Positions 1 to 64,000 of a DNA stretch of 64,000 nucleotides are shown piece after piece (within the stretch, counting starts at the first letter, position 1; every line of letters starts with the position of its first letter). The DNA lies in contig CAZOMT010000002.1 of the NCBI GenBank assembly GCA_964581255.1, positions 8,775-72,774 of the forward strand. Reading direction: 5' to 3'. The position numbers and the translations under genes are program-made. Origin of the DNA: an uncultured Thermodesulfatator sp. Lineage in GTDB: Bacteria; Desulfobacterota; Dissulfuribacteria; Dissulfuribacterales; QOAL01. The notes beneath the pieces were generated by a model. It ran no database searches and had not been told where the DNA came from. It saw only the letters and a program-made list of their open reading frames with translations.

Positions 1-906
1 GTGAGAACAACCGTGGTTCTGACGGAAGATACCGTGGAGAAGAGCTTCTTTGGGGCCACCGTAGCGCATCTCAAGGGGATAAACACCAAGGACTGTGCGC
101 TCCATGTTATAGTAGTTGTCGAGCAGTGCCTTGTAGCACCTCATCCTCCAGTCACCAGGAATGTCGCCAGGTTTCAGTTTACCCACTAGAGCGTGAATAA
201 ATACGCCATCAAGCACTTCCTGAGCGATCTTGGTAAGAAATTCATGGGAGCGGTGAATAGGGTTCCTGGTCTGGAACGCTGCAACTGTGCTCCAGCCCCT
301 GTCTTCAAAAATCTGACGGGATACTGATGGATGCATATATGCATCGCCATACTGCTGCTTGAAATCCTTTTCGGACAGAGTCTTTATTGGGCCTCCAACA
401 TAATATTTGCCAGAGTTGAGAACCTGCTGCACACCTGGGTGATCTTCTTCAGCAACTTCCCAGAATCTTTCAGAATCTGGACCCTCACCCTTGAAGCACA
501 ATTCGCACTCCTTCCTCTTGTCGGGCTCCCAGATCTCCTGGATTTCCATGGTAGCCATGAGCTCACCAGTCTCGCTGTCATGGAGCGCTACCTTGTCGCC
601 TTCGTTAATGGTCTTTCTTGTTTCTTCATCAACAGACAGGGTAACAGGCAGAGGCCACATGGTGCCCGGGTCCACCTTGCGCAGCTTCATCTCCTCGACT
701 ACTCCGTCATAATCATCCTTGACCATGAAGCCGTTAAGAGGAGTAAATGCGCCCATGCCCAACATAAGGATGTCACCTGACTCCCTTGAAGAGATATTCA
801 GCCTCTTATAGTCTTTTGCGCGCCCAATCTCATCTTCTCTCTCAGTTCCCTTTAAGAGAAGTGGCATGAGCTTCTTTTGTGAACCGTGTGGATTAACTAA
901 AGCCAT
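1..906 (-). CDS. sat: sulfate adenylyltransferase (ATP sulfurylase), N-terminal 302 codons; 3' end lies outside the window
   Basis: Absent from the ORF track because it runs off the left edge. My own minus-strand translation from ATG 906..904 gives MALVNPHGSQKKLMPLLLKG...AAFQTRNPIHRSHEFLTK...GPKEALLHGIFRQNHGCSH. These are the QTRNP-H-R-H and GPxEA..H motifs of ATP sulfurylases. GGAG lies about 11 nt upstream. Confidence 0.85.
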   Translation of the reverse strand, partial: MALVNPHGSQKKLMPLLLKGTEREDEIGRAKDYKRLNISSRESGDILMLGMGAFTPLNGFMVKDDYDGVVEEMKLRKVDPGTMWPLPVTLSVDEETRKTINEGDKVALHDSETGELMATMEIQEIWEPDKRKECELCFKGEGPDSERFWEVAEEDHPGVQQVLNSGKYYVGGPIKTLSEKDFKQQYGDAYMHPSVSRQIFEDRGWSTVAAFQTRNPIHRSHEFLTKIAQEVLDGVFIHALVGKLKPGDIPGDWRMRCYKALLDNYYNMERTVLGVYPLEMRYGGPKEALLHGIFRQNHGCSH

Positions 907-1026
907 TGCCCTAAATCTCCTTTCTTAGTAATTTTTTGTATTTTTCGAGCCTACTACCCGTGTAATCTAAATGAATTCTCATTCATTGATGTTTAAAATG
1001 AATCTGCGCTCAGGAATGACACATAT

Positions 1027-1055
1027 CTTATATTCCCTGGGAGAAAAATTGTCAA
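1027..1055 (-). promoter_or_regulatory. putative sigma-70 promoter for sat (TTGACA-17 nt-TATAAG)
   Basis: On the minus strand, 1055..1050 reads TTGACA and 1032..1027 reads TATAAG, with an exact 17-nt spacer. It lies between the tRNA-Leu 3' end (1085) and the sat start (906), implying a leader of roughly 110 nt. Confidence 0.4.
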
Positions 1056-1084
1056 GAGGAATAATTAATCAATCGCTCTTAAAA

Positions 1085-1171
1085 TGGTGCCGAAGGGGGG
1101 AGTCGAACCCCCACGGGCGGTTGCCCACTACCCCCTCAAGATAGCGTGTCTACCAATTCCACCACTTCGGC
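1085..1171 (-). tRNA. leuU: tRNA-Leu, anticodon GAG, 87 nt with long variable arm and encoded CCA
   Basis: The reverse complement reads GCCGAAGTGGTGGAATTGGTAGACACGCTATCTTGAGGGGGTAGTGGGCAACCGCCCGTGGGGGTTCGACTCCCCCCTTCGGCACCA. It has a 7-bp acceptor stem (GCCGAAG/CTTCGGC), an anticodon stem CTATC/GGTAG with loop TTGAGGG, and a GGTTCGA T-loop. Confidence 0.9.
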
Positions 1172-1184
1172 ACATGGACGGGAT

Positions 1185-1640
1185 CTATTTCTTTTGTTGA
1201 GCAGCAGACACTGGGGTTGCTGCAGATTCTGCTGCCTTTTCGCTTGAGGCCTTTGTGGCCTCCATGGCGCCTGGGCTCTTATCAGGTGAAACTGCCTTCT
1301 GAGGCTTTGTCGCGACACCCTCTTGCCCCCCTGTATCAGGCGCATTGGGCATGGATGGCAGATGTGCTGGCATTACAGGAGCCTGTTGAACCTTCTGCAT
1401 AACAGACCCTCCCCTGCTATGTATAGACAGGTAGGTGAGAGACAAAGACGTGAGCATAAACACTACAGCTGCGACCGTTGTAACCTTGCTCAACAAGGTT
1501 GCTGGACCAGTGCTTCCAAAGATCGCTTCACTCGACCCAAACACTGCGCCCACTTCGGCGCCCTTGCCCTGTTGGAGTAGCACTGTCACTACCAGCACCG
1601 TACAAGCGATAACGTGAATGACTACCAAAAATGTAAACAT
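1185..1640 (-). CDS. secG: preprotein translocase subunit SecG with Ala/Pro-rich C-terminal tail
   Basis: MFTFLVVIHVIACTVLVVTVLLQQGKGAEVGAVFGSS..FGS.GP is the typical SecG N-terminus, followed by a second TM segment. tRNA-Leu lies 13 nt downstream, as in E. coli secG-leuU. Confidence 0.8.
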   Translation of the reverse strand: MFTFLVVIHVIACTVLVVTVLLQQGKGAEVGAVFGSSEAIFGSTGPATLLSKVTTVAAVVFMLTSLSLTYLSIHSRGGSVMQKVQQAPVMPAHLPSMPNAPDTGGQEGVATKPQKAVSPDKSPGAMEATKASSEKAAESAATPVSAAQQKK

Positions 1641-1656
1641 TAAATTGATTACCTAT

Positions 1657-2421
1657 TCAGTTTTCTTCAAATTTGACTATTCTGGCAAAACTTTCTGGCT
1701 CAAGGGACGCACCCCCTACAAGAGCCCCATCCACGTCTTCCAATGCCATAATCTGTCTGACGTTTCCGGGCTTGACCGAGCCACCATACAATATTCTCAT
1801 TTGTTGTGCAACCGCTTGTCCTGCACGATCTTTCACGCCCTTTCGGACAAGGCTGTGGGCCTCCTGAATCTGTTCAATGCTTGCTGTCTGGCCTGTGCCT
1901 ATGGCCCACACTGGCTCATACGCAACAGAGACCCGAGGAAAATCCTGGTCTGAAAGCAACTCAAGCCCCTTATCTAGCTGGGAAGAAAGCACCTGATGGG
2001 TATGCCCAGCCTCTCTCTCTTGAAGGGTCTCTCCAATACAGAGTATGGCACTAAGGCCATGAGAAACAGCAGATTTTACCTTTTTGGCAATAAGCTCATC
2101 GCTTTCTCCAAAAATGTGACGCCTTTCCGAGTGTCCAAGTATTACGTTTTCCACCTGTATGGAACGAAGCATTAATGGAGAAACTTCCCCGGTAAAGGCA
2201 CCTTGTTCCTCATGATACATGTTCTGGGCTACTATCTTGACTTCTGAATCCACAGTAATACCAATTGCATCCTTCAAATAGACGAAGGAAGGAGCTATAA
2301 AAATTTCTCTATCCTTGATTCCCTGCACCAAGGGTAGAAAGGTTGAGAAGAACTCTTCCATCTCATGTAAAGTTTTATGCATCTTCCAATTGGCTGCAAG
2401 GATTGGAATTCTATTTGCCAT
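1657..2421 (-). CDS. tpiA: triosephosphate isomerase
   Basis: ANWKMHK, GHSERR and AYEPVWAIGTG motifs; 254 aa. Confidence 0.95.
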   Translation of the reverse strand: MANRIPILAANWKMHKTLHEMEEFFSTFLPLVQGIKDREIFIAPSFVYLKDAIGITVDSEVKIVAQNMYHEEQGAFTGEVSPLMLRSIQVENVILGHSERRHIFGESDELIAKKVKSAVSHGLSAILCIGETLQEREAGHTHQVLSSQLDKGLELLSDQDFPRVSVAYEPVWAIGTGQTASIEQIQEAHSLVRKGVKDRAGQAVAQQMRILYGGSVKPGNVRQIMALEDVDGALVGGASLEPESFARIVKFEEN

Positions 2422-2437
2422 CGTTCATCTCCCTCTC

Positions 2438-3631
2438 TTATTTAGCGCAACATTGTTCAAGTGCCCTGAAGCCAGGAAGCTCTTTGCCTTCAAGAAGCAT
2501 CAAAAAGGCGCCACCGCCAGTTGACATATATGACACATTTTCTGCCTCACCTGCCCTTTGGACAGCCAGGTCCGTATCCCCGCCTCCAATTATGCTAAGG
2601 GCAGGACTTGCTCCTACGGCATGGGCAACCTCCATGGTCCCCCTTGAAAAAGGCTCTATCTCAAAGGCGCCCATGGGCCCATTCCATACAATCGTTGCAG
2701 CCTCAGCGATGGTTTCCTTGAAAAGATCGATGGTCTTAGGTCCGATATCTACCACCATCATATCATCTGGAACTTGACTGACATTTACAGTAACAACATC
2801 TGCATCTGCTTCAAGCCCACTTGCCGCAATACAATCGACTGGCAATAAAAGCTCTATGCCAGATTTATCTGCTTGTTCCATTATGGCCTTTGCCGTATCC
2901 AAAAGATCAGGCTCTGTAAGAGACCTTCCTACGGCCACCCCTTCAGCCAGCAAAAAGGTGTTGGCCATTGCACCGCCTATAATCAATTTGTCCACCCTCT
3001 TCAGAATATTTTCTATGGCACCGAGCTTGCTCGAAACCTTGGCACCGCCAAGGATTGCAAGGAGGGGACGGTCTGGCTCCTTCATGGCCTTTTCGAAATA
3101 GGTGATCTCGTTTTTCAGGAGGAAACCTCCTGCGCATTCATCAAGGAAGGAAGGCACCCCCACCACAGAAGCATGGGCCCTGTGGGAGACAGCAAAGGCA
3201 TCATTGATATACACATCCGCAAGTGAGGCCAAGGCCCTTGCAAAATCTGGGTCATTGGCCTGTTCCTCCTTGTGATATCTCAGATTTTCAAGAAGAAGCA
3301 CCCCGCCTGGCTGAAGATCTGAGGCCATTTTTTCTGCTTCAGGCCCTACACAATCAGGAGCCATGGCCACCTCTTTCCCTATAAGCTGTGACAATCGCGA
3401 GGCAACAGGTGCTAGACTCAACTCAGGCACCCTCTCTCCCTTGGGACGTCCGAGATGGGATGCAACTATTAACCTTGCACCCTTGTCAACGGCATATCTT
3501 ACAGATGGCAATGCGGCCCTGATCCTGTGATCATCTGCTATCTCACAATTTTCATCCAGGGGCACATTAAAATCCACCCTCATAAACACCCTCTTTTCTG
3601 AGACATCGATTTCATCAATATACTTGATCAT
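2438..3631 (-). CDS. pgk: phosphoglycerate kinase
   Basis: RVDFNVPL, SHLGRPKG, GGGDT and STGGGA motifs. The ORF extends to 3643, but the second ATG (3631) has a GGAGG 5 nt upstream, so the start is uncertain by 12 nt. Confidence 0.93.
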   Translation of the reverse strand: MIKYIDEIDVSEKRVFMRVDFNVPLDENCEIADDHRIRAALPSVRYAVDKGARLIVASHLGRPKGERVPELSLAPVASRLSQLIGKEVAMAPDCVGPEAEKMASDLQPGGVLLLENLRYHKEEQANDPDFARALASLADVYINDAFAVSHRAHASVVGVPSFLDECAGGFLLKNEITYFEKAMKEPDRPLLAILGGAKVSSKLGAIENILKRVDKLIIGGAMANTFLLAEGVAVGRSLTEPDLLDTAKAIMEQADKSGIELLLPVDCIAASGLEADADVVTVNVSQVPDDMMVVDIGPKTIDLFKETIAEAATIVWNGPMGAFEIEPFSRGTMEVAHAVGASPALSIIGGGDTDLAVQRAGEAENVSYMSTGGGAFLMLLEGKELPGFRALEQCCAK

Positions 3632-3661
3632 GGCCACCTCCATACCAAAGACGCGACATTT

Positions 3662-3766
3662 CTAACGGCTATGTCTGCCATGCATGTAACCCACAGTGTA
3701 GGCACCTGACATTGCGGATACCATTCCAAACATGATTGATAGCATATTCAATATATCCATAGCCAT
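3662..3766 (-). CDS. possible 34-aa hydrophobic small protein (hypothetical)
   Basis: Found by hand in the pgk / gap-like intergenic gap: MAMDILNMLSIMFGMVSAMSGAYTVGYMHGRHSR. A G6 run abuts the first ATG and lies 6 nt before the second ATG (3760). Too short to appear in the ORF track. Confidence 0.3.
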   Translation of the reverse strand: MAMDILNMLSIMFGMVSAMSGAYTVGYMHGRHSR

Positions 3767-3803
3767 CCCCCCTTTAGCTAAAGATTCCCTGTAAAAGATT
3801 TTT

Positions 3804-5066
3804 CTACATCATGGAATCGGCAATAGAAATGGTCCTTTCACCAAGGAGGTTGGTATAACTTCCAAGCTCGTTATCGTACCAACCATAAACTACCATTTTT
3901 GTAATAGGGATGGTGATGGTATCACAAATTATAGTTGTGGATTCTCCTATACCTCTACAGGCCTTTCGCGGATCGATCTGTATGGTTGCGGTACGGGTAT
4001 GTGTCTCAGTACCTTCAATTATGGCCGCAGCTGCTGGCATTCCAATAATGTCGCTTGACACATGCTGTTCCTCTGTAAATATCAGCCTGCCCTTCATAGG
4101 GCCTTCAGCCGCCCTCTTATATATGCCGTTTATTATGTCGCGGTTAATGGGACTTTCGAGGCTCTCATCCTGGATCGTCATAACAAGCACTATGAGAGAG
4201 CCAGTATTTGTGGGGATTCGGACAGACTCGGCAATGAAACCAATGTTTTTCATCTCTGGTATCACGAGCCCCAAGGCCTTTGCCGCACCAGTGGTTGTAA
4301 GAATAATATTGTTGAATATGCTCCTATTCTTCCTGAGATCCTTTGCCCCTGTCTTGGGGAGCCTGTCCAGCACTTGCTGGCTGCCCGTTGCCGCATGCAC
4401 AGTCACCATTGAGGCAGAGAGGATATTGTTTGCGCCAAAATGGTCCAAGATGGGTTTTACCATAAAGGATAGACAGGTCGTTGTACATGAGGCAGCGGAG
4501 ACGAGCCTGTGCTTTTCGGGAATGTAGTCGTCTTCATTGATCCCCATCACAGTGGTCACTGCATCCTCGGGCATTTCTGCGGCCTTGTCCTTTATCTTAA
4601 ATGGCGCAGAAAGGATGACCTTTTCTGCCCCTGCGTCAAGGTGGCCTCGAAGACTTCCCCTTGGATGATCAGCCGGCAGTGTGGGATCCCTAAAGACTCC
4701 AGTGGTGTCTACAACGAGACGCACTCCATTTCCCTGCCAGTCTATGCCCTTGGGATCTCTGCTTTCCCTAAGGATCGTTACAGGAACCCCGTCAATCGTC
4801 ATCCTGCCAGTGGCTTCATCCAGATTTTCTATTACCCTTGGGCATGTGTGGCCATACAGATACGCTCCCAGCCTTCCATAGGTGCTGTCCCGTTCGATGG
4901 AAGCAGCTATGTCTTGAAGCCCTTGGCCTACCTGCCTGCCAATATTCACCACTATCTCGGAAAAACTCTTTTTGCTCACATAGTACCAAAGACTCAGCTT
5001 TCCTATACGTCCTAGACCGTTTATCCCCAGTTTCATGGGCCGGGTTTCATTGTTCGAAACAGACAT
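3804..5066 (-). CDS. glyceraldehyde-3-phosphate dehydrogenase family protein, divergent long form
   Basis: GINGLGRIGK Rossmann motif, active-site SCTTTC (canonical SCTTNC), TVHAATGSQ and WYDNELGY. About 85-100 aa longer than the canonical gap at 9483..10496. The ORF runs to 5111, but the ATG at 5066 has GGAGGAGG 7 nt upstream. Confidence 0.75.
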   Translation of the reverse strand: MSVSNNETRPMKLGINGLGRIGKLSLWYYVSKKSFSEIVVNIGRQVGQGLQDIAASIERDSTYGRLGAYLYGHTCPRVIENLDEATGRMTIDGVPVTILRESRDPKGIDWQGNGVRLVVDTTGVFRDPTLPADHPRGSLRGHLDAGAEKVILSAPFKIKDKAAEMPEDAVTTVMGINEDDYIPEKHRLVSAASCTTTCLSFMVKPILDHFGANNILSASMVTVHAATGSQQVLDRLPKTGAKDLRKNRSIFNNIILTTTGAAKALGLVIPEMKNIGFIAESVRIPTNTGSLIVLVMTIQDESLESPINRDIINGIYKRAAEGPMKGRLIFTEEQHVSSDIIGMPAAAAIIEGTETHTRTATIQIDPRKACRGIGESTTIICDTITIPITKMVVYGWYDNELGSYTNLLGERTISIADSMM

Positions 5067-5199
5067 GCGGGCACCTCCTCCAACTTGTTCTTTATTTACC
5101 GATTCAACCATTAATCCTTAAAAAACCGGGCCTCTGAAAAACAGGATCCAGAAAGACCCAACCCAAAAATTCCTTAATGGCCAACAGGCCCTGATGATT

Positions 5200-8100
5200 T
5201 CAGACAAGGGAGGCGTCTTCCTCCATCCTTGTCTCGTGGCGTCCCAGATAGACAAAGCCGTTTCTGCCATCGATACTCACGAAATCTCCAGAACGGATGA
5301 CATGCCCTTGGATCTCTGCCTTGCCCTCGAGCTCAAACACCTTCATCTGCTCGCAACCCACAACACAGGTCTTATCCAGCCTGAATGCCACAATAGATGC
5401 ATGGGAAGTCTGTCCACCCTTGGCCGTAAGTATACCGTCTGCAGCAGAAATGCCCTTTATGTCGTCTGGCACAGTATCGGAACGGACTAGAATCAACTTG
5501 CTGTCCGGCTCCTTGTTGCGTATCTCTTCTATCTCTTCCAAGGTGAAGACGGCCTTTCCACTCAAGGCCCCACCACTGACTCCTATGCCCCTGGTAACAT
5601 AGCTCTTTTCCAATTCTTCAGAAGGCACAAACACACTTACCCTGCCACGCCTCTTGGTGACCATGTCTCTTGTCTGGAGTATGTAAAGGTCTGAACCCTT
5701 TTCCCCTTCAAAGGTGAATTCGATCTCCTGCGGAGTCCATTTTTTTTCAAAGATCAGGTACTTTACCCAATTTAGCAGGGCATCGTAGATGTTGGGAAAA
5801 CGCTTTTCAAGGCTTTGGGCAGGCGGCATGCCAAGCTCCTCGCTCTGCTCAACTGAAACAGGATTCGTGGCAACAAGACCGCTCACTATGTCTTCCCCTT
5901 GATTCCCTACAGTATAATCCCCCCAAAGGCTGATCCTGTCGAGCTTCTTGTGGGGATTTGCCGTAAATACCACACCTGTGCCTGAAGAAGAAGAAAGGTT
6001 GCCAAAGGCCATGGATTGAACGATGACGGCAGTTCCCCAGTGATCCGATATTTCCATGATCTCCCTATAGGCCTTCGCCTTTTCTGATTCCCACGACTGA
6101 AGCACGAGCCTTATGGACGTGAGAAGCTGCTCAAACGGGTCGTCCTCTACTTGTATACCCCTTTCTATCACAGCCTCCCTGTAGCCCAAGGCGAGCTCCT
6201 TCATTTGTTCCCCTGTAAATTCCCTCTTTTTCCTAACGCCATACCGGGCCTTCTGGTTCTCCATGAGCGAACTGAAAACTTCCCGTTCCAAACCGAGAGA
6301 CATGGCCCACGACTGGATAAAACGGCGGTAATTGTCCCATGCAAACCACATGTTACCGGTCTTTTCAGCAAGGCCCTCTGTGATCTCAGGGTTTATACCC
6401 ACGTTGATTATCGTGGACATCATGCCTGGCATCGATATGGCCGCTCCACTTCTGACTGAAAGAAGCAGGGGGTTTGACTTCTGCCCGAAACTTGCCCCAC
6501 ATCTTTCTTCGAGTTCCTTGACACCCAAGCGGACCTGGCGCCTGAAGTTCCTGTAGGCCCCAGGCAGCTTATAAAAGAGGGAATAATACCTGAAGACCTC
6601 CGTGGTCACGACGATTGCAGGGGGCACCGGAAGACCTTCCTGTGCAAGGAGCAACAGGTTGTAGCCCTTGTTGCCGAGCTGAATGAGATTGCCTGTGGCC
6701 TTGTCGGGGTTGTATATGGAGCAAAGATCCTGGCCAGGATCGTAGCTAAGCAGCATGTCGAGCTCTCTTGGCTCCAGAAACTCCCGCTGCTCCCTAAGTA
6801 CCTGATAGAGCCTTGCAATGAAATTATCCAAGTGCTGAAGACCAAAGGTCGAGGATATTAGCCCCCTCAGAAACGATTCAGAAACGTGGTGAACCACATC
6901 TGTAAGGGATGCATTCTCATGGATGGATGCCTTGTACTTTGGCAGGATCTTATCGGGCCAGAGCTGCCGGATGATCTCATTGAGGTTATCTTCATGAGGG
7001 CTCAAGTAATAGACATATATCATGTCTTTTACGCCTTCTGAAAGCCCTTTTACAATATCAAGATATTGGGTAAAGGAAAAACGTCTGACCCCCAGAGACT
7101 TTTCCAACAGGGTCAGATAGGTAGAAAATTTCTTGGAATAGACCCCATTTAGCTGGACTGCGCGCCAAAGAAGCTTCAGGTGCCTGAGTATGGTCACAAA
7201 CGTGGCCCTGGTGATAAAGGGCACCTCGATCTCTGCAATCAATCTTTCAAAGAAGATGTTTCCCAGATTTTCCAGGCGGAACGTCAGGCCCAGGGCATCA
7301 AACTTTTTCTCATGGTACTTCCCGTACATGGATGGAATATCTGCTGCAATGTGCCTCTTATGATAGATGCTCTCCTGGACTTCGAACTTCTCCCGGGACA
7401 GTATGATCTCCTTTAATTTTTCCAATTCATCCAGAATCACCTTAAGAGCCTGCTCGCTGTCATCCGAGTCTATAACCCCAAGCACTTGCTCCAGCCCCTC
7501 AAAGCCTAGCTTCTTGGCCTCTTCCAGGTGATAGCGTATTTCTTGCACCCCAAGGTGATATTTCATGTACTCCAAACGGTACATCTTGACCAGGAGCTCC
7601 ACACGCCTCTTTTCATGAAAGGGCACATCCTTTACCTCATCTATAAGCTCCTTAACCTTGGATTCCGGCACGTTCAGAAGCACATCCAGTTTCCCTGCAA
7701 ATGGTTCCATACCAAGGGCAGAGGCCAGGTGCCTTATTATCTTGTGCACATGGTCGACGTAGGGGCCAGAACTTGGAATCTGGCCCAGGATCTCAGGAGC
7801 AAGATATGGCTCAAGTCCTGATTTCTGCCTTGAATACCAAAAGCAGAAAATGGCCTCTATGAAATCAACTATGAGATTGTTACTCTCAACATGGCTTTGC
7901 TTCCTGAGAAAGTGTATCAGGAGATCCTTTCTCCTCGAGATCTCATCCAGTTCGGTGGAAACATCCCTCAACAGGCCTTCAGCGCCTATTTCATTGAAGT
8001 AGACTGGAATGGTCCTGGCAAACTCCTTTACAAGATTGTAAATGGGTTCGATGTCACTGTTCAAAAGCCTTGTAATATCCCGCTGAAACAGATCTGTATC

Positions 8101-9480
8101 CTTTATACATGTCCCACCCAGTTGCAGGTTTATGGTGAGGGCAGAAAGAAGCGTGCTGCAAACCTTTGGCTTCAGGCACACCAGGTCCAGCCAGGCCCTG
8201 ATGTTTTGCAGATGTGCTGGATTGCTCAGGACATGCCATTCTATGTCAACGCCTTGTATGCCAGGGGTCTGAAATCCAAACTTTACCACTTCTTCGAGAA
8301 ACAACTCTATGAGCCTGGTGTTCTCCCTTTGGAGGATCTCTCTTCCTATGGCATTTATGCACTGAAGGGCGGTTCTTGGAAACTGGCCTACCTGTTGTTT
8401 GAGAAGGGTGAAGCTTCTTGGCAAGACCTTTCTAAGTTCATAAAAGTCCGCTGTTTTGACAAGGCAAAGGAGGTTTTTGTTCAGCTGCCTGAGTATCTCT
8501 TCATGGATAAGGTTAAGGCCCTCCATCTCAACCATGTGGAAGAGAAACAAGAGATAAATGGAAATACCTTCTACCTCCCGGCCCTTTTCATCCTCGAACG
8601 ACAATCGGCAAGGCATCTGGCCGAGTTCCTGGGCGATTTCCTTGTACTTGCGAACCACGTCCATGTAGCCCGGAAGCTCTGCCAGCGCAAGCACCGCATC
8701 TCTGCCTTTCTGATTCCTCGCTATTTCGTGGACCTTATCTATGAGCTCCTGAAAAAAGTCATGGCTGACAGGGTCTAAAAGGCGCATTATCCTTTGATAA
8801 TCCTCAGGATCAATACGCAGCCCATAATTTTTGAGGCTCTGTTTTAGCCACTTTTGTGGACCTTCAATACCCAGCCAATACTTATAGGAAACAAGCCGCA
8901 CCTTTAACATGAGTTCCTTGCACCAATGCCAAAGGTCCTGGTGCTTGACATTTTCTGGAACCCTGTCCGCAAGCCGCTTCATAAGCCTTGCCAGTGGATG
9001 ATAGCTTGTGGCTATTGCAGCTATAATTTCGGTTTCGACCTGATTTAGATTTTTGAAGATATCGCTGAAGGCAGGAAGAAGCTTCTGGAGGGTTTCGTCA
9101 TCAGTGGCCTGCACAATCTTTTCCATATAGGCCAGAAGGCCATCGGCAGCAGAGACCTTTTGCTTCTTTCTCGGCGCCTCCTCTATCAGGTCGAGGAATG
9201 TCTCGAGAAGTACCCTGCACGCCCCTGTACCCTCTGGTGCGCGGATATATGTATTAAAATTCTTGAGGGCAAAGGAGCGCAGGTCACTGACCAGGGCCGT
9301 CCAGTTCTTGAAGGGATGATGGAGTTCAAACAAGAGATTGTCAACGGCCCTCAAGACACCTTTGTAATCGGAAACAGCCTGCCTCAAGACCTTGTATTTC
9401 TCCTCGATGTGGAGCTGCTTGACCTCTGTTTCCTTGAGGTTTACCTTCAGGGCCTTTGACTGTTCGAGTATCTCCGCCAT
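5200..9480 (-). CDS. giant PEP-utilising-enzyme family protein: about 900-aa unknown helical N-region, PPDK-type ATP-grasp nucleotide-binding domain and phospho-His swivel domain; no PEP/pyruvate TIM-barrel domain
   Basis: The C-terminal third carries [82 protein letters not shown] and the swivel motif [13 protein letters not shown]. The track start 9546 overlaps gap by 64 nt. The ATG at 9480 (MAEILEQ...) sits 2 nt after the gap stop, so I prefer it. Confidence 0.8.
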   Translation of the reverse strand: [1426 protein letters not shown]

Positions 9481-9482
9481 GC

Positions 9483-10541
<1,059 letters not shown>

Positions 10542-11042
10542 TTAAGGGAAATGCATCTCCATAACTGCAAAATTTTTTTTATTTCTTTGGTTTGAATCGG
10601 AAAATTGAAAACCCAAGCCTTGATAAAACCCTATAGCGCGTTCATTTTCCCTATGTACATCGAGGACAGCTCTTTTTATCTTGCGTCTCAGACCGAGACC
10701 AAGGCAAGTGAGAATCAAACAACTTCCAATACCTCTGCGTCTGAAACCTTTCTCCACTGCAAGATTTAGGATATAAAGCTCTGGCTGGATTATCCTAAAA
10801 CAGATGTAGCCTGCGACCTTTTCGGGCTGTGGCCTCTGGCATGCCACCCAGAACGACGATATGTTGTCGTTTGCCAACTCTTTGGCTATGGAAACCCTAC
10901 TCCAGGGCCTTAAATGGGCCCCATGCTCTATTGCGCTTATGGAGCCGAGATCAGAAGCTTGAGCCCTTCTAATAAGCAGTCTATTGATCCTTCTGAAGTC
11001 CCGGGCCTTTGCCAGGATCTGGCCCAACTCAACTGCCTTCAA
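10542..11042 (-). CDS. rimI: GNAT acetyltransferase, RimI-like (ribosomal-protein-alanine N-acetyltransferase)
   Basis: LNLAVEKGFRRRGIGSCLI (the Q/RxxGxG/A acetyl-CoA motif) and NERAIGFYQGLGF. The only in-frame ATG (11153) overlaps the upstream EIIA gene by 100 nt, so a TTG start (11042 or 11027) is more likely. The start is uncertain. Confidence 0.65.
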   Translation of the reverse strand: MKAVELGQILAKARDFRRINRLLIRRAQASDLGSISAIEHGAHLRPWSRVSIAKELANDNISSFWVACQRPQPEKVAGYICFRIIQPELYILNLAVEKGFRRRGIGSCLILTCLGLGLRRKIKRAVLDVHRENERAIGFYQGLGFQFSDSNQRNKKNFAVMEMHFP

Positions 11043-11053
11043 AATGGCAAGGA

Positions 11054-11455
11054 TTATTTCTTGAGGATTTGGGTAGCCTGACTGATGCTTTTTCTCGCAT
11101 ATTCCACAATGGATGCTGCTGTTTCGTAGAGCCCGAGAGAGCCGTCTCTGCATTGGGATAGGCGGATGAGCATCGGAAGATTTGCCCCTGTAATCACCTC
11201 TACCCTTCCCTCTTCTAGAAAACTCAAGGTCATGTTTGCAGGGGTACCGCCAAACATATCCGTGAGTACGAGTATGCCATCACCTTGATCCACGGCATTG
11301 ATGGCCTTTTTTATCTCATTTTGCATATCTTCCACTGACCTCGATGGATCAATGGATAGGGCTATGAGATTTTCCTGGGGGCCAACTATGAAATTGGTCG
11401 TCTGAACCAGCTCTTGAGCAAGATTTCCATGAGCTGCAACTACTACACCGATCAT
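11054..11455 (-). CDS. PTS EIIA component, mannose/fructose family
   Basis: MIGVVVAAHGNLAQEL (N-terminal phospho-His motif of EIIA-Man), 133 aa, located downstream of rapZ as in many sigma-54 clusters. Confidence 0.75.
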   Translation of the reverse strand: MIGVVVAAHGNLAQELVQTTNFIVGPQENLIALSIDPSRSVEDMQNEIKKAINAVDQGDGILVLTDMFGGTPANMTLSFLEEGRVEVITGANLPMLIRLSQCRDGSLGLYETAASIVEYARKSISQATQILKK

Positions 11456-11460
11456 ATGAA

Positions 11461-12345
11461 TTATCCTTCTCTATCCAGATCTCTGTGGGTGACAATAACC
11501 TCCTGGCCCTGACGTGTAAACAATTCCCCAAGCCATCTGGCCACAGAAACACTCCTGTGCCGCCCCCCTGTGCATCCAACCCCTATAACCAGATAAACCT
11601 TTCCCTCTTCCTGGTAAAGGGGAATGAGAAATGAAAACATGTTCTCAAGATGTTTCACAAATTCCTTGGTCCTCTCCTTTTCGAAGACAAAATCGTAGAC
11701 TGGATCCTCGAGGCCACTAAGGGGACGAAGCTCTGGCACGAAATAAGGATTGGGAAGAAACCGCACATCAAAGACCAGGTTTGCATCAGGGGGCACACCG
11801 TACTTGAATCCAAAGGAAACCACGTGAATCAGAGGTCTTGTGAGGTCCTCTCGGGAGGAATAGAGATCCAGGACCATGCGTCTAAGCTGATGGACATTCT
11901 TTTTTGAGGTATCGATGAAATTGTCCGCGCACTCCCTTAGACCTCTGAGCCTTTCCCGCTCTTCCTTTATGGCAGCCTCCAAATCACCCTTTTTCTGCAG
12001 GGGATGCTTTCTCCTGGTCTGGTTGAACCTCTGTACCAAGACGTTATCAGAGGCTCCGAGAAAGAGCACCTCGAGGTGAAAGCCCTTCTCCTTAACTTCT
12101 CTGAATATGGCATTGTACTGATCGAGGAAGCCCTTCTCCCTTACATCCATGACAAGGGCGATACGAGTCGGAATCTCGGCAATCTTTTCACTCAGAGACA
12201 GAAACTGGGGGAGGAGTGTAATGGGCAGATTGTCTACACAGTAGTAGCCCATGTCTTCAAATGCCTTGAGGGCCGTACTCTTGCCTGACCCAGACATGCC
12301 GGTTATGACAACTACCTGAATATTCTTATCCAAAACAGCAGTCAC
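11461..12345 (-). CDS. rapZ: RNase adapter protein RapZ (YhbJ)
   Basis: ITGMSGSGKSTALKAFEDMGYYCVDNLP N-terminus and C-terminal IGCTGGRHRSV motif; 294 aa. Confidence 0.9.
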   Translation of the reverse strand: MTAVLDKNIQVVVITGMSGSGKSTALKAFEDMGYYCVDNLPITLLPQFLSLSEKIAEIPTRIALVMDVREKGFLDQYNAIFREVKEKGFHLEVLFLGASDNVLVQRFNQTRRKHPLQKKGDLEAAIKEERERLRGLRECADNFIDTSKKNVHQLRRMVLDLYSSREDLTRPLIHVVSFGFKYGVPPDANLVFDVRFLPNPYFVPELRPLSGLEDPVYDFVFEKERTKEFVKHLENMFSFLIPLYQEEGKVYLVIGVGCTGGRHRSVSVARWLGELFTRQGQEVIVTHRDLDREG

Positions 12346-12392
12346 CCCAAAACCACAAAAGAGAACAACAACATGAAATACACCAGACGGGA

Positions 12393-12854
12393 TCAGAGAT
12401 GATTTTCAGCCTCGGCTATTATCTGTTTTATCTCTGTTGCATCCCTGGCATTACGTATCCTGTCCACTACTCCTTCCATTTTGAGTACCCGTGAAATCCT
12501 GGCCAGAACCTTAAGATAGGTAGTAGTTGCATCGTCTGGTGCAAGAAGGAGCACGATGACATAAACCGGCATCGCATCCACTGCATCAAAAGGTGCACCA
12601 TCTTTGCATCTGGCAACGATTATACACAGGGTCTTGAGTCCTGGTATCTTTCCATGGGGTATGGCTATCCCCTGACCAATGCCAGTAGTGCCAAGGTCCT
12701 CTCTTTCATGTAGGATATCGAAAATTTGAGCTTCGTCCATCCCCTCGGCTATTGCAACAGCCTTGGCTGCAAGCTTTTTAAGGACTTCCTCCTTGGAGGT
12801 GGCCTTGAAATCAGGGTCAATACCTTTGGTGCAAAGATGGTTTAAAATCCTCAC
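12393..12854 (-). CDS. ptsN: PTS EIIA-Ntr (nitrogen regulatory IIA protein)
   Basis: GIGQGIAIPHGK phospho-His motif, 153 aa, positioned between hpf and rapZ. Confidence 0.85.
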   Translation of the reverse strand: MRILNHLCTKGIDPDFKATSKEEVLKKLAAKAVAIAEGMDEAQIFDILHEREDLGTTGIGQGIAIPHGKIPGLKTLCIIVARCKDGAPFDAVDAMPVYVIVLLLAPDDATTTYLKVLARISRVLKMEGVVDRIRNARDATEIKQIIAEAENHL

Positions 12855-12857
12855 TGA

Positions 12858-13382
12858 TCACGGTTCCAATAAGCCCAAACCCCCATCCTTGCGCCAATAG
12901 ATCACATTGACCCTATTGGTATCTGCATTCAAAAAGGCAAGAAAGCCGCTGCCGCTTATTTGCAACTGGTCTGCCGCCTCTTCTATCGACATGGGTTTGG
13001 GATTGATCTTCTGTATTGTGATAACCGGCTCCTGGCCAGTGTCATCTGGGGAATATTCTGGTTTCTGGATGCTTCCTGCGCTTGCGGAGGAGTACCTCTT
13101 GCTCTTGATCTTTTCTCGGAACTTTTTGAGTTGCCGTTCGATCTTGTCCAGGACAAGATCTATAGCCGCCCTAAGATCATCGTGCTCTTGTTTGGCCGCA
13201 GCCCTTATCCCGTTCCCTGACACCACCACCTCGGCAGTATTCCTGAATTTTTCAGATGACAACACCACATGGACGTTCATGGGTGAATCGCTATATTTCA
13301 TAAGACGGGAATATCTCTCTCTAACGTAGTCCTTCAACTCCTCTGATGGCTTTGTATGACGAAACGTCACATTAATCTGCAT
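12858..13382 (-). CDS. hpf: ribosome hibernation promoting factor, long form
   Basis: MQINVTFRHTKPSEELKDYV N-terminus, 174 aa with a C-terminal dimerisation extension, immediately downstream of rpoN. Confidence 0.88.
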   Translation of the reverse strand: MQINVTFRHTKPSEELKDYVRERYSRLMKYSDSPMNVHVVLSSEKFRNTAEVVVSGNGIRAAAKQEHDDLRAAIDLVLDKIERQLKKFREKIKSKRYSSASAGSIQKPEYSPDDTGQEPVITIQKINPKPMSIEEAADQLQISGSGFLAFLNADTNRVNVIYWRKDGGLGLLEP

Positions 13383-13409
13383 ATAAATCCTCCATTGATA
13401 TTAAAAAAA

Positions 13410-14888
13410 TCAGACCTTGGGGCGCTTTCTCCGGCTCGAGGGCAGTATTCCCATGAGATCCCTGTACTTGGCGACTGTCCTGCGTGCAATCTTTATATTG
13501 TCCTTGGCGAGTATTTCCACGATCTGCTTGTCGCTGTATGGCTTGACAGGATCTTCACTCTCTATGAGTCTTTTGATTTTTTCCTTGACACTCTGAGACG
13601 CGACTTCTGGAGCCCCATCCCGTCTCGGCAATCCGGTACTGAAAAAATATTTGAGTTCAAAGATGCCTTGGGGGGTATGCACATACTTGTTTGAGGTGAC
13701 CCGGCTTATGGTAGATTCGTGCATGCCCACATCCTCAGCAACATCCCTGAGCACCAGAGGTTTCAAGTAGGCTATGCCCTTGTCGAGAAATTCTCTCTGA
13801 AACTTCACAATGGACTGAGTGACCTTGAATATGGTTTTTTTTCTCTGATGGATGCTCTTTATGAGCCAGAGAGCGGATTTCATCTTTTCCTGGATAAATT
13901 CCCTGGCCTCGTCTGGAGCCTTGCCGTTTTTGACAGCCTCTTTGTAATAAGGGCTTATCCTCAGGTTAGGCATCTCTTCTTCATTCAGTGAGACCACATA
14001 CTCATCATCCACCTTGTAGACATATATATCTGGAACCACATATTGGGTCGCTTCTGAGCTGAAGGCCCTTCCTGGCCTCGGCTCCAGACTCTTGATCACC
14101 TCTATGGCCTGAACCACCTCTTCTGGACTCCTGCCAGTGGCTTTGGCGATCTGTTGGTAATTGTGTAACTCAACCTGGTGAAGATGCTCGGAAACAAGCT
14201 CCTGGACAAGGGGATCATCTATACCCAGATGACGGATCTGGATGAGAAGACATTCCCTGAGATCCCTTGCAGCAACCCCCACTGGATCGAATTCCTGGAC
14301 CCTGGAGAGAACGGCCTCAACATCTTCGTCACTCGCAGAACATGCCTCTGCTATCTCCTGAACTGTTGCCTTTAGATACCCATCCTTGTCAAGGTTGCCT
14401 ATGATATGCTGTGCGATATGACGTTGATTTTCATCCAAGTCTGACATTTGTAGCTGCCAAATGAGATGATCCGGCAGGTCGGAACTTGAGGCTACTATGT
14501 TTTCATAATTTGGGGCTTCCTTTTCTTCAAAGGAATAGGAAGGCAGTGCCCTCCTGTATTCGTCATCCCAAACCTCCTGCCAATTTGTCTCTTTCACAGC
14601 CTCCTTATCCCAAGGAGTTTTGGCATCTTCAGAGGATGCAAGCTCAGGAACTGTCTCCTGGCCCCACTCCTGGGTCTCAGCTGCACCTGAATCTCCAGAA
14701 CGTTCGTGTTGTTGATCCAATTCCCCGGCCGTGACCTCTTCCAGCACAGGGTTTGCCTCCAGTTCCTGATTTATGGTTTCTATGAGTTCCAGGCGGGAAA
14801 GCTGCAGCAGTTTTATTGCCTGCTGCAACTGGGGTGTCATAACAAGTTGTTGTGTAAGCTTGAGATTTTGTCGAAGTTCAAGGGCCAT
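13410..14888 (-). CDS. rpoN: RNA polymerase sigma-54 factor
   Basis: N-terminal MALELRQNLKLTQQLVMTPQLQQAIKLLQLS and the C-terminal RpoN box ARRTVAKYR; 492 aa. Confidence 0.96.
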   Translation of the reverse strand: MALELRQNLKLTQQLVMTPQLQQAIKLLQLSRLELIETINQELEANPVLEEVTAGELDQQHERSGDSGAAETQEWGQETVPELASSEDAKTPWDKEAVKETNWQEVWDDEYRRALPSYSFEEKEAPNYENIVASSSDLPDHLIWQLQMSDLDENQRHIAQHIIGNLDKDGYLKATVQEIAEACSASDEDVEAVLSRVQEFDPVGVAARDLRECLLIQIRHLGIDDPLVQELVSEHLHQVELHNYQQIAKATGRSPEEVVQAIEVIKSLEPRPGRAFSSEATQYVVPDIYVYKVDDEYVVSLNEEEMPNLRISPYYKEAVKNGKAPDEAREFIQEKMKSALWLIKSIHQRKKTIFKVTQSIVKFQREFLDKGIAYLKPLVLRDVAEDVGMHESTISRVTSNKYVHTPQGIFELKYFFSTGLPRRDGAPEVASQSVKEKIKRLIESEDPVKPYSDKQIVEILAKDNIKIARRTVAKYRDLMGILPSSRRKRPKV

Positions 14889-14894
14889 AACTAC

Positions 14895-15629
14895 CTAAAG
14901 TGAAAAGCCTTCTCCCAAATAAATTTTTCTTGCAATTCGGCTTGTTGCAATCTTTTCAGGGCTGCCATGTTCTATCACCTTCCCTGCGCTTACAATATAT
15001 GCGCTATCACACACAGTCAAGGTTTCCCGCACGTTGTGATCCGACAGGAAGATGCCTATGCCCTTTGTCTTAAGATCCCTAATAATCTCCTGGATGTCAG
15101 CCACAGCCAATGGATCCACACCTGCAAAAGGCTCATCGAGAAGAATGAATTTCGGGTCCGTGGCCAGGGCCCTAGCCACTTCCACACGCCTTCTCTCGCC
15201 ACCAGAAAGGGACTCGGCCTTCTGAGACGCAAGGGCCTTTAGACCCATCTCCTCAAGCAGGCGGCTGACTCTTTCCTCTTGTTCCTTTTTTGTAAACCTC
15301 CTGTTCTCAAAAACTATCTTTATGTTATCAGAAACAGACAATTTCCTGAAAACAGAAGGCTCCTGGGGCAGATAGGTTATGCCAAGCCTCGCCCTCTTGT
15401 ACATGGGAAGGTCAGTGATATCCACTCCATCGAGAAATACCCTGCCGTCATCAGGTCTGATAAGCCCGGCTATCATGTAGAATGTCGTGGTCTTACCCGC
15501 CCCATTCGGGCCAAGAAGACCCACAATTGTTCCATTTTCTAGGCGCAAGTCGACTCCGTCCACAACCTTCCGCTTTTTATAGATCTTGACAAGTCCCTGG
15601 GCTTCAAGGACGCTTGGCTCGTGTGTCAT
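14895..15629 (-). CDS. lptB: LPS export ABC transporter ATP-binding protein LptB (canonical copy)
   Basis: [37 protein letters not shown] and C-terminal YLGEGFSL; located between lptA and rpoN. Confidence 0.93.
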   Translation of the reverse strand: MTHEPSVLEAQGLVKIYKKRKVVDGVDLRLENGTIVGLLGPNGAGKTTTFYMIAGLIRPDDGRVFLDGVDITDLPMYKRARLGITYLPQEPSVFRKLSVSDNIKIVFENRRFTKKEQEERVSRLLEEMGLKALASQKAESLSGGERRRVEVARALATDPKFILLDEPFAGVDPLAVADIQEIIRDLKTKGIGIFLSDHNVRETLTVCDSAYIVSAGKVIEHGSPEKIATSRIARKIYLGEGFSL

Positions 15630-15634
15630 CTAAT

Positions 15635-16171
15635 TCAATCCGAATACACCACAGCTTCTACTCTGTCCTTTCCTGAGCTTTCCACAACGCTCCTGTTCTC
15701 ATTCACGTAAAGGGTTATCTTGTCTCCCTTGATGGTATTTGAACCATCCCATATCATGGCGTCCTTTAAAAGTACTATCTTTTCCTGGGGCTTGTAGTAA
15801 ATGGCCTCCTTGGCTGAAGCCCTTCGCTTCCCCTGTACGATCTTCAGGTGACCCTTTGCCACAATCTTTTTGAGCTTCCTGCCCCCTTTTTCACCTTGAC
15901 TTGCACCACTCTTAGCTCTTTTCTTGGCATAAAAGACCTCAAGGACATCGGAATAGATGGTCAAATCACCCTTTTTGGCCACCACATTCCCTGTAAATAC
16001 CACAGTGCCTTTTTGGTCTTTGACTTCCATCTTTTCACTGGTAATCCTGATGGCTTCAGATTGTCTCTTCTCTTTACCCTTATCGGCAAAAACCGCCTGG
16101 GAAAGCAACGCCCACAAAAGGACAACACCCAACAAAAGAAACACTGTGCCATAGCTCTTTTTTCTCTTCAC
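15635..16171 (-). CDS. lptA: LPS transport periplasmic protein LptA (OstA-like)
   Basis: Signal peptide (VFLLLGVVLLWALLSQAVFA), 178 aa, beta-rich sequence, sandwiched between lptC and lptB. Confidence 0.8.
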   Translation of the reverse strand: MKRKKSYGTVFLLLGVVLLWALLSQAVFADKGKEKRQSEAIRITSEKMEVKDQKGTVVFTGNVVAKKGDLTIYSDVLEVFYAKKRAKSGASQGEKGGRKLKKIVAKGHLKIVQGKRRASAKEAIYYKPQEKIVLLKDAMIWDGSNTIKGDKITLYVNENRSVVESSGKDRVEAVVYSD

Positions 16172-16183
16172 GATGTCTCCTTA

Positions 16184-16756
16184 TTAATCTATCTCAGAAC
16201 CTTGTTCAGAAATCACAGCCCTTGGAGAAAGCAGAATGAGCCTGCTGTCTTTAATGTAGTATATCATGGAATGGCCCAGGAGTCTGTTGCCACCAGCACC
16301 AACCATTTCTGCAGTTCCAGGCGACCTTATCGTCATGTCTTGAGGATCGTACAAGAGCTGATCTGAATACAGGACGTAATCCCTGAAACCTCTGACCACC
16401 ACATCTCCACTCACCCTGAGATCCCCCTGGTCCAAATCATAGAGGCCCTTTCTGGCAATCACGTTCACAGGCTGACTTCCAGTGGGCAAAAATGTGATCT
16501 TGACATTGTCGAATTCACACTTGCGCTTCTTTTCAAAAAACTTGGCAACATCTGCCTGCACCACCCACTGGGAGCCTTTCCCCCTGGCATCCCTGCGATA
16601 TTTTATATCGTAAAGGATCAGGTCCGCCTTCAACCTTTTGAAATCCGGGGACCTGAAAACCCCCCGGTCGGTATCCTCTTGCCAGAAAGTGAACAAGAGC
16701 ACCGCCATTAGCAATGTGAGAGCAGACCATAAGAGATGTTTTTTGGCCACTGGCAA
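16184..16756 (-). CDS. lptC: LPS export system protein LptC (canonical copy)
   Basis: Single N-terminal TM anchor (LLWSALTLLMAVLLFTFW), 190 aa, in the order kdsC-lptC-lptA-lptB. Confidence 0.8.
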   Translation of the reverse strand: MPVAKKHLLWSALTLLMAVLLFTFWQEDTDRGVFRSPDFKRLKADLILYDIKYRRDARGKGSQWVVQADVAKFFEKKRKCEFDNVKITFLPTGSQPVNVIARKGLYDLDQGDLRVSGDVVVRGFRDYVLYSDQLLYDPQDMTIRSPGTAEMVGAGGNRLLGHSMIYYIKDSRLILLSPRAVISEQGSEID

Positions 16757-16762
16757 TCAAAA

Positions 16763-17311
16763 TCAGGCTGAAGAGCCGAGAAATCTGTCAAAATAGTAGG
16801 CCCACTTCTTCTTTCCCTTTAGGATCAGTTCGCAGACCTCCCTTACTGCACCGGCACCACCTGGCCTTTCTGTTGTGTAGTCCACATGGTCAGACAGGCC
16901 TGAAGCCGCATTTTGCACGATAACAGACAGTCCCACAGATTTCAAAATAGGTAGATCCACGAGATCATCCCCCACGGCAGCCACCTTTTCAGGTGAAAGG
17001 CCCAGACGGGTAAGGAGTTGCCTGAAACAGGCCGCCTTGTCTGATACTCCCTGATAAAGGAAATGGATGCCTAGCTCAGAGGCTCGTCTTTCAAGGGCCT
17101 GGCTCTTTCTGGCACTTATGATGGCAATCTTGACGCCACTTTCTGAAAGAAGCTTAATCCCAAGGCCATCATGGACGTGAAACGATAATACCTGCTGTCC
17201 GTCCGTGGAGTAGACTATACGGCCGTCAGTCAACACACCGTCAACATCGAGCACCAAAAGCTCTATAGAAGCTGCCTTGGACAATAACTGGGCCTCGTGA
17301 ATGGACGACAA
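16763..17311 (-). CDS. kdsC: 3-deoxy-D-manno-octulosonate 8-phosphate phosphatase (HAD family)
   Basis: LVLDVDGVLTDG HAD motif I, GDDLVDLP motif; 182 aa, downstream of kdsA. Confidence 0.88.
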   Translation of the reverse strand: MSSIHEAQLLSKAASIELLVLDVDGVLTDGRIVYSTDGQQVLSFHVHDGLGIKLLSESGVKIAIISARKSQALERRASELGIHFLYQGVSDKAACFRQLLTRLGLSPEKVAAVGDDLVDLPILKSVGLSVIVQNAASGLSDHVDYTTERPGGAGAVREVCELILKGKKKWAYYFDRFLGSSA

Positions 17312-18124
17312 CTATACTACCTCGTAAATCTTGGAAAGGGTTGATAAAAGACCATCTACTTTGTTAAGGGGCAAGCTGTTCGGCCCGTCACACCTCGCCC
17401 GTTCTGGATCTGGATAAACCTCCATGAAAATGCCATGGGCACCTGCGGCCACAGCGGCCTTTGCAAGGTGTGGGACAAATTCCCTCTGGCCAGACGAACA
17501 TCCGTGTCCCCCTCCAGGAAGCTGAACGCTATGGGTCGCATCAAAAACTACAGGATAGCCAAACCCCCCCATTATGGGGATGGCCCTCATGTCCACCACC
17601 AGATTGTTGTAACCAAACGAGACCCCCCGCTCTGTGAGAAAAAGTCTGTCATTGCCCGTGGAAAGGACCTTGTTGATGACATGTCTCATGTCCCAGGGCG
17701 CCATGAACTGGCCCTTCTTTATGTTTATTGGCTTGCCTGTATGTCCCGCTGCCACGAGGAGATCGGTCTGCCGGCACAAAAATGCGGGTATCTGAATACA
17801 GTCCAGGATTTGTGCGGCAATCTCCGCCTGTGTTGGCTCATGGATATCAGAAATTACAGGGCAACCAATGGAGTCTTTGACCTGGGCAAGAATCTCAAGA
17901 CCCTTTTCAAGCCCTGGCCCCCTGAAAGAATCCACGGAGGTCCTGTTGGCCTTGTCAAAGGAAGCCTTGAACATGTAGGAAAAACCGTTTCTTTCAGCTG
18001 CAAGGGCCATGAATCCAGCTATCTCCAAGGCGATATCAAGGTTTTCGAGCACGCAAGGGCCAGCTATCAAAAGAGGTGGATGACCTGGACCTACCTGAAA
18101 ATCGCCTATGTGGACAGTTTTCAT
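17312..18124 (-). CDS. kdsA: 2-dehydro-3-deoxyphosphooctonate aldolase (KDO8P synthase)
   Basis: LLIAGPCVLE, FKASFDKANRTS..SFRGPG and VFDATHSVQLPGG; 270 aa. Confidence 0.93.
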   Translation of the reverse strand: MKTVHIGDFQVGPGHPPLLIAGPCVLENLDIALEIAGFMALAAERNGFSYMFKASFDKANRTSVDSFRGPGLEKGLEILAQVKDSIGCPVISDIHEPTQAEIAAQILDCIQIPAFLCRQTDLLVAAGHTGKPINIKKGQFMAPWDMRHVINKVLSTGNDRLFLTERGVSFGYNNLVVDMRAIPIMGGFGYPVVFDATHSVQLPGGGHGCSSGQREFVPHLAKAAVAAGAHGIFMEVYPDPERARCDGPNSLPLNKVDGLLSTLSKIYEVV

Positions 18125-18142
18125 AACAGGCTAGCCATTTCT

Positions 18143-19786
18143 TCAGTTGGATTTGCCAAAGCGCCTCTCCAGCCCAGCCCTAATGAACGAAACAAAGAGG
18201 GGATGGGGCGCAAGCGGCTTGGACTTGAACTCTGGATGAAACTGGCAACCTAAGAACCAGGGATGGTCCTTTAGTTCCACTATCTCCACCAGCTCTCCAT
18301 TGGGGCTGAGACCCGATAGTACAAGGCCTGCATCCTGGAGAACTTCCCTGTATGAATTGTTAAATTCATAACGGTGCCTGTGGCGTTCCGATATCTCTTC
18401 GATTCCATAGGCCTCGAATGCCTTTGTCCCTTGGACAAGCTTACATGGATAGGCCCCAAGCCTCATGGTACCGCCTTTTTGGCTGTACTCATCCCGCTTC
18501 TGTATAGTGTCGGTACGGTAATCGTACCATTCCTTCATGAGATAGATCACTGGATCTGGCGTGTTCGGACTAAACTCTGTACTGTCGGCCATGGATAGCC
18601 CCGCCCTGTTCCTCGCAAACTCTATGACAGCAAGCTGCATTCCAAGGCAGATGCCAAAAAACGGGAGGTTGTTTTCCCTGGCATAGCTTATGGCCTCGAG
18701 CTTTCCAGGGATGCCTCTGCTGCCAAAGCCTCCAGGAACGATAATCCCATCCACCTCCTTCAATCTTGCCTCGAGCTCCTGGCCCCTGACTTCATCGGAG
18801 TTGATGAAATCTATCTCTACGGCTGCATTATTAGCCACCCCTCCATGAAACAATGCCTCATTCAGGCTCTTGTACGATTCCCGCAAGTTTACATATTTCC
18901 CCACCATTGCAATCCTGACTGCATACTGGGGTTGGTCTATGCGGGCCATGAGATCTTCCCATGCGTTGAGTACCGGGGCCCTGGTCCACATGTTGAGGCA
19001 TTCAACGATCCTTTCGTCCAGCCCCTCCTTGTGAAACCTCAAGGGCACCTCATAAATACACTTTACATCCTTTGCAGTGATAACCCTGTCTTCCTTGACG
19101 TCACAAAAAAGAGCTATCTTGGATTTTATTTCTGGAGAAAGATCCATTTCCGTCCTGCAAAGAAGGATCTCTGGATGTATGCCAATGGACCTCAGCTCTT
19201 TGACGCTGTGCTGCGTGGGCTTGGTCTTCAGCTCCCCTGCCGCCTTTATGTATGGAACATAAGTCACGTGAATGTAGAGGGTGTTTTCCTTACCCAGATC
19301 CCCACGAAGCTGTCTGATTGCCTCGATAAAGGGCAGCCCTTCAATATCGCCAATGGTTCCGCCTATCTCGACTATGGCTATATCTGCCTCGCCATTGAGC
19401 TGCATTATGGCCTGCTTTATCTCATCAGTAATATGAGGTATTACCTGAACAGTGCCTCCAAGATAATCTCCAGCCCTTTCTTTTGAAATCACGCTGTAAT
19501 AGATACGGCCAGAGGTGTAGTTGTGCCTCTGGCCGAATTTTACACTGGTGTATCTTTCGTAATGGCCCAGATCCAGATCTGTTTCTGCCCCATCGTCGGT
19601 GACGAACACCTCTCCATGCTGAAACGGATTCATGGTACCTGGATCCACATTGATGTATGGATCAAGTTTTTGAAGGGTTACTGAAAGCCCCCTGGCCTCA
19701 AGAAGAGCGCCAATGGACGCAGCAGCTAGCCCTTTGCCCAGGGAAGAAAGAACGCCTCCTGTCACAAATATGAATTTTGTACTCAT
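18143..19786 (-). CDS. pyrG: CTP synthase
   Basis: [17 protein letters not shown]-terminus, GICLGMQ glutaminase Cys motif and C-terminal FHPEF; 547 aa. Confidence 0.97.
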
Positions 19787-19823
19787 GACTGCCCTTTACC
19801 AAGGATTTTTGCCTTACAGGCTG

Positions 19824-20267
19824 TTAATCGTAGAAAAACATGGGCTTTACCAGGGTGATACCTCCCTGATCCAGCACACCCAGGGCCTTTTCCAACATAT
19901 CCGAGGGGACCTTGAAGATGAGCACGGCCTTACTGGCCCCACCGACAAAGGCATAGGTGTAATCCACATTGATATCATTTTGTGTGAGGATTTTGACCAC
20001 CTCATAAAAACTTCCTGGCTCATCCGCCACTTCCACCGCGAACACTTCCTGCTCCTTGAGGGTAAAACCAGATGAAGACAGGACGCTTTTGGCCTTTTCA
20101 GGATTGTTCACTACAAGGCGCAATATGCCAAATTCGGCAGATTCAGCAAGCGCCAATGCCCTGATGTTTATGGATGCATCTTTCAGGGCCTCGGTGACTT
20201 CCAGGAGCCTGCCTTTCCTGTTTTCAAGAAAGATGGACAGCTGTTTGATTCCGTATTTTTTAATCAT
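19824..20267 (-). CDS. ACT domain-containing protein
   Basis: 147 aa with two ACT-like beta-alpha-beta-beta-alpha-beta repeats ([12 protein letters not shown]..., [12 protein letters not shown]...). 4-nt overlap with the upstream paaK-type ligase, a common pairing. Confidence 0.7.
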
Positions 20268-21571
20268 GACTTCAACCCCTCTGCCTCTCTTTTGTCAATG
20301 ATCCTCTTGGCCTTGCCCATGCTCCTTTCAAGGGTTTTGGGCTCTACAAGTTTTACACGTACGTTTATGTAGAGATCGTTAAGCATCTCCTGCTGAAGCT
20401 TGGATTTCAAGGTTTCCAGGGCTCCAATCCCGTCAGCAAAGGTCCTGTCATCAACTTCAACCCACACCTCCAGCTTGTCCAAAACACCTTTTTTGTCTAG
20501 AACAATGACATAATTGGGGGTTATTCCCTCTATTTTTGTGAGCACATGCTCCACCTGAGATGGGAAGACATTGACTCCATTCACAATGAGCATGTCATCC
20601 GCCCTGCCTTTTACAGACTCCATAATGGTAATGGTCCTTCCGCACTTGCAAGGCTGACGATGAAGGACAGTGATGTCTTTGGTTCGGTAACGGATTATAG
20701 GAAGGGCCTGTTTTGTCACTGTGGTAAACACCAGTTCTCCCTCTTCCCCCTCTGGAAGCACCTCACCTGTCTCTGTATCTATCACTTCAGGGATGAAGTG
20801 GTCCTCAAATACATGAAGATTTCCATAGGGGCAGCCAGAGGCCACACCAGGGCCGATGATTTCCGATAGGCCATAAGCCTCTATGTAAACAAGCCCCCAG
20901 GCATCCCTAAGGGCATTTCTAAGCCCCTCGCTTGCTGGTTCAGCGCCAAAAAAGCCCGCCCTTATCCTGAAATCCTTCTTGAGGTCATAGCCCTCATCCT
21001 GGGCAACTTCTGCCAGATGCAGGGCAAAGGAAGGTGTAGAGCAAAGCACTGTTGCACCAAAATCTTTCATGAGCAAGAGCTGCCTCTTGGTAAAACCGCC
21101 GCTAGAGGGCACCACAGCAGCGCCCACCTCCTCTGCGCCATAATGAAAACCAAGCCCTCCAGTAAATAGACCATAGCCATATGCGTTGTGCACCACATCT
21201 CCAGGGCCTACGTTCATCATGGACATGGTTCTTGCCATAACTTCCTTCCAGACCCCCATATCGTGAGCTGTATATCCAACAACTGTGGGTTTTCCTGTTG
21301 TTCCAGATGAGGAATGAATCCTCACCACTTGATCCATGGGCACAGTAAACAGTCCAAAGGGGTAATGATCCCGGAGATCCTGCTTTGTGGTAAAGGGCAG
21401 ATTCTTTAGGTCTTCTACCGACTTGACATGGGCGGGCTTCATTCCTATCTCATCAAACTTCTTTCTGTAAAAAGGCACAAGGTGGTAAACCCGCTCCACT
21501 GTATCCCGCAAACGCTTTGCCTGTAATCTTTCAAGCTCCTCCCTTGGAGCACTTTCTATAGGATTCCACAT
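20264..21571 (-). CDS. paaK: phenylacetate--CoA ligase family adenylate-forming enzyme
   Basis: [19 protein letters not shown]-binding motif, YGLSE, RYRTKD; 435 aa. Confidence 0.85.
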
Positions 21572-21695
21572 GGTTTCCCGCTCCTCTCTGCAATATCAGA
21601 ATAAAATTAATAATTTTTCCAGATAGACCTTTAACACAAGAAAAAATTTGTTCAACCCTGCTACTGGACACCCTTTCGTTTAAGGTCTGCCAAGG

Positions 21696-22214
21696 TTATC
21701 TTTCTATCCCTTTTCGTGCCTTAACCCCCTGGGAAAGGTAGTGCTTGACCATCCTGCACTCGCTTACAAGATCTGCAACCTTATAGATCTCTTCAGGGGC
21801 GTTACGGCCAGTAAGCACAATCTCCACGCCAACAGGCCTTTTTTTCAAGACTTCAACCACATCTTCGAGGGATATCAGACCAAGATTCAAAGCAACATTT
21901 GCCTCATCGAGCACAACAAGATCGTACTTGCCAGACATGATCTCGTCTCTGATCAATTTGAGGCCTTCTGAGGCACGTTGATAGTCCTCTTTTTGGGGTT
22001 TGCCCCTTACAAATTTTCCAGAACCAAACTGGATGATCTTTATCTGGTCACCAAAACGGCCAAGGGCCTTTACCTCACTGAATTGCCCCCTTTTCAGAAA
22101 CTGGGCAAAGAGGACATTCATCCCGGCCCCTATCGCCCTAACTGAAAGGCCAATGGCTGCGGTGGTTTTCCCCTTGCCGTCTCCAGTATAGACTTGGATA
22201 TACCCCTTTTTCAT
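21696..22214 (-). CDS. cobO: cob(I)yrinic acid a,c-diamide / cob(I)alamin adenosyltransferase
   Basis: MKKGYIQVYTGDGKGKTTAAIGLSVRAIGAG and LVVLDE. The ATG at 22214 forms an ATGA overlap with the stop of the upstream permease. The 229-aa track ORF (to 22385) is an overextension into that gene. Confidence 0.88.
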   Translation of the reverse strand: MKKGYIQVYTGDGKGKTTAAIGLSVRAIGAGMNVLFAQFLKRGQFSEVKALGRFGDQIKIIQFGSGKFVRGKPQKEDYQRASEGLKLIRDEIMSGKYDLVVLDEANVALNLGLISLEDVVEVLKKRPVGVEIVLTGRNAPEEIYKVADLVSECRMVKHYLSQGVKARKGIER

Positions 22215-23263
22215 TCGCTTTCGTTCTCTGTATCGAATTTCTTCATCAGTGCTGCGGCCTCGCTGTTGGTGCCAAGCATCACAGAGATCCACTTTGTCTT
22301 TGGATGGTTGTCCAAGGCGATCTTCAGAGACATGGTTATAGGCACGGAAAGGAGCATTCCCACCGGCCCCAAAACCCAGCCCCAAAACGCCATGGACATA
22401 AATATTACAAGCGGGGAAAGGCCTACTCCACTACCCATGATCTTGGGCTCAAGTACGTTGCCTATGGATATATTTACGGCAAGATATATGGCAGCCGTTA
22501 CAAGACTGTTCATGAAACCGAGTTGTACCAGTGCCAGCAGTACAGCAGGCACAGCCGCAATTATTGAGCCAATGGTCGGGATGAAATTGAGGGCAAAAGC
22601 CATCACAGCCCAAAGTACAGGAAAATCAAGCCCTTGTATCCATAGGCCAAGGCCTATCAAAAGGCCGGTAAGGAGGCTGGTAAAGGTCTTTATAGCAAAA
22701 AAGCTGTTCATGCCCTCCATGATCTGCTTGAAATTTTCCGTGCTTTCAAAGCCCAGCATGGAAAGCGCCTGGATCTTGTATGCCATGCCCCCTGCCTCGA
22801 GCAACATGAAGACCAAAGTGAGGACTATGAAAAAGGTGTTTGTGATCAGCTTTCCAAGGCTTTTCAGCGTGGTGGCTGCAAAGGTCATGATTCTTGAAGG
22901 GTCAATGTCTTTGATAGGCTCTAGATCCTGCTGGGTAAGTCCGATCTTCTCCCCTAGATGCAATATATCTCCATAAATGGCATTAAGCCTTTCCTGGTAA
23001 TGGGGGAGGCTTTGTGAAAAATCCGATACCGAAGTGCCCATAAGGGTGCCAAGACCCACTTCAAGCAGCAGAAAGATCAAGATGATCAGGAATATGGAAA
23101 GCAAGGTTGGCAGCCCCTTGCTGGTTAACCAAAAGAGCAGTGGCGCTGCTATGGTTGCGATAAAGGCTGCCAGAAGAAGCGGCACCAGAAAGGAACCAGC
23201 GGCCTTCACGCCAGCTATGACTATCACAAACGCAGACAAATTTAAGAGAATGGTGCTTGCCAT
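22211..23263 (-). CDS. AI-2E family transporter (PerM/UPF0118)
   Basis: 350 aa, about 8 TM segments, with the IPxIGxxI and LSxPLT-like strings (NFIPTIGSIIAAVP, LLSVPITM) typical of this family. Confidence 0.75.
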   Translation of the reverse strand: MASTILLNLSAFVIVIAGVKAAGSFLVPLLLAAFIATIAAPLLFWLTSKGLPTLLSIFLIILIFLLLEVGLGTLMGTSVSDFSQSLPHYQERLNAIYGDILHLGEKIGLTQQDLEPIKDIDPSRIMTFAATTLKSLGKLITNTFFIVLTLVFMLLEAGGMAYKIQALSMLGFESTENFKQIMEGMNSFFAIKTFTSLLTGLLIGLGLWIQGLDFPVLWAVMAFALNFIPTIGSIIAAVPAVLLALVQLGFMNSLVTAAIYLAVNISIGNVLEPKIMGSGVGLSPLVIFMSMAFWGWVLGPVGMLLSVPITMSLKIALDNHPKTKWISVMLGTNSEAAALMKKFDTENESE

Positions 23264-23267
23264 ATTC

Positions 23268-26200
23268 TCAATTCGCCTTCGAATCCTGGGGCGGTTCCAC
23301 GCCCATCTTGCTAAATATGGAAAAGGGTGCCTTCAAGACGTTAAACAATAGCTTCTTGAATACGTCTGCCACTGCCTTTGCTGGCATTGTCCTGATTGCT
23401 GGCTCCACCCATGGCCCTTCCACCTTTACTGGTACGGTGATGAGCGACTTATGCTTACCCCCAATTATGGCACCGATTATGGGGACCGAAGTGATTATCT
23501 TGTCTACCGTCTTGAGAGGGGCGACAAAGACTATCAGATCCAGCTTTCTGTTTCTTATGTCTACGGTGCCAGTGCCATAAAGATTGAGGCCACGCCCCTT
23601 TATCACAGCTTGTTCAAGCTCCATGACCCCCTTGTCTATCCTGGAGTTTAATACAATCTCGTCGTATGGGAAACCTCCTTCAATAAGCCCGATTCCCGGC
23701 TGGATCGAAAAGAGATCGACGAGGTTTACCACCCCGAGAATGCGCGACAGCAAACCAAATCTCTTGATATTGCCATCCCTGGCATGGAGTTTCAGGCCAC
23801 CGCTTCCTGCAAGTATCCCGTCGGGACTCACCATCTCCATCTCCACTGTAAAAGGCCCTGACAGTACGTGTTGCTTAAAACCAAGACACTTGAGAAAATC
23901 CTCAAATTGGATCTCCTCGCCTTCTTGACTTGTTATCACCAGAGAACGTTCCTCTTTGCCTGCCTTATCCACCTCTACAGAGGCGTTGAGTTTGAGACCA
24001 CAAAAGCTTTTCCCAAATATCTTTATATCGGTAAATTTGCTTGAAGAAAATTGGCCATAGCCATTTACGCCTTGGACCTTTACGATCCTGGGACCTGTCT
24101 TCTCAGAAGAAACGTTAAACCTGGAATTGAGGTCCAACTCCACGGCATCGAAACCAAAGGAAATCTCTCCCCCAACGTCGAGGTTCCACTCGTGAAAGAA
24201 GCTGGCCCTATTTGGCGGAGGTGCTTCCCTGATGGATACCGGCCTGCCTGTGCCCTCTTCAAACAGAACCTGAAGGCTGTCATCTGACAACTTCTTGCCA
24301 TATACGTCCAGGTAGGCAGTGACCTTATTTCCCACAAGGCTGACGTCTCCACTGGCAACTATCGTATCCTGAAGAAACCGAAATTTCGTCTGTAGGAATA
24401 GGCTGTTTCCCTTGGCTTCGACATCAAGGGCTTGCATTAAAAGCGGATTTTTTGTGCCCCATAGCCAATACAGATGGGTGGCTGAAAGGTGGCCTTTTGG
24501 TTGGCTGAAACCCTTGCCAGGATCTGCCAGGTACTCCATGGAAAAGTCCCCTTCAAGCCTCCCCTTAAGTATGTCATTTTTTCTGAGGCACCTGTCCAGG
24601 GCAGAACCAGAAAGCCTTCCATTCCAACCGAGACTGAACCTTTTTCCCATCCCCTCATCCAGCAACAAACGAAAGGTTCCTGTCTCGTCCCTGGATCTCA
24701 CTCTGACCTGTCTAATGTCGAGAAAATCTTTTGCCACATCTATGTCTATAAGGGCCTCTGATTCGACATTTTTCCATACCAGCTTGCCTGATACATGCTC
24801 ATGCCCTTGTTCAAGAAGCCCTATATTCAAATCCTTGAGATGGACTGGGATCTTGGGGAAATATTCTTTCGGCACCCACCCGTGCCCCTCAATCCACTTG
24901 GCGATTGCATGGTTGACAGTTCCAGTGAAACCCAGCCTTCCCTGCCAGTCCTTGAGGTTGTGATGCCTGAGATCGAAGCTGGCATAAAATTCCTGGCTGG
25001 ACAGATCCACTTTGCACCTTGGTGCCTTCAAGGTATTGTTGTCCAGGAAAAAGCTCCCCTCGCGTACATGAAGCTCACCAGGCAAGAGCCTGGTTTCAAC
25101 ACTGAGGCCGTCTGGCTTAAACCATCCCTTGTAGGTCACACCCCGGGGATCGTCAAGAAAAATCCGTCCACTTAGCCTTTCCACTGCGACTCTTCCTCTT
25201 GCCTTTAATGCCAGCTCTTCACGCACCTTCTCGAGCGGCTTGAAGTGCGGAGACAGATCCAGGATGGAAGGGACATCTAGGTTGCCGGAAAATTTTTCCA
25301 CCCTCAGCCTGTCTCTGCCCTTCCAAGACAGTTCCCCTGTAAAGCAAGCCACCCTATTGCTGCCCGCCTCACCCGAAAGCCCCTTCCAGGCAAGAGTATC
25401 ATCCTGGTAACTGAGGAGTCCCCCATTGATCTTTATTGGCCAATTGAAACGGTTATAGAAGAAACCCGCCTTTACAGATGTCACATCCACAAATGTATCA
25501 AAATGCCTTTCGTCGTCTCCAAGCATGAGTCTGCCCTGAACGCGGCCATATGTCTTGCTCACCTCTTTTAATTCACGCTGAAGGACATCTTTATGAACGA
25601 ACTTTTTCAGGGCCCACTTCACATCCCTGAGATCTGCATCCAGATCTATATCGAGTTCCATCTCATGGTTGTGATCTGCTACACCCAACACAAAGATGCC
25701 ATTGAAGCCATGTGAATTTCTAAGCCTCATCCGGCCATTTTCAAGGTGGAGGACGGCACCTACTATCTTCATGGAACCGCTGACAGAATCTATGAAGAGG
25801 TCTTGATCCGGCACATATACCGGCACGTCCTCAAGCTCCCCTTCTATGGTCATACAGTGGAGGGATTCTAGGTACCGGGGATCATCGTCAAAGTGAAAGG
25901 AAAGCCTTGATGCCTTCCCACCCCTTACGATGTTACATACCTTCTGGGCATCCTTATGGCCCTTTAGGAGAATAAGGACACTTCTACGCACTTGTCCAAG
26001 ATCTATATCCCTGCCCTCGAGATCCACCAACAGACGATTGCCATCCTTTTTGCGGTCTAGTCTTATGTTGCCTTGGAGCCTCAGGTTCGGCTGTGCAAAT
26101 TCCAGTTGGTTTATGAGGACAGAGATCTCATCTGGACTATAGGAAAAGGTTAGCTTTAAACTGCCGCAGGAAAAGGCAGCTTCTGGCTTCTTCGTCTTTG

Positions 26201-26948
26201 AAATGAGGCACGCAGACGCGGCTTCAAGGCTCCCATCCATATGCTCAAATGCCCTGCCGTGTGCCTCCAAGTGCACATCGAGAAAGCCCTTTGCAGGAAA
26301 CTGCGCCCTGGTGGTGATGTCTTTATAGTATAGGCCTGCCATGTCCAGATGCTCTATCTTGGAATTTAGTGAAAATCCCATGTCTGCAAGATTGCAGGAA
26401 AAGGCGATAAAAATTCGTGAGGCAAAGCTGGTCTTACCTCCCACCTTGCCACTTAAGATATCACCATCTATCTCGATCCTGCCGTAGAGGCTTGAAAGGT
26501 CGGGCCTCTTGTTCTTCAGGGGAAGAAAATCAAGTTTGGTCCCCGATGAAAGCCTGAAGCGCCCGTTTACAACCTTGATCCACCTGAAAGGTGGCTTGGT
26601 CCTTTTCTCTTGCCTGGATACGGACTTGAGGAGAAAATCGGCATCCTCCAGGACAATTCCGTCTATGCCCACATTGCCCTGAAATATGGACAACCAGACT
26701 GGATAGACACTAAGAACCGGCGCATCCAGGCGGAACTCCTTCTTGTACATGGAAAAATCGTCAAAACATAAATGGGGAAGCGGGAACCATCTCCAGCTTG
26801 CAGAGGATAGAGTCACATTCGCATCAATGGCTTTTGCCGTTTCGGTGCGTATCTTGTCTTGAACTTCCGGAAAAGAAAGGATCCAGTTAGGCGCAAATGC
26901 CAGCAATAAGACGATGATTGTTGACAGGCCGAAAAATTTCGAAGACAT
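23268..26948 (-). CDS. YhdP/AsmA-like giant envelope protein (candidate bridge-like lipid transporter)
   Basis: 1226 aa with an N-terminal TM anchor (FGLSTIIVLLLAFAPNWILSF) and a long beta-rich body. The C-terminal string LNLYGTGTVDIRNRKLDLIVFVAPLKTVDKIITSVPIIGAIIGG...VKVEGPWVEP resembles the AsmA_2/YhdP C-terminus. Confidence 0.6.
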   Translation of the reverse strand: MSSKFFGLSTIIVLLLAFAPNWILSFPEVQDKIRTETAKAIDANVTLSSASWRWFPLPHLCFDDFSMYKKEFRLDAPVLSVYPVWLSIFQGNVGIDGIVLEDADFLLKSVSRQEKRTKPPFRWIKVVNGRFRLSSGTKLDFLPLKNKRPDLSSLYGRIEIDGDILSGKVGGKTSFASRIFIAFSCNLADMGFSLNSKIEHLDMAGLYYKDITTRAQFPAKGFLDVHLEAHGRAFEHMDGSLEAASACLISKTKKPEAAFSCGSLKLTFSYSPDEISVLINQLEFAQPNLRLQGNIRLDRKKDGNRLLVDLEGRDIDLGQVRRSVLILLKGHKDAQKVCNIVRGGKASRLSFHFDDDPRYLESLHCMTIEGELEDVPVYVPDQDLFIDSVSGSMKIVGAVLHLENGRMRLRNSHGFNGIFVLGVADHNHEMELDIDLDADLRDVKWALKKFVHKDVLQRELKEVSKTYGRVQGRLMLGDDERHFDTFVDVTSVKAGFFYNRFNWPIKINGGLLSYQDDTLAWKGLSGEAGSNRVACFTGELSWKGRDRLRVEKFSGNLDVPSILDLSPHFKPLEKVREELALKARGRVAVERLSGRIFLDDPRGVTYKGWFKPDGLSVETRLLPGELHVREGSFFLDNNTLKAPRCKVDLSSQEFYASFDLRHHNLKDWQGRLGFTGTVNHAIAKWIEGHGWVPKEYFPKIPVHLKDLNIGLLEQGHEHVSGKLVWKNVESEALIDIDVAKDFLDIRQVRVRSRDETGTFRLLLDEGMGKRFSLGWNGRLSGSALDRCLRKNDILKGRLEGDFSMEYLADPGKGFSQPKGHLSATHLYWLWGTKNPLLMQALDVEAKGNSLFLQTKFRFLQDTIVASGDVSLVGNKVTAYLDVYGKKLSDDSLQVLFEEGTGRPVSIREAPPPNRASFFHEWNLDVGGEISFGFDAVELDLNSRFNVSSEKTGPRIVKVQGVNGYGQFSSSKFTDIKIFGKSFCGLKLNASVEVDKAGKEERSLVITSQEGEEIQFEDFLKCLGFKQHVLSGPFTVEMEMVSPDGILAGSGGLKLHARDGNIKRFGLLSRILGVVNLVDLFSIQPGIGLIEGGFPYDEIVLNSRIDKGVMELEQAVIKGRGLNLYGTGTVDIRNRKLDLIVFVAPLKTVDKIITSVPIIGAIIGGKHKSLITVPVKVEGPWVEPAIRTMPAKAVADVFKKLLFNVLKAPFSIFSKMGVEPPQDSKAN

Positions 26949-26962
26949 GGAGCCTGCCCTTT

Positions 26963-27934
26963 TCAGGATATTTCAGCGATTGCCCTGTGGACACAGGACC
27001 TCAAATGAACACAATCGGTTTCATGCCAGGATTCCAAGACCTTGTCCAGACTGAACAAGGCGCGAGGGATGAACGCCTTGAAAAAGGGCCTCTTCTTCCT
27101 CTTTGACAAAAAGCCATAGGCACCCAGGGCCTGCAACAGTCTCATCATGGAAAGAAGGAAAAATTCCCGTAATAGGCCCTCATCCCTTTTGAAGTCCTCA
27201 TTCATATCTGTCATCCTCGATAGATAATATTCATAGAGTTCCAACCTCATTGTCCAAGGAATATTGACATAAGGATCATGCAGGATAGAAGAAAGATCGT
27301 ACCCCCACGGTCCAAGCCTTCCGGCCTGAAAGTCTATTACCCTTATAGCCCCAGTTGCAACCATCAAATTCCTCGATTGAAAATCCCGATGGAGAAAGAA
27401 AACAATATGACACCATTCATCCACAAGGCCAGTCAAGCGCTTTAACTCTTGAATAAGGGCTTCTTGGTTGCAGCTAAGCCTCATAAAATCCTTAATAAAG
27501 GCATTCATGAAATACAGGGCCTCTTTATCAAAGGCCAGATTTGAATCGTAATATGGCTCTTGCCAGCACCATTCAGGATCAAAACCTTCGGCGCCTGCCA
27601 CCTGCATATGAACCAGAACGTCAAGCACCTTCTCATATTCCAGAAAAAGCCTTGAAAAATGCCCTTGATCCATCAGCGACGTAGCCACATATTGAAATTT
27701 TGTGTCTCCAAGATCCTCAACCAACAACTGGCCCGAAATGTTATCGTAACGGTATATCTCTGGTACAGGGACAGACCTGGCCTTTAGATGACTGCCGATA
27801 AGATAAAAACTTTCTGCCTCCATCAGGCCATCCTTTCCTGGCGCTGGCAAAATGGCTACGGTTGGCCTGCCGTTATAAGTGGTCCGTGAGAAGACCCTGT
27901 CCGACCCATCGGGACGGATTTCTGACCTGTTCAT
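26963..27934 (-). CDS. aminoglycoside-phosphotransferase-fold kinase, AmgK-like (possible MurNAc/GlcNAc anomeric kinase)
   Basis: DGSDRVFSR, LLVEDLGD, HRDFQSRNLMV and IDFQ motifs of the APH/AmgK family; 323 aa. Confidence 0.6.
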   Translation of the reverse strand: MNRSEIRPDGSDRVFSRTTYNGRPTVAILPAPGKDGLMEAESFYLIGSHLKARSVPVPEIYRYDNISGQLLVEDLGDTKFQYVATSLMDQGHFSRLFLEYEKVLDVLVHMQVAGAEGFDPEWCWQEPYYDSNLAFDKEALYFMNAFIKDFMRLSCNQEALIQELKRLTGLVDEWCHIVFFLHRDFQSRNLMVATGAIRVIDFQAGRLGPWGYDLSSILHDPYVNIPWTMRLELYEYYLSRMTDMNEDFKRDEGLLREFFLLSMMRLLQALGAYGFLSKRKKRPFFKAFIPRALFSLDKVLESWHETDCVHLRSCVHRAIAEIS

Positions 27935-28043
27935 TGGGTGTATGTCACTAAAAACGGTGGGATTTCCTTAATATCTTTTTCACCAGTTTAATACCTGGGG
28001 ACAGATTGGGAAATGTTAAAATAAAAAGAAACATTTGGAAAAA

Positions 28044-28766
28044 CTATTTCAACTTCTGCCTTGTAGCAAGCCTTGCCGCAAGATCAGCCATGGATTCTTT
28101 TTCTCCACCTTTTCTAAGGTGCAGCCGCCCCAGTTTGGTTTCAAGCATTGGGCCGCCATCCTGTTCAAAAGGGCTCCAGACAGGAAACCTTATACCTGCT
28201 GCCCAATGGACGAACCATGCCACAGCAGAGAGCAGAGCGGCAGATATCACTATTGCGAGCATGTCTTCAGGTCTATCGACCATGCCAAAGGCACCTATGA
28301 GAATGGTGGAAGCAGCCGGAGGATGAAGAAGGCCAGTGTAGGCCATGCAGGTCCCTCCTGCCCCAAGGGCAACGCCTGCCATCAATATATTTTCAAAATT
28401 CATGGCACCATTTGTCAATCCTAAAAAAGTGCCGATCCAGAAAAAGAGGACACCAGTTATTGCTCCCAACATATGTCCCATCACAGTGTTTCTTGGAGAC
28501 GACATTGGGGAACCAGGACTATAAAACTGAAGGAATATGGTTGGACCAAGGGAAGGAAAAATTAGATTCCATGAAACAAAACGGGCAGCTATGCCGATAA
28601 TTAGAACACTGAAGATTGAACCGCCAAATAAAAACAAGAGACTCATGAAAAGGGCATCGAATCTGGAAGCGAGAAACCAGAATCTCAATCTGGCAACCTT
28701 GCTCGTTTGCCATAAGATCCAGTCTGGTATACGTTGCCCATTAAATAACTTTTTTGATCGCCTCAT
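28044..28766 (-). CDS. HPP family membrane protein
   Basis: Multi-TM, 240 aa, contains the eponymous LLHPPAAST motif. Confidence 0.7.
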   Translation of the reverse strand: MRRSKKLFNGQRIPDWILWQTSKVARLRFWFLASRFDALFMSLLFLFGGSIFSVLIIGIAARFVSWNLIFPSLGPTIFLQFYSPGSPMSSPRNTVMGHMLGAITGVLFFWIGTFLGLTNGAMNFENILMAGVALGAGGTCMAYTGLLHPPAASTILIGAFGMVDRPEDMLAIVISAALLSAVAWFVHWAAGIRFPVWSPFEQDGGPMLETKLGRLHLRKGGEKESMADLAARLATRQKLK

Positions 28767-28769
28767 GTT

Positions 28770-29705
28770 ATGCAGATGAATCTTCTAAAAAAATTTATCC
28801 AGTACTCCCAATTCTCTACAGGTGACTTTGAAAAGATCTTCTCGGACTTTGACGTGCCACCCTGTCCTCAAGTTGTCCTGACCCTGATGGAAATGTTGAA
28901 GAACCCTGATATTGACATCGAACAGATAGTCTCGGTGCTTGAATCAGATCCTTCCTTGGCAAGCCAGATCTTGAAGGTTGTCAATTCGGCCCTTTTTGCA
29001 CTGCCGACACAGGTTGCAAGCGTGAGCAAGGCGGTATCTATCCTTGGTTTGCGCGAGATAGAAAACCTGGCCATAGGATATGCCATGCTCGATACCGCGA
29101 AGGACCCCCAGTGGCAGGGCTTTGATTATGAACGTTATTGGTCAGACTCCATTCTCAGGGCCCTTTTTTCCAGAAATTGTGCGCAATTCATGGGCATAGA
29201 TGCAGAAGAGGCCTTTTCTGCAGGCCTTCTTCAGGATATAGCCTTGCCTCAACTTCTTTCCCAGTGGTTCGATCTTTACTCTAAGGTCTACTCAAAATGG
29301 CTGTCAGAGGGTGGAGACATACACCAGATGGAAAAGGAGGCCTTTTCGTGGAACCATTGCCAGGCCGGGGCCTGGATTGCAAAGAACTGGGGTCTGCCAG
29401 ACCTTTTCATATGCTGTATAGGCCTCCATGGCGCTCGCCAGATGGAAATAAAGGAACTCGGCCTTGAAGAAACCGCAGTTGTCCCAGTAGCCCTTTCGTC
29501 TCGGCTAAACCAAACTGGATTCACTGAAGAAGATGCCGCATACCTGCTGGATGAAGCCAGGGAAACTGGCATTGGGATCGGTGACCTATTGGAGTTGATA
29601 GAAAAAAGCGAGCTGCTCGTGGATGAACTGGCAGTGGCCTTTGGGGTGAAGACAGCCCAGGGGCAGCCTCTTTCAGAATCCATTGCCGCAATAAGCCAGG
29701 AATGA
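28770..29705 (+). CDS. HDOD domain-containing signalling protein
   Basis: PPCPQVVLTLMEMLKNPDIDIEQIVSVLESDPSLASQILKVVNSALFALPTQVASVSKAVSILG is a textbook HDOD N-terminus; 311 aa. Confidence 0.8.
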   Translation: MQMNLLKKFIQYSQFSTGDFEKIFSDFDVPPCPQVVLTLMEMLKNPDIDIEQIVSVLESDPSLASQILKVVNSALFALPTQVASVSKAVSILGLREIENLAIGYAMLDTAKDPQWQGFDYERYWSDSILRALFSRNCAQFMGIDAEEAFSAGLLQDIALPQLLSQWFDLYSKVYSKWLSEGGDIHQMEKEAFSWNHCQAGAWIAKNWGLPDLFICCIGLHGARQMEIKELGLEETAVVPVALSSRLNQTGFTEEDAAYLLDEARETGIGIGDLLELIEKSELLVDELAVAFGVKTAQGQPLSESIAAISQE

Positions 29706-29816
29706 AAACATTGCCATCGAGGACCATTCAAGTATGCCCTATCTGGTTCCGTAAAGATTAACAGCCATTGAATATTGCTGCTGTTTCAAAAAACCTTTAA
29801 CAGAAACGGAAATAAT

Positions 29817-30968
29817 ATGGGCACTAAAAATGTAATCTTTCTTGAGGTACTGGAATGGTTCGATGAGTCTGGCAAGGAGGTATCACACCGGCTTCCAGAA
29901 CATGGCTCCGGCGAGTTCAAGCTCGGTGCGCAGGCTATCGTCCGGGACAACCAGGCGGCAGTTTTCTATTCACAGGGTATAGCCTGTGACGCCCTAGGAC
30001 CTGGCAGGCACACCATCTCCACACTGAACATCCCCATACTTACAAAACTGCTTTCTCTTCCCTGGGGCTTTACCAGCCCGATACGCGCAGAGATCTATTT
30101 TGTAAATCTCAAGGTGTTCACCAACTTGAGATGGGGCACCAGGGACCCGGTTGCCTTTAGGGATAGTGAGCTGGGGCTTGTCAGACTCCGGGCCCACGGG
30201 GTCTTCAATATACAAGTCACCCAGCCTGTACTCTTCGTAAATACACTCGTAGGCACAAAAGCCTCCCTGCTGGTTGATGAGCTGGAATCCTATTGCAGCC
30301 AGGTCATCGTCTCTAGGCTCAATGACTATCTTGGTGAGCACCTGGATACCCTTCTGAATCTGCCTCAAAGATACGGCGAAATGGCCCAGGGGCTTTCAGA
30401 GATTCTCACCAGGGATCTTTCCACTTACGGCATAGCCCTAAAAGAACTCTACATCAACGCCATCACCCCACCTGCGGATGTGCAGCAAGCAATAGATGAA
30501 AAAAGCCGGCTGGGACTTCTTGGTGACAATCTGCCGGGTCTTCTTCAGATGAAAGCTGCAATGGCAATGGAGAAGGCTGCGGAAGGCCAAGGAATGGCCC
30601 AGGGTGGCATCGGCATGGGGCTGGGACTCCTAATCCCAGGATTGCTGTCAGGGGTGGGTTCATTGCAACAAAGTGAAGCCACAGATGGACAAGCTGGAAG
30701 GATGGCCCCTGTTTTCCAGCGCTGTCCAGATTGCGGCATAACCCTGGATACAAATGCAAGATTTTGCCCCAATTGTGGCCATCAGATCCTTGTACTGCGT
30801 CAATGTCCAACCTGCGGTAAAAACATTTCACCAAAGGCCAAATTCTGCCCGGCTTGCGGAGGGAAGGTGGATGCCAAACCTCAACCAAAGACCTGCCCTG
30901 AATGTGGTGCCAAAAACCGTCCTGAGGCGTCCTTCTGCAACATTTGTGGCAGCCGCCTTGGGGAATGA
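29817..30968 (+). CDS. SPFH (stomatin/prohibitin-like, YdjI-type) protein with three C-terminal zinc ribbons
   Basis: N-terminal VIFLEVLEWFDESG...LGAQAIVRDNQAAVFY is YdjI/COG4260-like. The C-terminus has CPDCG..FCPNCG, CPTCG..FCPACG and CPECG..FCNICG. The ATG at 29817 is preferred over 29775. Confidence 0.75.
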   Translation: MGTKNVIFLEVLEWFDESGKEVSHRLPEHGSGEFKLGAQAIVRDNQAAVFYSQGIACDALGPGRHTISTLNIPILTKLLSLPWGFTSPIRAEIYFVNLKVFTNLRWGTRDPVAFRDSELGLVRLRAHGVFNIQVTQPVLFVNTLVGTKASLLVDELESYCSQVIVSRLNDYLGEHLDTLLNLPQRYGEMAQGLSEILTRDLSTYGIALKELYINAITPPADVQQAIDEKSRLGLLGDNLPGLLQMKAAMAMEKAAEGQGMAQGGIGMGLGLLIPGLLSGVGSLQQSEATDGQAGRMAPVFQRCPDCGITLDTNARFCPNCGHQILVLRQCPTCGKNISPKAKFCPACGGKVDAKPQPKTCPECGAKNRPEASFCNICGSRLGE

Positions 30969-32236
30969 AACGGGCTGAAGCCACGGGATCATGCCCCCAG
31001 TGCGGCGGGCAAGTAGATCTAAACATTGGAGACCCATTGTTGTCTTGCAGCTTTTGCAGGACCAAGCTCTATATGGTGCCTCCATCTGGAATCTTCAGTT
31101 ACTTTCTTTCACCTATTGACCGCGCGCAAGATGATGCCCATTTATGTCACCTTCCCTATTGGAGGTTCAGGGGCTTCAAATTCAGGGTACACGAACACCA
31201 AGCCTCAGATTCTTCCCTGGTTGACGTAACTATTCCTGCCTCGGACATGATTTCCAATCTGCCTCCACTTGGTGTAGCTCCCCAAATTGGGACCATGAAG
31301 CTGAATCCCCTTTCACCTCCAGGTCTCAGGTACCTCATCGATCCGAAAAAGGCACTCGAGACAGCCGATGCAAACATAGAGGCCGTCCTGAAGAGCAAGC
31401 CGATAATGGAAGGGATAATGGCTGAAAACGCAAGTATCATCCATGCACCCTTTGAGATAGTTTACATCAAGGGCAAGGCCTCGCATTTAAGGCCGTTGTG
31501 GGGCGCAAAGGGGCACATCCGACTCAACAAAACACATAAAGAGGCCGTTTCCATCTTCATGGAACCTGTGTCAAAAAAAAGACGCATAAGATTCATCCCC
31601 TTGATATGCCCAAAGTGTGGTGGCGACTTGCCTGCATATCCCAGGGCGACGGCCCTTCTTTGCAGATTCTGCAACATGATATGGCCCATTGGAGATGCAA
31701 GCGCCTTTCCAAAAAGATTTGTCACAGTTGAAGCGCCAGCGGGCAGAGATGATATCTTTCTGCCATTCTGGGATTTCTCGTTATATTTACAAAACACAAG
31801 CCTTGAGAACCGTTACGCCTTCTACAAGCAGCTTTTCCCCTACAAGGAATTCCCAAAAGAATGGAAGAAGAGGCCTGTCCAGATCCTGGTCCCAGCGTTC
31901 AAAATAAACCCCAGCCTCTTTTTCAGGCTCTCGACACGGATGAGCAGGCTTGAGACAAATTTCATGCTCCACGAAAATAAAAATCCCGGTGAGATCCCCA
32001 GGCTGCATCCTGTGAACTTTACCTTAAACGAGGCGGCCTATTCTATTAGAATAGTACTTTTTGATTTGTTCCGTAATAAAAAACGGGTATTTGACCAGAT
32101 AAGAAAGGCTGCCATCAGGATAAAGGGCTCCAGACTCTTACTACTGCCTTTCATGAGGAAAAACAGGGAATATGTCGAATTTCACTCTGGCCAGGCCCTA
32201 CCTGTCCCTGCCATAGAATTTGGCACAAGGCTTTAA
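30965..32236 (+). CDS. hypothetical protein with two zinc-ribbon-headed repeats (possible YdjG analogue)
   Basis: ATGA overlap with the SPFH gene stop. CPQCGG-x15-CSFC occurs at the N-terminus and CPKCGG-x14-CRFC at about residue 215, each followed by an LP[YF]W.F string. Confidence 0.6.
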   Translation: MKRAEATGSCPQCGGQVDLNIGDPLLSCSFCRTKLYMVPPSGIFSYFLSPIDRAQDDAHLCHLPYWRFRGFKFRVHEHQASDSSLVDVTIPASDMISNLPPLGVAPQIGTMKLNPLSPPGLRYLIDPKKALETADANIEAVLKSKPIMEGIMAENASIIHAPFEIVYIKGKASHLRPLWGAKGHIRLNKTHKEAVSIFMEPVSKKRRIRFIPLICPKCGGDLPAYPRATALLCRFCNMIWPIGDASAFPKRFVTVEAPAGRDDIFLPFWDFSLYLQNTSLENRYAFYKQLFPYKEFPKEWKKRPVQILVPAFKINPSLFFRLSTRMSRLETNFMLHENKNPGEIPRLHPVNFTLNEAAYSIRIVLFDLFRNKKRVFDQIRKAAIRIKGSRLLLLPFMRKNREYVEFHSGQALPVPAIEFGTRL

Positions 32237-32385
32237 GACAACCAAATCTCACTAAAAGATTCATCCAGTGGAGATCTTGTATTTAAGATATTCCTTCATT
32301 ATCTTTCTTCTGTCTCGAGGCTGCCTTCCAAAATTGGAGCTATTGGATCAAGAACAAACTAAGCGTTCTGCCAAATACACGTCAA

Positions 32386-32964
32386 TTGACTCAAAAAGGA
32401 TATATCAAACCCACTATTTCTTTTGTTGCGGCAGCAATCTTTCTTGCTGGAGCATGGATGGCATGGCACGCTTGGCAAATATCCCATGAACGAGTCAACG
32501 AGGCCATACCGCCAGGTCTTGTGTTAAAAAATATCACTTACACAAAGTCCAGCCACGGCAGGGCCATATGGACATTTTCTGCCCAACAGGCTGAACACAA
32601 CAGGCAAAGCGGGCTTATCAAGGCCAAAAAGATCCATCTCGTATTTCACGATAAGATCCGTGGGGACATCGAACTTACTGCAGACATGGGGCAGATACAT
32701 TCTGGCAACGAGACCATCAGGGTAATGGGGCATGTTCGAATAGAAGACCAGCCAGACAACATCCTCACCACCGACTGGATGGAATATGATGAAAGAAGCG
32801 GGATATTGAAGACCACTGCCCCTGTCCATATAAGGCTCGATGGCTCTACCATCGAGGGCAAGGGGCTTAGTATAGACACCAAACAGAGGAAACTTTTCGT
32901 TTCGTCCGACGTAAATGCCACCCTGGACAACGAACAGGATGGCAATAAGGATCATGAAGGCTAA
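32386..32964 (+). CDS. lptC: LptC-family protein, second copy
   Basis: TTG start, single N-terminal TM ([17 protein letters not shown]), 192 aa. It has the repeated beta pattern ([22 protein letters not shown]; [20 protein letters not shown]) typical of LptC/OstA-fold proteins, and an LptB paralogue follows directly. Confidence 0.65.
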
Positions 32965-33682
32965 ACGGCTTGCTGCCCAGCAACTTGAGAAGACATTCAA
33001 TGCCAGAAAGGTAGTGGATGGCCTTTCCATTCACGTGGATTCTGGTGAGATAGTTGGCCTCCTTGGCCCAAATGGAGCTGGCAAGACGACTACCTTCTAT
33101 ATGGTGGTGGGTCTGCTCAAACCTGACAAGGGGACTGTTTTCCTGGATGAAAACGAGCTTACAAAACTTTCCCTCTCGGCCCGTGCAAGGGCAGGCATCT
33201 CCTATCTTCCCCAGGAACGCTCTTTATTCCAGGGCTTGACAGTGGGACAAAACCTTCTTGCAGTGCTTGAGTTTCAAGATATAACTAGGCAGGAACAAAT
33301 CAAACGCAGAGACGAATTGATAGTCCAGTTCAACCTTGACCATGTGGCATCCAACCTGGCAAGTTCCCTTTCTGGAGGTGAAGCAAGGCGCCTTGAGATC
33401 GCCAGAGCCCTTGCCATACAGCCTATGTTCATGCTTCTTGACGAACCCTTTGCTGGAATCGATCCCATCACCGTCACCTCGATTCAGGATATAATCAAAA
33501 GACTCAGGGCCCAAGGTATCGGCATATTGATCTCAGACCATAATGTAAGAGAGACCCTGCGGATATGCGATAGGGCCTACATATTGAACCAAGGCAAGCT
33601 GCTGGAGGCTGGAGACCCTGAAAGGTTGTCGCAAAGCCCCTTGGTAAGGGCCGTATACCTAGGGGATAATTTCAGGCTCTGA
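32954..33682 (+). CDS. lptB: LptB-type ABC ATP-binding protein, second copy
   Basis: [48 protein letters not shown] and C-terminal VYLGDNFRL are all shared with the copy at 14895..15629. The start could be 32939 or 32954; it overlaps the lptC-like stop. Confidence 0.85.
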
Positions 33683-34841
33683 ATGCCTTTATCCTGAGCC
33701 TGTTCAACAAGAATTCTGCTATGGCCCTGGCTCCCCGTTCAGCTGCAGTAGAGCCTGGTTCATTGTAAAAGGTGTAATCGAAGGCCTTCTTTTGCTTTTC
33801 AAGATACAACTCTTTGTGGGTGGAAAACGCCCTCTTCAAGGCGGCATCGAGGCCTGTGTCCACATCATCCACCACTTGTCCCAGGTTCCAGTGATAATAA
33901 AACGGATTGTCCTGCCACTGGACATGGTGGCCATTCAAGAAGATGCAAGGGCGAGGCTCAAACAAAAACTCGTAGACTTGGCTGCTCACATCTCCAAGAT
34001 AGATGTCTGCTGCCCGCATGTACGTCATATCCGCTGAAGCATGGCTTCCTAGATCAATGTAGATATTGTTTACCTTGTGATACCTTTTTGGCAGCCTGGC
34101 CTTGTGACGTTTACGCCTCTTGAATAACACCACATGTGGCGCAAAGATCAGGTTGTATTCGGGATGCGTCCTGAAAAACTCCATTACCTTAATGCCCATG
34201 GGTGCCCACGAAGAAACCCTCTGATCAAAATGTGGATTGTATACTATGACAGGCCTTGAATTGTCGAAAAGACGCTTTCTTTCAGGCCTCAAGCCCTGCA
34301 CTACCTCAAATTTGGGCCACCCCACCACTGCATATCTGCCTTCCTTCAGGTATCCCAACTCCTTCAGCCTGTCTACATACTTCTGGCCAGGCAGCAGTGT
34401 GAAGTCAAAGGCCCCTGATCTATCGTCAAAGCCCCCTTCCCTGTCTCCAGCTCCATGCCTTGCATGGATCATTATGAGATCCTTCAGGCCAAATCTCGTC
34501 TTCAGCTGCATGCAATTTCGCTCTGGTGCCACCAGGGCATCCATTTCCTGAAAAAAGGCAAGATTGTTCTTAAGTACCATCCTCTTGCGCTTGAAGGCCC
34601 ATTTGGAAACCACTGGATCAATGAAACGATAATACCAGGGCACAGCAAGCAACTTGTATTTGCACCTATGACCAGGATAAAGAGTGCTTATTGCCCTTGC
34701 AAAAGCCATTTCTTGGGTAGATGAGCAGGCTATCACCACCTCTATCTCAGGATAAATCCTGGAAAGCTCAAAAGCGTATGGCGCGGCATGGGGAACCTGA
34801 TGCACGAAGTAATGATTGAAGAGAAAACAGACCTTTATCAC
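33672..34841 (-). CDS. hypothetical protein, possibly TagF-like CDP-glycerol/alditol-phosphotransferase fold
   Basis: 389 aa. VIVYNPHF and [25 protein letters not shown] resemble the YAPTxR and ADxLITDYSSxxFDF blocks of the Glyphos_transf family. Recognised only by eye. Its 3' end overlaps the lptB copy convergently by 11 nt. Confidence 0.35.
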
Positions 34842-34848
34842 AATGAAT

Positions 34849-36033
34849 TTATTTTCTTAGCTTTTTTTCTTTTTTGGCTCGCAAAACATCTTCGAAAACT
34901 TTCAGATAACCTTGGACCGCCTTGTCCACTGAGAAATATTCGGCCCGTTTTTTAAGTTCTTCACGATTCCATCTGGTGTCAAGGCCTTTCAATATGGCCT
35001 CCGACATAGCCTTGTCATCTCCAACAGGCACAAGAATCCCAAATCTGCCATCCTCGATTATCTCGCCTGCCCCGCCTGGAGAATCTGTGCTCACAACAGG
35101 GCAACCTGCTGCCAGTGCCTCGATCAGCACACCTGGAAGCCCTTCAAATCTGGATGAAAGACAAAAAAGATGGGCCTTGGACATAAACGCCAGGGGGTTG
35201 GGCACGAAACCATGAAGATCCACCTTGTCTTCGACTCCAAGCTTGGAAATAAGCCTTTTTAGAGCCTGCCGTTCCTTTCCCTCTCCGAGGATTATGAGTC
35301 TCATGTCCCTTTGCCTTACGGCATGGCTGAAGGCCCTTATAAGCATTGCAAAATCCTTCTGTGCCGAAAGTCTTCCAGCCGCAAGGATCACAGGAGGCAC
35401 CTGCCGTTTATCCCCACTCAACCAAGGATGGTCCACATGCTCCCTGGCCTTATCCAGAAGCCCTGGTGTGAATGTGGGATTATAAACCACCCTGATCTTT
35501 TCCACAGGGATGCCCGTTGCCCTGGAGGTGTCTTCGGCAATGTTTTTTGATACTGCCACGAAACCATCAGCATGGGGATAAAGCCGGCATGACTTGATAA
35601 ATCTAACCCTCTTCTTGAGACCCTTTCCTGTTTTTAATGAAGAGGTTAGATGATTACTGAGCCTTATCACCAGAGGAATACTGGTGCCAGAAAGGAGTTT
35701 TGCCGAAATGGCCGCTATGTGTGCATGATTGGCTGCAGATAACAATATGTCCATATCTGCATGCCTTTCAGCCTTTCTGAGGCATGCCACAAGGGGCCAA
35801 CGGCTTAGATCCATCTTGCGCTTCTTGGATAACTTTTTAAAAAGAGGTCTCATAAGCCCCTTGCCCAACTCCTCAACCAATACGCCATCTGCCACATCTT
35901 CCAGATAGCCCCCTTTTTCCACAACTATGAATCTTACCTTGTGGCCTTGCTCCTCAAAGGCCTTTGCCAAGGTGAGAACCCTTCTTGTGGCCCCGCCCCA
36001 TGTAAGGCCGAAGATGAAGATTCCAATTTTCAT
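34849..36033 (-). CDS. glycosyltransferase family 4 (GT-B)
   Basis: N-terminal GGATRRV and C-terminal SRFEGLPGVLIEALAAGCPVVSTDSPGGAGEII (E-x7-E motif); 394 aa. Confidence 0.85.
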   Translation of the reverse strand: MKIGIFIFGLTWGGATRRVLTLAKAFEEQGHKVRFIVVEKGGYLEDVADGVLVEELGKGLMRPLFKKLSKKRKMDLSRWPLVACLRKAERHADMDILLSAANHAHIAAISAKLLSGTSIPLVIRLSNHLTSSLKTGKGLKKRVRFIKSCRLYPHADGFVAVSKNIAEDTSRATGIPVEKIRVVYNPTFTPGLLDKAREHVDHPWLSGDKRQVPPVILAAGRLSAQKDFAMLIRAFSHAVRQRDMRLIILGEGKERQALKRLISKLGVEDKVDLHGFVPNPLAFMSKAHLFCLSSRFEGLPGVLIEALAAGCPVVSTDSPGGAGEIIEDGRFGILVPVGDDKAMSEAILKGLDTRWNREELKKRAEYFSVDKAVQGYLKVFEDVLRAKKEKKLRK

Positions 36034-37745
36034 GGAAGCCTTTTCACCTGTTTGGCCTGGCCGTTCTCGAGTCTGTAGGCTATATCGGCCGCCTTCAGCA
36101 TGGTTTCCTGATGGGAAATGGCAAGCACTGTTACAGAATCCCTAAGGCCTCTCAAGGTGTGGCATATTTCCAGCTCTGTTTCCGGATCCAAGGCACTCGT
36201 GGCCTCATCCATGATAAGAAGTGCAGGCCTGTTGACGAGCGCCCTAGCTATGGTGATCCGTTGCCTCTGGCCCCCTGAAATAAGGCCCCCCCTTTCACCA
36301 ACGAGGCTGTGGATGCCCTTTGGCATCCTTGAAACAAACTCCCAGGCACCTGCCTTTTTGAGGGCATCTATTACAGCCTCTTCACTTATGCTTTCATCTC
36401 CAAGGGTAATATTGAAATAGACCGTATCGTGCAGAAGGAGGGTCTCCTGTGGCACATAGCCAACCATTTTCCTCCATTTCCTGAGATCTATTTCCGAAAT
36501 AGGGATATCGTCTACCATTACCTTGCCTGCCTCAGGTTGAATCAGACCTGTTATCATATCCACAACGGTTGTCTTTCCTGCTCCAGATGGCCCTATCAAG
36601 GCCGTAAAGGAACCCTTTGGAACCTCCATGGAGAGCCCATGCAATACAGGCCGTTCATTGTAACTCAGATCTATGTCCACGAGGGAAATGGCCCTTTCAA
36701 ATCGGGGAGGCATACTGCCTGTAAATCTCTCCCTTTTCTCTTCTGCTTCCTCGATCCTCGAAAGGAGAGACCAGTAGGCACTTTCAGCTATGACCATGGA
36801 CTGATGCTGTTTTTGGGCCCGCTGAAGGGCCTTTAGAATCTTTGCAAGCATATAGACCATCACCAGCACATTAGAGAGGGGAAGATCCAGAAGCACCAAC
36901 GCCACGTAGAGGCCTATTGCAAAGAAAATGGTGGTAAGCGGCTCTTGAAGCGCCCTCAACGCCTCCTTGCTGAACACTTGCCTTTGAAGGGCCTTTTTAA
37001 GATCCACTGTCTTTTCGGCAAGTATCCTCTCGGCAGCGTATTCTCTTGCCATTGCCTTAAGTGGCTTTATGGAAAGAAGGATATCAGTGAGAAAGGACAG
37101 AAGGGACTTGAGGAGCAATGTCTGGTCACGTCCTGCCCTTTTGGCACGCCTTACCATGAAGCGCAGGACATAAAGGATTCCAGTACCCATTATGACAGCC
37201 ATGACCGTCGCCTTCCATGCCACCATAAGTGCTACTGTTGTATAAACAGCGGCATTCATAAGCATGGCAATCAGCCTCATGCCAAAAAGATACGCATCTG
37301 CCGACCTGGTGGCCTCGGTGGCAAAAGAGTTGGCTATGCTGCCCGTAGGCTGACGCACATAATAGGTCCAACTGCTGTTAAATATTGCCTTGAGCAGGGC
37401 CAGACGAAGATCTGTTGCCACGTTGGCAACCATATACCCGACCTTCCTGTTGGCCAGAAGCACCAGTAGCACCTTGATCACTATGCTCATAACAAAAATT
37501 ATGAGCAAAAGGCCGATGGTGGGCTCGGCCCCAAAAAAAGCAAACAGGCTGGATATGGCCCTTTCCAGGGATGAGCTCGCCTTGTGTGCCTCTTCGGCCC
37601 CATTCACTCCTCCTGCCGAAAGGCTCAAAAGTGGCAGGAGCATGGACATGCCAAACCCCTCTGCAATCCCCGCGATGAGCATGGCAAAGAGCGTAAGAAG
37701 ACTCTGAGCAGGATATCTTTTGAGAAAGCTTATGATGAATCTCAT
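36030..37745 (-). CDS. ABC transporter, fused permease/ATPase, MsbA-like lipid exporter type
   Basis: Six-TM N-domain, Walker A GPSGAGKTT, signature ISGGQRQR and Walker B LLIMDEATSALD; 571 aa. 4-nt overlap with the GT4 gene. Confidence 0.85.
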   Translation of the reverse strand: MRFIISFLKRYPAQSLLTLFAMLIAGIAEGFGMSMLLPLLSLSAGGVNGAEEAHKASSSLERAISSLFAFFGAEPTIGLLLIIFVMSIVIKVLLVLLANRKVGYMVANVATDLRLALLKAIFNSSWTYYVRQPTGSIANSFATEATRSADAYLFGMRLIAMLMNAAVYTTVALMVAWKATVMAVIMGTGILYVLRFMVRRAKRAGRDQTLLLKSLLSFLTDILLSIKPLKAMAREYAAERILAEKTVDLKKALQRQVFSKEALRALQEPLTTIFFAIGLYVALVLLDLPLSNVLVMVYMLAKILKALQRAQKQHQSMVIAESAYWSLLSRIEEAEEKRERFTGSMPPRFERAISLVDIDLSYNERPVLHGLSMEVPKGSFTALIGPSGAGKTTVVDMITGLIQPEAGKVMVDDIPISEIDLRKWRKMVGYVPQETLLLHDTVYFNITLGDESISEEAVIDALKKAGAWEFVSRMPKGIHSLVGERGGLISGGQRQRITIARALVNRPALLIMDEATSALDPETELEICHTLRGLRDSVTVLAISHQETMLKAADIAYRLENGQAKQVKRLP

Positions 37746-37786
37746 TGCAAGGGGAAAGGTCTTTTTTATTGCGGAAACGTTATGGC

Positions 37787-38968
37787 TTAAGCCGGATTGT
37801 GAACAGACTCAAAGGCCTTTGCTATCTTTTCAATCTGTTGGATCGAGTGAGCGGCACTTAGGCTGCATCTTAAAAGAGCGGTTCCGTCAGGTGTGGCTGG
37901 CGGCAACACCATATTCACATATACTCCCCTTTCCAGGAGACCGTTCCAGATCCTGAATGCCTCATCTACCTGCTCACACCTTACAGGAATAATAGGGCTT
38001 GCCTCTGGCCCAACCTTGAACCCAAGCTCCTTCAACCTCCCGTATAGGGCAAAGGCGTTTTCCCAGAGCCTTTGCCGCAACTGAGGTTCTGAACGAATTA
38101 TGGCAAGGGCAGCCTTTGCTGCGGCTATGTTTGCAGGAGATGAAGAAGCAGTGAAGACATAGGGCCTGCTGGCGAAACGAATAATTTCCAGTTCTTCATG
38201 ATTGCTTGTGCAAAAGCCACCAACTGAACCAAGGCTTTTACTAAAGGTCCCCACCACAAAGTCCACAGCATCCTCGACCCCGGCTTCCTCTGCCAGCCCT
38301 CTGCCCCTTTCTCCAAGGACTCCCAGGGAATGGGCCTCGTCCACCAAGAGGTAGGCACCATATTCTGCCTTCAGGGCCGCAATCTCTTTAAGGGGTGCCC
38401 TATCACCCAGCATACTATAGAGACCTTCCACCACAATGAGGACATCCCCATCCTGCTGTTTCATTCTCTTCAACCGTTTTTCCAGATCATTCACGTCGTT
38501 GTGGCGAAACCGGAATACTTGAACACCGCCAAGACGGCAGCCGTCATAGATGCTGGCATGGCAATCTGCATCAAGCAGTACCACGTCCCTGGGACCCACT
38601 ATGGTGGAAAGCATGGCCAGGTTGGCGCTGTAACCCGTGGTGAATACGATGGTCCTTGACCTGCCGAAAAATTCCGAAAGGTCTTGTTCCAGTGCTACAT
38701 GGGACGAATATGTCCCATTGGCCATCCTGGAACCTGTAGTGCCTGTTCCTTCATGTTCAATTGCCTTGCAAGCAGCCTCAATACATTCATGCCTGAGGGG
38801 CAGGCCCAGGTAATTGTTGGTCCCAGCCAGGATGACCCTGTTGCCATTTATAACCGCTTCTGTACTGGACAAAAGCTCCTCAATAACAATGTCAAAAAAT
38901 GCGCTGCACTGTTCCTCAATCGTCCTTATGGAAGAAGAGATCTTTTCAAACTTGTCAAAAAGCCCCAT
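37787..38968 (-). CDS. spt: alpha-oxoamine synthase, serine palmitoyltransferase-like
   Basis: NNYLGL, GTGTTGSRMANGT, DADCHASIYDGC, RFRHND and the PLP-lysine block GTFSKSLGSVGGF. This matches my recollection of Sphingomonas SPT better than BioF or Kbl. Confidence 0.7.
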   Translation of the reverse strand: MGLFDKFEKISSSIRTIEEQCSAFFDIVIEELLSSTEAVINGNRVILAGTNNYLGLPLRHECIEAACKAIEHEGTGTTGSRMANGTYSSHVALEQDLSEFFGRSRTIVFTTGYSANLAMLSTIVGPRDVVLLDADCHASIYDGCRLGGVQVFRFRHNDVNDLEKRLKRMKQQDGDVLIVVEGLYSMLGDRAPLKEIAALKAEYGAYLLVDEAHSLGVLGERGRGLAEEAGVEDAVDFVVGTFSKSLGSVGGFCTSNHEELEIIRFASRPYVFTASSSPANIAAAKAALAIIRSEPQLRQRLWENAFALYGRLKELGFKVGPEASPIIPVRCEQVDEAFRIWNGLLERGVYVNMVLPPATPDGTALLRCSLSAAHSIQQIEKIAKAFESVHNPA

Positions 38969-38973
38969 CTATC

Positions 38974-39219
38974 TCAAGCCTCGGTAAGCTTCTGTACCTG
39001 GATAGCGAGATCTTCAACAGTGCGTACCTCTGAAAGGACATTTATGGGGATTGAAAGATCAAAGGCATCTTCCAGATTTGCCAAGATTTCCATGGACTTT
39101 AGGGAATCTATGGCCAGGTCACTTTCTATGTCCATTCCAGGTTTTATCTCCACACTGCCAGAAACATATGGCTGAAGTATCTCCACTATCTTTTCCAGTA
39201 TGACCTTATCTGCCTTCAT
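38974..39219 (-). CDS. acp: acyl carrier protein
   Basis: 81 aa, with the phosphopantetheine site DLAIDSLKSMEI (DSL). Confidence 0.85.
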   Translation of the reverse strand: MKADKVILEKIVEILQPYVSGSVEIKPGMDIESDLAIDSLKSMEILANLEDAFDLSIPINVLSEVRTVEDLAIQVQKLTEA

Positions 39220-39316
39220 GAGACATATCCTTATGTTAGCATCCGTCTTGGAAAAGAATGGTTACCCATTGGCCCCATTTTCAAGAAGAGTTGAGAATGC
39301 TAAAAAAATTATTGTT

Positions 39317-40270
39317 TCAAATCAATCTGCTTTTAAGGGCATCTGCCAGGACAATCCTTGGCGCCCAGTTCATATCCTGACAGATTCGGCTATTATCGCA
39401 GACCCAGGCGGGATATGCAAGCTCCCTGGCCTTTCCAGGCGTAAGCATTGGGGGTTTCCTGCGGAATCGGGACACAGCAGCATTTATGTAGCCGGCAGCA
39501 AACAGGAGCCCAAAAGGGATGCGAAGCCTCAATATCCTTTTTTTCAAGACCCGCTCGGCCACTTCTGCTACTTCCTGCCAGGAATATCCCAGCGGAACAC
39601 CATCGTGCAACTCGTAGGTTTTGCAAAAGACCTCATTGCTGGAAAACCAGCAAAAAACAGCCTCTGCGAGATCGTGAACATGAAGTAGAGAGAACCTATT
39701 TTGGCCGTTTCCTAGGCAAGGAACCACTCCCTTGCAAATCCATTCAAGGATGGGACGCATCTGTTTATCGCCAGGGCCATAAACTGCCGGAGGCCTGAAA
39801 ATCGTCCAGGAAAGCCCTTCATGAAACCTTTTCAGGGCCTCTTCACCCCTTTTCTTGCTTAGGGCATAATGGGATAATTCCGGATTTTTCGCCGCAAGGG
39901 ACGAGACAAGAAGAAGGCGTGGCGGCCTTTTATGCCGAGAACAGACCTTTGCAAGGTGGGCCACCGCCTCCTTGTTTATCCTTTCAAAATCCTTCAGGTT
40001 CAGACCCCTCACCAGTCCAGCACAGTGGATAGTGGCGTCTGCCTCCTTTGTGAGCCTTTCAAGGCTAGAGACATCGTCAAGCTCTCCCTTGACCCATTCT
40101 AGCCCAGACTGATGCCAGCATTTGTCTGTTGAGCAGTCTCTGACAAGGGCCTTTACCCTGAAGCCAGCAAGGAGAAATCTTCTGGCCACAGCTCCACCTA
40201 TAAATCCGGTGGCACCAGTAATTGCAATAACTCCTTTAAATTTGGACGGACAGGAAACAAAGCAAGCCAT
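39317..40270 (-). CDS. NAD-dependent epimerase/dehydratase-family (extended SDR) reductase; candidate 3-keto-sphingoid/ceramide reductase
   Basis: ITGATGFIGGAV Rossmann motif and YALSK (YxxxK); 317 aa. Its position downstream of ACP/Spt mirrors the Caulobacter cerR position (recollection). Confidence 0.6.
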   Translation of the reverse strand: MACFVSCPSKFKGVIAITGATGFIGGAVARRFLLAGFRVKALVRDCSTDKCWHQSGLEWVKGELDDVSSLERLTKEADATIHCAGLVRGLNLKDFERINKEAVAHLAKVCSRHKRPPRLLLVSSLAAKNPELSHYALSKKRGEEALKRFHEGLSWTIFRPPAVYGPGDKQMRPILEWICKGVVPCLGNGQNRFSLLHVHDLAEAVFCWFSSNEVFCKTYELHDGVPLGYSWQEVAEVAERVLKKRILRLRIPFGLLFAAGYINAAVSRFRRKPPMLTPGKARELAYPAWVCDNSRICQDMNWAPRIVLADALKSRLI

Positions 40271-40518
40271 AATTCAGTATAACAGGAATATAAAAGATGT
40301 GGAGCTCGCCATTCAAAGGAAAAAAGATGGGATCTTCCGGCAGGTGAGCACCAAAGGCCAGTAAAGTGTTGAAGGCGCACGCAAGTAGCACATAGTTATT
40401 TGGGCCAATCGAATAATTTGACTGGATTTTCTGAACGGGATCTTTCAGCTACTTGAGGAGAAAGAGATGGCAGGAAATAATTTCAGGCCCCCTGGGGATT
40501 GGCTTAAAAAGGCGATGA

Positions 40519-41175
40519 TTATCCTTGATCCAATGTCTTTATGAAGCTATCTGCCTCCTTGATGGAGCGTTCCATATCTTGGATGAGCCTTGTTACATCG
40601 GTTTCGATCCTTGAAAGCTCTACCTTGAGCGATGCTATGGCCCTGGCATTCAAATTGTGCTTGAGGAACAGGACTTCGTCCCTCAATGGCCTTAAGACCG
40701 GTTCTATCTTTGCTTCGGCCCTCTTCATGGCACGGATCAACTGGTTGTAGCGCCTCCTGGTCTGTCTGAGCTTATCTTCACTTGCACGTCTTAAACTGGG
40801 GCTGCTGTATTGATCCAGTTCCTCTTCCCATTCGGCAAAAAGGGCTTCGGCTACGTCCTCAACAGCGGCTATTCTTTCATGGACCTCCTTGGCTTTGTCC
40901 TCCATCCTGTCGAGTTCATCTTTAAGTTCCTGGTATTTTTCCTCCAGCTCCCCGCCGTGAAAATGGACTACACTGCTGAATCTGTCTAAGGCTGAAGCAA
41001 ACTCCTCCTTTGCCTCTTCCTGGGTGTCTCTGGCTGCCTTCACCCGGTCAACCAGGATATCCCTCTTATGGATACCCATCTTTTCCATTGTGTCGTAATA
41101 AACTGTGCTGCAACCAAACAAAAAAACGAAAAGACAGGATGCAAGCAGAAAGTGTTGAAACAGTCCCCTATTCAT
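40519..41175 (-). CDS. DUF2959-like coiled-coil lipoprotein
   Basis: Lipobox LFVFLFGC, followed by MGIHKRDILVDRVKAARDTQEEAKEEF, which resembles the DUF2959 N-terminus; 218 aa. Confidence 0.55.
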   Translation of the reverse strand: MNRGLFQHFLLASCLFVFLFGCSTVYYDTMEKMGIHKRDILVDRVKAARDTQEEAKEEFASALDRFSSVVHFHGGELEEKYQELKDELDRMEDKAKEVHERIAAVEDVAEALFAEWEEELDQYSSPSLRRASEDKLRQTRRRYNQLIRAMKRAEAKIEPVLRPLRDEVLFLKHNLNARAIASLKVELSRIETDVTRLIQDMERSIKEADSFIKTLDQG

Positions 41176-41214
41176 TGATCCCAGCTCCAGACATGGACAA
41201 ATCCAAATGAAGGC

Positions 41215-43014
41215 TCATGGACATCCAACAAACCCTCTTTCAATACAGACCTTTCTTGTGGCACTTCTTGAAGGTTTTCCTGATGTCGTTCTAACCAGGG
41301 TATTTCTTGGCACAACTATTACTTGGCAATCTATCCCCAGCTCTTTGAGCACCAGGCTCCTAAGGGTGCCTCGCAAGGCCTTTTTGGCCTCTTCATCACC
41401 ATTTTTACACTGAATGACCAATACGGCCCGCTCTTTGCCTTTTTCATCCGGGAGGGAAAATGCGCAGGTATCCCCGATCCTCACTTCTTCTAAGGATTCA
41501 GCCAAGTATTCGATATCTTGAGGCCAGATATTTCTGCCATTTATGATAATTAAATCCTTGGAACGCCCTGTTATGACAATGTCTTTGCCTGAAAGATAGG
41601 CAGTATCTCCGGTGTTGAGCCATCCCTCGGCATCCAAGACCTCGCTTGTGGCCTCCTTGTCCCCAAGATACCCTGACATAACACTTGGCCCCCTGAGAAA
41701 AAGGATTCCGCACTTACCATCAGGCACCACCCTTCCAGATGAATCTCGAATCTCTACCTCAAATCCCGGCAAGGGGCATCCACATTTTACAAAGGTCTTG
41801 ACCCTACCATTGGCAGAGGCCTTTTGGGTTTTCAAATGCACTATTTCCTTAAAGGTTGCAAGGCGTTCTGCATCAATGCTGTCTACCTCTATCCCCACGC
41901 CCCTCTTGGCAAAGGCGACGGCCAGGGAACATTCGGCCATGCCATAACAGGACAAAAACGCCCCTGGATCAAAACCACACGGCTTGAGGCGTTTCGCAAA
42001 GCGTTCAAGCAATTCCGGCCGAATCATTTCGGCCCCTACCCCTGCAATTCTCCATGAGCTCAAGTCGTAATTCTGTACGTCACTGTCCCTTAGGCGAAGG
42101 GCTGCCAACTCATATCCGAATGGCGGACTAAACGAAATGGTGGCGCCATTATCCGACATGAGTTTCAGCCATAACCCTGGACGCATGGCAAAATCACTGG
42201 TACTGAAAAAATCCACAGATAGCTGGGAAGCCATAGTAGACAGCACCAGCCCCACTAGCCCCATGTCGTGGTAGAAGGGCAACCAGGAAACAGCCCTGTC
42301 CCCGTTTCTGCAGCTGATGCCATATTCGGTGATGGCATTGAGGTTGCTGAGAACCGCCTTCTGGGTGATCATGACCCCTTTGGGGAACCTGGTGCTTCCA
42401 GAAGTGAACTGGAGATAGGCAAGTTCCCCCTGGCCAAGGGGATCAAGCTGCACGCTGGATTCAGGCAAGGCATAAAAGTCATCAGGCCTTCCAAGGAAAT
42501 CGAGCCGATGCCCTTGTGCCGCCTTTTCAAGATATGGATAAAACTCGTCTGTTGCCACGGCCAGCCTGGCATCACAAATGGCTAAAAGCCTTGACAACTG
42601 ACGAACATAGGCCTCGGCACCGTTCAAGTGCATTACAATGGGAAGTGGCACAGGGATGAGGCCAGCATACTGGCACGCAAAAAAGAACCTTACGAATTCC
42701 GGATGGGTATTTGCTACTATTGCGACCTTCGAACCCCTAGGAATCCTAAAGTATAGCAGCTTTCGTGCAAGTATGCGGGCGTCATGCCTGAGCCTTGAAT
42801 AGGGAATAGAGGCATACAAGTGGCCCCGTCTGGAATAAAAATTATAACCTGTCCGGCCCCTTGCCGCATAATCAAGGGCTTGGGCGAGCGTTGAGAACTC
42901 GCCACGCCTCATGGGTATATTGTTTATACTCGGGGTCGCAACAAGCCTAGAAGTGTCTTCCAGTTTTATTTCACTGCCACAGGAATAGGAGACAACTGCC
43001 TGAGATGATTTCAT
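41215..43014 (-). CDS. fatty acyl-AMP ligase / acyl-ACP synthetase (adenylate-forming)
   Basis: YLQFTSGSTRFPKGVMITQ, GDTAY and GRSKDLIIINGRNIWPQDIE (FAAL-typical); 599 aa. Confidence 0.82.
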   Translation of the reverse strand: MKSSQAVVSYSCGSEIKLEDTSRLVATPSINNIPMRRGEFSTLAQALDYAARGRTGYNFYSRRGHLYASIPYSRLRHDARILARKLLYFRIPRGSKVAIVANTHPEFVRFFFACQYAGLIPVPLPIVMHLNGAEAYVRQLSRLLAICDARLAVATDEFYPYLEKAAQGHRLDFLGRPDDFYALPESSVQLDPLGQGELAYLQFTSGSTRFPKGVMITQKAVLSNLNAITEYGISCRNGDRAVSWLPFYHDMGLVGLVLSTMASQLSVDFFSTSDFAMRPGLWLKLMSDNGATISFSPPFGYELAALRLRDSDVQNYDLSSWRIAGVGAEMIRPELLERFAKRLKPCGFDPGAFLSCYGMAECSLAVAFAKRGVGIEVDSIDAERLATFKEIVHLKTQKASANGRVKTFVKCGCPLPGFEVEIRDSSGRVVPDGKCGILFLRGPSVMSGYLGDKEATSEVLDAEGWLNTGDTAYLSGKDIVITGRSKDLIIINGRNIWPQDIEYLAESLEEVRIGDTCAFSLPDEKGKERAVLVIQCKNGDEEAKKALRGTLRSLVLKELGIDCQVIVVPRNTLVRTTSGKPSRSATRKVCIERGFVGCP

Positions 43015-43584
43015 ATTTATAGATATATACCTTTCAGTGGATAAATTTTCCTTTTAACTTGCTCTAACAAGAAGTTTTTATCATTCTTCAAATCCAGTAA
43101 CGGGCACAAGTGGTCAAAAGAATCTTCTTCTCCTCTAATCACTACTTGAACCCTTCACTTAAGAAGTGCAAATAATTATAAATTCTTTATGTCATGAGGA
43201 TTTGATAGAAAAATCTTGTTTTTTTACTTTATCAATAAGTTTAGATTTAAAATCAAAAAAGGGAAAAGTTGCTATTCTGAATTAAACTAAAATTTATGAT
43301 ATCCTCCTGCTCACTCTCCCCGGAATGCTGCTGGAAACGAAAAGACAGCCTGGATCCCGGGCGGGAAAATAGAAAATCTGAATATGCTGTCACTCTAAAA
43401 ACATGCTTTCGGAAAACAAGCCTTTACAGATTTTTTGATATATTTGGGCAAATATTAATAAATATTAACACGACTAACAAGAATAAAGGCGGTTCTAAAA
43501 CAGAAAAAGCAAAATTTTTTACCCTGTTGTGCTGCCTTGACTCAACAGTTATAAACAATACACCGTAACCATTCTGGCCCTTTT

Positions 43585-44529
43585 ATGAAAACAACACCAC
43601 TTCTTTTGCTTTTGCTCACGACTGTTATCACTGGTCACTCTTTTGGGCCCTGTTATGCTGACACGGAAGGGGCACTTTTGCCAGAAACGCGGTTTATGGC
43701 GAGACCGCCGTGGAAGGAGCTCTATTTTCAGGGAGGCAAAGGTTTTACAAGGATTGCCGCCTCTGTCAGACTCAGGTCTTCGAGGGGTTTTTGCCCTTGT
43801 GATCTTACATGTACCCTCAAAGGCCTGATGCCGTGCCCTCTTGAAGAGGCGAATACAAAAGTCCTTTCAGTAGATACTGCCGTTTCCACCCTTATACCAC
43901 CCCAGGAAGAATATATTCAGCATGTATGGTTCAATAAAAAGAATGGCAAGGCATATCAGCGCATCAGATGGAAAAAGGGGGCCCACGCCTGGATCAAGGC
44001 ATATAAATGGGAAGAAAGAGGCGTAAGGCGCTTGAAACTTCAACCACGTGGCCCCCATGAGATAAACCTCGCTCCTGGCAAATGGACCAGGAAAAAAAGC
44101 TCCTTTTTCCCCTATGCGCAGGATGCCGAAAGTTGCCATGTCATATCGGAGCCAGCGGTTTTATTATATCTCTTGTCTATCATCGATACCAGACAAGTCC
44201 GTTTCCCCTTGGAGTTGTGTGTATTTGGGAAAAAACAACTGCACAGGGTGACCATCCGACTCATGAGACTTAAGCCACTAAAAATCTCCTTTGAATCCTA
44301 TGGGCTACAAGGTGAACATCGCGTGGAAAAGACCATAAGACCAATGGTCTTTTTCATAACCACCCTGCCAGAGGAGAAAAAGAAACGCGAGCCATTTTCA
44401 TTGCTTGGTCTTCGGGAGGATATTTACATCTTTATCGACCCTGAAACGCGCCTACCTGTACGGATCATGGGCAAAACCAAAAGGGCTGGCGACATGGTAC
44501 TGGCGCTCACAGGTGCCTGGATCAGATAA
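43585..44529 (+). CDS. exported hypothetical protein (possibly DUF3108-like)
   Basis: Signal peptide MKTTPLLLLLLTTVITGHSFGPCYA, 314 aa, beta-rich. The C-terminal IDPETRLPVRI..G is reminiscent of DUF3108. The function call is weak. Confidence 0.45.
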   Translation: MKTTPLLLLLLTTVITGHSFGPCYADTEGALLPETRFMARPPWKELYFQGGKGFTRIAASVRLRSSRGFCPCDLTCTLKGLMPCPLEEANTKVLSVDTAVSTLIPPQEEYIQHVWFNKKNGKAYQRIRWKKGAHAWIKAYKWEERGVRRLKLQPRGPHEINLAPGKWTRKKSSFFPYAQDAESCHVISEPAVLLYLLSIIDTRQVRFPLELCVFGKKQLHRVTIRLMRLKPLKISFESYGLQGEHRVEKTIRPMVFFITTLPEEKKKREPFSLLGLREDIYIFIDPETRLPVRIMGKTKRAGDMVLALTGAWIR

Positions 44530-44795
44530 GGCCGCCTGGCAAGGATTGCCTTTTCATACCAAATGTGCACACACTTGAAATATCGGCAATGACTGCCCGC
44601 CATTCTTGCTTCATCCGGCAAAGGAGTCCCATAGGGAAATTGGCCATGAAGGTGGAGATGAACAGAGCAAGATTATTCCAGACCATCTGACATCAAGAAT
44701 TTGGGGCTTAGAGATTCCTGGGCAAGCCCAAGCCTTGTAAACTCTTGGTCCTTTCTTCTATGGCCACAAGTCCTTCATGGAATCCTTGCCACCAA

Positions 44796-45617
44796 TCAAG
44801 CATCCCGTCCATCAGCCGTTCTGGTCGCTATAGTTTCCACAAGCCTCCAGTCCTCCTCGGTATCCACGTCGATGGCTGCTTCGGGAAAAGGCATCAAGAC
44901 AGCCCCAACACTACAACCAAAAACCTTTGATGCACGATCCAACGCCTTGCGAAGGCTCAATGTGCCTGTGAGATACCTTAGGAGCCAATACCAACCAAAA
45001 CCTCCTACCACCTGAAGGGGCTTCTTACGCCTTTCTTCCACCATTTGCCAAAACTCAGCTGCCCTGAAAGCCCTTTTGTTCATGAATCCAAACAGATTGC
45101 AAGAACAAAATACACCGTCTCTGAACCTGTATGAGGTCCTTTTGGCATTGGGATAAGACCTCTTCAACAAATCCATGCTTGCAAGCCCTACCGACAGGTC
45201 GTAACCTGCTTCATCAGCCTTTTCACAGAAAAACCTTACAATTTCCGGCCTGAGAAGCGCATGATCCGCTGTAGTTAGCAGAATCGGGGCCTGGCCGCCT
45301 GCAAGCCTCAAGGCCTTAAGTGCGCTTTGGCTGGGGGAAGGCTCGTTGCGAACCCACTGAATGGAATCTGACCTTATTGCTGTGGCTCCTTCTTCCATCG
45401 TTTGAAAAATGTACTTTTCCGGACCACATAACAAGATACGTTCTATGCACCCGGACCCCCAAAGCCCCTCCACCACCCTTTGAACCATAGGCTTGCCACC
45501 AACAGGGATCAGGGCCTTTATTGGGACATCAAACCTTGCCAGAAGAGGATTCTCCCCCCTTCTTTCGCCAGCAAGGACAATGGCATCGAACATGGTGAAA
45601 CCGCTCTCAATCTTCAT
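44796..45617 (-). CDS. MobA-like NTP-transferase family protein
   Basis: FDAIVLAGERRGENPL...KALIPVGGKPMVQRV (degenerate GxGxR nucleotidyltransferase motif); 273 aa. ATGA overlap with the upstream GNAT-like gene. Confidence 0.6.
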   Translation of the reverse strand: MKIESGFTMFDAIVLAGERRGENPLLARFDVPIKALIPVGGKPMVQRVVEGLWGSGCIERILLCGPEKYIFQTMEEGATAIRSDSIQWVRNEPSPSQSALKALRLAGGQAPILLTTADHALLRPEIVRFFCEKADEAGYDLSVGLASMDLLKRSYPNAKRTSYRFRDGVFCSCNLFGFMNKRAFRAAEFWQMVEERRKKPLQVVGGFGWYWLLRYLTGTLSLRKALDRASKVFGCSVGAVLMPFPEAAIDVDTEEDWRLVETIATRTADGRDA

Positions 45618-46780
45618 TTGGTAGCATCCAGATCACCTGAGATGTCCTTCTCATAGATCCTGTAGACCTTGTATGGCTCAGCTCCCAGGGCCTCTATTAT
45701 CCGCCTCATGGCCACGTTGTCTTCAAGTATCCATGAAAGCTCCAATTCTGAGATGGACGAATCGAGCACTTCCTTCATGATATCTCTTATCAGGCTCAGA
45801 CTTACTGCAGCACCCGCCAGGCTGTCTTGATATTTGGAAAGTACACCCATAAGCAATATACGCCCTGTTTTGAACTTGTGGAATCTGATCCGCCATAAAA
45901 GCCTCATCCATCCAAATGGAAGGAGCCGCCCGTCAAGATCAGATATGATCTCATTGAGATTTGGCAAGACAGCGATGAATCCTGCAGGCTCTCCATTGAT
46001 CTCGGCAATTCGGATAAATTCCTGACGGGCCAGAAAACTCATGCTTTTGCCTATATCATTGTATTCTTCCTTGGTGAATGGAACAAAACCCCAGTTTCCA
46101 GACCAGGCATCATTGAATATCCCAAACATGATATCGAGTTCTCTTTTTAGATCTCTTTTCATCAAGGGCCTGGTCTGAACCTCACCCTTTACACTGCCAA
46201 GTATGTCATGAATTTTTTTTAGGATTTCCGGGACCTTTTTGATGGAATATGCCAAGAGATCCTTTGCCTTGCCATAACCCAACAGTTCTATATTGGGGCC
46301 ATAATATCTCGGCGCGTGCCCCATCATCATGGAAGGTGGGAATTCGAAACCCTTTATCAAAAGGCCGCACTCTTGATTTATTGACAGGTTGAAAGGGCCA
46401 AGGCTTCTTTGCATTCCCTTTTCTTTCAGCCAACCTTCAGCGGTTTCAAAAAGTATCCTGAATATCGAGACGTCCTCCAATGCCTCGAACATACCCCAAA
46501 AGCCTGTCGCATCCTTGTATCGGTCCAGGTATAGGCGGTCTATCTGGGCGCTAATGCGGCCAACTGGCTCCTGCCCCCTATATGCCACCCAAAACCTGCA
46601 ATCTGCATGGGCAAAGTATGGGTTTTTCCTGGAAAGATGCATGCGTCTTTCCAGCACAAGGGGTGAAACCCAGTTGGGATCGTTCTGGTATACAGACCAC
46701 GGCAACTTTATGAATTCATCAAGGGTTGCCTTATCAGTAACCTCTTTGATCTGTAACCCGTTGGGTTGACTCATTGACAC
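45614..46780 (-). CDS. large GNAT-like acyltransferase family protein; candidate bacterial ceramide synthase-type N-acyltransferase
   Basis: 388 aa. N-terminal LPWSVYQNDPNWVSPL, VGRISAQID, and a central FIRIAEINGEPAGFIAVLPN beta-strand pattern of the GNAT fold. The functional assignment is inferred from context. Confidence 0.45.
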   Translation of the reverse strand: MSMSQPNGLQIKEVTDKATLDEFIKLPWSVYQNDPNWVSPLVLERRMHLSRKNPYFAHADCRFWVAYRGQEPVGRISAQIDRLYLDRYKDATGFWGMFEALEDVSIFRILFETAEGWLKEKGMQRSLGPFNLSINQECGLLIKGFEFPPSMMMGHAPRYYGPNIELLGYGKAKDLLAYSIKKVPEILKKIHDILGSVKGEVQTRPLMKRDLKRELDIMFGIFNDAWSGNWGFVPFTKEEYNDIGKSMSFLARQEFIRIAEINGEPAGFIAVLPNLNEIISDLDGRLLPFGWMRLLWRIRFHKFKTGRILLMGVLSKYQDSLAGAAVSLSLIRDIMKEVLDSSISELELSWILEDNVAMRRIIEALGAEPYKVYRIYEKDISGDLDATK

Positions 46781-47116
46781 ACCTTTTGGAACTGCTCATG
46801 ATGATGAAACTTCTATGAAGCACTTCAGGCCACTTTTTAAATTGCCGTTAGTTCGTTAACGTCGTTGCCCGAGAAAATAATCCTTAAAATATCAAATAGA
46901 TATCTGCCATTTATTTTGTCATACACCTAGTTCTTGGATCGAAATTTTCAGAACTTTGGAAGCGGCCTTCAAGCCCAGGCATGATTCCATACCCCCATTC
47001 CACAGGCTCAAAAATGTGCTGCCTTACGAAGAGTTGGACTTTTAATACCAGTGAATCTATATTAATTGCAGATAGATTTAGATGTTAACACCGTTTTGAT
47101 TTTGGGAGCAAGTTTC

Positions 47117-47917
47117 ATGAACGCGATAATTCTCAGTGCAGGCCAGGGCAAAAGGCTTCTGCCTCTGACATCAAAATCCCCCAAATGCCTGCTCGATATC
47201 TGTGGGAAAACCATATTGGAATGGCAAGTTGAGACACTTGCCGGTGAAAAAGTCGATGAAATCATCGTGGTAACTGGCTATGGATCGGAAAAGGTTGAAC
47301 AACTGGTCCAGAGACGGCTCAAACAATACGGAGTAAGGACCTTCTACAATCCGGATTTTGCCACTTCTGACAACCTTATAAGCTGCTGGAAGGTACGCCA
47401 TGAGATGAAGGGCGAATTCATACTCTTGAATGGGGATACCCTTTTTGAACCGGCAGTCTTGGAAACACTCCTAAGTTCACCTGAAGCATCCATAACTGTT
47501 ACGGTCAGCTCGAAGGACAAATATGACTCAGACGATATGAAGGTCGTAACAGAGGCGGGAAGGCTCCTGAAAATAGGCAAAGAACTGCCCCTGGATCGCG
47601 TCTCTGCAGAATCCATCGGACTCATATATTTCAGGGGGCAGGGACCTGAAATCTTCTCAACAGCCCTTGATGAGGCTGTCCATGATCCAGGCTCCAGAAA
47701 GAAATGGTATCTTTCAGTGATTGATGCCATAGCCGCAAACAATCCTGTAATGACATGTTCGGTCACCGGCCTGAAGTGGTGCGAAATTGATTATCCCAAG
47801 GACCTGAAGTTGGCAGAGCCTGTAGTGTCTGCGATCAAACTCGATGGCAGAAGTCAGGACAGCCACCAGATGTACATGGGGCAAGGCCTCGTACACGCAA
47901 AGGGCAGGGCCTGCTGA
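47117..47917 (+). CDS. sugar/alcohol-phosphate nucleotidyl(cytidylyl)transferase, LicC/IPCT-like
   Basis: MNAIILSAGQGKRLLPLTSKSPKCLL (GxGxRL motif), LLNGDTLF and WCEIDYPKDL. GGGAG lies 8 nt upstream of ATG 47117; the track start 47066 is less likely. Confidence 0.75.
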   Translation: MNAIILSAGQGKRLLPLTSKSPKCLLDICGKTILEWQVETLAGEKVDEIIVVTGYGSEKVEQLVQRRLKQYGVRTFYNPDFATSDNLISCWKVRHEMKGEFILLNGDTLFEPAVLETLLSSPEASITVTVSSKDKYDSDDMKVVTEAGRLLKIGKELPLDRVSAESIGLIYFRGQGPEIFSTALDEAVHDPGSRKKWYLSVIDAIAANNPVMTCSVTGLKWCEIDYPKDLKLAEPVVSAIKLDGRSQDSHQMYMGQGLVHAKGRAC

Positions 47918-48037
47918 ACAGGTAGTAAAAGACAAGGACCTTTTTTGAAAGGGGGCGATCATTGACTCCGCCCTCTTTCCAATAGCTTGCCTGCCCCCCC
48001 TTCAAGTAAAAATCTCCACTGGCAAAAAGGAAAAAGG

Positions 48038-49138
48038 ATGATAGCAGAACGGTACATCATGCGGGAAATCTTAAAACCTGCTGCTGTAATCTGCAGTATC
48101 CTGATATTTATTTACGGCAGTTTCATCGCGGCGAGATATTGGGCTGCGGCTGCCCAGGGACAACTGCCTGGCTCTACCGTGATGATCCTGGTCTTTTTCA
48201 GGATTGCCGTGGCCATGGAGCTATTACTTCCGACTACCCTTTTCCTATCGGTTGTCCTGGCACTTAGCCGTCTTTACAGAGATGGCGAGATGACCGCAAT
48301 GTTCGCCTGTGGCATAAGTCCCATTAGAATCACCTTGGCCGTTTTAGCCATATCCCTGATCATAGCCATGCTGGTAGCCTGTTTTTCCCTGGTCATAAGG
48401 CCTTGGGCATGGGATGAATTCTTCACCATGAAGGCACAGGCAAAGGCCAGCTTCGACCTTACCAGGATGAAGGCCGGGGTCTTCTATGAAATCTGGCATG
48501 GCCGTAGAGTAATCTTTGCAGAAAAGGTCAATAACAAAAAAAATCAGGCAGAAAATATCTTCATACAGACCAAGCACGATGACAACCTTCAGATTATATA
48601 CGCAAGACATGCCAGACAATTCTATGACAAGGGACGAAGGACGCCCATACTCATACTCTCAGACGGAAAGGACTATGAATTTGCAAAAAAAAGTGACAAA
48701 GAGGTCATACTGCAGTTTGAACAGTCTGAGCTCTCACTGGAGCCAAGACAAATTGTCAAAGAAGAAAGGGTAAAGGCTGCCCCGACCCAAAAGCTTCTCC
48801 ACTCCTCTAGCCTTGAAGAGATAGCAGAACTTCAATGGAGGCTTATTACTCCGATATCTACTGTGCTTCTGGCACTTCTTGCAGTGCCTCTCAGCAGATC
48901 CTCTCCCAGGCAAGGAAAATACGCCAAGCTTCCCCTTGCCATATTGCTGTTCGCCGCATATTACAACCTGAGCGCAATAGCAAAAAAGTGGGTTGCCCAG
49001 GGTGTGTTAGCCGCATTTCCAGGGCTTTGGTGGAGCCAGATACTGCTTGGGATCCTCATCTTGTTTCTTTTCTGGCAACCTCAACTTCACACCATGCTAC
49101 GAAGAAAAAGGCTTCATGCCAAGATGCCGTCAGGATAG
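48038..49138 (+). CDS. lptF: LptF/LptG-family permease (LptF-like)
   Basis: MIAERYIMREILKPAAVI start typical of the YjgP/YjgQ family. Three TM segments, a periplasmic beta-jellyroll region, then three more TM segments; 366 aa. Confidence 0.8.
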   Translation: MIAERYIMREILKPAAVICSILIFIYGSFIAARYWAAAAQGQLPGSTVMILVFFRIAVAMELLLPTTLFLSVVLALSRLYRDGEMTAMFACGISPIRITLAVLAISLIIAMLVACFSLVIRPWAWDEFFTMKAQAKASFDLTRMKAGVFYEIWHGRRVIFAEKVNNKKNQAENIFIQTKHDDNLQIIYARHARQFYDKGRRTPILILSDGKDYEFAKKSDKEVILQFEQSELSLEPRQIVKEERVKAAPTQKLLHSSSLEEIAELQWRLITPISTVLLALLAVPLSRSSPRQGKYAKLPLAILLFAAYYNLSAIAKKWVAQGVLAAFPGLWWSQILLGILILFLFWQPQLHTMLRRKRLHAKMPSG

Positions 49139-49154
49139 AGGGCTCTTGTTCACC

Positions 49155-50222
49155 ATGAAGATTCTAGACCTTTATATCGGAAAGAATTTTCTCAAATTTT
49201 TTCTCGTGGTCATCATCATTCCTGGCGTTTTGTTCAGCCTCTTTCAGCTGTTGTCAGAGCTTGATTCTGTGGGCAAGGGCACCTACACCATGTGGGATGC
49301 CATGATCTTTATAGCACTCACCTCACCCAAGAGGTTCATGGATCTTGTTCCAATAACAGCCCTCCTCGCCGGCATAGTAGCCTTGGGGCGTATGGCAGAC
49401 CGTTCTGAACTGATTGCCATGGAGGCATCTGGCCTTTCTGTCGCCAGGATAACCATTTCTGTCCTTGGGGCATGCAGCCTCATCATGGCCGCAGCCGTTC
49501 TATCCAACGAACTCATCGTTCCTCCAATGGAACAAAACGCTCGATTGATGCGCGCGCGAGCGCTTTCTACCAAAGGCGTCACCTTTACCCAAAAAGGATT
49601 TTGGGCCAGAAGAGGGCAGGCCTTCATTCACGTGAACAAGCTCATTGGTAAGGATGCAGCAGAAGATATAGACATATTCTCTTTTGACGCTAAAGGTGAT
49701 CTCGAAAGCTTCATACATGCCCAAAATGGGGCTATTACAGGGAAAGGCCACTGGATCCTTTATGACGTTACCGAAAAGATCGTCAAGGGATTGGACATAG
49801 AGACAAGAACAGTTGAAAGACTTACTTTGAAATCATTTCTTAGCCAAGACCAGGTTAGCGCATTGGAGCTTCCGCCAGAGAGCCTGTCGGCGCAAGACCT
49901 CATAGACTATATCCATGCCCTTGAAAAAAGTGGACAGAATGCTGACCACTACAGGCTTGCCCTTTGGAGGAAATTGAGCCAGCCACTTACAACTGGCGCC
50001 ATGACTATACTTGCCCTTGGATTTGTATTCGGCTCTACCAGGAAGTTGAGTGCAGGCCTACGGATAACCGCAGGATCTTTCGCAGGAATCGCCCTCTATT
50101 TTTTCGACCAGATAACCATGCATGTCGGCCTACTAATGGGCATGAGGCCTGTAGTGGTTGCCTTCATCCCCTTTGCTGTGATATCAACCATTGCCTTCTT
50201 GAGACTCAAGCCTTCCTTATAG
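49155..50222 (+). CDS. lptG: LptF/LptG-family permease (LptG-like)
   Basis: MKILDLYIGKNFLKFFLVV start, same topology as the preceding gene; 355 aa. Confidence 0.8.
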   Translation: MKILDLYIGKNFLKFFLVVIIIPGVLFSLFQLLSELDSVGKGTYTMWDAMIFIALTSPKRFMDLVPITALLAGIVALGRMADRSELIAMEASGLSVARITISVLGACSLIMAAAVLSNELIVPPMEQNARLMRARALSTKGVTFTQKGFWARRGQAFIHVNKLIGKDAAEDIDIFSFDAKGDLESFIHAQNGAITGKGHWILYDVTEKIVKGLDIETRTVERLTLKSFLSQDQVSALELPPESLSAQDLIDYIHALEKSGQNADHYRLALWRKLSQPLTTGAMTILALGFVFGSTRKLSAGLRITAGSFAGIALYFFDQITMHVGLLMGMRPVVVAFIPFAVISTIAFLRLKPSL

Positions 50223-50386
50223 TCATCATTGGCGATTCCTGGGCCGCAGTTAAAAATCGGGAATTTTTATCATAGAACAAGAGGTATGAGAAAATTGGCC
50301 ACGGGCATGTTGCCGATATTACGATGACTATTTTGAGGAAGGCGGTATTTGACAAAAAGACAATCCTTAGAGGAGGCCTATTAAAC

Positions 50387-51385
50387 TTAAAGCCTGAGAT
50401 AAAAGTGCCGTATTTTTCCTTTTGCAAAGCCCTGTTCGTACGACTTGAAAACCCGTTCCTCCATCTTGCACATCCAATAGTTCTCTTTCTGCCTGCTGAT
50501 TTCAAAGATGAAATATTTGGCCCTTCGTTCCTTCCTCGGACTCACAGAAAGCGCTGATGGTGCCTCGACCACTGGTATCTGGCCTGCCGGCCCTTTTATG
50601 AAATATAGGGAAGTAAGGTGCGAGTGGCCGTGGAGCACAAGCCCACAGCCATGCTTTTCAATAAGCTGCAACAGCTCTCCAGCGTCAACCAGTTCCTTTC
50701 TCTTATCCACTACAGCTGGTGCTGGTGGATGGTGGATGGCAAGGACCTGGAACAACCCTCTTTGCCTCGTTCGTTGCAAAATGGATTCTAGCCTCTCAAG
50801 CTGCCCTCTGCCCACCTTGCCAGTGGCGAGGTGCCAAGGACTTGGAGCTGCCGTGGCCAGCCCTATTAGTGCCACAGCCTTTCTTACACGCACCACAGGG
50901 AAAATTGCTTGAAGAGCGGAAGGGGATTTGTCCTTACAGAATGAATATGGAGCATAGGCCTGCCACTGGAAAAAGGTTTTGGCCCAAGGCATCCTTACGT
51001 AAGTATCGTGATTGCCAGGAAGAACTAACAGATCGTCTGGCTTGCCAACCCTGCTTAGCCACATGGCAACCTTTTTGAACTCCTGTGGAAGTCCCAGATG
51101 GGTAAGATCCCCTGTGATTATTGTCTGATCAGCCCTAATCTGTTGCAGTTCTTGCTCAAGTATGGCAAGAATCCTGTAATCGAACTCTTTTGAGCGTCCC
51201 AGTTTCCATCTGAGATACCCCAATATCCTCTTATTCAGGAGCTGGCGCCATGAGAGGCTGCCTGTGCAGGCAATATGCAGGTCTGAAAGATGTGCAATTG
51301 TCAAAGGCCCCTTGTCCGAAGGAAAGGGCTCATCCCAGGCATCTCGTTCAGTCGTGATTTTTTTTGCTGTGAAGATATCGACCAT
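50387..51385 (-). CDS. metallophosphoesterase (calcineurin-like)
   Basis: IAHLSDLHI, TGDLTH, GNHD and LHGHSH metal-binding motifs; 332 aa. Confidence 0.82.
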   Translation of the reverse strand: MVDIFTAKKITTERDAWDEPFPSDKGPLTIAHLSDLHIACTGSLSWRQLLNKRILGYLRWKLGRSKEFDYRILAILEQELQQIRADQTIITGDLTHLGLPQEFKKVAMWLSRVGKPDDLLVLPGNHDTYVRMPWAKTFFQWQAYAPYSFCKDKSPSALQAIFPVVRVRKAVALIGLATAAPSPWHLATGKVGRGQLERLESILQRTRQRGLFQVLAIHHPPAPAVVDKRKELVDAGELLQLIEKHGCGLVLHGHSHLTSLYFIKGPAGQIPVVEAPSALSVSPRKERRAKYFIFEISRQKENYWMCKMEERVFKSYEQGFAKGKIRHFYLRL

Positions 51386-51417
51386 TTCTGTTATCTATAC
51401 TGGAAACTGACTGTCAA

Positions 51418-52629
51418 ATGCAATTTTCCATGAACCTCTATCTCTACTTCATAAACGATTGTCCTGTAAAAATATGGGGTCTTACTCCAAGGTGCCGTGC
51501 CCAAAAGGTACTTATGGGCCAGGCAGTAGCCGTTGAGGATCTTTCCAAACTCAAACCTACGGATCACGTCCTCATACTCAGGGGAGACTATATATTTGAA
51601 GACAGACTGCTCAAACACCTTGCTGCTACCCCAAACATCCTTCTTCTCGTAGAAGAAGGCCGCAAGCAGATTCCTGTTGCCGTCCACGTCCCTGGATCAC
51701 TTGCAAAGCAGGGGATCAGGATCTTGCAGCAGGGCAGGATACCAAAAGGGCTTGAGGGAATATCCGTTCATACCATAGAGAGTGTTTCTGTGGCCTTTCA
51801 TGAAAAGCTCAGGAAATTTGAGCCACCCTTTGCAATCCACGTAACCGAAAAAGATGTCAACGATATTGAAAAACGCCTCTTCAACTGGTCGTACAAAGGT
51901 GTGACCGACCTCGTTACCAAATGGCTCTGGCCACTACCGGCAAGATGGGTGGTAAGGCAGTGTGTACGTCTTAATCTTAAACCTAATCATATCACCTTCA
52001 TTGGTTTTTTACTTGTTCTACTGGCTGGATACCTCTTTGCAAAGGGCAGGTTGGGCTGGGGATTGTTGGCAGGATGGCTCATGACCTTTCTCGATACGGT
52101 TGATGGAAAACTTGCCAGGGTCACAGTGACTTCTAGTAAATTTGGCCACTATTTCGACCACATAATCGATATCATCCATCCCCCCATCTGGTATCTGTTA
52201 TGGGGGATTGGCACTGTTCAAACAGGACAATACCATTTGCACATTTCACCATCCACCCTCTATATGACGATTTTCGCAGGATACATTGCAGGACGGTTGG
52301 CAGAAGGTTCGTTTCAGTGGTTCATAGCAAGGTTTGGCATATTTTGCTGGAGACCAATGGATTCGTTCTTCAGGCTGATAACGGCAAGACGAAACCCTTG
52401 CATGATCCTTCTGACTGTATCCTACCTCATTGGACGACCAGACTGGGGGCTAGTCTCGGTAGCCTTTTGGACAGTGGCCACTACTCTTTTCCTTTTGGCC
52501 CGGCTGACATATGCATTTTATCAAAAGCATTCAAAGGGTGAAGTAAAATCGTGGCTCCAGGAAATAGATTTTACCTCGGGAAAGAAGAATCTGGCCATAC
52601 GCTGGTTTACCAGGCACGATTCCACCTAA
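51418..52629 (+). CDS. CDP-alcohol phosphatidyltransferase with about 150-aa soluble N-terminal extension
   Basis: DTVDGKLARVTVTSSKFGHYFDHIID matches D-x2-DG-x2-AR-x8-G-x3-D-x3-D. Multiple TM segments follow; 403 aa. Confidence 0.85.
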   Translation: MQFSMNLYLYFINDCPVKIWGLTPRCRAQKVLMGQAVAVEDLSKLKPTDHVLILRGDYIFEDRLLKHLAATPNILLLVEEGRKQIPVAVHVPGSLAKQGIRILQQGRIPKGLEGISVHTIESVSVAFHEKLRKFEPPFAIHVTEKDVNDIEKRLFNWSYKGVTDLVTKWLWPLPARWVVRQCVRLNLKPNHITFIGFLLVLLAGYLFAKGRLGWGLLAGWLMTFLDTVDGKLARVTVTSSKFGHYFDHIIDIIHPPIWYLLWGIGTVQTGQYHLHISPSTLYMTIFAGYIAGRLAEGSFQWFIARFGIFCWRPMDSFFRLITARRNPCMILLTVSYLIGRPDWGLVSVAFWTVATTLFLLARLTYAFYQKHSKGEVKSWLQEIDFTSGKKNLAIRWFTRHDST

Positions 52630-52636
52630 ACCCGCG

Positions 52637-53626
52637 ATGACAAGGCAGCACACTTGTTTAACAGCCCAAGCGAAGGCTGGAATGCTAATAAACCCCCTGG
52701 GCGGATCCAACAAAAAGATAAGTGGAATACTATTCAAAACGGCTAAAGAATCAGTAGGCACCGTAAAAAAAGTGGTTACCCCTATGGATGTTGAGGCAGC
52801 CCTCAAAGACTTTAGGGAAAAAGGTGTCAACCTACTGATAGTGAGCGGTGGAGATGGTACTGTGCAGGCGGTTCTCACAACCCTTTTCGGGAAAGGCCCT
52901 TTTGACACTCTACCTGCGCTTGCGATCTTGCCTGGAGGAACCACGAATCTCATAGCAAAAGACGTAGGAATTTGCATTTCTCAAAAACGGGCTATCAAGG
53001 AATTGATGAATCTTTTACGGGAAAACAGGTTGCTGTCCTGCGCCACTTTAGCCAAGAGGCATGTATTGCATCTCAACTGCCAAGACAGAGTCGACGAATA
53101 TGGCATGTTTCTCGGGGCTGCTGGCATATCCCAGGCAGTAGCAGCCTTTCAGAAACAGAAGATGCATCACCTCACGTGCAGAAAGGCCAACATATTGCTC
53201 GCCGCCATCAAACTCATGGTGGCATCCATTGTTGGACGTGGCACAAAGGATCACTCAGAAAGGCTCAAAATTCGGCTTAATGGCAAAACCATCTTGGACA
53301 AGAGGTTTCTGCTGGTCCTGGTCACGACCCTCGAAAGGCTATTTTTCGGTATAAGGCCCTTTTGGGCCCAAATGGACGGCCCTATTCATCTGACTGCTGT
53401 TGCAAGAAGGCCGAAATATTTTCCAAAAGTCCTATTGGGGCTAATCTTCAAAAGATTCAGCAAGCACCTGACGAAAGAAAATGGATATCTTTCATTCAAT
53501 GCCCACATAATTGAACTCTATGCCCCAAAAGGGGTCGCCCTGGACGGACAGATAATTAAAAACCCTGACCCTGATATACCCATAGTTGTAAAAGATGGTG
53601 GGGAAGTATCATTTATCAAGCTATGA
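52637..53626 (+). CDS. DAGK-catalytic-domain lipid kinase (YegS/BmrU/sphingosine-ceramide kinase superfamily)
   Basis: MLINPLGGSNKK and LLIVSGGDGTVQAVL plus ILPGGTTN motifs; 329 aa. It starts 7 nt after the preceding gene. Confidence 0.8.
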   Translation: MTRQHTCLTAQAKAGMLINPLGGSNKKISGILFKTAKESVGTVKKVVTPMDVEAALKDFREKGVNLLIVSGGDGTVQAVLTTLFGKGPFDTLPALAILPGGTTNLIAKDVGICISQKRAIKELMNLLRENRLLSCATLAKRHVLHLNCQDRVDEYGMFLGAAGISQAVAAFQKQKMHHLTCRKANILLAAIKLMVASIVGRGTKDHSERLKIRLNGKTILDKRFLLVLVTTLERLFFGIRPFWAQMDGPIHLTAVARRPKYFPKVLLGLIFKRFSKHLTKENGYLSFNAHIIELYAPKGVALDGQIIKNPDPDIPIVVKDGGEVSFIKL

Positions 53627-54588
53627 CTTGCGCCATTCCCTATCCCCTCTTGAGAGAAATACAAAAATATTCGCAAACCCACATAGTATCACCTGGCCTC
53701 CACGCCTTAATGGATGAGATTACAAGACGCCATGGCCCAGGGGTAAAGGCCATTTTATATTATGGTTCCTGCCTCCAATCTGGCAAGGAATTCGACGGTA
53801 TCGTGGATCTTTTTGTCCTAGTGAACGATTATGGCTCGGTTTACAAACGGCCTTGGCTCAGTTTCCTGAACTGGCTCCTGCCTCCAAATGTATTCTATCT
53901 GGAGCTTCCAATAGAAAAAGGCAAACGCATCAGGGCAAAATACGCCATAATATCTCTCGCGGACTTTTTGGAGAAGACTTCTGGAAAGACATTCCACTCG
54001 TACTTCTGGGCACGTTTCAGCCAGCCTGTCGCATTGATTTTTTTCTCACATCCAAGGATAAAAAGGGCGGTTGAAAATGGGCTTGCCTGTGCCTTAATGA
54101 CCTTTCTAAAAAACGTGGTGCCATGCGCGGCTCCTCGCTTTGATGCCAAGAAGCTGTGGCTTACGGGCCTAAATTTAAGCTACAGCGCAGAACTCAGGCC
54201 AGAACGGGCCTTTCGCCTCGAAAGGCTATGGGCAGAACAAGGGGAGATATTGGAAGCCGTAACCGAGGTTGCCATAAAGGCTCTTCCTTACGAAATAACC
54301 GTTGAAACTGAAGGAGAAGACATCTTATATCTGGCAAACATACCAAGGCGCGCCTGTGCTCTTTGTTGCACTGCATGGAGGTTTAGGCGCATATACGGAA
54401 AACTTCTTTCAGTGCTTCGTCTTTTCAAGGCCAGTTTCACATTCAGGGCCGGGGTGGATTACGCAATCTGGAAGATAAAAAGACATTCTGGAGTGCAGAT
54501 AGAGGTCAGCCCCTTTCTTAGAAGGCATCCGGCCCTTGCAATGGTGGTACTATCCTGGAGGCTTTTTAAGAGCCGGGCTGTGCGGTGA
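53623..54588 (+). CDS. hypothetical protein; candidate Tam41/Mmp37-like nucleotidyl(cytidylyl)transferase
   Basis: ATGA overlap with the lipid kinase gene. YYGSCLQSG, IVDLFVLV, NVFYLELP...RAKYAIISLADFLE and FHSYFWARFSQPVALIF line up by eye with yeast Tam41 blocks YGSGV..Q, IDLI.GV, GVYFNPF...VKYGVVS...LL.D and FYLAGRLQKPVKIL (recollection). Confidence 0.4.
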   Translation: MTCAIPYPLLREIQKYSQTHIVSPGLHALMDEITRRHGPGVKAILYYGSCLQSGKEFDGIVDLFVLVNDYGSVYKRPWLSFLNWLLPPNVFYLELPIEKGKRIRAKYAIISLADFLEKTSGKTFHSYFWARFSQPVALIFFSHPRIKRAVENGLACALMTFLKNVVPCAAPRFDAKKLWLTGLNLSYSAELRPERAFRLERLWAEQGEILEAVTEVAIKALPYEITVETEGEDILYLANIPRRACALCCTAWRFRRIYGKLLSVLRLFKASFTFRAGVDYAIWKIKRHSGVQIEVSPFLRRHPALAMVVLSWRLFKSRAVR

Positions 54589-54625
54589 TCTTGTTGTTCC
54601 AGATCAAAGAGATGTTCACCAACAC

Positions 54626-55015
54626 TCACACAAGGCCCAGATATTGGCCTATCTTCTTGTCTTCCTGAAGGATATGCTCCCTTAACCAATAATTCAGAAA
54701 TCCCACCAGTTCGGAGGCTGTCCACTGTTTGCCGTTTTTGAGATCAATGAGTATTGCTGCCACATCGTTTACCAAGTCTTTGTGCAGGATCTTGTGCCGT
54801 GAAAGTTCAGGATACCCCACATTCGACATCATTTTTTCCTCATTTTTGAAGTGTAATTTTACATATTCCACAAGCTCTTTGAGCACCGCGCCTGTAGTTT
54901 TGCTAACAGAGCCACCATACATTGAATTCTCAAGTTTTTGGATAAGAGAAACCAAGGCCTTGTGCTCAAGATCCATCTGGCTGATCCCAATCTCAAAACT
55001 CTTTTTCCATTTCAT
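54626..55015 (-). CDS. bacteriohemerythrin
   Basis: MKWKKSFEIGISQMDLEHKAL, LHFKNEE, HKILHKDL and WLREHILQEDKK iron-ligand motifs. The ATG at 55015 has GGAGA 7 nt upstream; the track ORF extends to 55117. Confidence 0.85.
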   Translation of the reverse strand: MKWKKSFEIGISQMDLEHKALVSLIQKLENSMYGGSVSKTTGAVLKELVEYVKLHFKNEEKMMSNVGYPELSRHKILHKDLVNDVAAILIDLKNGKQWTASELVGFLNYWLREHILQEDKKIGQYLGLV

Positions 55016-55161
55016 CACCATATCTCCATCATTTTCAAAAGGCACCGGATAAACAAAATGACCTCGGATCAAAGGCCATCCCAGCTGTGAAAAAACCTTA
55101 TTTTTCTTATCGACCACTTGTGATGAAAAAGAAAATTTTTACAAACCCTTGGAAAGATGGA

Positions 55162-55896
55162 TCAGGCGAGAAGCACTGCAATGATGCCAGCAAGGAAGAT
55201 ACCGTCGAAAGTACCAGCGCCACCAATGGAGGCGACAGGGGCATGGATCTTTTTGAGATCCCTTAAATGGAGAATATCTGCACCAAGAAGAGTACCCATG
55301 GTGGCGGATATGTATGCGACAGAAGGAGCGTGAACCGAAGGCCCCATAAAGATGGCGATGAAGGCCGCCATAAGGGGTGCCACAAATACTGGTAGTGCTA
55401 TCCCTACCCCTGGCACGGGCCTTGCCATAACATAGGTTATCACAGCCACACAAAAAATACCGAAAAGCGGCTCAAACAAGAGCCCCCATCGAGACATGAG
55501 ATAACAGGACAGAACAAATGGCACTATGGCCCCACCAAGATTTATGGCAATAATCATTTCTCTTGGGTGTTGGACAGGCACAGGATATCTCATCCCAAAA
55601 AAATTTGCCGTCATGGCAAATGACTCGTGAGCTGATAAGGGAATCCTCTTTACTGGAATATTTATATTGCTTCCTAACAAGGAAATAAGGAGAAAGGCAA
55701 AGGTCTGAGCTTCTGTAAGGCCAATTCTTTCAAAGGCTATGGTGATGAGGCCTATATGAATGAACAAAAATATAAAAAGAAAAAGAATTACGAAGAGAAA
55801 AAACAATAACAGGGTTAGTGGGCTGAAAAACATGGCTTTTCTCTCTATAAAAATCTTAGGAAGGTCACATTGAATATTATCAATAAAAAACGGCAT
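55162..55896 (-). CDS. integral membrane protein (DUF1614-like)
   Basis: 244 aa, polytopic. IAINLGGAIVPFVLSCYLM resembles DUF1614. An alternative start lies at 55833. Confidence 0.45.
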   Translation of the reverse strand: MPFFIDNIQCDLPKIFIERKAMFFSPLTLLLFFLFVILFLFIFLFIHIGLITIAFERIGLTEAQTFAFLLISLLGSNINIPVKRIPLSAHESFAMTANFFGMRYPVPVQHPREMIIAINLGGAIVPFVLSCYLMSRWGLLFEPLFGIFCVAVITYVMARPVPGVGIALPVFVAPLMAAFIAIFMGPSVHAPSVAYISATMGTLLGADILHLRDLKKIHAPVASIGGAGTFDGIFLAGIIAVLLA

Positions 55897-55917
55897 AGCC
55901 CTATCTATAAATGAAGT

Positions 55918-56172
55918 TCAAGATAACAGCAGGCCTTCCCTTTTTTCAACTCTTGTATATGACAAAAAACTAGGTTCCTCCTGCATATGGGTATTTAACC
56001 AAATACCCTGCTCATAAGGTGAAATCCAATGTGAACAAATCCGCTTCAAGTCTGCTGCAAGAAAGGGGGCCTCTGGATAGGCGAAGAGGAGTGCCCGAAA
56101 CCTCTTTTTTGCCCTCATCCTCAAGGCTACATCAAAAAAACCCGCAGAGGCGTTTTTGTCTGCTGCGGGCAT
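55918..56172 (-). CDS. hypothetical protein (84 aa)
   Basis: ORF only; no clear Shine-Dalgarno sequence. Co-oriented between two likely genes. Confidence 0.25.
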   Translation of the reverse strand: MPAADKNASAGFFDVALRMRAKKRFRALLFAYPEAPFLAADLKRICSHWISPYEQGIWLNTHMQEEPSFLSYTRVEKREGLLLS

Positions 56173-56200
56173 AGAGGGCCTGGCAAAAGCCTTTAAAAAA

Positions 56201-56497
56201 CTATTTGTTTACCATGTTTTTGAAATCAGCATAGAGATCTTTTAGCTTCTTTCTGAGCTCTGCTATCTTCTTGTGCTCTTCTTCTGAACCATAACGCGGT
56301 TCAGCCAAGGAAAAGATCACCCTGTGAAGCTCATCGATATAACCGCCTATGGATCTTTCCCATTCTGCTCGGCCTGCATGCTCCACCTCGCTTGCCTCTT
56401 TGATCTCCTCTTCCAGCCTGCTTAATGCCTCTTCCAGTTGGTTGATAAAGTCCTTTTGTGCGCCAACGAGTGCCTCTTGTAATTGGACGATGTTCAT
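56201..56497 (-). CDS. hypothetical helical protein (98 aa)
   Basis: Strong GGAGGT 9 nt upstream of the ATG; charged, coiled-coil-like sequence. Confidence 0.6.
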   Translation of the reverse strand: MNIVQLQEALVGAQKDFINQLEEALSRLEEEIKEASEVEHAGRAEWERSIGGYIDELHRVIFSLAEPRYGSEEEHKKIAELRKKLKDLYADFKNMVNK

Positions 56498-56783
56498 TTC
56501 TTGTTACCTCCTTTCTTGTTTTACTAAAAGATGTGTATGTATATATAAATGTCAATATTGTGATAGTTTATACTTGATTAAATATGGTAAATAGTAAGTT
56601 ATAGTCATAAGTATTTGTGTATGATTAATAAACCTTTACAACTAATTGTACGGAAACATTTATCTTTAGCGCAATTTAGTAAAAATTGAGGCTCCTCTAG
56701 GTCTTCTTTTTTGAGGAAGGAAACCTTCTTGCACAAGCCTGAATGATAATTAGATTAATGATCATAGGAATGAGAGCTGGAGC

Positions 56784-57155
56784 GTGCTAAACGACATGGC
56801 TGACAACATGGCTATCAGAGAGATAGAGCGGATACTTTCGTGTGACGAAAATGGCAGGGCTACTGTGGAAAAGGCTAAGGAGGATGCAAACAAACTCCTT
56901 GCTGGAGCAGATGAGGAACTAAAGGAACGAAAGCAAGAGGCGCTTAGAGAGATAGAAGAATTCAAACGGGAGGAGATATCCAAGATATTGCAAGATGCCT
57001 CAGCCAAGGCAATGGAGGTGGAAAAAGAGGCAAAGGCATACTGCAATGGGCTTGAAAGGCGCTTAAAGGAACTGCAAGAGGAACTTGTTTCTGAATTTCT
57101 GATCCGATTCTATCAGGAGGCTGGAGTTGACACCAAGGCCTTTGACACACCCTGA
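56784..57155 (+). CDS. V/A-type ATPase peripheral-stalk subunit (G/H-like)
   Basis: 123-aa charged coiled coil (EKAKEDANKLLAGADEELKERKQEALREIEEFKREE), first gene of the ATPase operon. The start is uncertain (GTG 56784 or an ATG about 12-24 nt downstream). Confidence 0.5.
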   Translation: MLNDMADNMAIREIERILSCDENGRATVEKAKEDANKLLAGADEELKERKQEALREIEEFKREEISKILQDASAKAMEVEKEAKAYCNGLERRLKELQEELVSEFLIRFYQEAGVDTKAFDTP

Positions 57156-57164
57156 CAGCCACAC

Positions 57165-58271
57165 ATGAGGGGGGCAGGAAAATTGTTAAGGAGTGCCATA
57201 AGATATTCTTTTCTCAATGCAAAGACCAGGACTATGCACTCAAAAAGGCTAAGGCCCTCTGATTGGCATATCCTGAATGAAGTGAAGGACAGGGAAGGCT
57301 TTCTTCAGTATCTGTCTACAACATCATCTTATGGCCCCTGGGTTGGCCAGATCGTGGCCCACAGGGAACAAAATGAAGAACTTTTTGAAACGAGAATCTA
57401 TAGCGCCCTATTCGATGACTATCGCAAGATCTTGAAATCTCTTACAAATGCGCCGTCGCGGGAACTCGTTCTCGGCCTTTTTTCAAGATTTGAGGCGGAA
57501 AACCTCAAGGTGACACTCAGGGCCATATTTTCGGGTCTGAAAAGGATACATGTAAGCCATCTGCTTTATCCTTTGGGCAGGATGTCAAGGTTGCCTTGGG
57601 AAGGTTTGTGGAGGCAAAAAGACATCAAAGACGCAGTAAGGCTGCTGGCAAACACCCGTTTTGGCCCCATGCTAAATCATGCCCTTCCACAGTTTGAGGC
57701 TCAAGGCAGGCTGTTTCCTCTTGAAATGGCCATAGACATCTCATGTTTCAGGAGGATCTCTGATGCCATCGAGGCGCTCTCAGATAGATTGGACAGAACA
57801 AGGGTCAAGGAAGTCGTGGGGTCTTACATAGATGTTCTCAACATCTGCCACATTGCCAGGCTGCGCTTCATCTACGGCCTGAGCCCAGAAGAGGCGCTAA
57901 ATTACAGCTATCCAGGAGGCAAGGAGCTGAACCTTAAAACCCTACATGCCCTGGCCAGGGCAGAAGATCTTCCCTCCCTGGCTAAGATCCTGGAAGAGCC
58001 GTTTAAAGGCCTGATACAGGGCTCGCAAAGCAACCTTTTTCAAATGAGGCGCAACCTGGAGGGATGGCTCATAAGGAGAATCAGGCGAGCCTTTCTTGGC
58101 AGCCCCTTTCACCTGGGAGTCCAAGTGGCCCATTTACTTGAAAAGGAGATGGAGATCAAGAGCATAATCAGCCTTTACCAGGCAAAAGTTCAGTCACCCC
58201 AGAAACCGGCAGAAGAAATCGTTCCTGGGATCTTGTTGAAGGGAGGCGATCAGGTTGTTCAGGCCAGTTAA
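57165..58271 (+). CDS. V/A-type ATPase subunit C (eukaryotic d-like)
   Basis: 368 aa, with the N-terminal RYSFLNAKTRTMHSKRL pattern of the AC39 family; positioned before subunit I. Confidence 0.75.
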   Translation: MRGAGKLLRSAIRYSFLNAKTRTMHSKRLRPSDWHILNEVKDREGFLQYLSTTSSYGPWVGQIVAHREQNEELFETRIYSALFDDYRKILKSLTNAPSRELVLGLFSRFEAENLKVTLRAIFSGLKRIHVSHLLYPLGRMSRLPWEGLWRQKDIKDAVRLLANTRFGPMLNHALPQFEAQGRLFPLEMAIDISCFRRISDAIEALSDRLDRTRVKEVVGSYIDVLNICHIARLRFIYGLSPEEALNYSYPGGKELNLKTLHALARAEDLPSLAKILEEPFKGLIQGSQSNLFQMRRNLEGWLIRRIRRAFLGSPFHLGVQVAHLLEKEMEIKSIISLYQAKVQSPQKPAEEIVPGILLKGGDQVVQAS

Positions 58272-60252
58272 GCTCTTTCGAATAACCATACAGGTGCCAG
58301 AAAAATATATGCCCCAGGTACTCGAGGTTCTGGGTGACCTGAAACTCCTCCATCTCATCAACATAAATGAGACCAGGCTTGGAAAGCTTGGTTACGTGGC
58401 AGGGTTACAGGTAGATCTTATCAGCCGCTACGACAAGGTACTTTCACGCGTAACAAAATTGATCCACGAGTTGGGGGTCAAAGGCCCTGTGCCACCCCTG
58501 GAAAAGGCCCCAAGGCCTGACAAGGACATCTTCCTATTGGAAGACGAGGTCTCAGCAATAGAAGACGAGGTTTCCAGCTATCTGATTGAAGGCAAAAATG
58601 CCGAAAAGGAACTCATAAAAAGGCGGGAACTTATTTCCAGACTTTCGCTTCTTGAGCCCGCAGATGTCGACTTCACCAGGTTCTCTAGACTTAGATTTGT
58701 CCATCACACCTTTGGGATATTGCCATCAGAGAACATGGAGCGGCTTGAAGAAAGCCTTTCAGACATACACCACAGCCTGGTGAAAATCAGCGAAGAAAAA
58801 AACCGGCTGGTCATTGCTGCCTTTTGTCTTAATGAGGACAGAGAAATACTCGAAAGGGCGCTCAGAAGTGCATTCTTCCAAGACATAGAGATCCCTCAAG
58901 GCCTTGAAGGGCCTGTGGTAAAGGTGATCAAGAATATGGAAAAGGAGCTCCCTGCCCTGGAAGAAAAGGCCCAAAACGCCCTTAAAGCGAAAGAGAGATT
59001 CAAGGAAAAATTTTCTCAGACCCTGCTCCTTCTCAGAGAAAGGGCATATGTGGCCAAGATCCTTCTAAAGGCCCAGGCGAAATTTGGCAAGATAGACCAC
59101 GCCTATTTTCTCACTGGCTGGCTCCCAGTGGAGCTTTACGACCAGCTAAAAGACAGGATAATGAAGGCCACCGAAGGGCAGGCCCTGGTGGACAGAGTCG
59201 ACCCCGAAGACATCCGGGAAGTCAGAGAGGGGATCATCAAGATCCCTATCCTTTTCAACAATCCCCTTCTAATCCGCCCATTTGAGAAGTTGACGTCCCT
59301 CTATGGGACCCCCTCCTACCATGAGGTTGAACCCACGGTTTTCCTGGCACTCAGTTTCGTGCTGCTGTTCGGCATGATGTTTGGAGATGTGGGACATGGC
59401 TTTCTGCTCTTTCTCACAGGCTTTTACATATTCAGAAGGCTATACAAGTATATGGACTATGGAATAATCCTCATGGAATGTGGCGTCTCTTCTGCTATCT
59501 TTGGCCTGCTTTATGGCAGTGTTTTTGGCGTAGAAGACCTCATTCCTGCCCTGTGGCTCCATCCCATGCAGGATATAAACAGGTTCATGATGGTCTCTGC
59601 CGCAATAGGAATAGCCATGATAAGCCTTGGCTTTATCCTCAATATCATAAACATCACAAGGGAAAAACGGTTCGCGGAATTTCTCTCCTCTGGCGGCTTG
59701 GTTGGCGCCCTTCTCTACTGGCTCCTTGCAGGTCTTGCAATCAGATACGTGATGTCTGGCCCCCCTGGACCCACTGAGATTGCCATTGCCAAAGGCGTCA
59801 CCATATTCCTCCTCGTAATCATGATAGTAGAAAGACCCATAAGGGCTATAGTCAAACGGAGACGGGACAAGGCCAAGGGAATCAAACCCAAAAGGCAGGC
59901 CAACATTGCATCCATGGTGCTAGAATCCACAATTGAGGCACTCGACAGTGTGCTCAGATTTCTCGCGAACACCGTCTCGTTCGTGCGTGTCGCCGCCTTT
60001 GCCCTGACCCATGCAGCCTTGTTCATCGGTGTGTTCTCCATAGCAGACATGGTAAGCCACGGTACAGGCAAGGGCTTCCCCTATTATCTGACCTTGGTTA
60101 TTGGCAATATAGTAATTGTACTTCTCGAAGGAATGGTGGTTTCCATTCAGACCATACGTCTTGAATACTACGAGTTCTTCAGCAAGTTTTTCAGGGGCGG
60201 AGGTCAACCCTTCCAGCCCGTTGTTGCAGAAGAAACCGGGGATCAGCAATGA
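58255..60252 (+). CDS. V/A-type ATPase subunit I (a-subunit)
   Basis: 665 aa, with a soluble coiled-coil N-half and a polytopic C-half containing the essential-Arg block VSFVRVAAFALTHAAL. The TTG start overlaps the subunit C end. Confidence 0.88.
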   Translation: MFRPVKLFRITIQVPEKYMPQVLEVLGDLKLLHLININETRLGKLGYVAGLQVDLISRYDKVLSRVTKLIHELGVKGPVPPLEKAPRPDKDIFLLEDEVSAIEDEVSSYLIEGKNAEKELIKRRELISRLSLLEPADVDFTRFSRLRFVHHTFGILPSENMERLEESLSDIHHSLVKISEEKNRLVIAAFCLNEDREILERALRSAFFQDIEIPQGLEGPVVKVIKNMEKELPALEEKAQNALKAKERFKEKFSQTLLLLRERAYVAKILLKAQAKFGKIDHAYFLTGWLPVELYDQLKDRIMKATEGQALVDRVDPEDIREVREGIIKIPILFNNPLLIRPFEKLTSLYGTPSYHEVEPTVFLALSFVLLFGMMFGDVGHGFLLFLTGFYIFRRLYKYMDYGIILMECGVSSAIFGLLYGSVFGVEDLIPALWLHPMQDINRFMMVSAAIGIAMISLGFILNIINITREKRFAEFLSSGGLVGALLYWLLAGLAIRYVMSGPPGPTEIAIAKGVTIFLLVIMIVERPIRAIVKRRRDKAKGIKPKRQANIASMVLESTIEALDSVLRFLANTVSFVRVAAFALTHAALFIGVFSIADMVSHGTGKGFPYYLTLVIGNIVIVLLEGMVVSIQTIRLEYYEFFSKFFRGGGQPFQPVVAEETGDQQ

Positions 60253-60284
60253 CAATTCTCTGTTTATAAGGAGGAACACGTTTC

Positions 60285-60599
60285 ATGACTGTCAGAAATA
60301 TCTCTGGAACTTTGATGGCCGGACTCCTTTTGCTTACGCCATGCCTAGCGTTGGCAGCCGAAGGCGCCAAAAGCAGTTGTGGAGGTTCGGCCAAGTGGGG
60401 GTTTCTCGGGGCTGCGCTTGCAGTTGCTGGCTCCACCATTGGAGCTGGCATAGCAGTTGGCCTGGTTGGAGCTGCTGCAATGGGAGCCATAAGCGAGCGC
60501 CCAGAGGTGGCAGGCCGCGCCCTGATCTTTTTGGGCCTGGCAGAAGGCATTGCCATATATGGCCTAATTATAGCCATCATGATACTTGGGAAGATTTAA
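60285..60599 (+). CDS. V/A-type ATPase proteolipid subunit K (c)
   Basis: GAGIAVGLVGAAAMGAISERPE hairpin helix 1 and LIFLGLAEGIAIYGLIIAIMIL helix 2 with the carboxylate E; 104 aa. Confidence 0.88.
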   Translation: MTVRNISGTLMAGLLLLTPCLALAAEGAKSSCGGSAKWGFLGAALAVAGSTIGAGIAVGLVGAAAMGAISERPEVAGRALIFLGLAEGIAIYGLIIAIMILGKI

Positions 60600-60635
60600 G
60601 ATGGGCAAACAGGTCAAGACCATTTATGGAAAGAA

Positions 60636-60935
60636 ATGAAGATAATGGCCATTACAGACCCAGATACCGCCTTGGCCTTCAGGCTTGCCGGAATAGAGGC
60701 AGTTTCCATAATCCGTAAGGAAGAAGCGTCTGCAGCCCTGGAAAAGGCGGCACGACACCCTGATATGGGCATCGTGTTGGTAACCGAGCGCATTGCCAGG
60801 GATGCGCAAAAAACAATCAGGAAGCTTAGCCATGAAAGGCATCTTCCCCTTTTCATAGAAATTCCCGATACAAAGGGGCCCATTGGCAAAAGGCCCTCGG
60901 CGGCTGAAAGCATGGCAGCCATTTTGAGGAGGTAG
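60636..60935 (+). CDS. V/A-type ATPase subunit F
   Basis: MKIMAITDPDTALAFRLAGIEAV is a typical subunit F start; 99 aa. Confidence 0.82.
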   Translation: MKIMAITDPDTALAFRLAGIEAVSIIRKEEASAALEKAARHPDMGIVLVTERIARDAQKTIRKLSHERHLPLFIEIPDTKGPIGKRPSAAESMAAILRR

Positions 60936-60938
60936 CAT

Positions 60939-61568
60939 ATGGCCCTTCCCGATCAGGTGGAACTTCTTTGCTTGGCAGTTCAGAAAAGAGCAGCCCAGGA
61001 AGCGCAAAAGATCCTTTCAGAAGCTAGGGCGAAACGGGAACGGCTCATCCAACGAGGTATTCAACAGATAGAAAGGGAGCAGGAAGAACAGAAACTCAAA
61101 CTCAAGCGGACAGCATTTCAGGACGCTAGGAGAAAGGTGGATGCAGCAGAACTTGCAGCCAGACGTATGGTAATGGCAACAAGGGAAAAGATCTTCAAAC
61201 AGATCATGCAACAAGGTTGGCAGCACCTCGAAAAGATCAAGGCAGACAAATCGGAATACGCCAGGATCCTTGCAGGAATGATGCAAAAGGCTTCTGACGT
61301 CATTCTAAGGACAGGAAGCAAGGGGGTCCTGTTCAGATGCTCTCCACAGGACATGGCCATTGCCAAAGAGGCCATAAAGGAGCTTCCCAAAGAGGTTTCA
61401 GGCAAGGTGAGCCTATCAAGGGAGGCTGCAAATATTTCAGGGGGCATAATGGCCTATAGTGAGGATGGCAAGCAGCTTATCGATCTTTCCTTCGAGGCCA
61501 TACTCAAAAGGATTGAGCCTGAAATACGCGCCATTGCTGCAGATAAACTCTTTACAGGAGCGACATAA
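60939..61568 (+). CDS. V/A-type ATPase subunit E
   Basis: 209 aa, with an N-terminal long charged helix and a C-terminal globular domain; positioned directly before subunit A. Confidence 0.7.
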   Translation: MALPDQVELLCLAVQKRAAQEAQKILSEARAKRERLIQRGIQQIEREQEEQKLKLKRTAFQDARRKVDAAELAARRMVMATREKIFKQIMQQGWQHLEKIKADKSEYARILAGMMQKASDVILRTGSKGVLFRCSPQDMAIAKEAIKELPKEVSGKVSLSREAANISGGIMAYSEDGKQLIDLSFEAILKRIEPEIRAIAADKLFTGAT

Positions 61569-63376
61569 TGAGGGTCTCCAACCAGAAGACAACCAAACCA
61601 ATTCCCCTTGTCACCTACGTGAGCGGCCCAGTTGTCCGGGCCTCCAGGGGACACGTCCTTTCCATGAACGAGATGGTGGAAGTGGGAGAAGAACGGCTGG
61701 TTGGCGAAGTAATAGGCCTTGAAGGAGATACTGCCACCATCCAAGTCTATGAAGATACCACGGGGTTGAAGCCTGGCACACAGGTCTTTGGACAGGGCAT
61801 GCCCCTTTTCGCAGAACTTGGGCCTGGCCTAATAGGCCACATCTTCGACGGTATACAGCGGCCCCTTGCTGAACTTCAAGAACGGTGGGGAGATTTCATC
61901 AAGAGGGGCAAGACCGGCACTGCCTTGTCAAGGGATAAGGTTTGGCAATTTTCACCCTTTCTCAAACAGGGCGATAGGGCTGAGCCAGGCCAGGTACTCG
62001 GCACCATACAGGAAACAGAGGCCATCTCCCACAAGGTTCTCATACCACCTGACAAATCTGGCATCATAAAAAAGATAGCAGCACCAGGGGGCTACACCCT
62101 CGATGATTCCATAGCCATCATCGAAACCAGTGACGGAAGGGACCTGGAGCTGAACCTGTTCCACAGATGGCCCGTCAGGGTACCGCGGCCATATGAAAAA
62201 CGCCTCATGCCTTCGGAACCTTTACTCACAGGCCAAAGGGTGATAGACACCTTTTTCCCTCTTGCCAAGGGCGGCACAGCTGCCATTCCTGGAGGCTTTG
62301 GCACTGGGAAAACAGTCACTCAGCATCAACTTTCCAAATGGGCAGATGCAGATGTCATAGTTTACATCGGCTGTGGAGAAAGGGGAAACGAGATGACAGG
62401 AGTACTCACAGATTTTCCCCAGCTCCTAGACCCCAGGACCCAGCGGCCACTCATTGAACGCACTGTCCTCATTGCCAACACATCCGACATGCCTGTTGCT
62501 GCCAGGGAGGCTAGCATCTACACAGGCATTACCATAGCCGAGTACTTCAGAGACCAGGGTTATGACGTGGCCCTCATGGCAGATTCCACTTCAAGGTGGG
62601 CGGAGGCCCTTAGGGAAATATCTGGCAGACTCGAGGAAATGCCGGCTGAAGAAGGCTTCCCCGCCTATCTTGCCAGCAGGCTGGCTGCCTTCTACGAAAG
62701 GGCTGGCCAGGTTGAAACACCGTCGGGATTGAAAGGCTCTGTCTCACTCATAGGCGCGGTGTCACCGCCTGGTGGCGACTTTTCAGAACCTGTGACCATG
62801 CACACAAAGAGATTTGTCCAGTGCTTCTGGGCTCTGGATAAGGAGCTTGCCAGCGCCCGCTATTTCCCAGCAATCAACTATCTCCAGAGCTATTCCGCCT
62901 ATGTGAAAGCCGTATCGCCCTGGTGGGTGGAACGGACAGGCCCAGAATGGGAAGAGTTGAGGGAAGAGGCTGTACAGATTCTTCAGGAAGACGCCAAGCT
63001 GCAAAATATAGTGAAACTCCTTGGAGAAGAAGCGCTTCCCGACGATCAGCGCAGGATACTCGAGGGCGCAAGGCTCATAAAGAACGACTTCTTACAACAA
63101 AGCGCCTTTGACCCTATAGACACCTACTGTCTTCCAGCCAAACAGTTTTATCTATTAAAGGTGATAATCCACTTCATAAGACGCCTTAAGGACGTAGTTA
63201 CAAGCCGCATACCTTTGTTTCGTGCCATGGAGCTGCCAGTCGTAGAACAGATCCACAGGGCAAAGTATTCTGTAACAGGCGAAGACACCGCTCCATTTCA
63301 ACAAATGCTGAAGGATATAGATGAACAGATAGACGAACTCCTTGTCAGAAACCAGGAGGAGAAACATGTTGTCTGA
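61568..63376 (+). CDS. atpA: V/A-type ATPase catalytic subunit A
   Basis: GPVVRA, P-loop PGGFGTGKTV, GERGNEMT and the non-homologous-region insertion; 602 aa. Confidence 0.95.
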   Translation: MRVSNQKTTKPIPLVTYVSGPVVRASRGHVLSMNEMVEVGEERLVGEVIGLEGDTATIQVYEDTTGLKPGTQVFGQGMPLFAELGPGLIGHIFDGIQRPLAELQERWGDFIKRGKTGTALSRDKVWQFSPFLKQGDRAEPGQVLGTIQETEAISHKVLIPPDKSGIIKKIAAPGGYTLDDSIAIIETSDGRDLELNLFHRWPVRVPRPYEKRLMPSEPLLTGQRVIDTFFPLAKGGTAAIPGGFGTGKTVTQHQLSKWADADVIVYIGCGERGNEMTGVLTDFPQLLDPRTQRPLIERTVLIANTSDMPVAAREASIYTGITIAEYFRDQGYDVALMADSTSRWAEALREISGRLEEMPAEEGFPAYLASRLAAFYERAGQVETPSGLKGSVSLIGAVSPPGGDFSEPVTMHTKRFVQCFWALDKELASARYFPAINYLQSYSAYVKAVSPWWVERTGPEWEELREEAVQILQEDAKLQNIVKLLGEEALPDDQRRILEGARLIKNDFLQQSAFDPIDTYCLPAKQFYLLKVIIHFIRRLKDVVTSRIPLFRAMELPVVEQIHRAKYSVTGEDTAPFQQMLKDIDEQIDELLVRNQEEKHVV

Positions 63377-64000
63377 AACATCTGAAACAGATCGCTTGCT
63401 GGGCACGAACTTAGAATTTGTTGGATTACAGAAGGTTTCCGGCCCACTTGTGGTCATAGAGGGCATCAGGGATGTGGGTTTTGGAGAAAGGGTCGAGATT
63501 GTTACCTCTAAAGGAGAAATCCGGCAAGGCAGAGTGCTTGCCATCAGCGAGAAGGCAGCGGTACTAGAGGTCTTTCATGGCACTGCTGGCCTCGATCAGG
63601 AGCACACACGAGTCAGATTCATGGGCCGGCCTTTTGAGATGATAGTATCAAAGGAAGAAGTTCTTGGCAGGATCTTCAGCGGCCTTGGCACCCCTCTTGA
63701 TGGCGGCCCTGCTCCCTTCAAAGGTGAGTCAAGGAACGTTAACGGCTTTGCCATCAATCCAGTGGCCAGGGCTTATCCAGAGGATTTCATCCAGACTGGC
63801 ATCTCCACCATTGATGGCATGAACACCTTGGTGCGGGGGCAAAAGCTTCCCATCTTCTCAGGAAGTGGACTTCCCCACAACGACCTTGCGATTCAGATAG
63901 TGCGGCAGGCACGTCTTCTTACCGAAGAGAGCAGCTTTGCTGTCATCTTTGCCGCCATGGGCGTACGCCATGATGAAGCCGAAGCCTTCAGGCTGAGCTT
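63366..64000 (+). CDS. atpB: V/A-type ATPase subunit B, N-terminal about 211 codons (runs off the right edge)
   Basis: My translation from ATG 63366 gives MLSETSETDRLLGTNLEFVGLQKVSGPLVVIEG...TGISTIDGMNTLVRGQKLPIFSGSGLPHNDLAIQI. It overlaps the subunit A end by 11 nt. Not in the track because it is open-ended. Confidence 0.9.
   Translation, partial: MLSETSETDRLLGTNLEFVGLQKVSGPLVVIEGIRDVGFGERVEIVTSKGEIRQGRVLAISEKAAVLEVFHGTAGLDQEHTRVRFMGRPFEMIVSKEEVLGRIFSGLGTPLDGGPAPFKGESRNVNGFAINPVARAYPEDFIQTGISTIDGMNTLVRGQKLPIFSGSGLPHNDLAIQIVRQARLLTEESSFAVIFAAMGVRHDEAEAFRLS

Follow-up and report, generated by a model that had tools for sequence, protein, structure and literature searches.

A described counterpart of the system reported here is the ceramide-phosphoglycerate (CPG2) locus of Caulobacter crescentus, CC_1152-CC_1168, whose Lpt paralogues were annotated as LptC2, LptF2, and LptG2 in 2024 (PMC11324152) and were tested genetically and biochemically in a 2026 preprint (bioRxiv 10.64898/2026.04.12.717747). 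In that locus CC_1153 has been described as MobA/CofC-like, CC_1167 carries IPR007554, CC_1159 has a CDP-alcohol domain, and CC_1160 is a characterised ceramide kinase (PMC11324152). In the preprint, cells needed LptF2, LptG2, and LptC2 for viability only if they made the anionic sphingolipid, deletion of the Lpt paralogues being lethal only with spt or cpgB present; LptF2 and LptG2 formed a complex, with which LptC2 did not co-purify, no duplicate of lptB was present in Caulobacter, and lptC2 was thought to be confined to Caulobacter (bioRxiv 10.64898/2026.04.12.717747). The LPS producers with such a locus, Caulobacter and E. coli, have two lptFG pairs, and the sole lptFG of S. wittichii was reported in its sphingolipid region (bioRxiv 10.64898/2026.04.12.717747). 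These publications overtake the statement, made in a preliminary description of the DNA analysed here, that no described Lpt paralogue dedicated to a non-LPS lipid was known to its author.

The window, a 64-kb stretch of DNA from an uncultured bacterium of the sulfate-reducer type, contains at 32386-54588 a region that is probably the Desulfobacterota version of an anionic phosphosphingolipid synthesis and export locus comparable to CC_1152-CC_1168. Profile searches placed the genes named in the preliminary description at or near the positions that it gave, and the region holds 20 credible genes whose families are those it listed, apart from the labels revised below; a 90-aa ORF at 43296-43568 is probably no gene. 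The features of the region, preceded by those of the canonical lpt operon, are as follows.

13410-14888, minus: rpoN
14895-15629, minus: lptB1
14895-16756, minus: lptC1-lptA-lptB1, passing TIGR04409, TIGR03002, and TIGR04406
17312-18124, minus: kdsA, start of kdsA-kdsC-lptC-lptA-lptB-rpoN (13410-18124)
32386-32964, plus: lptC2 (PF06835, 78 bits; TIGR04409, 79.5 bits, cutoff 38)
32915-33682, plus: lptB2, likely start 32939, 247 aa (TIGR04406, 343 bits, cutoff 240)
33672-34841, minus: TagF-like protein, putative glycerophosphotransferase and accessory head-group enzyme, CC_1167 counterpart (PF04464, sub-threshold)
34849-36033, minus: GT4 glycosyltransferase, accessory head-group enzyme (PF00534, 126 bits; PF13439, 68 bits)
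36030-37745, minus: ABCB-type half-transporter, candidate inner-membrane flippase (ABC_membrane and ABC_tran)
37787-38968, minus: Spt, serine palmitoyltransferase (NF047599, 613.6 bits, cutoff 500)
38974-39219, minus: dedicated acyl carrier protein (ACP), AcpR-like (PF00550)
39317-40270, minus: NAD-dependent epimerase-family reductase, CerR-like (PF01370, 85 bits)
40519-41175, minus: DUF2959 lipoprotein (PF11172, 288 bits; lipobox LFGC)
41215-43014, minus: fatty acyl-AMP ligase (FAAL)/acyl-ACP synthetase, AasR-like (NF006624, 731 bits, cutoff 600)
43585-44529, plus: conserved secreted protein, 314 aa, with signal peptide
44796-45617, minus: MobA-like nucleotidyltransferase (NTP_transf_3), CC_1153 counterpart (PF12804, 50 bits)
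45614-46780, minus: GNAT-type bacterial ceramide synthase, bCerS/YghO-like (PF00583, weak at 24.5 bits, cutoff 20.7)
47066-47917, plus: sugar/alcohol-phosphate nucleotidyltransferase, CC_1152 counterpart (PF12804, PF00483, PF01128)
47987-49138, plus: lptF, likely start Met18 at 48038 (TIGR04407, 329 bits, cutoff 230)
49047-50222, plus: lptG, likely start 49155 (TIGR04408, 332 bits, cutoff 240)
50387-51385, minus: metallophosphoesterase (Metallophos), CC_1158 counterpart (PF00149, 51 bits)
51418-52629, plus: CDP-alcohol phosphotransferase, CpgA-like membrane protein (PF01066, CDP-OH_P_transf, 41 bits, cutoff 22)
52637-53626, plus: DAGK-family lipid kinase, CpgB/ceramide-kinase-like (PF00781, DAGK_cat, 59.5 bits)
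53623-54588, plus: 321-aa protein in the CpgC position (nucleotidyltransferase-type G-S...D-x-D motif)

Related loci, coded L002-L038, came from Desulfobacterota-type genomes, from alphaproteobacteria (L010-L013), and from metagenomes, and the locus proved to be widespread among Desulfobacterota-type genomes, which is new. Gene content and a conserved linkage in more than 20 of these loci give good support to the proposal that one module makes the sphingolipid, equips it with its head group, and exports it by an Lpt-type machine.

Sequence comparison links the ceramide core with the spt locus of E. coli. Spt is 51% identical to the annotated E. coli spt product, the FAAL, the CerR-like reductase, and the ACP are 44%, 41%, and 46% identical to the FAAL, epimerase-family gene, and ACP of that locus, and the bCerS-like protein shares 44% identity across 373 aa with YghO, which is encoded there. 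The bCerS-like protein is also 38-41% identical to the product of the gene immediately downstream of spt in L010-L013. A possible confusion of Spt with BioF or Kbl was checked, and the protein groups with the serine palmitoyltransferases, passing their equivalog and finding its closest solved structures among the bacterial SPTs (400-411 bits, versus 237 for KBL and 182 for BioF in a PDB comparison). In the proposed pathway, the FAAL would charge the dedicated ACP with a fatty acid, Spt would condense the acyl-ACP with serine, bCerS would N-acylate the product, and CerR would reduce it to dihydroceramide.

The region corresponds to the CPG2 locus gene for gene at the domain level, with Pfam sets equal here and for CC_1152, CC_1153, CC_1158, CC_1159, CC_1160, CC_1168, and CC_1155/1156; the nucleotidyltransferase at 47066-47917 has the same three families as reported for CC_1152. 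The order phosphoesterase-CpgA-CpgB-CpgC is common to both loci, and the proteins in the CpgA, CpgB, and CpgC positions are likened to those of Caulobacter by domain and gene order alone. The CpgA-like protein has predicted TM segments and is preceded by the metallophosphoesterase also in L014, L016, L035, L037, and L038, and the CpgC-position protein is kept after the kinase in L014, L016, L037, and L038 and occurs in L035 as well, where CpgB was not found. This protein had been labelled Tam41-like, a label we withdraw: Pfam, NCBIfam, and Tam41/Mmp37 searches gave no match, and the PDB profile match was marginal (E = 1.3, to the N-terminal part of kanamycin nucleotidyltransferase). In the next steps of the pathway, the DAGK-type kinase would make ceramide-1-phosphate, and the CpgC-position protein, the CDP-alcohol phosphotransferase, the two nucleotidyltransferases, and the metallophosphoesterase would build a nucleotide-activated phospho-head group, of phosphoglycerate type if the chemistry follows Caulobacter.

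A ceramide core carrying a different head group, namely inositol-phosphate, glycerophosphate, or sugar-phosphate from a CDP-alcohol, and hence a different anionic or glyco-sphingolipid, is possible though on the unlikely side. The best sub-threshold NCBIfam matches lean in that direction (inositol-1-phosphate cytidylyltransferase/DIPP synthase for the nucleotidyltransferase and archaetidylinositol-phosphate synthase for the CDP-alcohol transferase), a TagF-like enzyme and a GT4 are additions of this lineage, and the head-group chemistry is unsettled even in Caulobacter; however, the head-group set of six genes is complete and agrees with the CPG2 genes in content and order, and no inositol-phosphate synthase was seen within the locus. 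Under the reading of the region as a counterpart of the Caulobacter locus, the TagF-like enzyme and the GT4 may further modify the head group in this lineage. The TagF-like gene is present in L002, L005, L006, L009, L019, L021, L023, and L035 and absent from L014 and L018, and the GT4 gene was found in just part of the related loci. The name TagF-like is kept provisionally from the preliminary description, the PF04464 match being sub-threshold (E = 0.003, 16.9 bits) and equally weak in the L021 homologue.

The two systems differ in the candidate flippase, which is an ABC half-transporter here and the Wzx-like CC_1166 in Caulobacter. The half-transporter, previously called MsbA-like, falls short of the MsbA equivalog (236 bits versus a cutoff of 602) and scores below the HepA cutoff, and its nearest solved structures are halves of ABCB1/ABCB4, PglK, and Sav1866. 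Its gene directly adjoins spt wherever the junction is visible (L036 shows bCerS only), and its product would flip the lipid across the inner membrane.

The locus also carries an lptC2-lptB2 pair, i.e., its own copy of the LptB transport ATPase, which is likewise new. With lptC1, lptA, and lptB1 of the canonical operon (kdsA-kdsC-lptC-lptA-lptB-rpoN, intact at 13.4-18.1 kb) as reference copies, both genes are true paralogues, LptB2 being 55% identical to LptB1 and LptC2 20% identical to LptC1 of the same window. Walker A, the Q-loop, LSGGE, Walker B, and the H-loop of LptB2 are all intact. LptC2 in its 192-aa form, which has a TTG start, has a predicted TM helix at residues 11-29, which is lost from the 168-aa form starting at 32458 that gene callers chose. 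In L002, L005, L006, L014, L018, and L019 the pair is next to the ABC exporter and spt; in L009 lptB adjoins the locus, and no lptC2 match was found there. In all nine metagenome loci with enough flank, lptC2-lptB2 has the ABC exporter or another gene of the locus as a neighbour; four of these loci extend to spt (L022, L031, L032/L033, and L035), and none of the nine has the pair in another context. The linkage of lptB and lptC paralogues with spt, on which the preliminary description had staked its proposal, is conserved in related genomes.

A second exporter for LPS or another glycolipid, sharing no more than its location or regulation with the sphingolipid genes, whose product would reach the outer membrane otherwise, e.g., by a nearby YhdP-type bridge, appears very improbable. 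Substrate specificity is unreadable from sequence, all four Lpt proteins pass LPS-export equivalogs, and 5 kb upstream there is a YhdP-like gene whose synteny is conserved; yet LptC2 homologues of 33-59% identity adjoin lptB2 and sphingolipid genes wherever the flank is sufficient, the linkage spans lineages down to 33-37% identity with none outside a sphingolipid context, and the conditional lethality in Caulobacter also speaks against this reading. As a dedicated exporter, an LptB2(2)-LptF-LptG-LptC2 complex would extract the lipid and pass it to a shared LptA-LptDE bridge.

For lptF-lptG, which the preliminary description also counted as paralogues, that status is putative. The permease of such a complex leaves room for another arrangement, which we consider unlikely, in which the lptF-lptG of the locus is the sole pair of the genome, as in Sphingomonas, with LptB1/LptC1 serving LPS and LptB2/LptC2 the sphingolipid, the paralogous ATPase and LptC re-programming a shared permease. 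LptF keeps its coupling-helix Glu and LptG a visible coupling-helix motif (RSELIAMEASG), and both score like canonical proteins on their equivalogs (329 and 332 bits). LptF is 33% identical to LptF2 of the E. coli sphingolipid locus and 33% to the canonical LptF of P. aeruginosa, so it cannot be called an ortholog of the experimentally studied LptF2; being no nearer to LptF2, it is in keeping with a single pair, as is the S. wittichii arrangement. The 64-kb window has no second lptFG, and its canonical operon has lptC-lptA-lptB only, but lptFG is normally unlinked to lptCAB, so this absence means little. Moreover, Caulobacter and E. coli, which make LPS and have a similar locus, have two pairs. 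A dedicated pair also fits the five sampled LptF homologues (54-58% identity), all of which, across several orders, lie in an NTPt-lptF-(lptG)-Mphos-CpgA-CpgB-CpgC block or beside spt, with lptG following lptF in four.

The LptB groove carries a clade-specific change that bears on the same question. R91 of E. coli LptB is a contact site for LptFG and modulates ATPase activity (PMC5082905). Mapped on 6mit, LptB2 keeps F90 and has Q for R91 and G for R92, and LptB1 keeps F90-R91-K92. The arginine is missing from every locus-associated LptB sampled, position 91 (E. coli numbering) being Q, H, or G in 17/17, a further new observation, and R is kept in the two canonical-context LptBs (window LptB1 and Desulfuromusa). 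This systematic loss suggests that LptB2 has a coupling partner or regime of its own, which argues against a shared permease. In NJ trees the locus-type LptBs fall in two to three clades and are not resolved as a single one.

The term island, as first applied to the region, does not hold in the mobile sense, since GC content is flat across the locus, no tRNA or integrase was found at its borders, and its flanks are syntenic in relatives. Two genes of the block had gone unmentioned in the preliminary description. The secreted 314-aa protein had no match in family or PDB searches, an LptA/LptC-like identity was rejected by hhalign, and the protein is conserved in L006, L007, L014, L016, L031, and L032. 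The gene of the DUF2959 lipoprotein is inserted in the spt operon in a lineage-specific manner and was found in no loci other than those of the window, L002, and L006/L022.

The gene content that a preliminary description had assigned to window positions 32386-54588 was borne out by an ORF listing and profile searches, which recovered 20 credible genes arranged as follows.

32386-33682, + strand: lptC2-lptB2, second copies of lptC and lptB
33672-43014, − strand: one long operon of genes for a TagF-like protein, GT4, ABC exporter, Spt, ACP, epimerase-family reductase, DUF2959 lipoprotein, and FAAL (acyl-ACP synthetase)
43585-44529, + strand: secreted 314-aa protein
44796-46780, − strand: MobA-like nucleotidyltransferase and GNAT-type acyltransferase
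47066-50222, + strand: nucleotidyltransferase-lptF-lptG
50387-51385, − strand: metallophosphoesterase
51418-54588, + strand: CDP-alcohol phosphotransferase, DAGK-type lipid kinase, and 321-aa protein

Model cutoffs were exceeded by Spt (NF047599, 613.6 bits; cutoff 500), FAAL (NF006624, 731; 600), LptB2 (TIGR04406, 343; 240), LptC2 (TIGR04409, 79.5; 38), LptF (TIGR04407, 329; 230), and LptG (TIGR04408, 332; 240). A mobile genomic island was ruled out, as the GC content is flat, no tRNA or integrase flanks the locus (the sole tRNA found in a search of the whole window lies at 1085-1171), and the flanks are syntenic in relatives. The canonical kdsA-kdsC-lptC-lptA-lptB-rpoN operon, previously noted as intact, is indeed so on the minus strand at 13410-18124, with the canonical lptB1 and lptC1 copies at 14895-16756. 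Since this operon is intact, LptB2 is 55% identical to LptB1 of the same window, and LptC2 is 20% identical to LptC1 of the kdsC-lptC-lptA-lptB operon, the locus copies are true paralogues, as had been proposed. Outside the locus and the canonical operon, no further Lpt genes were found in the 64-kb window, and the sphingolipid locus holds no copy of lptA, lptD, or lptE. For a 90-aa ORF at 43296-43568 (+), which is oddly composed, neither homologues nor a family were found, and it is probably not a gene. The DUF2959 protein (40519-41175, −) bears the lipobox LFGC and sits between the reductase and FAAL of the spt operon, an insertion confined to the window's own clade (L002 and L006/L022; L-numbers here denote homologous loci in other genomes and metagenomes).

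The Spt does not group with BioF, Kbl, or CqsA, the models of which scored below their cutoffs while NF047599 was passed; against solved structures, it matched bacterial SPTs at 400-411 bits vs 237 for KBL, 207 for cysteate acyltransferase, and 182 for BioF. The PF00550 ACP is encoded directly upstream of spt, and FAAL lies in the same operon. The reductase matched PF01370 at 85 bits, and the GNAT match, weak at 24.5 bits, was nonetheless above cutoff; homologues of the bCerS (GNAT-type ceramide synthase) and CerR (epimerase-family reductase) type adjoin spt in alphaproteobacterial loci. Comparison proteins came from a distant blastn search with the window spt, which returned one E. coli chromosome annotated with spt, that of strain 2018-05-2CC (NZ_AP027877.1, 741.8-752.4 kb; L039). 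Its UTI89-type locus encodes yghO(bCerS)-FAAL-epimerase-ACP-spt followed by a second lptG-lptF, and its core proteins share 41-51% identity with their window counterparts: 51% for Spt, 44% for bCerS against YghO, 44% for FAAL, 41% for CerR against the epimerase-family protein, and 46% for ACP. The window carries a full predicted ceramide set (Spt, AcpR, AasR, CerR, and bCerS), and its predicted product is dihydroceramide.

A sphingolipid operon of the same kind in E. coli UTI89 is shown in a recent preprint (bioRxiv 10.64898/2026.04.12.717747). Unlike the window, the E. coli locus has neither an lptB or lptC paralogue nor CpgA/B/C-type head-group genes, its flippase is Wzx-like, and its LptF2 and LptG2 are just 33% identical to the LptF and LptG of the window locus. 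The complete yghO-FAAL-epimerase-ACP-spt-lptG-lptF-YtfJ-...-Wzx-like locus lies between glcC and yghS, and PGAP calls its extra permeases plain LptF and LptG. One of 5426 E. coli genomes was matched with the distant DNA query, a count that does not represent the frequency of the locus in E. coli.

The closest described relative of the locus as a whole is the 17-gene region CC_1152-CC_1168 of Caulobacter crescentus (Olea-Ozuna et al. 2024; PMC11324152), in which five ceramide genes (aasR, cerR, acpR, spt, plus cerS) accompany six for CPG and CPG2, anionic phosphosphingolipids of the ceramide-phosphoglycerate and ceramide-diphosphoglycerate type. There, CC_1160 (CpgB) is a ceramide kinase, CC_1159 (CpgA) a CDP-alcohol transferase, CC_1161 (CpgC) Tam41-like, CC_1158 a phosphoesterase, CC_1153 a MobA/CofC-like nucleotidyltransferase, CC_1152 a nucleotidyltransferase with PF00483/PF01128/PF12804, CC_1167 TagF-like, and CC_1166 a Wzx-type flippase candidate (PMC11324152). 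At the level of domains and gene order, the window matches this region (CCNA_01210-01226) almost gene for gene. It shares with Caulobacter the Spt, AcpR, acyl-ACP synthetase, CerR, bCerS, DAGK-type ceramide kinase, and CDP-alcohol phosphotransferase; a CpgC-position protein, a TagF-like protein, a phosphoesterase, and two nucleotidyltransferases whose Pfam sets match those in Caulobacter; and lptF, lptG, and an LptC paralogue inside the locus, where Caulobacter has LptF2, LptG2, and LptC2. The order phosphoesterase-CpgA-CpgB-CpgC is identical. The window differs in having an extra LptB paralogue where a single Caulobacter LptB serves both complexes, in its flippase candidate (an ABC half-transporter rather than a Wzx-type protein), in the addition of the GT4, the DUF2959 lipoprotein, and the conserved secreted 314-aa protein, in lacking a counterpart of CC_1157, and in its host, which belongs to an anaerobic Desulfobacterota-type lineage.

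Domain assignments agree with this correspondence. PF00149, PF01066, and PF00781 occur in that order across 50387-53626, an order kept in L014, L016, L037, and L038, and the products of 44796-45617 (PF12804) and 47066-47917 (PF12804, PF00483, and PF01128) fit the published descriptions of CC_1153 and CC_1152. Several earlier labels fared less well. The 'Tam41-like' label for 53623-54588 found no family match in Pfam (E<=10) or NCBIfam; the best match in a PDB profile search was a nucleotidyltransferase at E=1.3, and an AlphaFold2 model made without an alignment reached a pLDDT of 35 and was discarded. Its position and a G-S/D-x-D motif do fit CpgC (Tam41/Mmp37 is IPR015222). 'TagF-like' proved a weaker label than first given, with a sub-threshold match to PF04464, and neither this protein nor the one in the CpgC position returned anything significant in Pfam (E<=10), NCBIfam, or PDB profile searches. 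The exporter described as MsbA-like is better called a generic half-transporter of the ABCB type; MsbA was ruled out because the protein falls short of the MsbA equivalog models, at 236 bits against a TIGR02203 cutoff of 602 and at 176 against an NF008381 cutoff of 867. By domains and gene order, the proteins in the CpgA, CpgB, and CpgC positions are putative counterparts of the Caulobacter enzymes, and the phosphoglycerate head group is likewise putative. In L035 (11333-13624), the gene in the CpgA position directly adjoins the one in the CpgC position, the kinase gene being absent from this site.

All four subunit families of the canonical LPS extractor LptB2FGC (E. coli, Enterobacter, and Pseudomonas; PDB 6mit, 6mhu, and 5x5y) are also encoded in the window locus, and the window proteins resemble it in their ATPase motifs, F90, R150, coupling-helix glutamates, and LptC transmembrane anchor. 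They differ from it in that their genes sit in a sphingolipid locus, in the groove substitutions of LptB2, and in the divergence of LptC2. Automatic gene calls start lptC2 (32386-32964, +) at 32458, which gives 168 aa and loses the predicted anchor; given a TTG start at 32386, a transmembrane helix falls at residues 11-29. The longer form is probably the real one, because the distant homologues in L014 and L018 also have an N-terminal transmembrane helix.

The LptF of the locus shares 33% identity with E. coli LptF2 and just as much with canonical P. aeruginosa LptF, and an exhaustive search of representatives with LptF gave a smooth identity continuum from 54 down to 30%. On balance, a separate canonical lptFG pair would be expected elsewhere in the genome, because lptB and lptC are duplicated, because the LPS-producing carriers Caulobacter and E. 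coli have two pairs, and because lptF stays in the locus in every sampled lineage, with lptG usually adjacent. In Sphingomonas wittichii, the sole lptF-lptG genes adjoin spt and head-group genes, as in the window; Sphingomonas, however, is without LPS and has one Lpt set, whereas the window organism has the Kdo/LPS-transport genes kdsA, kdsC, and lptA along with duplicated lptB and lptC.

The earlier remark that Lpt paralogues serving a lipid other than LPS were undescribed is out of date, since results on Caulobacter lptF2, lptG2, and lptC2 have been reported: Uchendu, Isom and Klein found that these genes can be deleted only in the absence of spt or the ceramide kinase, that LptF2 and LptG2 form a complex and both pull down the single LPS LptB, and that neither the locus nor the chromosome holds an lptB duplicate (bioRxiv 10.64898/2026.04.12.717747). 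The preprint suggested that LptC2 is restricted to Caulobacter and, because of this seeming confinement, left its role open (bioRxiv 10.64898/2026.04.12.717747). Contrary to that suggestion, LptC2 is not confined to Caulobacter, and the authors' reason for caution about its role is therefore weakened.

The nearest genomes, whose Spt shares 73-84% identity with that of the window, are MAGs that bear the label 'Deltaproteobacteria bacterium'. The order lptC2-lptB2-(TagF-like-GT4)-ABC-Spt-ACP-CerR-FAAL is kept in L002, L005, L006, and L019; L009 keeps lptB with no lptC2 match, and the sequence of L003 stops right after lptC2. Metagenomes scanned with an LptC2 alignment yielded 15 loci at 33-53% identity. 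Linkage of lptB/lptC with spt held in the co-occurrence check, the pair adjoining the ABC exporter or another gene of the locus in all nine loci with enough flank; scan loci with longer flanks also reach spt, and a different context was seen in none. In L014, lptB and lptC are found together at the opposite end of the locus, where they immediately follow the gene in the CpgC position. LptF homologues at 53-61% identity number more than 100, some of them named from Desulforhopalus, Desulfobacteraceae, Desulfobacterales, Syntrophales, and Thermodesulfobacteriota MAGs, and those sampled (5/5) lie inside the same locus, beside head-group genes or spt. The Lpt genes are encoded inside the sphingolipid locus in this window and conserved in more than 20 related loci. 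Among the MAGs with the locus are JALSNW01, JAMOUE01, GCA_054024815.1, GCA_054005155.1, GCA_035283845.1, and the ERZ25039514 genome that includes a 1.06-Mb contig, and LptB or LptF of the locus type also occurs in MAG relatives of Desulfopila and Desulforhopalus. Given the linkage across these loci, the LptC2-scan loci, and the sampled LptF homologues, the locus is a conserved unit across several Desulfobacterota orders. On a Syntrophales MAG contig (L021, 6646-9380), the locus lptF is followed by CTP_transf_3 and NeuB instead of lptG.

LptB2 retains intact catalytic motifs as well as F90 and R150 (mapped on 6mit) and carries the changes R91 to Q, R92 to G, and R143 to A. Separating LptB2 from LptB1 by identity failed, as the canonical LptB of Desulfuromusa kysingii, whose gene has the surroundings kdsA-kdsD-kdsC-lptC-lptA-lptB-rpoN, shares 61% identity with LptB2; because LptB is too conserved for identity to define the paralogue, the R91 signature was used. 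The position equivalent to E. coli R91 (mapped on 6mit) is Q, H, or G in 17/17 LptBs that adjoin LptC2 or sphingolipid genes; the two canonical-context LptBs (window LptB1 and Desulfuromusa) read F-R-K, with R91 kept. On neighbor-joining trees of LptB built without the motif columns, the residue-91 character required 3-4 changes vs 13-18 for shuffled labels, which places the locus-type LptBs in two or three clades; a single clade was not recovered in these quick trees.

In E. coli, R91 is a residue of the LptB groove and Q-loop that can be cross-linked to LptFG; its replacement by S, C, or H suppresses defects of the coupling helix and, in wild-type complexes, lowers ATPase activity, and R91S mutants are viable (PMC5082905). 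Because of this viability, the absence of R91 points to altered coupling and not to loss of function. With F90, R150, and the catalytic motifs kept, and the coupling-helix glutamate kept in both the LptF and the LptG of the locus, LptB2 would be an active ATPase with altered coupling.

The secreted 314-aa protein has a signal peptide and three invariant cysteines and returned no match in Pfam (E<=10), NCBIfam, or PDB profile searches. It is conserved at 30-62% identity in the examined Desulfobacterota sphingolipid loci that include its region, and is a candidate periplasmic or outer-membrane partner. In a profile comparison (hhalign), it did not resemble LptA or LptC.

The modular reading of the locus, in which sphingolipid synthesis, head-group chemistry, and Lpt-type export are encoded together, was largely right and had already been described in Caulobacter and its relatives; the Desulfobacterota locus does not reveal a new kind of machine. 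Judged from the encoded proteins, what appears new relative to Caulobacter is an LptB of its own in which one groove residue is systematically changed, along with a conserved LptC2, a flippase candidate of the ABC type, and a secreted protein with no detectable family. We tentatively propose, giving it somewhat less than an even chance, that LptB2-LptF-LptG-LptC2 may form a complete, insulated second Lpt inner-membrane machine for an anionic sphingolipid, with a re-tuned ATPase groove (R91 to Q/H) and with the 314-aa protein as a novel periplasmic or outer-membrane transport component. If true, this would be the first case of the Lpt ATPase itself being duplicated and specialized for a non-LPS lipid. 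The route of bacterial sphingolipids to the outer membrane is only beginning to be elucidated, to our knowledge in Caulobacter alone so far. The retention of an LptC paralogue at the same site in a distant, anaerobic phylum, where a dedicated LptB accompanies it, supports a real function of LptC2, and the change at groove residue 91 constitutes a natural experiment on the matching of Lpt ATPases to permeases.

The ceramide-phosphoglycerate-type locus is also extended beyond the alpha-, beta-, and gammaproteobacteria, the groups examined in Caulobacter-centred papers, in which delta-proteobacterial homologues are given only for CC_1161 (PMC11324152), to lineages of sulfate reducers. Metagenome and lipidome studies already flag such lineages as likely sphingolipid producers, and Spt-encoding Desulfobacterota have been reported in Black Sea metagenomes, with no mention of Lpt (PMC11334938). 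The present results refine, and partly contradict, specific statements of the recent preprint (bioRxiv 10.64898/2026.04.12.717747).

Between the canonical lpt operon and the sphingolipid locus (23268-29705) lie genes for a YhdP/AsmA-like protein of 1226 aa (PF13116), a kinase of the APH type, a membrane protein of the HPP family, and an HDOD protein. L002, L003, and L019 share the order YhdP-APH-HPP-HDOD-...-lptC2, and with both lpt regions included, this stretch makes up a 40-kb envelope-lipid neighbourhood. Directly upstream of lptC2 (29775-32236, +) are genes for an SPFH/Band-7 protein that ends in three zinc ribbons at its C-terminus and for a protein of 430 aa without a family match, which are kept at that site in L003, L004, and L019 and absent in L002 and L006. 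At the left of the window (1657-10496, −), a glycolytic cluster of tpi, pgk, and two GAPDH paralogues, one of them unusual at 435 aa, surrounds the gene for a 1448-aa protein with PPDK_N and PEP-utiliser domains, with secG and tRNA-Leu at the left end. A V-type ATPase operon (C/AC39, I, E, and further genes; 57165-64000, +) starts ~2.5 kb downstream of the locus.

Follow-up and report, generated by a model that had tools for sequence, protein, structure and literature searches.

The 64,000-nucleotide stretch of DNA analysed here (the window) carries a complete canonical lptC-lptA-lptB operon and, on the same contig, a second lptC-lptB pair, and the question it raises is what a second copy of these two components of lipopolysaccharide (LPS) transport would be for. 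The genes concerned are the following:

32386..32964, plus strand: lptC2, an LptC paralogue anchored in the inner membrane (192 aa from a TTG start; a single TM helix at the N terminus and a beta-jellyroll)
32954..33682, plus strand: lptB2, an LptB-type ABC ATPase paralogue (242 aa, all catalytic motifs, Q91/G92 groove in E. coli numbering)
14895..16756, minus strand: the comparator, consisting of lptC1 (16184..16756), lptA (15635..16171) and lptB1 (14895..15629), between kdsC and rpoN

Identity and divergence of the second pair

The two genes encode a full LptC and a full LptB, both above the NCBI equivalog cut-offs, and the second pair described in an earlier note on this DNA is thus confirmed as real reading frames. 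LptC2 scores 79.5 bits against the LptC model TIGR04409 (cut-off 38) and 78.4 bits against PF06835 (E 6e-22, cut-off 21). LptB2 scores 343.1 bits against the LptB model TIGR04406 (cut-off 240), for which LptB1 reaches 357.2 bits, and its match among the LptB chains of the PDB is 6MIT_A, with an E value of 3.5e-83. NF008144, which is stricter than TIGR04406 (cut-off 381), is failed by both proteins, at 304.8 bits for LptB2 and 305.4 bits for LptB1. Exact protein look-up with the 242-aa and 255-aa forms of LptB2 returned no match; the database entry is a 247-aa gene call (P0001).

The lptC2 gene is, as the earlier note had it, a 192-aa, single-TM gene that runs into lptB2: its stop codon (32962-32964) lies downstream of the lptB2 ATG (32954), giving an 11-nt overlap, and the two genes overlap or abut in all lineages. 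The hydrophobic segment spans approximately residues 11-29, and both this TM helix and the TTG start are kept in three other lineages (L002, L003 and L005). The AF2 model of LptC2 has an all-beta core with pLDDT values of 70-86, and when it was compared with the PDB by Foldseek the top seven matches were all LptC chains (TM-target 0.63-0.81), including 6MIT_C and 3MY2. From family membership, LptC2 is predicted to bind LptF/G and to hand cargo over to LptA, and LptB2 is predicted to act in a B2FG complex, powering lipid extraction.

The canonical operon, kdsA-kdsC-lptC-lptA-lptB-rpoN-hpf-ptsN-rapZ, occupies 11.4-18.1 kb on the minus strand. LptB1 therefore has the usual lptC-lptA-lptB-rpoN context, whereas the gene after lptB2 is convergent, and neither lptA nor rpoN is nearby. 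No LptA-like gene lies 3′ of lptB2, as had been noted before, and the window ORFs of at least 150 aa yield none besides 15635..16171. A scan for promoters and terminators around lptC2-lptB2 gave nothing above chance. The GC content is flat at about 48% over the whole window, so that there is no sign of recent transfer.

LptB2 and LptB1 are 55% identical over 237 aa without gaps, so the estimate by eye that roughly half of the residues differ was correct, and every motif quoted as an LptB hallmark is present in both copies. LptC2 and LptC1 share only 20% identity (E 3e-5). Since LptB2 is no nearer to LptB1 than to the LptBs of other orders (58-64% identical), the alignments support the view that lptB2 is an old, diverged paralogue and not a recent copy. 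The degraded Walker B or signature motif of a recent duplicate, which the earlier note had considered, is not what is seen: Walker A, the Q-loop Gln, the LSGGE signature, the Walker B D-E, the H-switch, R144 and the C-terminal YLGxxFxL are invariant in the eight sequences of the LptB2 clade, and lptB2 is under purifying selection, with pN of 0.17-0.27 against a saturated pS of 0.61-0.77 (comparisons between close strains contain too few substitutions for dN/dS).

The adjacent sphingolipid locus

The lipid genes near lptB2 form a bacterial sphingolipid locus, extending from 33.7 to 54.6 kb, in which spt lies 4.1 kb from lptB2. Its genes are:

33672..34841, minus strand: conserved 389-aa gene, weakly TagF/glycerophosphotransferase-like (PF04464 Glyphos_transf, E 0.003, 16.9 bits, below the cut-off of 22.1)
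34849..36033, minus strand: GT4 glycosyltransferase (PF00534 and PF13692, E ~1e-36; syntenic)
36030..37745, minus strand: MsbA/HepA-like ABC exporter, a TMD-NBD half-transporter (PF00664 and PF00005), candidate sphingolipid flippase
37787..38968, minus strand: spt, serine palmitoyltransferase (NF047599, 613.6 bits, cut-off 500)
38974..39219, minus strand: dedicated acyl carrier protein (ACP models E 3e-11, below cut-offs; PP-binding in orthologues)
39317..40270, minus strand: NAD-dependent epimerase/reductase, CerR-like (PF01370, E 7.5e-24), always adjoining acp-spt
40519..41175, minus strand: DUF2959 lipoprotein (PF11172, 288 bits; LFGC lipobox), window clade only
41215..43014, minus strand: fatty acyl-AMP ligase, acyl-ACP synthetase role (NF006624, 730.7 bits, cut-off 600)
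43585..44529, plus strand: orf314, exported protein with a signal peptide, no family match and no function assigned by family, conserved in all loci seen
44796..45617, minus strand: MobA-like nucleotidyltransferase (PF12804, E 4e-13)
45614..46780, minus strand: 388-aa GNAT-like protein, candidate bacterial ceramide synthase, bCerS (PF00583, E 3e-5, weak)
47066..47917, plus strand: sugar/inositol-phosphate nucleotidyltransferase (TIGR03992 E 3e-24, IPCT/DIPPS model E 3e-18, both below cut-offs)
47987..49138 (probable start 48038), plus strand: lptF of the sphingolipid locus (TIGR04407, 329 bits, cut-off 230; PDB LptF E 5e-48)
49047..50222 (probable start 49155), plus strand: lptG of the sphingolipid locus (PF03739, 231.6 bits; PDB LptG E 1e-53)
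50387..51385, minus strand: metallophosphoesterase (PF00149), invariably after lptG
51418..52629, plus strand: CDP-alcohol phosphatidyltransferase-family membrane enzyme, head-group transfer (PF01066)
52637..53626, plus strand: DAGK_cat lipid kinase, ceramide-kinase-like (PF00781, E 3e-16)
53623..54588, plus strand: orf321, conserved, last gene of the core block (no Pfam match; 43-47% orthologues in L014 and L016)

Of the five gene types of a ceramide cluster, two (Spt and the acyl-AMP ligase) score above curated cut-offs, the reductase and the ACP are recognised at family level, and bCerS is the weak GNAT match listed above; this candidate, to which its conserved linkage with spt lends support, has homologues in L009 and L016, and in the distant locus L013 one adjoins spt. 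The nucleotidyltransferases, the CDP-alcohol phosphotransferase, the lipid kinase and the glycosyltransferases make up the head-group enzymes of the locus. The sphingolipid nature of these genes, the presence of LptF-LptG inside the locus and the Caulobacter precedent for Lpt paralogues in sphingolipid loci were not recognised in the earlier note. That note had described an 11-nt overlap of the lptB2 3′ end with a convergent TagF-like gene; the overlap stands, and the TagF label stays below the family threshold. Orthologues of this gene are 71-84% identical and syntenic in L002-L008, and 63% identical in L010. The ABC exporter, whose best NCBIfam matches are HepA and MsbA, both under their cut-offs, adjoins spt in every locus seen.

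The 64-kb window contains one lptFG pair only; for lptC and lptB, the canonical and the second copy lie together on the contig. Apart from LptFG, the locus contains no orphan ABC permease, and the window shows no second LptA, LptD or LptE. The exported protein orf314, with orthologues in L009, L014, L016 and L019, was considered as a hidden LptA-like carrier and rejected, with an hhalign probability of 0.2% against the LptA/LptC profile; its single-sequence AF2 model (pLDDT 33.6) was unusable.

The lptC2-lptB2 pair is found at the same border of the locus in four related uncultured lineages, with LptB2 identities of 62-76%; LptF is syntenic too, at 79% identity. LptB2 is diverging faster than its neighbours, as the corresponding identity for Spt is 83-84%. 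In two distant Desulfobacterota contigs (L014 and L019, LptF 55-57% identical) the same type of cluster recurs, with lptF-lptG in a central position and an lptC-lptB pair at the end of the locus. The placement of the pair is thus not random, which the earlier note had regarded as one of the points on which its interpretation could fail. The lptF gene is within the same gene block in L009, L014 and L016-L021, and in every locus seen lptFG has bCerS-like and NTP-transferase genes upstream and the Metallophos, CDP-alcohol transferase and kinase genes downstream. In L020 and L021, the visible side of the block lacks lptC-lptB. In L018, an LptC2-type LptC and an R91 LptB follow the sphingolipid genes directly before rpoN, so LptC2-type proteins are not necessarily sphingolipid-specific.

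A search for LptC2 homologues returned five proteins, all within the clade, and scans for the locus gave three loci in genomes and five in metagenomes. A separate LptF2 subfamily, sought as an identity gap with HMMER among 1.84 billion representatives (50% clusters), was not visible; identities form a continuum from 54 to 30%. The lipid-A-binding lysines of LptG (K34, K40 and K41; Q, D and S here) were considered as a test of the cargo and dropped, because the canonical LptG of P. aeruginosa (5X5Y_G) also has none of them.

The permease-docking groove of LptB2

LptB2 retains Walker A, Q85, LSGGE, the Walker B D-E, H195, F90, R144 and R150. Of the groove residues that dock the coupling helices of LptFG, defined after Simpson 2016 as F90, R91, L93 and R150, three (F90, L93 and R150) are kept, and R91 is lost. 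Relative to R91/K92 the changes are R91Q and K92G, so that the groove contacting LptF/G, which the earlier note had singled out, proves to be specifically altered. Q91 and G92 are found in all ten LptBs of locus-linked lptC-lptB pairs that have no rpoN directly after them, and R91 in all 112 other LptB homologues listed, as well as in LptB1 and the E. cloacae LptB; one of the 112 (P0029) carries R91 although it is locus-linked. The lone locus-adjacent LptB of L010 has G91 and E92. In the window clade the remodelling extends to positions 73 and 105.

In E. coli, the activity of LptB2FGC is under the control of R91, and coupling-helix defects are suppressed when this residue loses its charge (PMC5082905). 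The TM helix of E. coli LptC is functionally tied to the Q-loop of LptB as well as to the coupling helices (PMC9544173), which offers a rationale for the inheritance of lptC and lptB together. A coupling-helix glutamate lost to match R91Q was looked for, but the residue proved to be kept: the LptF Glu is present in 120 of 120 homologues, each of the five locus LptGs inspected has the LptG Glu, and the LptF and LptG of the locus retain the canonical coupling-helix glutamates (E84/E88-type). A neighbour-joining tree of LptBs recovers the eight-member LptB2 clade in 169 of 200 bootstraps and places the Q91 LptBs of L014, and the LptB of L010, outside it; the Q91 signature may consequently be convergent, or the tree may lack resolution.

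Function of the pair and comparison with known systems

We consider that LptC2 and LptB2 are probably subunits of a second extractor of the Lpt type in the inner membrane, with the gene context indicating the product of the sphingolipid locus as its cargo. The alignments, the groove residues and the placement of the pair all favour the proposal of the earlier note that the pair is specialised for a different cargo or condition, plausibly the product of the adjacent lipid genes. A ceramide-based phospho- or glycolipid would be synthesised on the cytoplasmic side of the membrane, and the MsbA-like exporter would flip it. ATP hydrolysis would be supplied by LptB2, and LptC2 would add both a TM helix that gates the cavity of LptFG and the beta-jellyroll with which the periplasmic bridge begins; since the window shows no second LptA, LptD or LptE, the cargo would then cross by the LptA-LptDE bridge, shared with the LPS pathway. 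R91Q and K92G, in the groove docking the LptF/G coupling helices, may retune or insulate the coupling between ATPase and permease. Judged by the company they keep, LptC2-LptB2 most likely power export of the locus sphingolipid to the outer membrane.

It is unlikely, if by no means fanciful, that the locus pair is instead the genome's single LptF-LptG, on which LptC1/LptB1 (with LptA) and LptC2/LptB2 alternate, shifting its preference or rate between LPS and sphingolipid. The one lptFG pair in 64 kb would fit this arrangement, as would its LptF and LptG, which score above or close to the cut-offs of the canonical models and have their glutamates intact, and the lack of an identity gap between the locus LptF and other LptFs; moreover, one LptB serves two permease pairs in Caulobacter, so promiscuous assembly is possible. 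However, lptFG lies amid head-group genes in every locus, as it does in Caulobacter and Sphingomonas, where such copies are second or sphingolipid-only ones, and two ATPases on one permease would risk mixed dimers. Somewhat more doubtful is a stricter version, with two interchangeable LptC/LptB cartridges on one LptF-LptG, C1/B1 (R91) for LPS and C2/B2 (Q91/G92) for sphingolipid; the bound ATPase and its TM-helix partner would set cargo choice and rate, and the loss of R91, possibly repeated, would be the switch.

That LptC2 and LptB2 act on LPS, as condition-specific or back-up parts (for example under stress or on modified lipid A) whose position in a sphingolipid locus is incidental, appears improbable. 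Both are equivalog-level proteins and the arrangement in L018 would suit such a role, but linkage to the spt locus persists across lineages with saturated synonymous sites and recurs, differently arranged, in L014 and L019; the pair has no lptA and lies far from kdsA, kdsC and rpoN, and the groove signature follows the linkage to the locus. We give very little credence to the idea that LptB2 drives a membrane partner other than LptFG, LptC2 being an independent periplasmic lipid-binding protein: the groove is remodelled at 91/92 in all cases (and at 73/105 in the window clade), and in Caulobacter neither LptF2 nor LptG2 co-purified with LptC2, yet F90, R150 and the C-terminal domain, on which LptFG binding depends in E. 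coli, are conserved, the locus has no orphan ABC permease besides LptFG, and the close junction of lptC2 with lptB2 is kept in all lineages. A decaying or non-functional duplicate, for which the faster divergence of LptB2 is the sole argument, is effectively refuted by the reading frames and motifs intact in eight homologues, the purifying selection and the conserved start codon and TM helix.

The second extractor that we favour has its closest parallel in Caulobacter crescentus, where the sphingolipid locus includes the paralogues LptF2 (CCNA_01214), LptG2 (CCNA_01213) and LptC2 (CCNA_01226) (Olea-Ozuna et al. 2024, PMC11324152; Uchendu, Isom & Klein 2026, bioRxiv 10.64898/2026.04.12.717747). 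Their deletion is tolerated only in cells that do not make the anionic sphingolipid; lptB is not duplicated, the single LptB binding both LptF2 and LptG2, and lptC2 was said to appear restricted to Caulobacter (bioRxiv 10.64898/2026.04.12.717747). The likeness, which is one of gene content and locus, consists in Lpt homologues within a locus of spt, acp, cerR, acyl-ACP synthetase, cerS and a putative flippase, with lptFG adjoining a cerS-like gene and no second lptA, lptD or lptE, and in the proposed role, which is to draw sphingolipid out of the inner membrane and into the Lpt bridge. The head-group genes differ, being a CDP-alcohol transferase and a GT4 enzyme here and ceramide phosphoglycerate genes in Caulobacter. 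Unlike Caulobacter, with its single housekeeping LptB, these Desulfobacterota-type MAGs have a dedicated LptB2 with a Q91/G92 groove alongside LptC2, and since Caulobacter shares one LptB, the dedicated copy is a new variation on the known Lpt paralogy of sphingolipid loci. LptC2-type genes thus occur outside Caulobacter as well, and sphingolipid loci linked to Lpt genes are widespread among anaerobic Desulfobacterota, a phylum whose sphingolipid producers are abundant in euxinic waters (PMC11334938).

With the canonical LptB2FGC of E. coli and E. cloacae (PDB 6MIT and 6MHU) the system shares families and folds, the LptF/LptG coupling-helix glutamates and the LptC TM anchor; it differs in that the pair lies outside kdsC-lptC-lptA-lptB-rpoN and has no lptA, in the Gln at 91 and Gly at 92, and in its presumed cargo, a ceramide-based lipid instead of lipid A. 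In Sphingomonas, which is LPS-free and has a glycosphingolipid outer membrane, Lpt is likewise the presumed sphingolipid carrier and lptFG lies in the spt region, but that is the sole Lpt set, whereas here the contig that carries the pair also has Kdo genes and a full canonical lptCAB operon. The only experimental system for sphingolipid transport to the outer membrane, Caulobacter, points to an LptF2/G2 that borrows the LPS ATPase. The present locus would be a natural alternative, with an ATPase of its own whose most distinctive change falls on the one groove residue known from work in E. coli to modulate the coupling of ATPase and permease, and it bears on what makes an Lpt extractor cargo-specific and on how two Lpt machines stay apart.

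A second lptC-lptB pair in addition to the canonical set

The second lptC-lptB pair described in the earlier note is present, and both products score above the cut-offs of the corresponding NCBI equivalog models. The canonical genes lie in an operon of textbook order on the opposite strand.

32386..32964 (+): lptC2, 192 aa; LptC equivalog TIGR04409, 79.5 bits (cut-off 38)
32954..33682 (+): lptB2, ATG at 32954; LptB equivalog TIGR04406, 343.1 bits (cut-off 240)
11.4-18.1 kb (-): kdsA-kdsC-lptC-lptA-lptB-rpoN-hpf-ptsN-rapZ operon

The reading frames of lptC2 and lptB2 share 11 nt, as do the 3' end of lptB2 and a convergent gene; both overlaps are as the note gave them, but its label for the convergent gene, TagF-like, corresponds to a sub-threshold match. 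In a gap-free pairwise alignment LptB2 is 55% identical to LptB1, close to the estimate that roughly half of the residues differ, while LptC2 is only 20% identical to LptC1. The AF2 model of LptC2 has a confident all-beta core, and its best seven PDB fold matches are LptC chains, ranking above LptA and the LptD N-terminal domain. Since LptB1 and LptB2 are each closer to the LptBs of other orders (58-64% identity) than to one another, LptB2 does not stem from a recent duplication within this genome, in line with the earlier note.

The surrounding sphingolipid locus

The genes convergent on lptB2, together with those further out, are predicted to form a bacterial sphingolipid locus. GC content is uniform along the window.

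Serine palmitoyltransferase (spt): NF047599, 613.6 bits (cut-off 500)
ACP: ceramide synthesis set
CerR-like reductase, NAD-dependent: ceramide synthesis set
Fatty acyl-AMP ligase (FAAL): NF006624, 730.7 bits
Candidate ceramide synthase: 388 aa, GNAT-like
MsbA/HepA-like ABC exporter: transport gene
GT4 glycosyltransferase, two nucleotidyltransferases, CDP-alcohol phosphotransferase, DAG/ceramide-kinase-like protein and metallophosphoesterase: head-group set
47987..50222 (+): lptF (TIGR04407, 329 bits, cut-off 230) and lptG, mid-locus; mechanical ORFs overlap by 92 nt

Judging from orthologues and from the gene call in the database, the likely true starts are 48038 (lptF) and about 49155 (lptG), which leaves the two genes adjacent without overlap.

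A DUF2959 lipoprotein gene (40519..41175, -; LFGC lipobox) sits between the cerR-like and acyl-AMP ligase genes in the window and in the related contigs L002/L008; this interval lacks it in L005, L014 and L016. The product of orf314 (43585..44529, +) has a signal peptide, no Pfam or NCBIfam match and no detected profile similarity to LptA or LptC; the gene is kept in all the sphingolipid loci that were examined (L009, L014, L016, L019), and the protein is a candidate component of the periplasm or outer membrane.

Elsewhere in the window, a 1448-aa protein (5200..9546, -) is encoded between two GAPDH-like genes (3804..5111, 9483..10496); its PPDK_N and PEP-utilizer domains are confined to the last ~450 residues, the ~1000 N-terminal residues having no domain assignment. 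At the right end lies a V/A-type ATPase operon (57165..63376, +; subunits C/AC39, I, E, A).

Conservation of the pair and the LptB groove

The closest database relatives of LptB2 (62-76% identity) come from contigs sharing the gene order YhdP-APH-HPP / HDOD-(SPFH-orf430)-lptC2-lptB2 / TagF-like-GT4-ABC exporter-spt-acp-cerR-like-FAAL. An LptC2 profile scan of genomes added three contigs, from MAGs named Deltaproteobacteria bacterium or Thermodesulfatator sp., giving four lineages in which the pair keeps its position beside the sphingolipid locus; its placement is thus not random, as the note had anticipated. The TTG start and TM helix of LptC2 are kept in all four, and the LptF side is also syntenic in one. 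Between lineages, synonymous sites of lptB2 are saturated (pS 0.61-0.77) while pN is 0.17-0.27, showing that the gene is maintained by selection.

Upstream of lptC2, at a distance of 5.4 kb, stands a YhdP/AsmA-like gene (23268..26948, -; 1226 aa) for a putative phospholipid transporter of the bridge type; its position is kept in L002, L003, L005 and L008, which makes it a third envelope-lipid transport gene with linkage to this region. Two overlapping ORFs encode an SPFH/Band-7 protein (29775..30968, +), whose C-terminal part has three zinc ribbons, and a 430-aa zinc-ribbon protein without a family (30944..32236, +); in three of the four lineages this pair separates the HDOD gene from lptC2, L002/L008 being without it.

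Homologues of the window LptF number more than 120 at 53-78% identity; they carry the name LptF in MAGs of Desulforhopalus, Desulfobacteraceae, Desulfobacterales and Syntrophales. Looking up six contigs through LptF yielded six different neighbourhoods (L014, L016/L017, L019, L020, L021), and an LptB homologue led to a seventh (L018). All seven share a block of bCerS-like, NTP-transferase, lptF, lptG, Metallophos, CDP-alcohol transferase, kinase and orf319 genes. An lptC-lptB pair directly follows the LptF block in L014 and L019, and in L018 stands after acp and before rpoN, without lptA; none is present on the visible side of the block in L020 and L021. The LptCs of L014, L018 and L019 are far more similar to LptC2 (29-35% identity, E 1e-22 to 1e-31) than to LptC1 (E ~1e-4).

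In L018 (9394..12272), lptF-lptG is followed by FAAL-cerR-like-acp and then directly by lptC-lptB-rpoN, with R91/K92 retained in LptB; this may be an organism in which a single lptC-lptB pair works for the locus, or an intermediate in evolution. Another spt locus, more distant, is that of L010 (6492..8191), where a lone lptB-like gene with F90Y, R91G and E86H converges on a TagF-like gene; the 319-aa gene upstream is taken as the counterpart of the L003 GINT1_N-domain gene (13209..14171) by size and position only.

The catalytic elements of LptB2 are invariant (Walker A, Q85, LSGGE, R144, Walker B D-E, H195), so neither Walker B nor the signature motif is degraded, as the note had observed. 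The LptF/G coupling helices bind LptB at F90, R91, L93 and R150, and R91S, R91C and R91H suppress LptF E84A and LptG E88A (Simpson et al. 2016). LptB2 was compared with LptB1, E. cloacae LptB and 112 homologues, namely all others among the matches listed, outside the LptB2 clade. F90, L93 and R150 are kept and R91 is replaced by Q; positions 91 and 92 (E. coli numbering) discriminate best. R91 is found in 112/112 of those homologues, among them the locus-linked LptB of L018 (P0029), which adjoins rpoN and keeps R-K. Q91-G92 occurs in all eight LptB2-clade proteins and in the LptBs of L014 and L019; L010 has G91 and E92. The locus LptF and LptG retain the coupling-helix glutamates matching E84 and E88. 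In an NJ tree the eight-member clade is recovered in 169/200 bootstraps and the L014 LptB falls with R91-type sequences, so either the Q91/G92 signature would be convergent or the tree is too weak to tell.

Proposed role and comparison with Caulobacter

From gene context alone, LptB2-LptF-LptG-LptC2 most likely extracts a ceramide-based lipid. The lipid would be synthesised at the cytoplasmic face, after which the MsbA-like exporter would flip it; (LptB2)2-LptF-LptG-LptC2 would then extract it and hand it to the shared LptA-LptDE bridge. Alternatively, one LptF-LptG permease may be served by two LptC/LptB sets; no second LptF/G-like gene is found among window ORFs of at least 150 aa. The functional tie of the LptC TM helix to the LptB Q-loop and coupling helices (Wilson & Ruiz 2022, PMC9544173) offers a reason for lptC and lptB travelling together.

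Lpt paralogues in a sphingolipid locus are also seen in Caulobacter, where LptC2, LptF2, LptG2 and a flippase are annotated in the sphingolipid region (Olea-Ozuna et al. 2024, PMC11324152). There, lptC2, lptF2 and lptG2 can be deleted only without anionic sphingolipid synthesis, the single LptB is bound by LptF2 and LptG2, no duplicates of lptB, lptA, lptD or lptE were found, and lptC2 is apparently confined to Caulobacter species (Uchendu, Isom & Klein, bioRxiv, April 2026). No description of an lptB paralogue linked to sphingolipid genes turned up in full-text literature searches. The kind of system is therefore already known; what is new here, in contrast to Caulobacter, is a dedicated ATPase, LptB2, marked by a signature in its groove and accompanied by an LptC2, in a different phylum.

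Follow-up and report, generated by a model that had tools for sequence, protein, structure and literature searches.

A predicted dihydroceramide gene module of the Caulobacter/E. coli B type in an uncultured hydrothermal-vent bacterium

Does a string of genes resembling the Caulobacter sphingolipid locus amount to a sphingolipid pathway in an uncultured bacterium with a sulfate-reducer-like genome? The window, that is, the whole stretch of 64,000 nucleotides that was analysed, originates from hydrothermal-vent metagenomes. Five open reading frames were confirmed in the string, all on the minus strand and in the order FAAL, DUF2959 protein, SDR, ACP and Spt, with the Pfam domains AMP-binding, DUF2959, Epimerase/NAD_binding, PP-binding and Aminotran_1_2, respectively. 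Homology, conserved catalytic residues and a gene order shared across phyla form the observed basis for reading the string, very probably, as the de novo dihydroceramide module of Caulobacter and E. coli B, in which aasR, cerR, acpR and spt follow one another and cerS belongs to an operon nearby. The features are the following:

45614-46780, minus strand: candidate ceramide synthase, an N-acyltransferase of the bCerS/YghO type, in an operon of its own upstream
41215-43014, minus strand: AasR-like fatty acyl-AMP ligase (acyl-ACP synthetase), 599 aa, opening the string
40519-41175, minus strand: DUF2959 lipoprotein gene, between the FAAL and SDR genes, 218 aa
39317-40270, minus strand: CerR-like NDUFA9-type extended SDR, predicted 3-keto reductase of a long-chain base or ceramide, 317 aa
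38974-39219, minus strand: AcpR-like, predicted dedicated acyl carrier protein, 81 aa
37787-38968, minus strand: serine palmitoyltransferase (Spt) by family, 393 aa
36030-37745, minus strand: MsbA/HepA-like half-type ABC exporter, candidate lipid flippase, directly downstream of spt
33672-36033, minus strand: GT4 glycosyltransferase and 389-aa protein of unknown family, end of the spt transcription unit

Five nucleotides separate the ACP stop codon from the spt start codon, and the junctions of the exporter, GT4 and 389-aa protein genes are a 4-nt overlap and a 7-nt gap. The string may nevertheless be two transcripts, because a 248-nt gap between the DUF2959 and SDR genes precedes the latter and carries promoter-like matches, which are matches to the consensus only. 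A search of this gap for a conserved regulatory element revealed neither conservation across loci nor an Rfam match, and a search for expression evidence found no RNA run containing the gene.

The 393-aa protein is, by family, a serine palmitoyltransferase, with serine as its predicted amino-acid substrate. It scores 613.6 bits on the NCBIfam serine palmitoyltransferase equivalog NF047599 (cut-off 500), which the characterised Spt of E. coli B fits with 599 bits, and it stays under the cut-off for every other alpha-oxoamine synthase model, including AlphaP, CFB, bioF (340.8 bits, cut-off 426), Kbl (330.2, cut-off 460), HemA (242, cut-off 338.6) and CqsA (223.9, cut-off 428). Its identity is 52% to the characterised E. 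coli B Spt and to the S. wittichii SPT, 49% to the S. paucimobilis SPT and 35% to E. coli Kbl and BioF. Every motif quoted in the preliminary description for Spt, ACP, SDR and FAAL is present in the translations, those of Spt being NNYLGL, GTGTTGSRMANGT, DADCHASIYDGC, RFRHND and GTFSKSLGSVGGF. The S. paucimobilis SPT string that it gave, GTFSKSVGTVGGF, is found in the PDB alignment; of the sister motifs given with it, GTLGKA holds for E. coli Kbl, while GTLSKA for BioF was a minor slip, the E. coli protein having VTFGKG.

The sphingomonad SPTs of known structure, from Sphingomonas wittichii (2x8u) and S. paucimobilis (2jg2), align with the window Spt over nearly the full length with 49-52% identity, and their PLP-lysine block and catalytic residues are identical in it: H137, D210, H213 and R367 align with SpSPT His159, Asp231, His234 and Arg390, and K244 is the PLP-binding lysine. 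The position of SpSPT Arg378 is occupied by Leu355. This substitution was considered as a sign of altered specificity and rejected, since leucine also occupies this position in the Spt of E. coli B, which is functional. In a tree that covers Spt, BioF and Kbl sequences, the window Spt groups with the other Spt proteins (support 98/98) and separately from BioF and Kbl. CqsA, HemA and the cysteate acyltransferases (CFATs), which are not in the tree, are excluded by profile and PDB scores only. The PDB ranking places the SPTs of S. wittichii (410 bits), S. paucimobilis (400) and S. multivorum (289) above Kbl (237), the cysteate acyltransferase 28eh (207), BioF (182) and CqsA (140). The protein thus lies outside the BioF family by tree and scores and outside the CqsA family by scores, a placement on which the preliminary description had made its reading depend.

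Most relatives are publicly annotated as '8-amino-7-oxononanoate synthase' (JGI labels), and lipopeptide and polyketide pathways also start with FAAL-ACP pairs, both of which would suit a FAAL-ACP-oxoamine synthase cassette for a CqsA/LqsA-type signal, for biotin (BioF), for threonine catabolism (Kbl) or for an amino-polyketide product. Such a cassette is nonetheless highly improbable, given the scores below the curated bioF, Kbl, CqsA and HemA cut-offs, the lack of PKS or NRPS genes near the string, and the presence of a CerS homologue, an NDUFA9-like reductase and Lpt paralogues, which fit a membrane sphingolipid. The locus corrects a common mis-annotation of relatives of the 393-aa protein. 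A cysteate acyltransferase making capnine-type sulfonolipids is equally improbable. A sulfur-cycling host could supply cysteate, and sulfono-1-deoxyceramides have been correlated with Desulfobacterota and/or Bacteroidota (PMC11334938); yet the CFATs that have been characterised group in a clade of their own, about 30% identical to SPTs (PMC13692747), the window protein passes the Spt equivalog cut-off, and it scores only 207 bits to the CFAT structure against 400-410 to the serine SPTs, a comparison that is a score ranking only. The preliminary description had taken cysteate as a substrate to point to sulfonolipid or capnine rather than sphingolipid.

The FAAL, whose translation contains GRSKDLIIINGRNIWPQDIE, reaches 730.7 bits on the NCBIfam fatty acyl-AMP ligase model NF006624 (cut-off 600) and is 44% identical over 558 aa to AasR of E. 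coli BL21; its best PDB match (505 bits) is 3pbk, which is E. coli AasR itself (1273 bits). The ACP matches PF00550, retains the DSL serine and is 46% identical to E. coli BL21 AcpR. It falls below the cut-off in all housekeeping ACP models, AcpP included (best 43 bits, cut-off 70), and the gene directly 5' of spt is therefore predicted to encode a dedicated carrier, distinct from housekeeping AcpP. The SDR, with the motifs GATGFIGG and YALSK, shares 41% identity across 304 aa with ECD_02852 of E. coli BL21, which has been named as the homologue of the Caulobacter CerR, CC_1164. NDUFA9-family proteins are its best PDB matches, in agreement with the published homology of CerR and NDUFA9.

When compared with E. 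coli BL21(DE3), in which yghO (ECD_02850), aasR (ECD_02851), epi (ECD_02852), acpR (ECD_02853) and spt (ECD_02854) form the locus (PMC9386255), the window shows the same aasR-epi-acpR-spt transcription order, a cerS homologue likewise transcribed separately next door, and 41-52% identity for all five proteins, CerS homologue included. Both Spt proteins fit NF047599, and second lptF/lptG copies lie near the E. coli locus as Lpt paralogues do near that of the window. The window differs in the DUF2959 gene between aasR and the reductase gene, in the ABC exporter, GT4 and unknown protein genes fused to the operon after spt, in a further block of head-group genes and in the phylum of the host. The comparison with Caulobacter crescentus is indirect, through E. 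coli BL21, the literature naming the E. coli B and Caulobacter genes homologues (PMC9386255). There, CC_1165-CC_1162 are aasR, cerR, acpR and spt, which bears out the order stated in the preliminary description, and CC_1154 is cerS, within the region CC_1168-CC_1152; all five genes are required for dihydroceramide (PMC11324152). As in the window, the five are clustered, the four from aasR to spt in the same order, with LptC/F/G paralogues and head-group genes of the lipid-kinase type in the neighbourhood; DUF2959, present in the window, is not reported in the Caulobacter locus. Sphingomonads have aasR at a remote site, away from acpR-spt (PMC9386255), whereas the genes of the window are clustered.

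The candidate ceramide synthase gene is located 2.6 kb upstream of the string, in its own operon. Its product shares 45% identity across 376 aa with YghO of E. coli BL21, which has been named as the homologue of Caulobacter CC_1154 (PMC9386255), and has a weak GNAT Pfam match. An operon separate from spt has been reported for cerS in all known cases (PMC11324152); in three alphaproteobacterial loci (L006-L008), a homologue with 38-39% identity adjoins spt. The exporter encoded behind spt carries ABC_membrane and ABC_tran domains, and an ABC exporter also follows spt in related loci (L001-L004 and L009-L012). The downstream pair, in which GT4 domains are present, is syntenic in L001, L004 and L010, and the neighbourhood further carries LptC/F/G paralogues, a CDP-alcohol transferase and a lipid kinase.

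From these homologies, a pathway is predicted with the following substrates, reaction sequence, product and transport. The AasR-type FAAL would adenylate a free long-chain fatty acid and pass the acyl group to the phosphopantetheine arm of the AcpR-type ACP. Spt, through PLP bound as a Schiff base to Lys244, would then join acyl-ACP and L-serine in a decarboxylating condensation that yields 3-ketosphinganine. This chemistry, already proposed in the preliminary description, has been demonstrated with the homologous proteins of Caulobacter and E. coli B, the FAAL charging its dedicated ACP and Spt condensing serine with the resulting acyl-ACP (PMC9386255), and would apply by analogy to the window proteins, 44-52% identical to them. 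AasR, AcpR and Spt of E. coli B were tested biochemically; for Caulobacter and E. coli B only, AasR was found to acylate its cognate AcpR, not CoA or AcpP, and Spt to prefer acyl-AcpR (PMC9386255). The YghO/bCerS-like acyltransferase would add the amide-linked acyl chain, and the CerR-type, NDUFA9-like SDR would reduce the 3-keto group before or after N-acylation. The reductase role that had been suggested needs a correction in its timing: the reported substrate of the Caulobacter enzyme is N-acylated (oxidised) ceramide, once ceramide synthase has acted, rather than free 3-ketosphinganine, and the order of the two steps is disputed in the literature. Finally, transport of the lipid to the outer membrane would most likely fall to the co-transcribed ABC exporter and to the Lpt paralogues on the flanks.

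The same enzymes could instead make 1-deoxy ('headless') ceramides, if Spt mainly used alanine or glycine. Alanine is a known substrate of Spt enzymes, and the metalipidomics of Ding et al. 2024 ties abundant Desulfobacterota to the 1-deoxyceramides of the Black Sea, but that correlation could not separate Desulfobacterota from Bacteroidota (PMC11334938). The closest characterised enzymes use serine (PMC9386255), and the GT4, CDP-alcohol transferase and lipid kinase are head-group genes that need a C1 hydroxyl. We therefore regard a main use of alanine or glycine as quite improbable and retain serine as the predicted substrate.

The gene order recurs in seven uncultured delta-type loci, in three alphaproteobacterial MAG loci and in E. 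coli BL21(DE3), which places the gene string far beyond chance. One scan of genome contigs gave eight loci, none of them from a cultivated organism. The assignment of the lineage to Desulfobacterota comes from the names of the relatives and is not firmly established. "Deltaproteobacteria bacterium" maps to Myxococcota in the NCBI taxonomy, a naming artefact only.

To our knowledge, the AasR/AcpR-dependent 'rhodobacterial' route has so far been presented as characteristic of alpha-, beta- and gamma-proteobacteria, and no sphingolipid flippase has yet been identified in any bacterium. The locus adds a lineage, not a new mechanism: an intact, complete five-gene set for dihydroceramide, including the predicted dedicated ACP and loading enzyme, outside alpha-, beta- and gamma-proteobacteria, in an uncultured vent lineage. 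Sphingolipid synthesis in such a genome had been called noteworthy in the preliminary description; the gene set stands, and the novelty is lower, because the sphingolipid potential of Desulfobacterota has already been published from metagenomes (PMC11334938). Ding et al. 2024 reported Spt-like genes in Desulfobacterota MAGs from the Black Sea, a habitat different from the hydrothermal vents of the window, with CerR and bCerS likewise predicted near Spt in anaerobic uncultured bacteria; in the available part of that paper, Spt, bCerS and CerR only were searched, the term 'acyl carrier' is absent, and Desulfobacterota abundance is correlated mainly with 1-deoxy and sulfono-1-deoxyceramides (PMC11334938). 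A PNAS 2024 lipidome paper on sulfate reducers leaves sphingolipids unmentioned. The locus lends support to the proposal, made from metagenomes, that anaerobic bacteria of the sulfur cycle are sources of sphingolipids in the environment, and its compact, clustered genes suit heterologous reconstitution. A broader view, in which the AasR/AcpR route is native to and widespread in anaerobic Desulfobacterota-like bacteria, perhaps feeding the 1-deoxy or modified ceramides of euxinic waters, and the ABC exporter, always fused behind spt in this clade, is the sphingolipid flippase, appears unlikely at present.

The DUF2959 lipoprotein gene, the insertion of which into the string had been pointed out before, is confirmed and lineage-specific. 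Its product matches Pfam PF11172 with 288 bits and has an N-terminal LFGC lipobox. Within the string it occurs only here and in one close relative (L001/L018), and is missing from L002, L009, L010 and L012, the related loci with a readable FAAL-to-SDR stretch. Among 79 metagenome loci with DUF2959, linkage to sphingolipid genes was seen in one, the L001 contig itself, and in none of the other 78; a copy with 86% identity occurs in a different context. A role as a pathway component was rejected on the last two observations. As the gene is nearly absent from related loci and unlinked in the 78 others, it is probably an incidental, lineage-specific insertion.

The string consists of five co-oriented open reading frames, transcribed in the order FAAL, DUF2959, SDR, ACP, and oxoamine synthase (Spt), and the transcription unit continues behind spt with three further genes:
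41215–43014, minus strand: FAAL, 599 aa, Pfam AMP-binding
40519–41175, minus strand: DUF2959 protein, 218 aa, Pfam DUF2959 (288 bits)
39317–40270, minus strand: SDR, 317 aa, Pfam Epimerase/NAD-binding
38974–39219, minus strand: ACP, 81 aa, Pfam PP-binding
37787–38968, minus strand: oxoamine synthase (Spt), 393 aa, Pfam Aminotran_1_2
36030–37745, minus strand: MsbA/HepA-like ABC exporter, 41-nt junction with spt
34849–36033, minus strand: GT4 glycosyltransferase, 4-nt overlap with the exporter gene
33672–34841, minus strand: 389-aa protein without family match, 7-nt junction with the GT4 gene, closing the unit
All sequence strings cited in the preliminary description were found in the translated frames. 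The GC content is uniform over the region, which therefore bears no sign of recent import.

The oxoamine synthase scores 613.6 bits on NF047599, the curated NCBIfam equivalog model of serine palmitoyltransferase (cut-off 500; 599 bits for E. coli B Spt), and falls below the cut-offs of the two remaining NCBIfam Spt models and of all sister families. The BioF, Kbl, HemA, and CqsA functions are rejected by these curated cut-offs (341, 330, 242, and 224 bits versus 426, 460, 339, and 428, respectively). When searched against all solved structures in the PDB, the window Spt matches best the Sphingomonas wittichii SPT (2x8u, 410.7 bits), with S. paucimobilis SPT (SpSPT) at 400, S. multivorum SPT at 289, Kbl at 237, the cysteate acyltransferase (CFAT) 28eh at 207, BioF at 182, and CqsA at 140 bits. 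Cysteate is an unlikely substrate, as these scores put the enzyme far nearer to the serine SPTs than to 28eh, and CFATs form a separate clade with ~30% identity to SPTs (PMC13692747). A maximum-likelihood tree groups the window Spt and its relatives with the Spt of E. coli B and the two Sphingomonas enzymes in one clade (98/98 support), and a long branch divides this clade from BioF and Kbl of E. coli. CqsA, HemA, and CFAT fall outside the scope of the tree, and the grounds for excluding them are profile and PDB scores. The preliminary description had called for such a phylogeny and named placement with BioF or CqsA as one outcome against an Spt: the tree sets the enzyme outside BioF/Kbl and inside the Spt clade, and both cut-offs and PDB scores speak against BioF and CqsA.

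The alignment places His159, Asp231, His234, Lys265, and Arg390 of SpSPT at H137, D210, H213, K244, and R367 of the window enzyme. SpSPT Arg378 is replaced by Leu355, which by this comparison is a clade trait and no defect, because E. coli B Spt, whose activity is established biochemically, carries Leu there as well.

A characterized parallel that was compared by sequence is the E. coli BL21(DE3) locus, which is missing from E. coli K-12 and in RefSeq runs fatty acyl-AMP ligase, NAD-dependent epimerase/dehydratase, acyl carrier protein, and spt, with yghO upstream and divergent and a second lptG/lptF pair downstream. These genes have been named aasR (ECD_02851), epi (ECD_02852, homologue of CC_1164 cerR), acpR (ECD_02853), and spt (ECD_02854), while yghO (ECD_02850) is a homologue of the N-acyltransferase CC_1154 (PMC9386255). 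BLASTP identities between window and BL21 proteins are 52% for Spt, 46% for ACP and AcpR, 41% over 304 aa for SDR and Epi, 44% over 558 aa for FAAL and AasR, and 45% over 376 aa for YghO and a 388-aa GNAT-like protein (45614–46780). The top PDB match of the FAAL is the E. coli AasR crystal structure (3pbk, 505 bits). NDUFA9-family subunits are the closest solved structures to the SDR, in agreement with the homology of CerR to NDUFA9 reported in the literature. The likeness to Caulobacter is drawn via the published homologies of the E. coli B genes: CC_1165 aasR, CC_1164 cerR, CC_1163 acpR, and CC_1162 spt follow the same order, as the preliminary description had stated, and the window also shares the separate cerS operon, cerS always lying in an operon other than that of spt (PMC11324152).

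Homology and synteny together show the whole set, apparently intact: a FAAL of the AasR type, a dedicated carrier of the AcpR type, Spt, a reductase of the CerR type, and an acyltransferase of the bacterial ceramide synthase (bCerS) type. In the characterized systems, AcpR bears the phosphopantetheine and is acylated by AasR, which does not acylate CoA or housekeeping ACPs, and acyl-AcpR is preferred by the Spt of Caulobacter, E. coli B, and S. wittichii (PMC9386255). By analogy with these homologues, a fatty acid would be converted to acyl-AMP and then acyl-AcpR, and condensation of the acyl group with serine would give 3-ketosphinganine. Dihydroceramide would then arise by N-acylation and keto reduction, two steps whose order is disputed in Caulobacter. 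A cerR deletion in Caulobacter makes oxidized ceramide build up, and the reported location of CerR is the periplasm; inspection of the window SDR translation by eye revealed no obvious N-terminal signal sequence. Alanine-derived 1-deoxyceramides are a possible product, toward which environmental correlations for Desulfobacterota point (PMC11334938). The presence of head-group genes in the window speaks instead for a hydroxyl at C1.

A set of genes at 47066–47917 and 51418–54588, which probably make the sphingolipid head group, lies beside lptF/lptG and encodes an IPCT/LicC-like nucleotidyltransferase, a CDP-alcohol phosphotransferase resembling (archaetidyl)inositol-phosphate synthases, a DAGK-type lipid kinase, and an uncharacterized 321-aa protein.

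The order FAAL-SDR-ACP-Spt-ABC exporter recurs in five uncultured delta-type loci, L001, L002, L009, L010, and L012 (84, 83, 80, 73, and 70% Spt identity to the window, respectively); two incomplete loci (L003, L004) are compatible with it and L011 is rearranged. The 120 closest database relatives of the window Spt (at least 67% identity) are spread over many metagenomes, with source names of Thermodesulfobacteria, Desulfobacterales, or Deltaproteobacteria MAGs that give an indirect indication of the phylum, and most are annotated as 8-amino-7-oxononanoate synthase or generic aminotransferase. The window sequence itself is present in hydrothermal-vent metagenomes, and a run search found it in no RNA run.

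The system belongs to a kind already described: a 2024 study predicted Spt-like genes together with CerR and bCerS in MAGs of Desulfobacterota (PMC11334938), which lessens the weight that the preliminary description gave to sphingolipid synthesis in a sulfate-reducer-like genome. The AasR/AcpR-dependent set is described as characteristic of alpha-, beta-, and gamma-proteobacteria, with complete clustering in Caulobacter and E. coli B alone (PMC9386255). What the window adds is the complete five-gene set of this type in a Desulfobacterota-type lineage, with a clade-specific exporter fused behind spt.

This co-transcribed exporter would handle export together with LptC/LptB and LptF/LptG, which are encoded in the flanks. 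The exporter is a candidate sphingolipid flippase because its gene immediately follows spt in every delta-type locus examined (window, L001–L004, L009–L012) and no bacterial sphingolipid flippase had been identified as of a 2024 paper. The alphaproteobacterial MAG loci L006–L008 have FAAL-SDR-ACP-Spt and then a YghO-like gene, with no ABC exporter gene within 10 kb of spt.

The DUF2959 product carries a lipobox (LFGC) and matches DUF2959 along its full length. Among the loci compared, its gene separates FAAL and SDR only in the window and L001; in L002, L009, L010, and L012 the FAAL gene is directly followed by SDR. The flanks of DUF2959 relatives contain sphingolipid-type genes (FAAL, SDR, ACP, Spt) in one of 79 metagenome loci, L018, which is the L001 contig, and copies 86 and 72% identical (L019, L061) stand alone next to divergently transcribed genes. 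From this distribution we conclude that the gene entered the operon in an ancestor shared by the window and L001. The protein is rejected as a likely pathway member, its gene being absent between FAAL and SDR in L002, L009, L010, and L012 and lacking sphingolipid-type neighbors in 78 of the 79 loci. The 248-nt spacer ahead of the SDR gene shows no conservation and no Rfam match.

Divergent from the FAAL gene, a 314-aa protein without Pfam or NCBIfam match (43585–44529, plus strand) is, on synteny, a conserved uncharacterized member of the locus: its gene is syntenic in L001 and L002 and probably in L009, L010, and L012, where genes for 309–321-aa proteins without Pfam match occupy the equivalent position. 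A MobA-like nucleotidyltransferase gene (44796–45617, minus strand) overlaps the YghO/bCerS-like gene by ATGA and is translationally coupled to it. L001, L010, and L012 keep this pair; E. coli yghO has no such neighbor. In the E. coli B island (L014, NC_012971 2995996–2999842), RefSeq labels the second lptF/lptG copies ordinary LPS export permeases, adjoined by a "lipopolysaccharide biosynthesis protein" and a YtfJ-family protein; functions specific to sphingolipids are probably concealed behind these labels. A 1226-aa YhdP/AsmA-like protein (23268–26948, minus strand), which may act as an intermembrane lipid transporter, and an AmgK-like kinase sit at the edge of the envelope-lipid neighborhood, and both are syntenic in L001. 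In L010, a squalene-hopene cyclase gene (19080–21080) and the sphingolipid operon are 8 kb apart, so hopanoids and sphingolipids may co-occur in the group.

Follow-up and report, generated by a model that had tools for sequence, protein, structure and literature searches.

The question raised by this locus is which lipid is made by three co-oriented genes that encode a CDP-alcohol phosphotransferase, a lipid kinase and a 321-aa protein reminiscent of Tam41, the CDP-diacylglycerol synthase of mitochondria and Firmicutes (PF09139; PDB 6ig2, 6ig4 and 7ecd). A sequence-only reading had proposed a linear scheme, in which kinase, Tam41-like protein, CDP-alcohol transferase and phosphatase act in turn, and had suggested that the pathway was new. 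Analysis of the window (the whole 64,000-nucleotide stretch of DNA) indicates that the three genes, together with a divergent CC_1158-like phosphoesterase gene, very probably form the head-group module of a complete anionic phosphosphingolipid locus, orthologous to Caulobacter crescentus CC_1152-CC_1168. As predicted counterparts of cpgA, cpgB and cpgC in a complete locus, they would therefore represent a known type of system in a lineage that is new for it.

The reading-frame list for this region holds four ORFs (50387-51385 on the minus strand; 51418-52629, 52637-53626 and 53623-54588 on the plus strand), which together with the junctions confirm the tight packing of the three genes and the divergent orientation of the metallophosphoesterase gene. 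The ATGA at 53623-53626, in which the kinase stop codon overlaps the start codon of the Tam41-like protein, was read directly, as had been described. A 7-nt gap was also claimed, and ATG 52637 indeed follows 7 nt after TAA 52627-52629; its size varies with the kinase start chosen, which may instead be 52682, the gene call. The metallophosphoesterase start at 51385 is separated from ATG 51418 by 32 nt rather than the 33 nt first given. Although the phosphotransferase ORF opens at 51418, alignment of orthologues, which begin at the equivalent of M5 of the ORF, indicates ATG 51430 as the likely start. The public gene call at 51514 is disfavoured because conserved residues would be lost.

Table 1. 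Features of the putative sphingolipid locus, with window coordinates
Feature	Coordinates	Strand	Supporting match
Second LptC	32386-32964	+	TIGR04409, 79.5 bits, above cut-off
Second LptB	32915-33682	+	TIGR04406, 342.8 bits, above cut-off
MsbA/HepA-like ABC exporter, candidate sphingolipid flippase	36030..37745	-	NCBIfam matches
Serine palmitoyltransferase (Spt)	37787..38968	-	NF047599 equivalog, 613.6 bits (curated NCBIfam cut-off 500 bits, passed)
Dedicated acyl carrier protein, AcpR-like	38974..39219	-	PF00550, NCBIfam ACP models
NAD-dependent epimerase/dehydratase-family reductase, CerR-like	39317..40270	-	Pfam Epimerase/NAD_binding
Fatty acyl-AMP ligase / acyl-ACP synthetase, AasR-like	41215..43014	-	NF006624, 730.7 bits
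MobA/CofC-like NTP-transferase, CC_1153 counterpart	44796..45617	-	PF12804, E 3.9e-13
bCerS-like GNAT-type N-acyltransferase, ceramide synthase candidate	45614..46780	-	Weak PF00583 match
CpgD-like cytidylyltransferase	47117..47917	+	PF12804, PF00483, PF01128
LptF-family permease, probably LptF2	48038..49138	+	TIGR04407, 329 bits
LptG-family permease, probably LptG2	49155..50222	+	PF03739
Calcineurin-like metallophosphoesterase, CC_1158 counterpart	50387..51385	-	PF00149, E 3.7e-13
CpgA-like CDP-alcohol phosphotransferase, AF2299-like cytoplasmic N-domain	51430..52629	+	PF01066
CpgB-like DAGK_cat lipid kinase	52637..53626 (start may be 52682)	+	PF00781
CpgC-like protein, 321 aa, Tam41-fold nucleotidyltransferase	53623..54588	+	Structure model, family profile, homologues

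These genes belong to a full bacterial sphingolipid synthesis and export locus of ~22 kb (32.4-54.6 kb of the window; Table 1). Its product is almost certainly a sphingolipid, because genes for Spt, an ACP, an acyl-ACP synthetase and CerR-like and bCerS-like proteins lie 5-16 kb upstream, which agrees with the non-glycerolipid (ceramide-type) pathway suggested earlier. The upstream sphingolipid genes, and the membership of lptFG in the system, had been missed. Gene presence was counted in 50 related loci or genomes, where the MobA/CofC-like NTP-transferase gene occurs in 45, the bCerS-like and LptG genes in 43 each, the LptF gene in 41 and the metallophosphoesterase gene in 35. In at least 29 related loci the AasR-like gene adjoins the cluster, and the MsbA/HepA-like exporter and CerR-like genes recur in 12 and 11, respectively. 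The bCerS-like gene, which shares a start/stop overlap with the CC_1153-like gene, occupies the position that CC_1154 has in Caulobacter, and the metallophosphoesterase yields PDB matches of the Rv0805/Icc type.

In Caulobacter, the corresponding locus (CCNA_01210-01226) serves the synthesis and transport of ceramide diphosphoglycerate (CPG2) and comprises cpgA, cpgB, cpgC, cpgD, bcerS, spt, acpR, cerR, aasR and lptF2G2C2, the components and domains of which are set out in PMC11324152 and the accompanying S1 text. There, cpgA-cpgB-cpgC convert ceramide to a negatively charged outer-membrane sphingolipid, CC_1153 is required for CPG2, and CC_1158 has a part in its formation. The same protein families occur in nearly the same order in the window: the NTP-transferase, MobA-like NTP-transferase, bCerS, LptF/G and metallophosphoesterase are followed by a PF01066 enzyme with a cytoplasmic N-domain, a DAGK-type kinase and a Tam41-domain protein; Spt, an ACP, a reductase and an acyl-ACP synthetase are encoded near the head-group genes, and LptC is also in the window. 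Kinase and Tam41-like genes are adjacent and translationally coupled in both. The case for orthology is built on common domains, synteny and intermediates, among them the Sphingomonadales and Pseudomonas homologues. This correspondence argues against a new pathway, as does the proposal, made already in 2024, of an NDP-activated ceramide intermediate; the idea of CDP-ceramide is likewise not new (Olea-Ozuna et al.).

The two loci also differ. The host phylum here is Desulfobacterota-like, and its nearest genome relatives are only ~60% identical. A second LptB gene stands beside LptC2, whereas Caulobacter lacks one, its LptB being common to this and the LPS system. The putative flippase belongs to the MsbA/HepA-like ABC exporters, unlike the Wzx-like CC_1166. 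No homologues of the HIT protein CC_1157 or of CC_1167 were seen in the window locus. Additional genes encode a GT4 glycosyltransferase and an uncharacterized 389-aa protein, both lacking a Caulobacter counterpart, as well as a DUF2959 protein and a signal-peptide protein (43585-44529).

The assignment of the 321-aa protein to the Tam41 fold, suggested earlier from sequence blocks, is borne out by structure and profile comparisons. An AlphaFold (AF2) model (pLDDT 89.9) searched with Foldseek against the PDB gives Tam41 structures as all five best matches (E 1.7e-9, TMt 0.57-0.59), and a profile of the protein's family matches Schizosaccharomyces pombe Tam41 6ig2 (E 6e-4). A Pfam search with the protein itself returned no match, PF09139 included, even at E<=10. 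PF09139 is matched by 23 of 30 homologues, and nine homologues tested singly all exceed its gathering score of 24 bits (24.5-40.7 bits). Like Tam41, the protein has NTase and winged-helix domains, a basic helical C-terminal region and the blocks YGS...D(L/F), KY(A/G), (W/L)xGRFxQPV and LSY..E/D.R; unlike Tam41, with which it is only 16-22% identical, it has no match to the Pfam model. InterPro places a Tam41 domain on Caulobacter CC_1161 as well. This protein, CpgC, carries out the conversion of ceramide-1-phosphate to the first head-group lipid, CPG. We therefore consider the 321-aa protein a candidate ceramide-1-phosphate cytidylyltransferase, its predicted substrate being ceramide-1-phosphate rather than phosphatidic acid because of both its gene neighbourhood and the phenotype of Caulobacter mutants.

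The kinase matches PF00781 DAGK_cat (E 3.1e-16), contains the SGGDGT motif that had been noted and has YegS/BmrU-type PDB matches. It is a predicted ceramide kinase, the counterpart of Caulobacter CpgB. In 66 of the 73 related loci used for this count, its gene immediately precedes the Tam41-like gene, an arrangement that is therefore far above chance.

The CDP-alcohol phosphotransferase matches PF01066 CDP-OH_P_transf from residue 189 (E 3.7e-10), leaving some 150-185 aa for an N-terminal domain, and DTVDGKLARVTVTSSKFGHYFDHIIDII fits D-x2-DG-x2-AR-x8-G-x3-D-x3-D exactly, so that the perfect motif and extra N-domain claimed earlier both stand. The signature residues are invariant in 10 orthologues. 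The succession of a cytoplasmic N-domain and a membrane domain with this motif is shared with AF2299 and IPCT/DIPPS; as with these enzymes, a separate LicC/IMPCT-like cytidylyltransferase probably supplies the donor, a soluble CDP-alcohol, but the predicted acceptor is a lipid, not inositol phosphate, and the AF2299-type and IPCT/DIPPS-type family models all score well under their cut-offs. The NTP-transferase predicted to make this donor has the combination of Pfam matches found in Caulobacter CC_1152, as well as PDB matches to LicC 1jyk and IMPCT 4jd0. In the 50 loci, the phosphotransferase and CpgD-like genes are both present in 37, both absent from 10 and discordant in 3 (Fisher p 7e-8, phylogeny ignored), which fits the CpgD-CpgA relation of Caulobacter. 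In that species, CpgA (PF01066, CC_1159) is dispensable for CPG, and is needed with the CDP-glycerate synthase CpgD only for the second phosphoglycerate (PMC9393093, PMC11324152, PMC12275187). The linear scheme, as first written, is therefore unsupported. The co-occurrence, together with the kinase/Tam41-like adjacency, instead favours the alternative also raised in the sequence-only reading, namely that this NTP-transferase supplies a CDP-alcohol donor. The 10 loci that lack a PF01066 gene encode no transferase that would consume CDP-ceramide, a point against the CDP-ceramide step.

We considered whether these enzymes could serve glycerolipid salvage, with the kinase converting DAG to PA, the Tam41-like protein forming CDP-diacylglycerol, the PF01066 enzyme a phosphatidyl-alcohol phosphate (PIP/PGP-like), and the phosphoesterase removing the phosphate. 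CDP-diacylglycerol synthesis is the sole demonstrated Tam41 chemistry, DAG is also phosphorylated in vitro by Caulobacter CpgB, and the transferase's nearest NCBIfam and PDB matches are PIP or archaetidylinositol-phosphate synthases (AF2299 among the best in the PDB). However, all PIP synthase models score far under their cut-offs (51.7 vs 180 bits), the transferase co-varies with the soluble CDP-alcohol synthase and not with the Tam41-like gene, the genes lie within a sphingolipid locus and accompany Spt, CerR and AasR across phyla, and the lipids missing from Caulobacter mutants are ceramide phosphoglycerates, not glycerophospholipids. We thus regard this explanation as improbable. Slightly less probable still is a module that places a phospho-substituent on lipid A or the LPS core and is linked for that reason to housekeeping lptFG. 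LptF and LptG do exceed curated LPS-exporter cut-offs and are conserved in the cluster, and the window also contains kdsA, kdsC, lptC, lptA and lptB. Against this, Caulobacter LptF2G2 are cluster-encoded paralogues that are required when CPG2 is made and deletable only if anionic sphingolipid synthesis is abolished, ceramide-synthesis genes accompany the cluster in many related loci, and the second LptC/LptB pair forms the locus edge, apart from the canonical lptC-lptA-lptB-rpoN set. Judged from the 64-kb window alone, LptF and LptG are probably the sphingolipid-export paralogues. A split IPCT/DIPPS-like system making a soluble phosphodiester solute (e.g. di-myo-inositol phosphate) with no lipid role is very unlikely: the NTP-transferase and phosphotransferase match the N- and C-terminal halves of bifunctional NF041135 (E 2.4e-18 and 3.2e-10), and IPCT/DIPPS 4mnd joins IMPCT among the PDB matches, but the scores are 66 and 40 bits against a cut-off of 580, the locus has no inositol-phosphate synthase, most carriers are mesophilic members of Desulfobacterota and Nitrospirota, and the Caulobacter homologue takes phosphoglycerate, its product entering a ceramide lipid.

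In the favoured sphingolipid pathway, ceramide would be made by Spt, AcpR, AasR, bCerS and CerR and phosphorylated by the CpgB-like kinase, an activity proven biochemically for Caulobacter CpgB. The Tam41-fold protein would then convert ceramide-1-phosphate to the first phospho-head-group lipid, most likely through CTP activation to CDP-ceramide, a putative intermediate, by analogy with the Tam41 reaction (PA + CTP to CDP-DAG). Caulobacter genetics and the co-occurrence seen here suggest that the phosphotransferase adds a further phospho-head-group unit from the CDP-alcohol, which is CDP-glycerate for Caulobacter CpgD; the enzyme here could activate a different phospho-alcohol. The metallophosphoesterase and the MobA/CofC-like NTP-transferase may assist this second step, and delivery of the lipid to the outer membrane would fall to the ABC flippase, LptF2G2 and LptC2/LptB2.

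The locus is found widely among Desulfobacterota and Nitrospirota, and the cluster (GNAT-NTP3-NTPt-LptF-LptG-MPE-CDPOH-DAGK-TAM) is also kept in Gammaproteobacteria, Calditrichota, Myxococcota and Binatia. Two cultured strains, Desulfoprunum benzoelyticum DSM 28570 and Desulfopila aestuarii DSM 18488, have the cluster in full. Many of the related loci have Spt, ACP, CerR or AasR genes within 10 kb. Tam41-like homologues occur in the known sphingolipid producers Roseomonas and Qipengyuania, in the latter again after a DAG-kinase-family gene, and a Pseudomonas plasmid bears a full annotated locus.

The locus that holds the head-group genes is, judged by its domains, gene order and intermediate homologues, a cpg phosphosphingolipid locus of a kind already known from Caulobacter crescentus (CC_1152–CC_1168), here in a phylogenetically distant carrier. 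Olea-Ozuna et al. (2024) reported an InterPro Tam41 domain in CC_1161 (CpgC) and described CC_1160 (CpgB) as a DAG/sphingosine-kinase-like ceramide kinase, CC_1159 (CpgA) as a PF01066 protein with an N-terminal cytoplasmic domain, CC_1158 as a calcineurin-like phosphoesterase, CC_1156 and CC_1155 as LptF2 and LptG2, CC_1154 as bCerS, CC_1153 as a MobA/CofC-like NTP-transferase, and CC_1152 (CpgD) as a match to PF00483, PF01128 and PF12804 (PMC11324152). The window carries adjacent genes for PF01066, DAGK-type kinase and Tam41-type proteins, as Caulobacter does for cpgA, cpgB and cpgC. Domain sets are identical for the counterparts of CC_1152, CC_1153, CC_1155, CC_1156 and CC_1158, the NTP-transferase at 47117–47917 matching in Pfam the same three families as CC_1152. 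Local differences are an LptB of its own, an ABC-type flippase and extra genes. The system in the window is real and well conserved, and the window holds nothing categorically new.

Features of the cpg-type locus and its neighbours (window coordinates)
Feature	Position	Strand	Family, score or basis
YhdP-family protein, 1226 aa	23268–26948	-	
Second LptC/LptB pair, at sphingolipid-locus edge	32386–33682	+	
389-aa protein	33672–34841	-	no family match
GT4 glycosyltransferase	34849–36033	-	
Serine palmitoyltransferase (Spt)	37787–38968		NF047599, 613.6 bits (cut-off 500)
ACP	38974–39219		
Epimerase-family reductase, CerR-like	39317–40270		domain and position
DUF2959 protein	40519–41175	-	
Fatty acyl-AMP ligase	41215–43014		730.7 bits
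Signal-peptide protein	43585–44529	+	no family match
Metallophosphoesterase	50387–51385	-	PF00149
CDP-alcohol phosphotransferase (ORF)	51418–52629	+	PF01066
DAGK_cat kinase	52637–53626	+	PF00781
321-aa protein	53623–54588	+	Tam41 fold in AF2 model
V-type (A/V) ATPase operon, subunits d/C, I, c, F, E, A, B	57165–64000	+	

Taken alone, the 321-aa protein yields no match in Pfam (even at E ≤ 10), NCBIfam or a PDB sequence search, and only family profiles and structure prediction brought out its relationship to Tam41. Its relatives (1204 clusters at E ≤ 1e-3, called 'hypothetical proteins') occur in at least 589 species genomes, and 23 of 30 match PF09139 (Tam41_Mmp37). Nine close homologues (44–49% identical), tested singly, score 24.5–40.7 bits against a gathering score of 24, with matches confined to profile positions about 70–212; the 321-aa protein itself does not reach this score. 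A profile built from the family picks up S. pombe Tam41 (E 6e-4) and aligns the KY, GRFxQPV/GRFxKPV and LSY..R blocks; the N-terminal GS...D block was aligned with Tam41 by eye only. Residues Y47, G48, S49, D62, K106, R131, F132, Q134 and P135 are invariant in the family across phyla.

The AF2 model of this protein (pLDDT 89.9, pTM 0.87) has five best PDB matches that are all Tam41, including 6ig4, 6ig2 and the Firmicutes Tam41 7ecd (E 1.7e-9 to 3.4e-8, TMt 0.57–0.59), and the next class, aminoglycoside nucleotidyltransferases, reaches TMt ≤0.35. The predicted structure clearly has the nucleotidyltransferase and winged-helix fold of Tam41. Because homologues, profile and model agree, the Tam41 resemblance proposed in the sequence-only reading was correctly recognized.

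The same reading had described the arrangement of the four head-group genes, and all four ORFs are there as it stated. A 7-nt gap and an ATGA overlap, both claimed, can be read in the sequence, and the metallophosphoesterase is indeed divergent and upstream of the transferase, with a gap of 32 nt rather than the 33 given. The kinase starts at 52637 or 52682. The public gene call starts the transferase at 51514 (371 aa); in an orthologue alignment of window positions 51418–51560, the conserved residues W20, R27 and L32 lie upstream of this point and the common start is the equivalent of ATG 51430. For these reasons, ATG 51430 is probably the true start and the public call about 28 codons too short. 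A promoter and terminator scan of 50200–54800 gave counts within expectation from shuffled sequence.

The transferase matches PF01066 in Pfam (40.8 bits versus 22) only from residue 189 and thus has a long N-terminal extension, as had been noticed. Its membrane-domain signature, D-x2-DG-x2-AR-x8-G-x3-D-x3-D, is exact, again as first read, and its fixed residues do not vary among 10 orthologues. Equivalog models score far under their cut-offs: 51.7 bits for archaetidylinositol-phosphate synthase (cut-off 180), 43.2 for PIP synthase (170) and 20.7 for PssA (107). Because all such models fall so short, we judge from these scores that the transferase is neither PgsA nor PssA of the housekeeping type, a grouping that would have spoken against a specialized pathway. 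None of the three findings that the sequence-only reading had named as refutations has turned up.

All the gene types for ceramide synthesis (spt, dedicated acp, acyl-ACP synthetase, cerR and bcerS) are present in the window locus, together with an upstream MsbA-like ABC exporter. The bCerS-like candidate is the GNAT-type 388-aa protein, whose gene adjoins that of the CC_1153-like NTP-transferase; bCerS and CerR are putative assignments based on domain and position. The suggestion of a sphingolipid pathway thus gains support from the Spt, ACP, reductase and acyl-AMP ligase genes upstream. For four genes of the locus, those for the signal-peptide, 389-aa, GT4 and DUF2959 proteins, Caulobacter has no counterpart on record. 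The signal-peptide, 389-aa and GT4 genes recur in related Desulfobacterota loci, and their products might modify or handle lipid.

Conservation in 80 related loci extends well past the three-gene operon and its phosphoesterase. The cluster order is GNAT 388-aa protein, MobA-like NTP-transferase, LicC/IMPCT-like NTP-transferase, LptF, LptG, metallophosphoesterase, PF01066 enzyme, kinase and Tam41-like protein, with carriers among Desulfobacterota, Nitrospirota, Gammaproteobacteria, Calditrichota, Myxococcota and Binatia. Of the 50 loci that have sufficient flanking DNA, 48 contain the kinase gene, and in 66 of the 73 with enough upstream sequence the Tam41-like gene lies directly downstream of it. 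Many related loci, those of Nitrospirota included, also have acyl-AMP ligase, reductase, ACP and Spt genes beside the cluster. The metallophosphoesterase is missing from one Nitrospirales group. By tblastn, homologues of the 321-aa protein at 32–37% identity were found in Roseomonas and Qipengyuania, both of which produce sphingolipids, and in the latter immediately after a DAG-kinase-family gene; homologues of this identity in Sphingomonadales, Roseomonas and Pseudomonas share gene context with the window.

This context argues for ceramide-1-phosphate, not phosphatidate, as the likely substrate of the 321-aa protein. [quoted passage not shown] We infer that the Tam41-fold enzyme would form CDP-ceramide from ceramide-1-phosphate and CTP. 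The PF01066 enzyme would then extend the head group with the CDP-alcohol, as Caulobacter genetics and co-occurrence in related loci suggest.

A linear order, in which the product of the Tam41-like enzyme feeds the CDP-alcohol transferase, had been favoured initially and is not supported. In Caulobacter, cpgB mutants lack ceramide phosphate, ceramide phosphoglycerate (CPG) and ceramide diphosphoglycerate (CPG2), cpgC mutants keep ceramide phosphate and lack CPG and CPG2, and in cpgA mutants CPG2 alone is missing (Zik et al. 2022; PMC9393093), so CPG forms without CpgA. The transferase instead co-occurs with the 47117–47917 type of enzyme, for which LicC and IMPCT are the best matches in a PDB search. 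Among the 50 related loci that have sufficient flanking DNA, both genes are present in 37, neither in 10, and 3 are discordant (Fisher p 7e-8, without phylogenetic correction). [quoted passage not shown] 2025; PMC12275187), a proposal repeated in a 2026 preprint. The wiring mentioned as an alternative, with a CDP-alcohol donor from the 47117–47917 enzyme, is therefore better supported.

About a fifth of the related loci (L003, L007, L010, L018, L020, L032 and others) have neither the PF01066 gene nor the LicC/IMPCT-like NTP-transferase gene, and still retain the kinase, Tam41-like, MobA-like NTP-transferase and GNAT genes. With both missing, these carriers are predicted to stop at one head-group unit. 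Neither Caulobacter genetics, with CPG forming without CpgA, nor the 10 PF01066-less loci reveal a consumer of CDP-ceramide; the Tam41-like enzyme may catalyse two or more steps, or a housekeeping enzyme may take part. CpgC is said to act 'through a yet unidentified mechanism' (PMC12275187), a statement repeated in the 2026 preprint, and an NDP-activated ceramide was already suggested by Olea-Ozuna et al. (PMC11324152).

We tentatively propose, at somewhat less than an even chance, that the CpgC-type enzymes with a Tam41 fold act as ceramide-1-phosphate cytidylyltransferases, yielding CDP-ceramide, and that they mark out an anionic phosphosphingolipid pathway that has an Lpt-type exporter of its own and occurs widely in Desulfobacterota, Nitrospirota and other Gram-negative phyla. 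If true, CDP-ceramide would be a sphingolipid liponucleotide with no demonstrated precedent in any organism. The pathway would also extend far outside the alpha-, beta- and gammaproteobacteria that studies of it have covered, and in the window its exporter would even have an LptB of its own.

A role in lipid A or LPS was considered since lptFG and a metallophosphoesterase (possibly LpxH/LpxG-like) are conserved neighbours, and was dropped because of the upstream Spt, ACP, CerR and acyl-ACP synthetase (AasR) genes and the work on Caulobacter LptF2G2. Salvage of DAG to CDP-DAG and a split IPCT/DIPPS pathway for a solute were likewise considered, and were rejected on context and sub-threshold scores.

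LptC and LptB are each encoded twice in the window, once in a canonical kdsA-kdsC-lptC-lptA-lptB-rpoN set (14895–16756, - strand) and once in the pair at the edge of the sphingolipid locus. The second LptB (32915–33682; 342.8 bits on TIGR04406) recurs in the related Desulfobacterota loci L013, L014 and L024. Caulobacter tolerates deletion of LptF2, LptG2 and LptC2 only with anionic sphingolipid synthesis off, and its LptF2G2 bind the single LptB (Uchendu et al. 2026). That species has one LptB common to its LPS and sphingolipid exporters, whereas the window locus has its own.

Judging by the window and the 80 related loci, hundreds of species in Desulfobacterota, Nitrospirota, Gammaproteobacteria and other phyla possess the same toolkit of kinase, Tam41-like enzyme, CDP-alcohol transferase and dedicated Lpt exporter; anionic sphingolipids may therefore be a common outer-membrane component of environmental bacteria. 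Those of Caulobacter can partly replace LPS and are a polymyxin target there. The YhdP-family gene adds to the window's unusually dense set of envelope-lipid transport genes; in E. coli, YhdP has been linked to the movement of phospholipids to the outer membrane.

An almost complete sphingolipid/cpg locus lies on pPNP1, an IncP plasmid of Pseudomonas sp. JS425 (locus L086; NZ_CP073662.1, 1600–22000), which suggests that the locus can move horizontally. It comprises genes for an ABC exporter, Spt-like protein, ACP, reductase, acyl-AMP ligase, NTP-transferase, lptF, lptG, kinase, Tam41-like protein, metallophosphoesterase, PF01066 enzyme and LicC-like cytidylyltransferase. Its protein accessions, looked for in the supplement of PMC11324152 as a link to the published P. 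luteola orthologues, gave no match there. The plasmid locus is broken by IS5 and adjoins a class 1 integron with sul1. In the window, the V-type ATPase operon follows a hemerythrin and a DUF1614 gene past the locus and is unrelated to the cpg-type genes.
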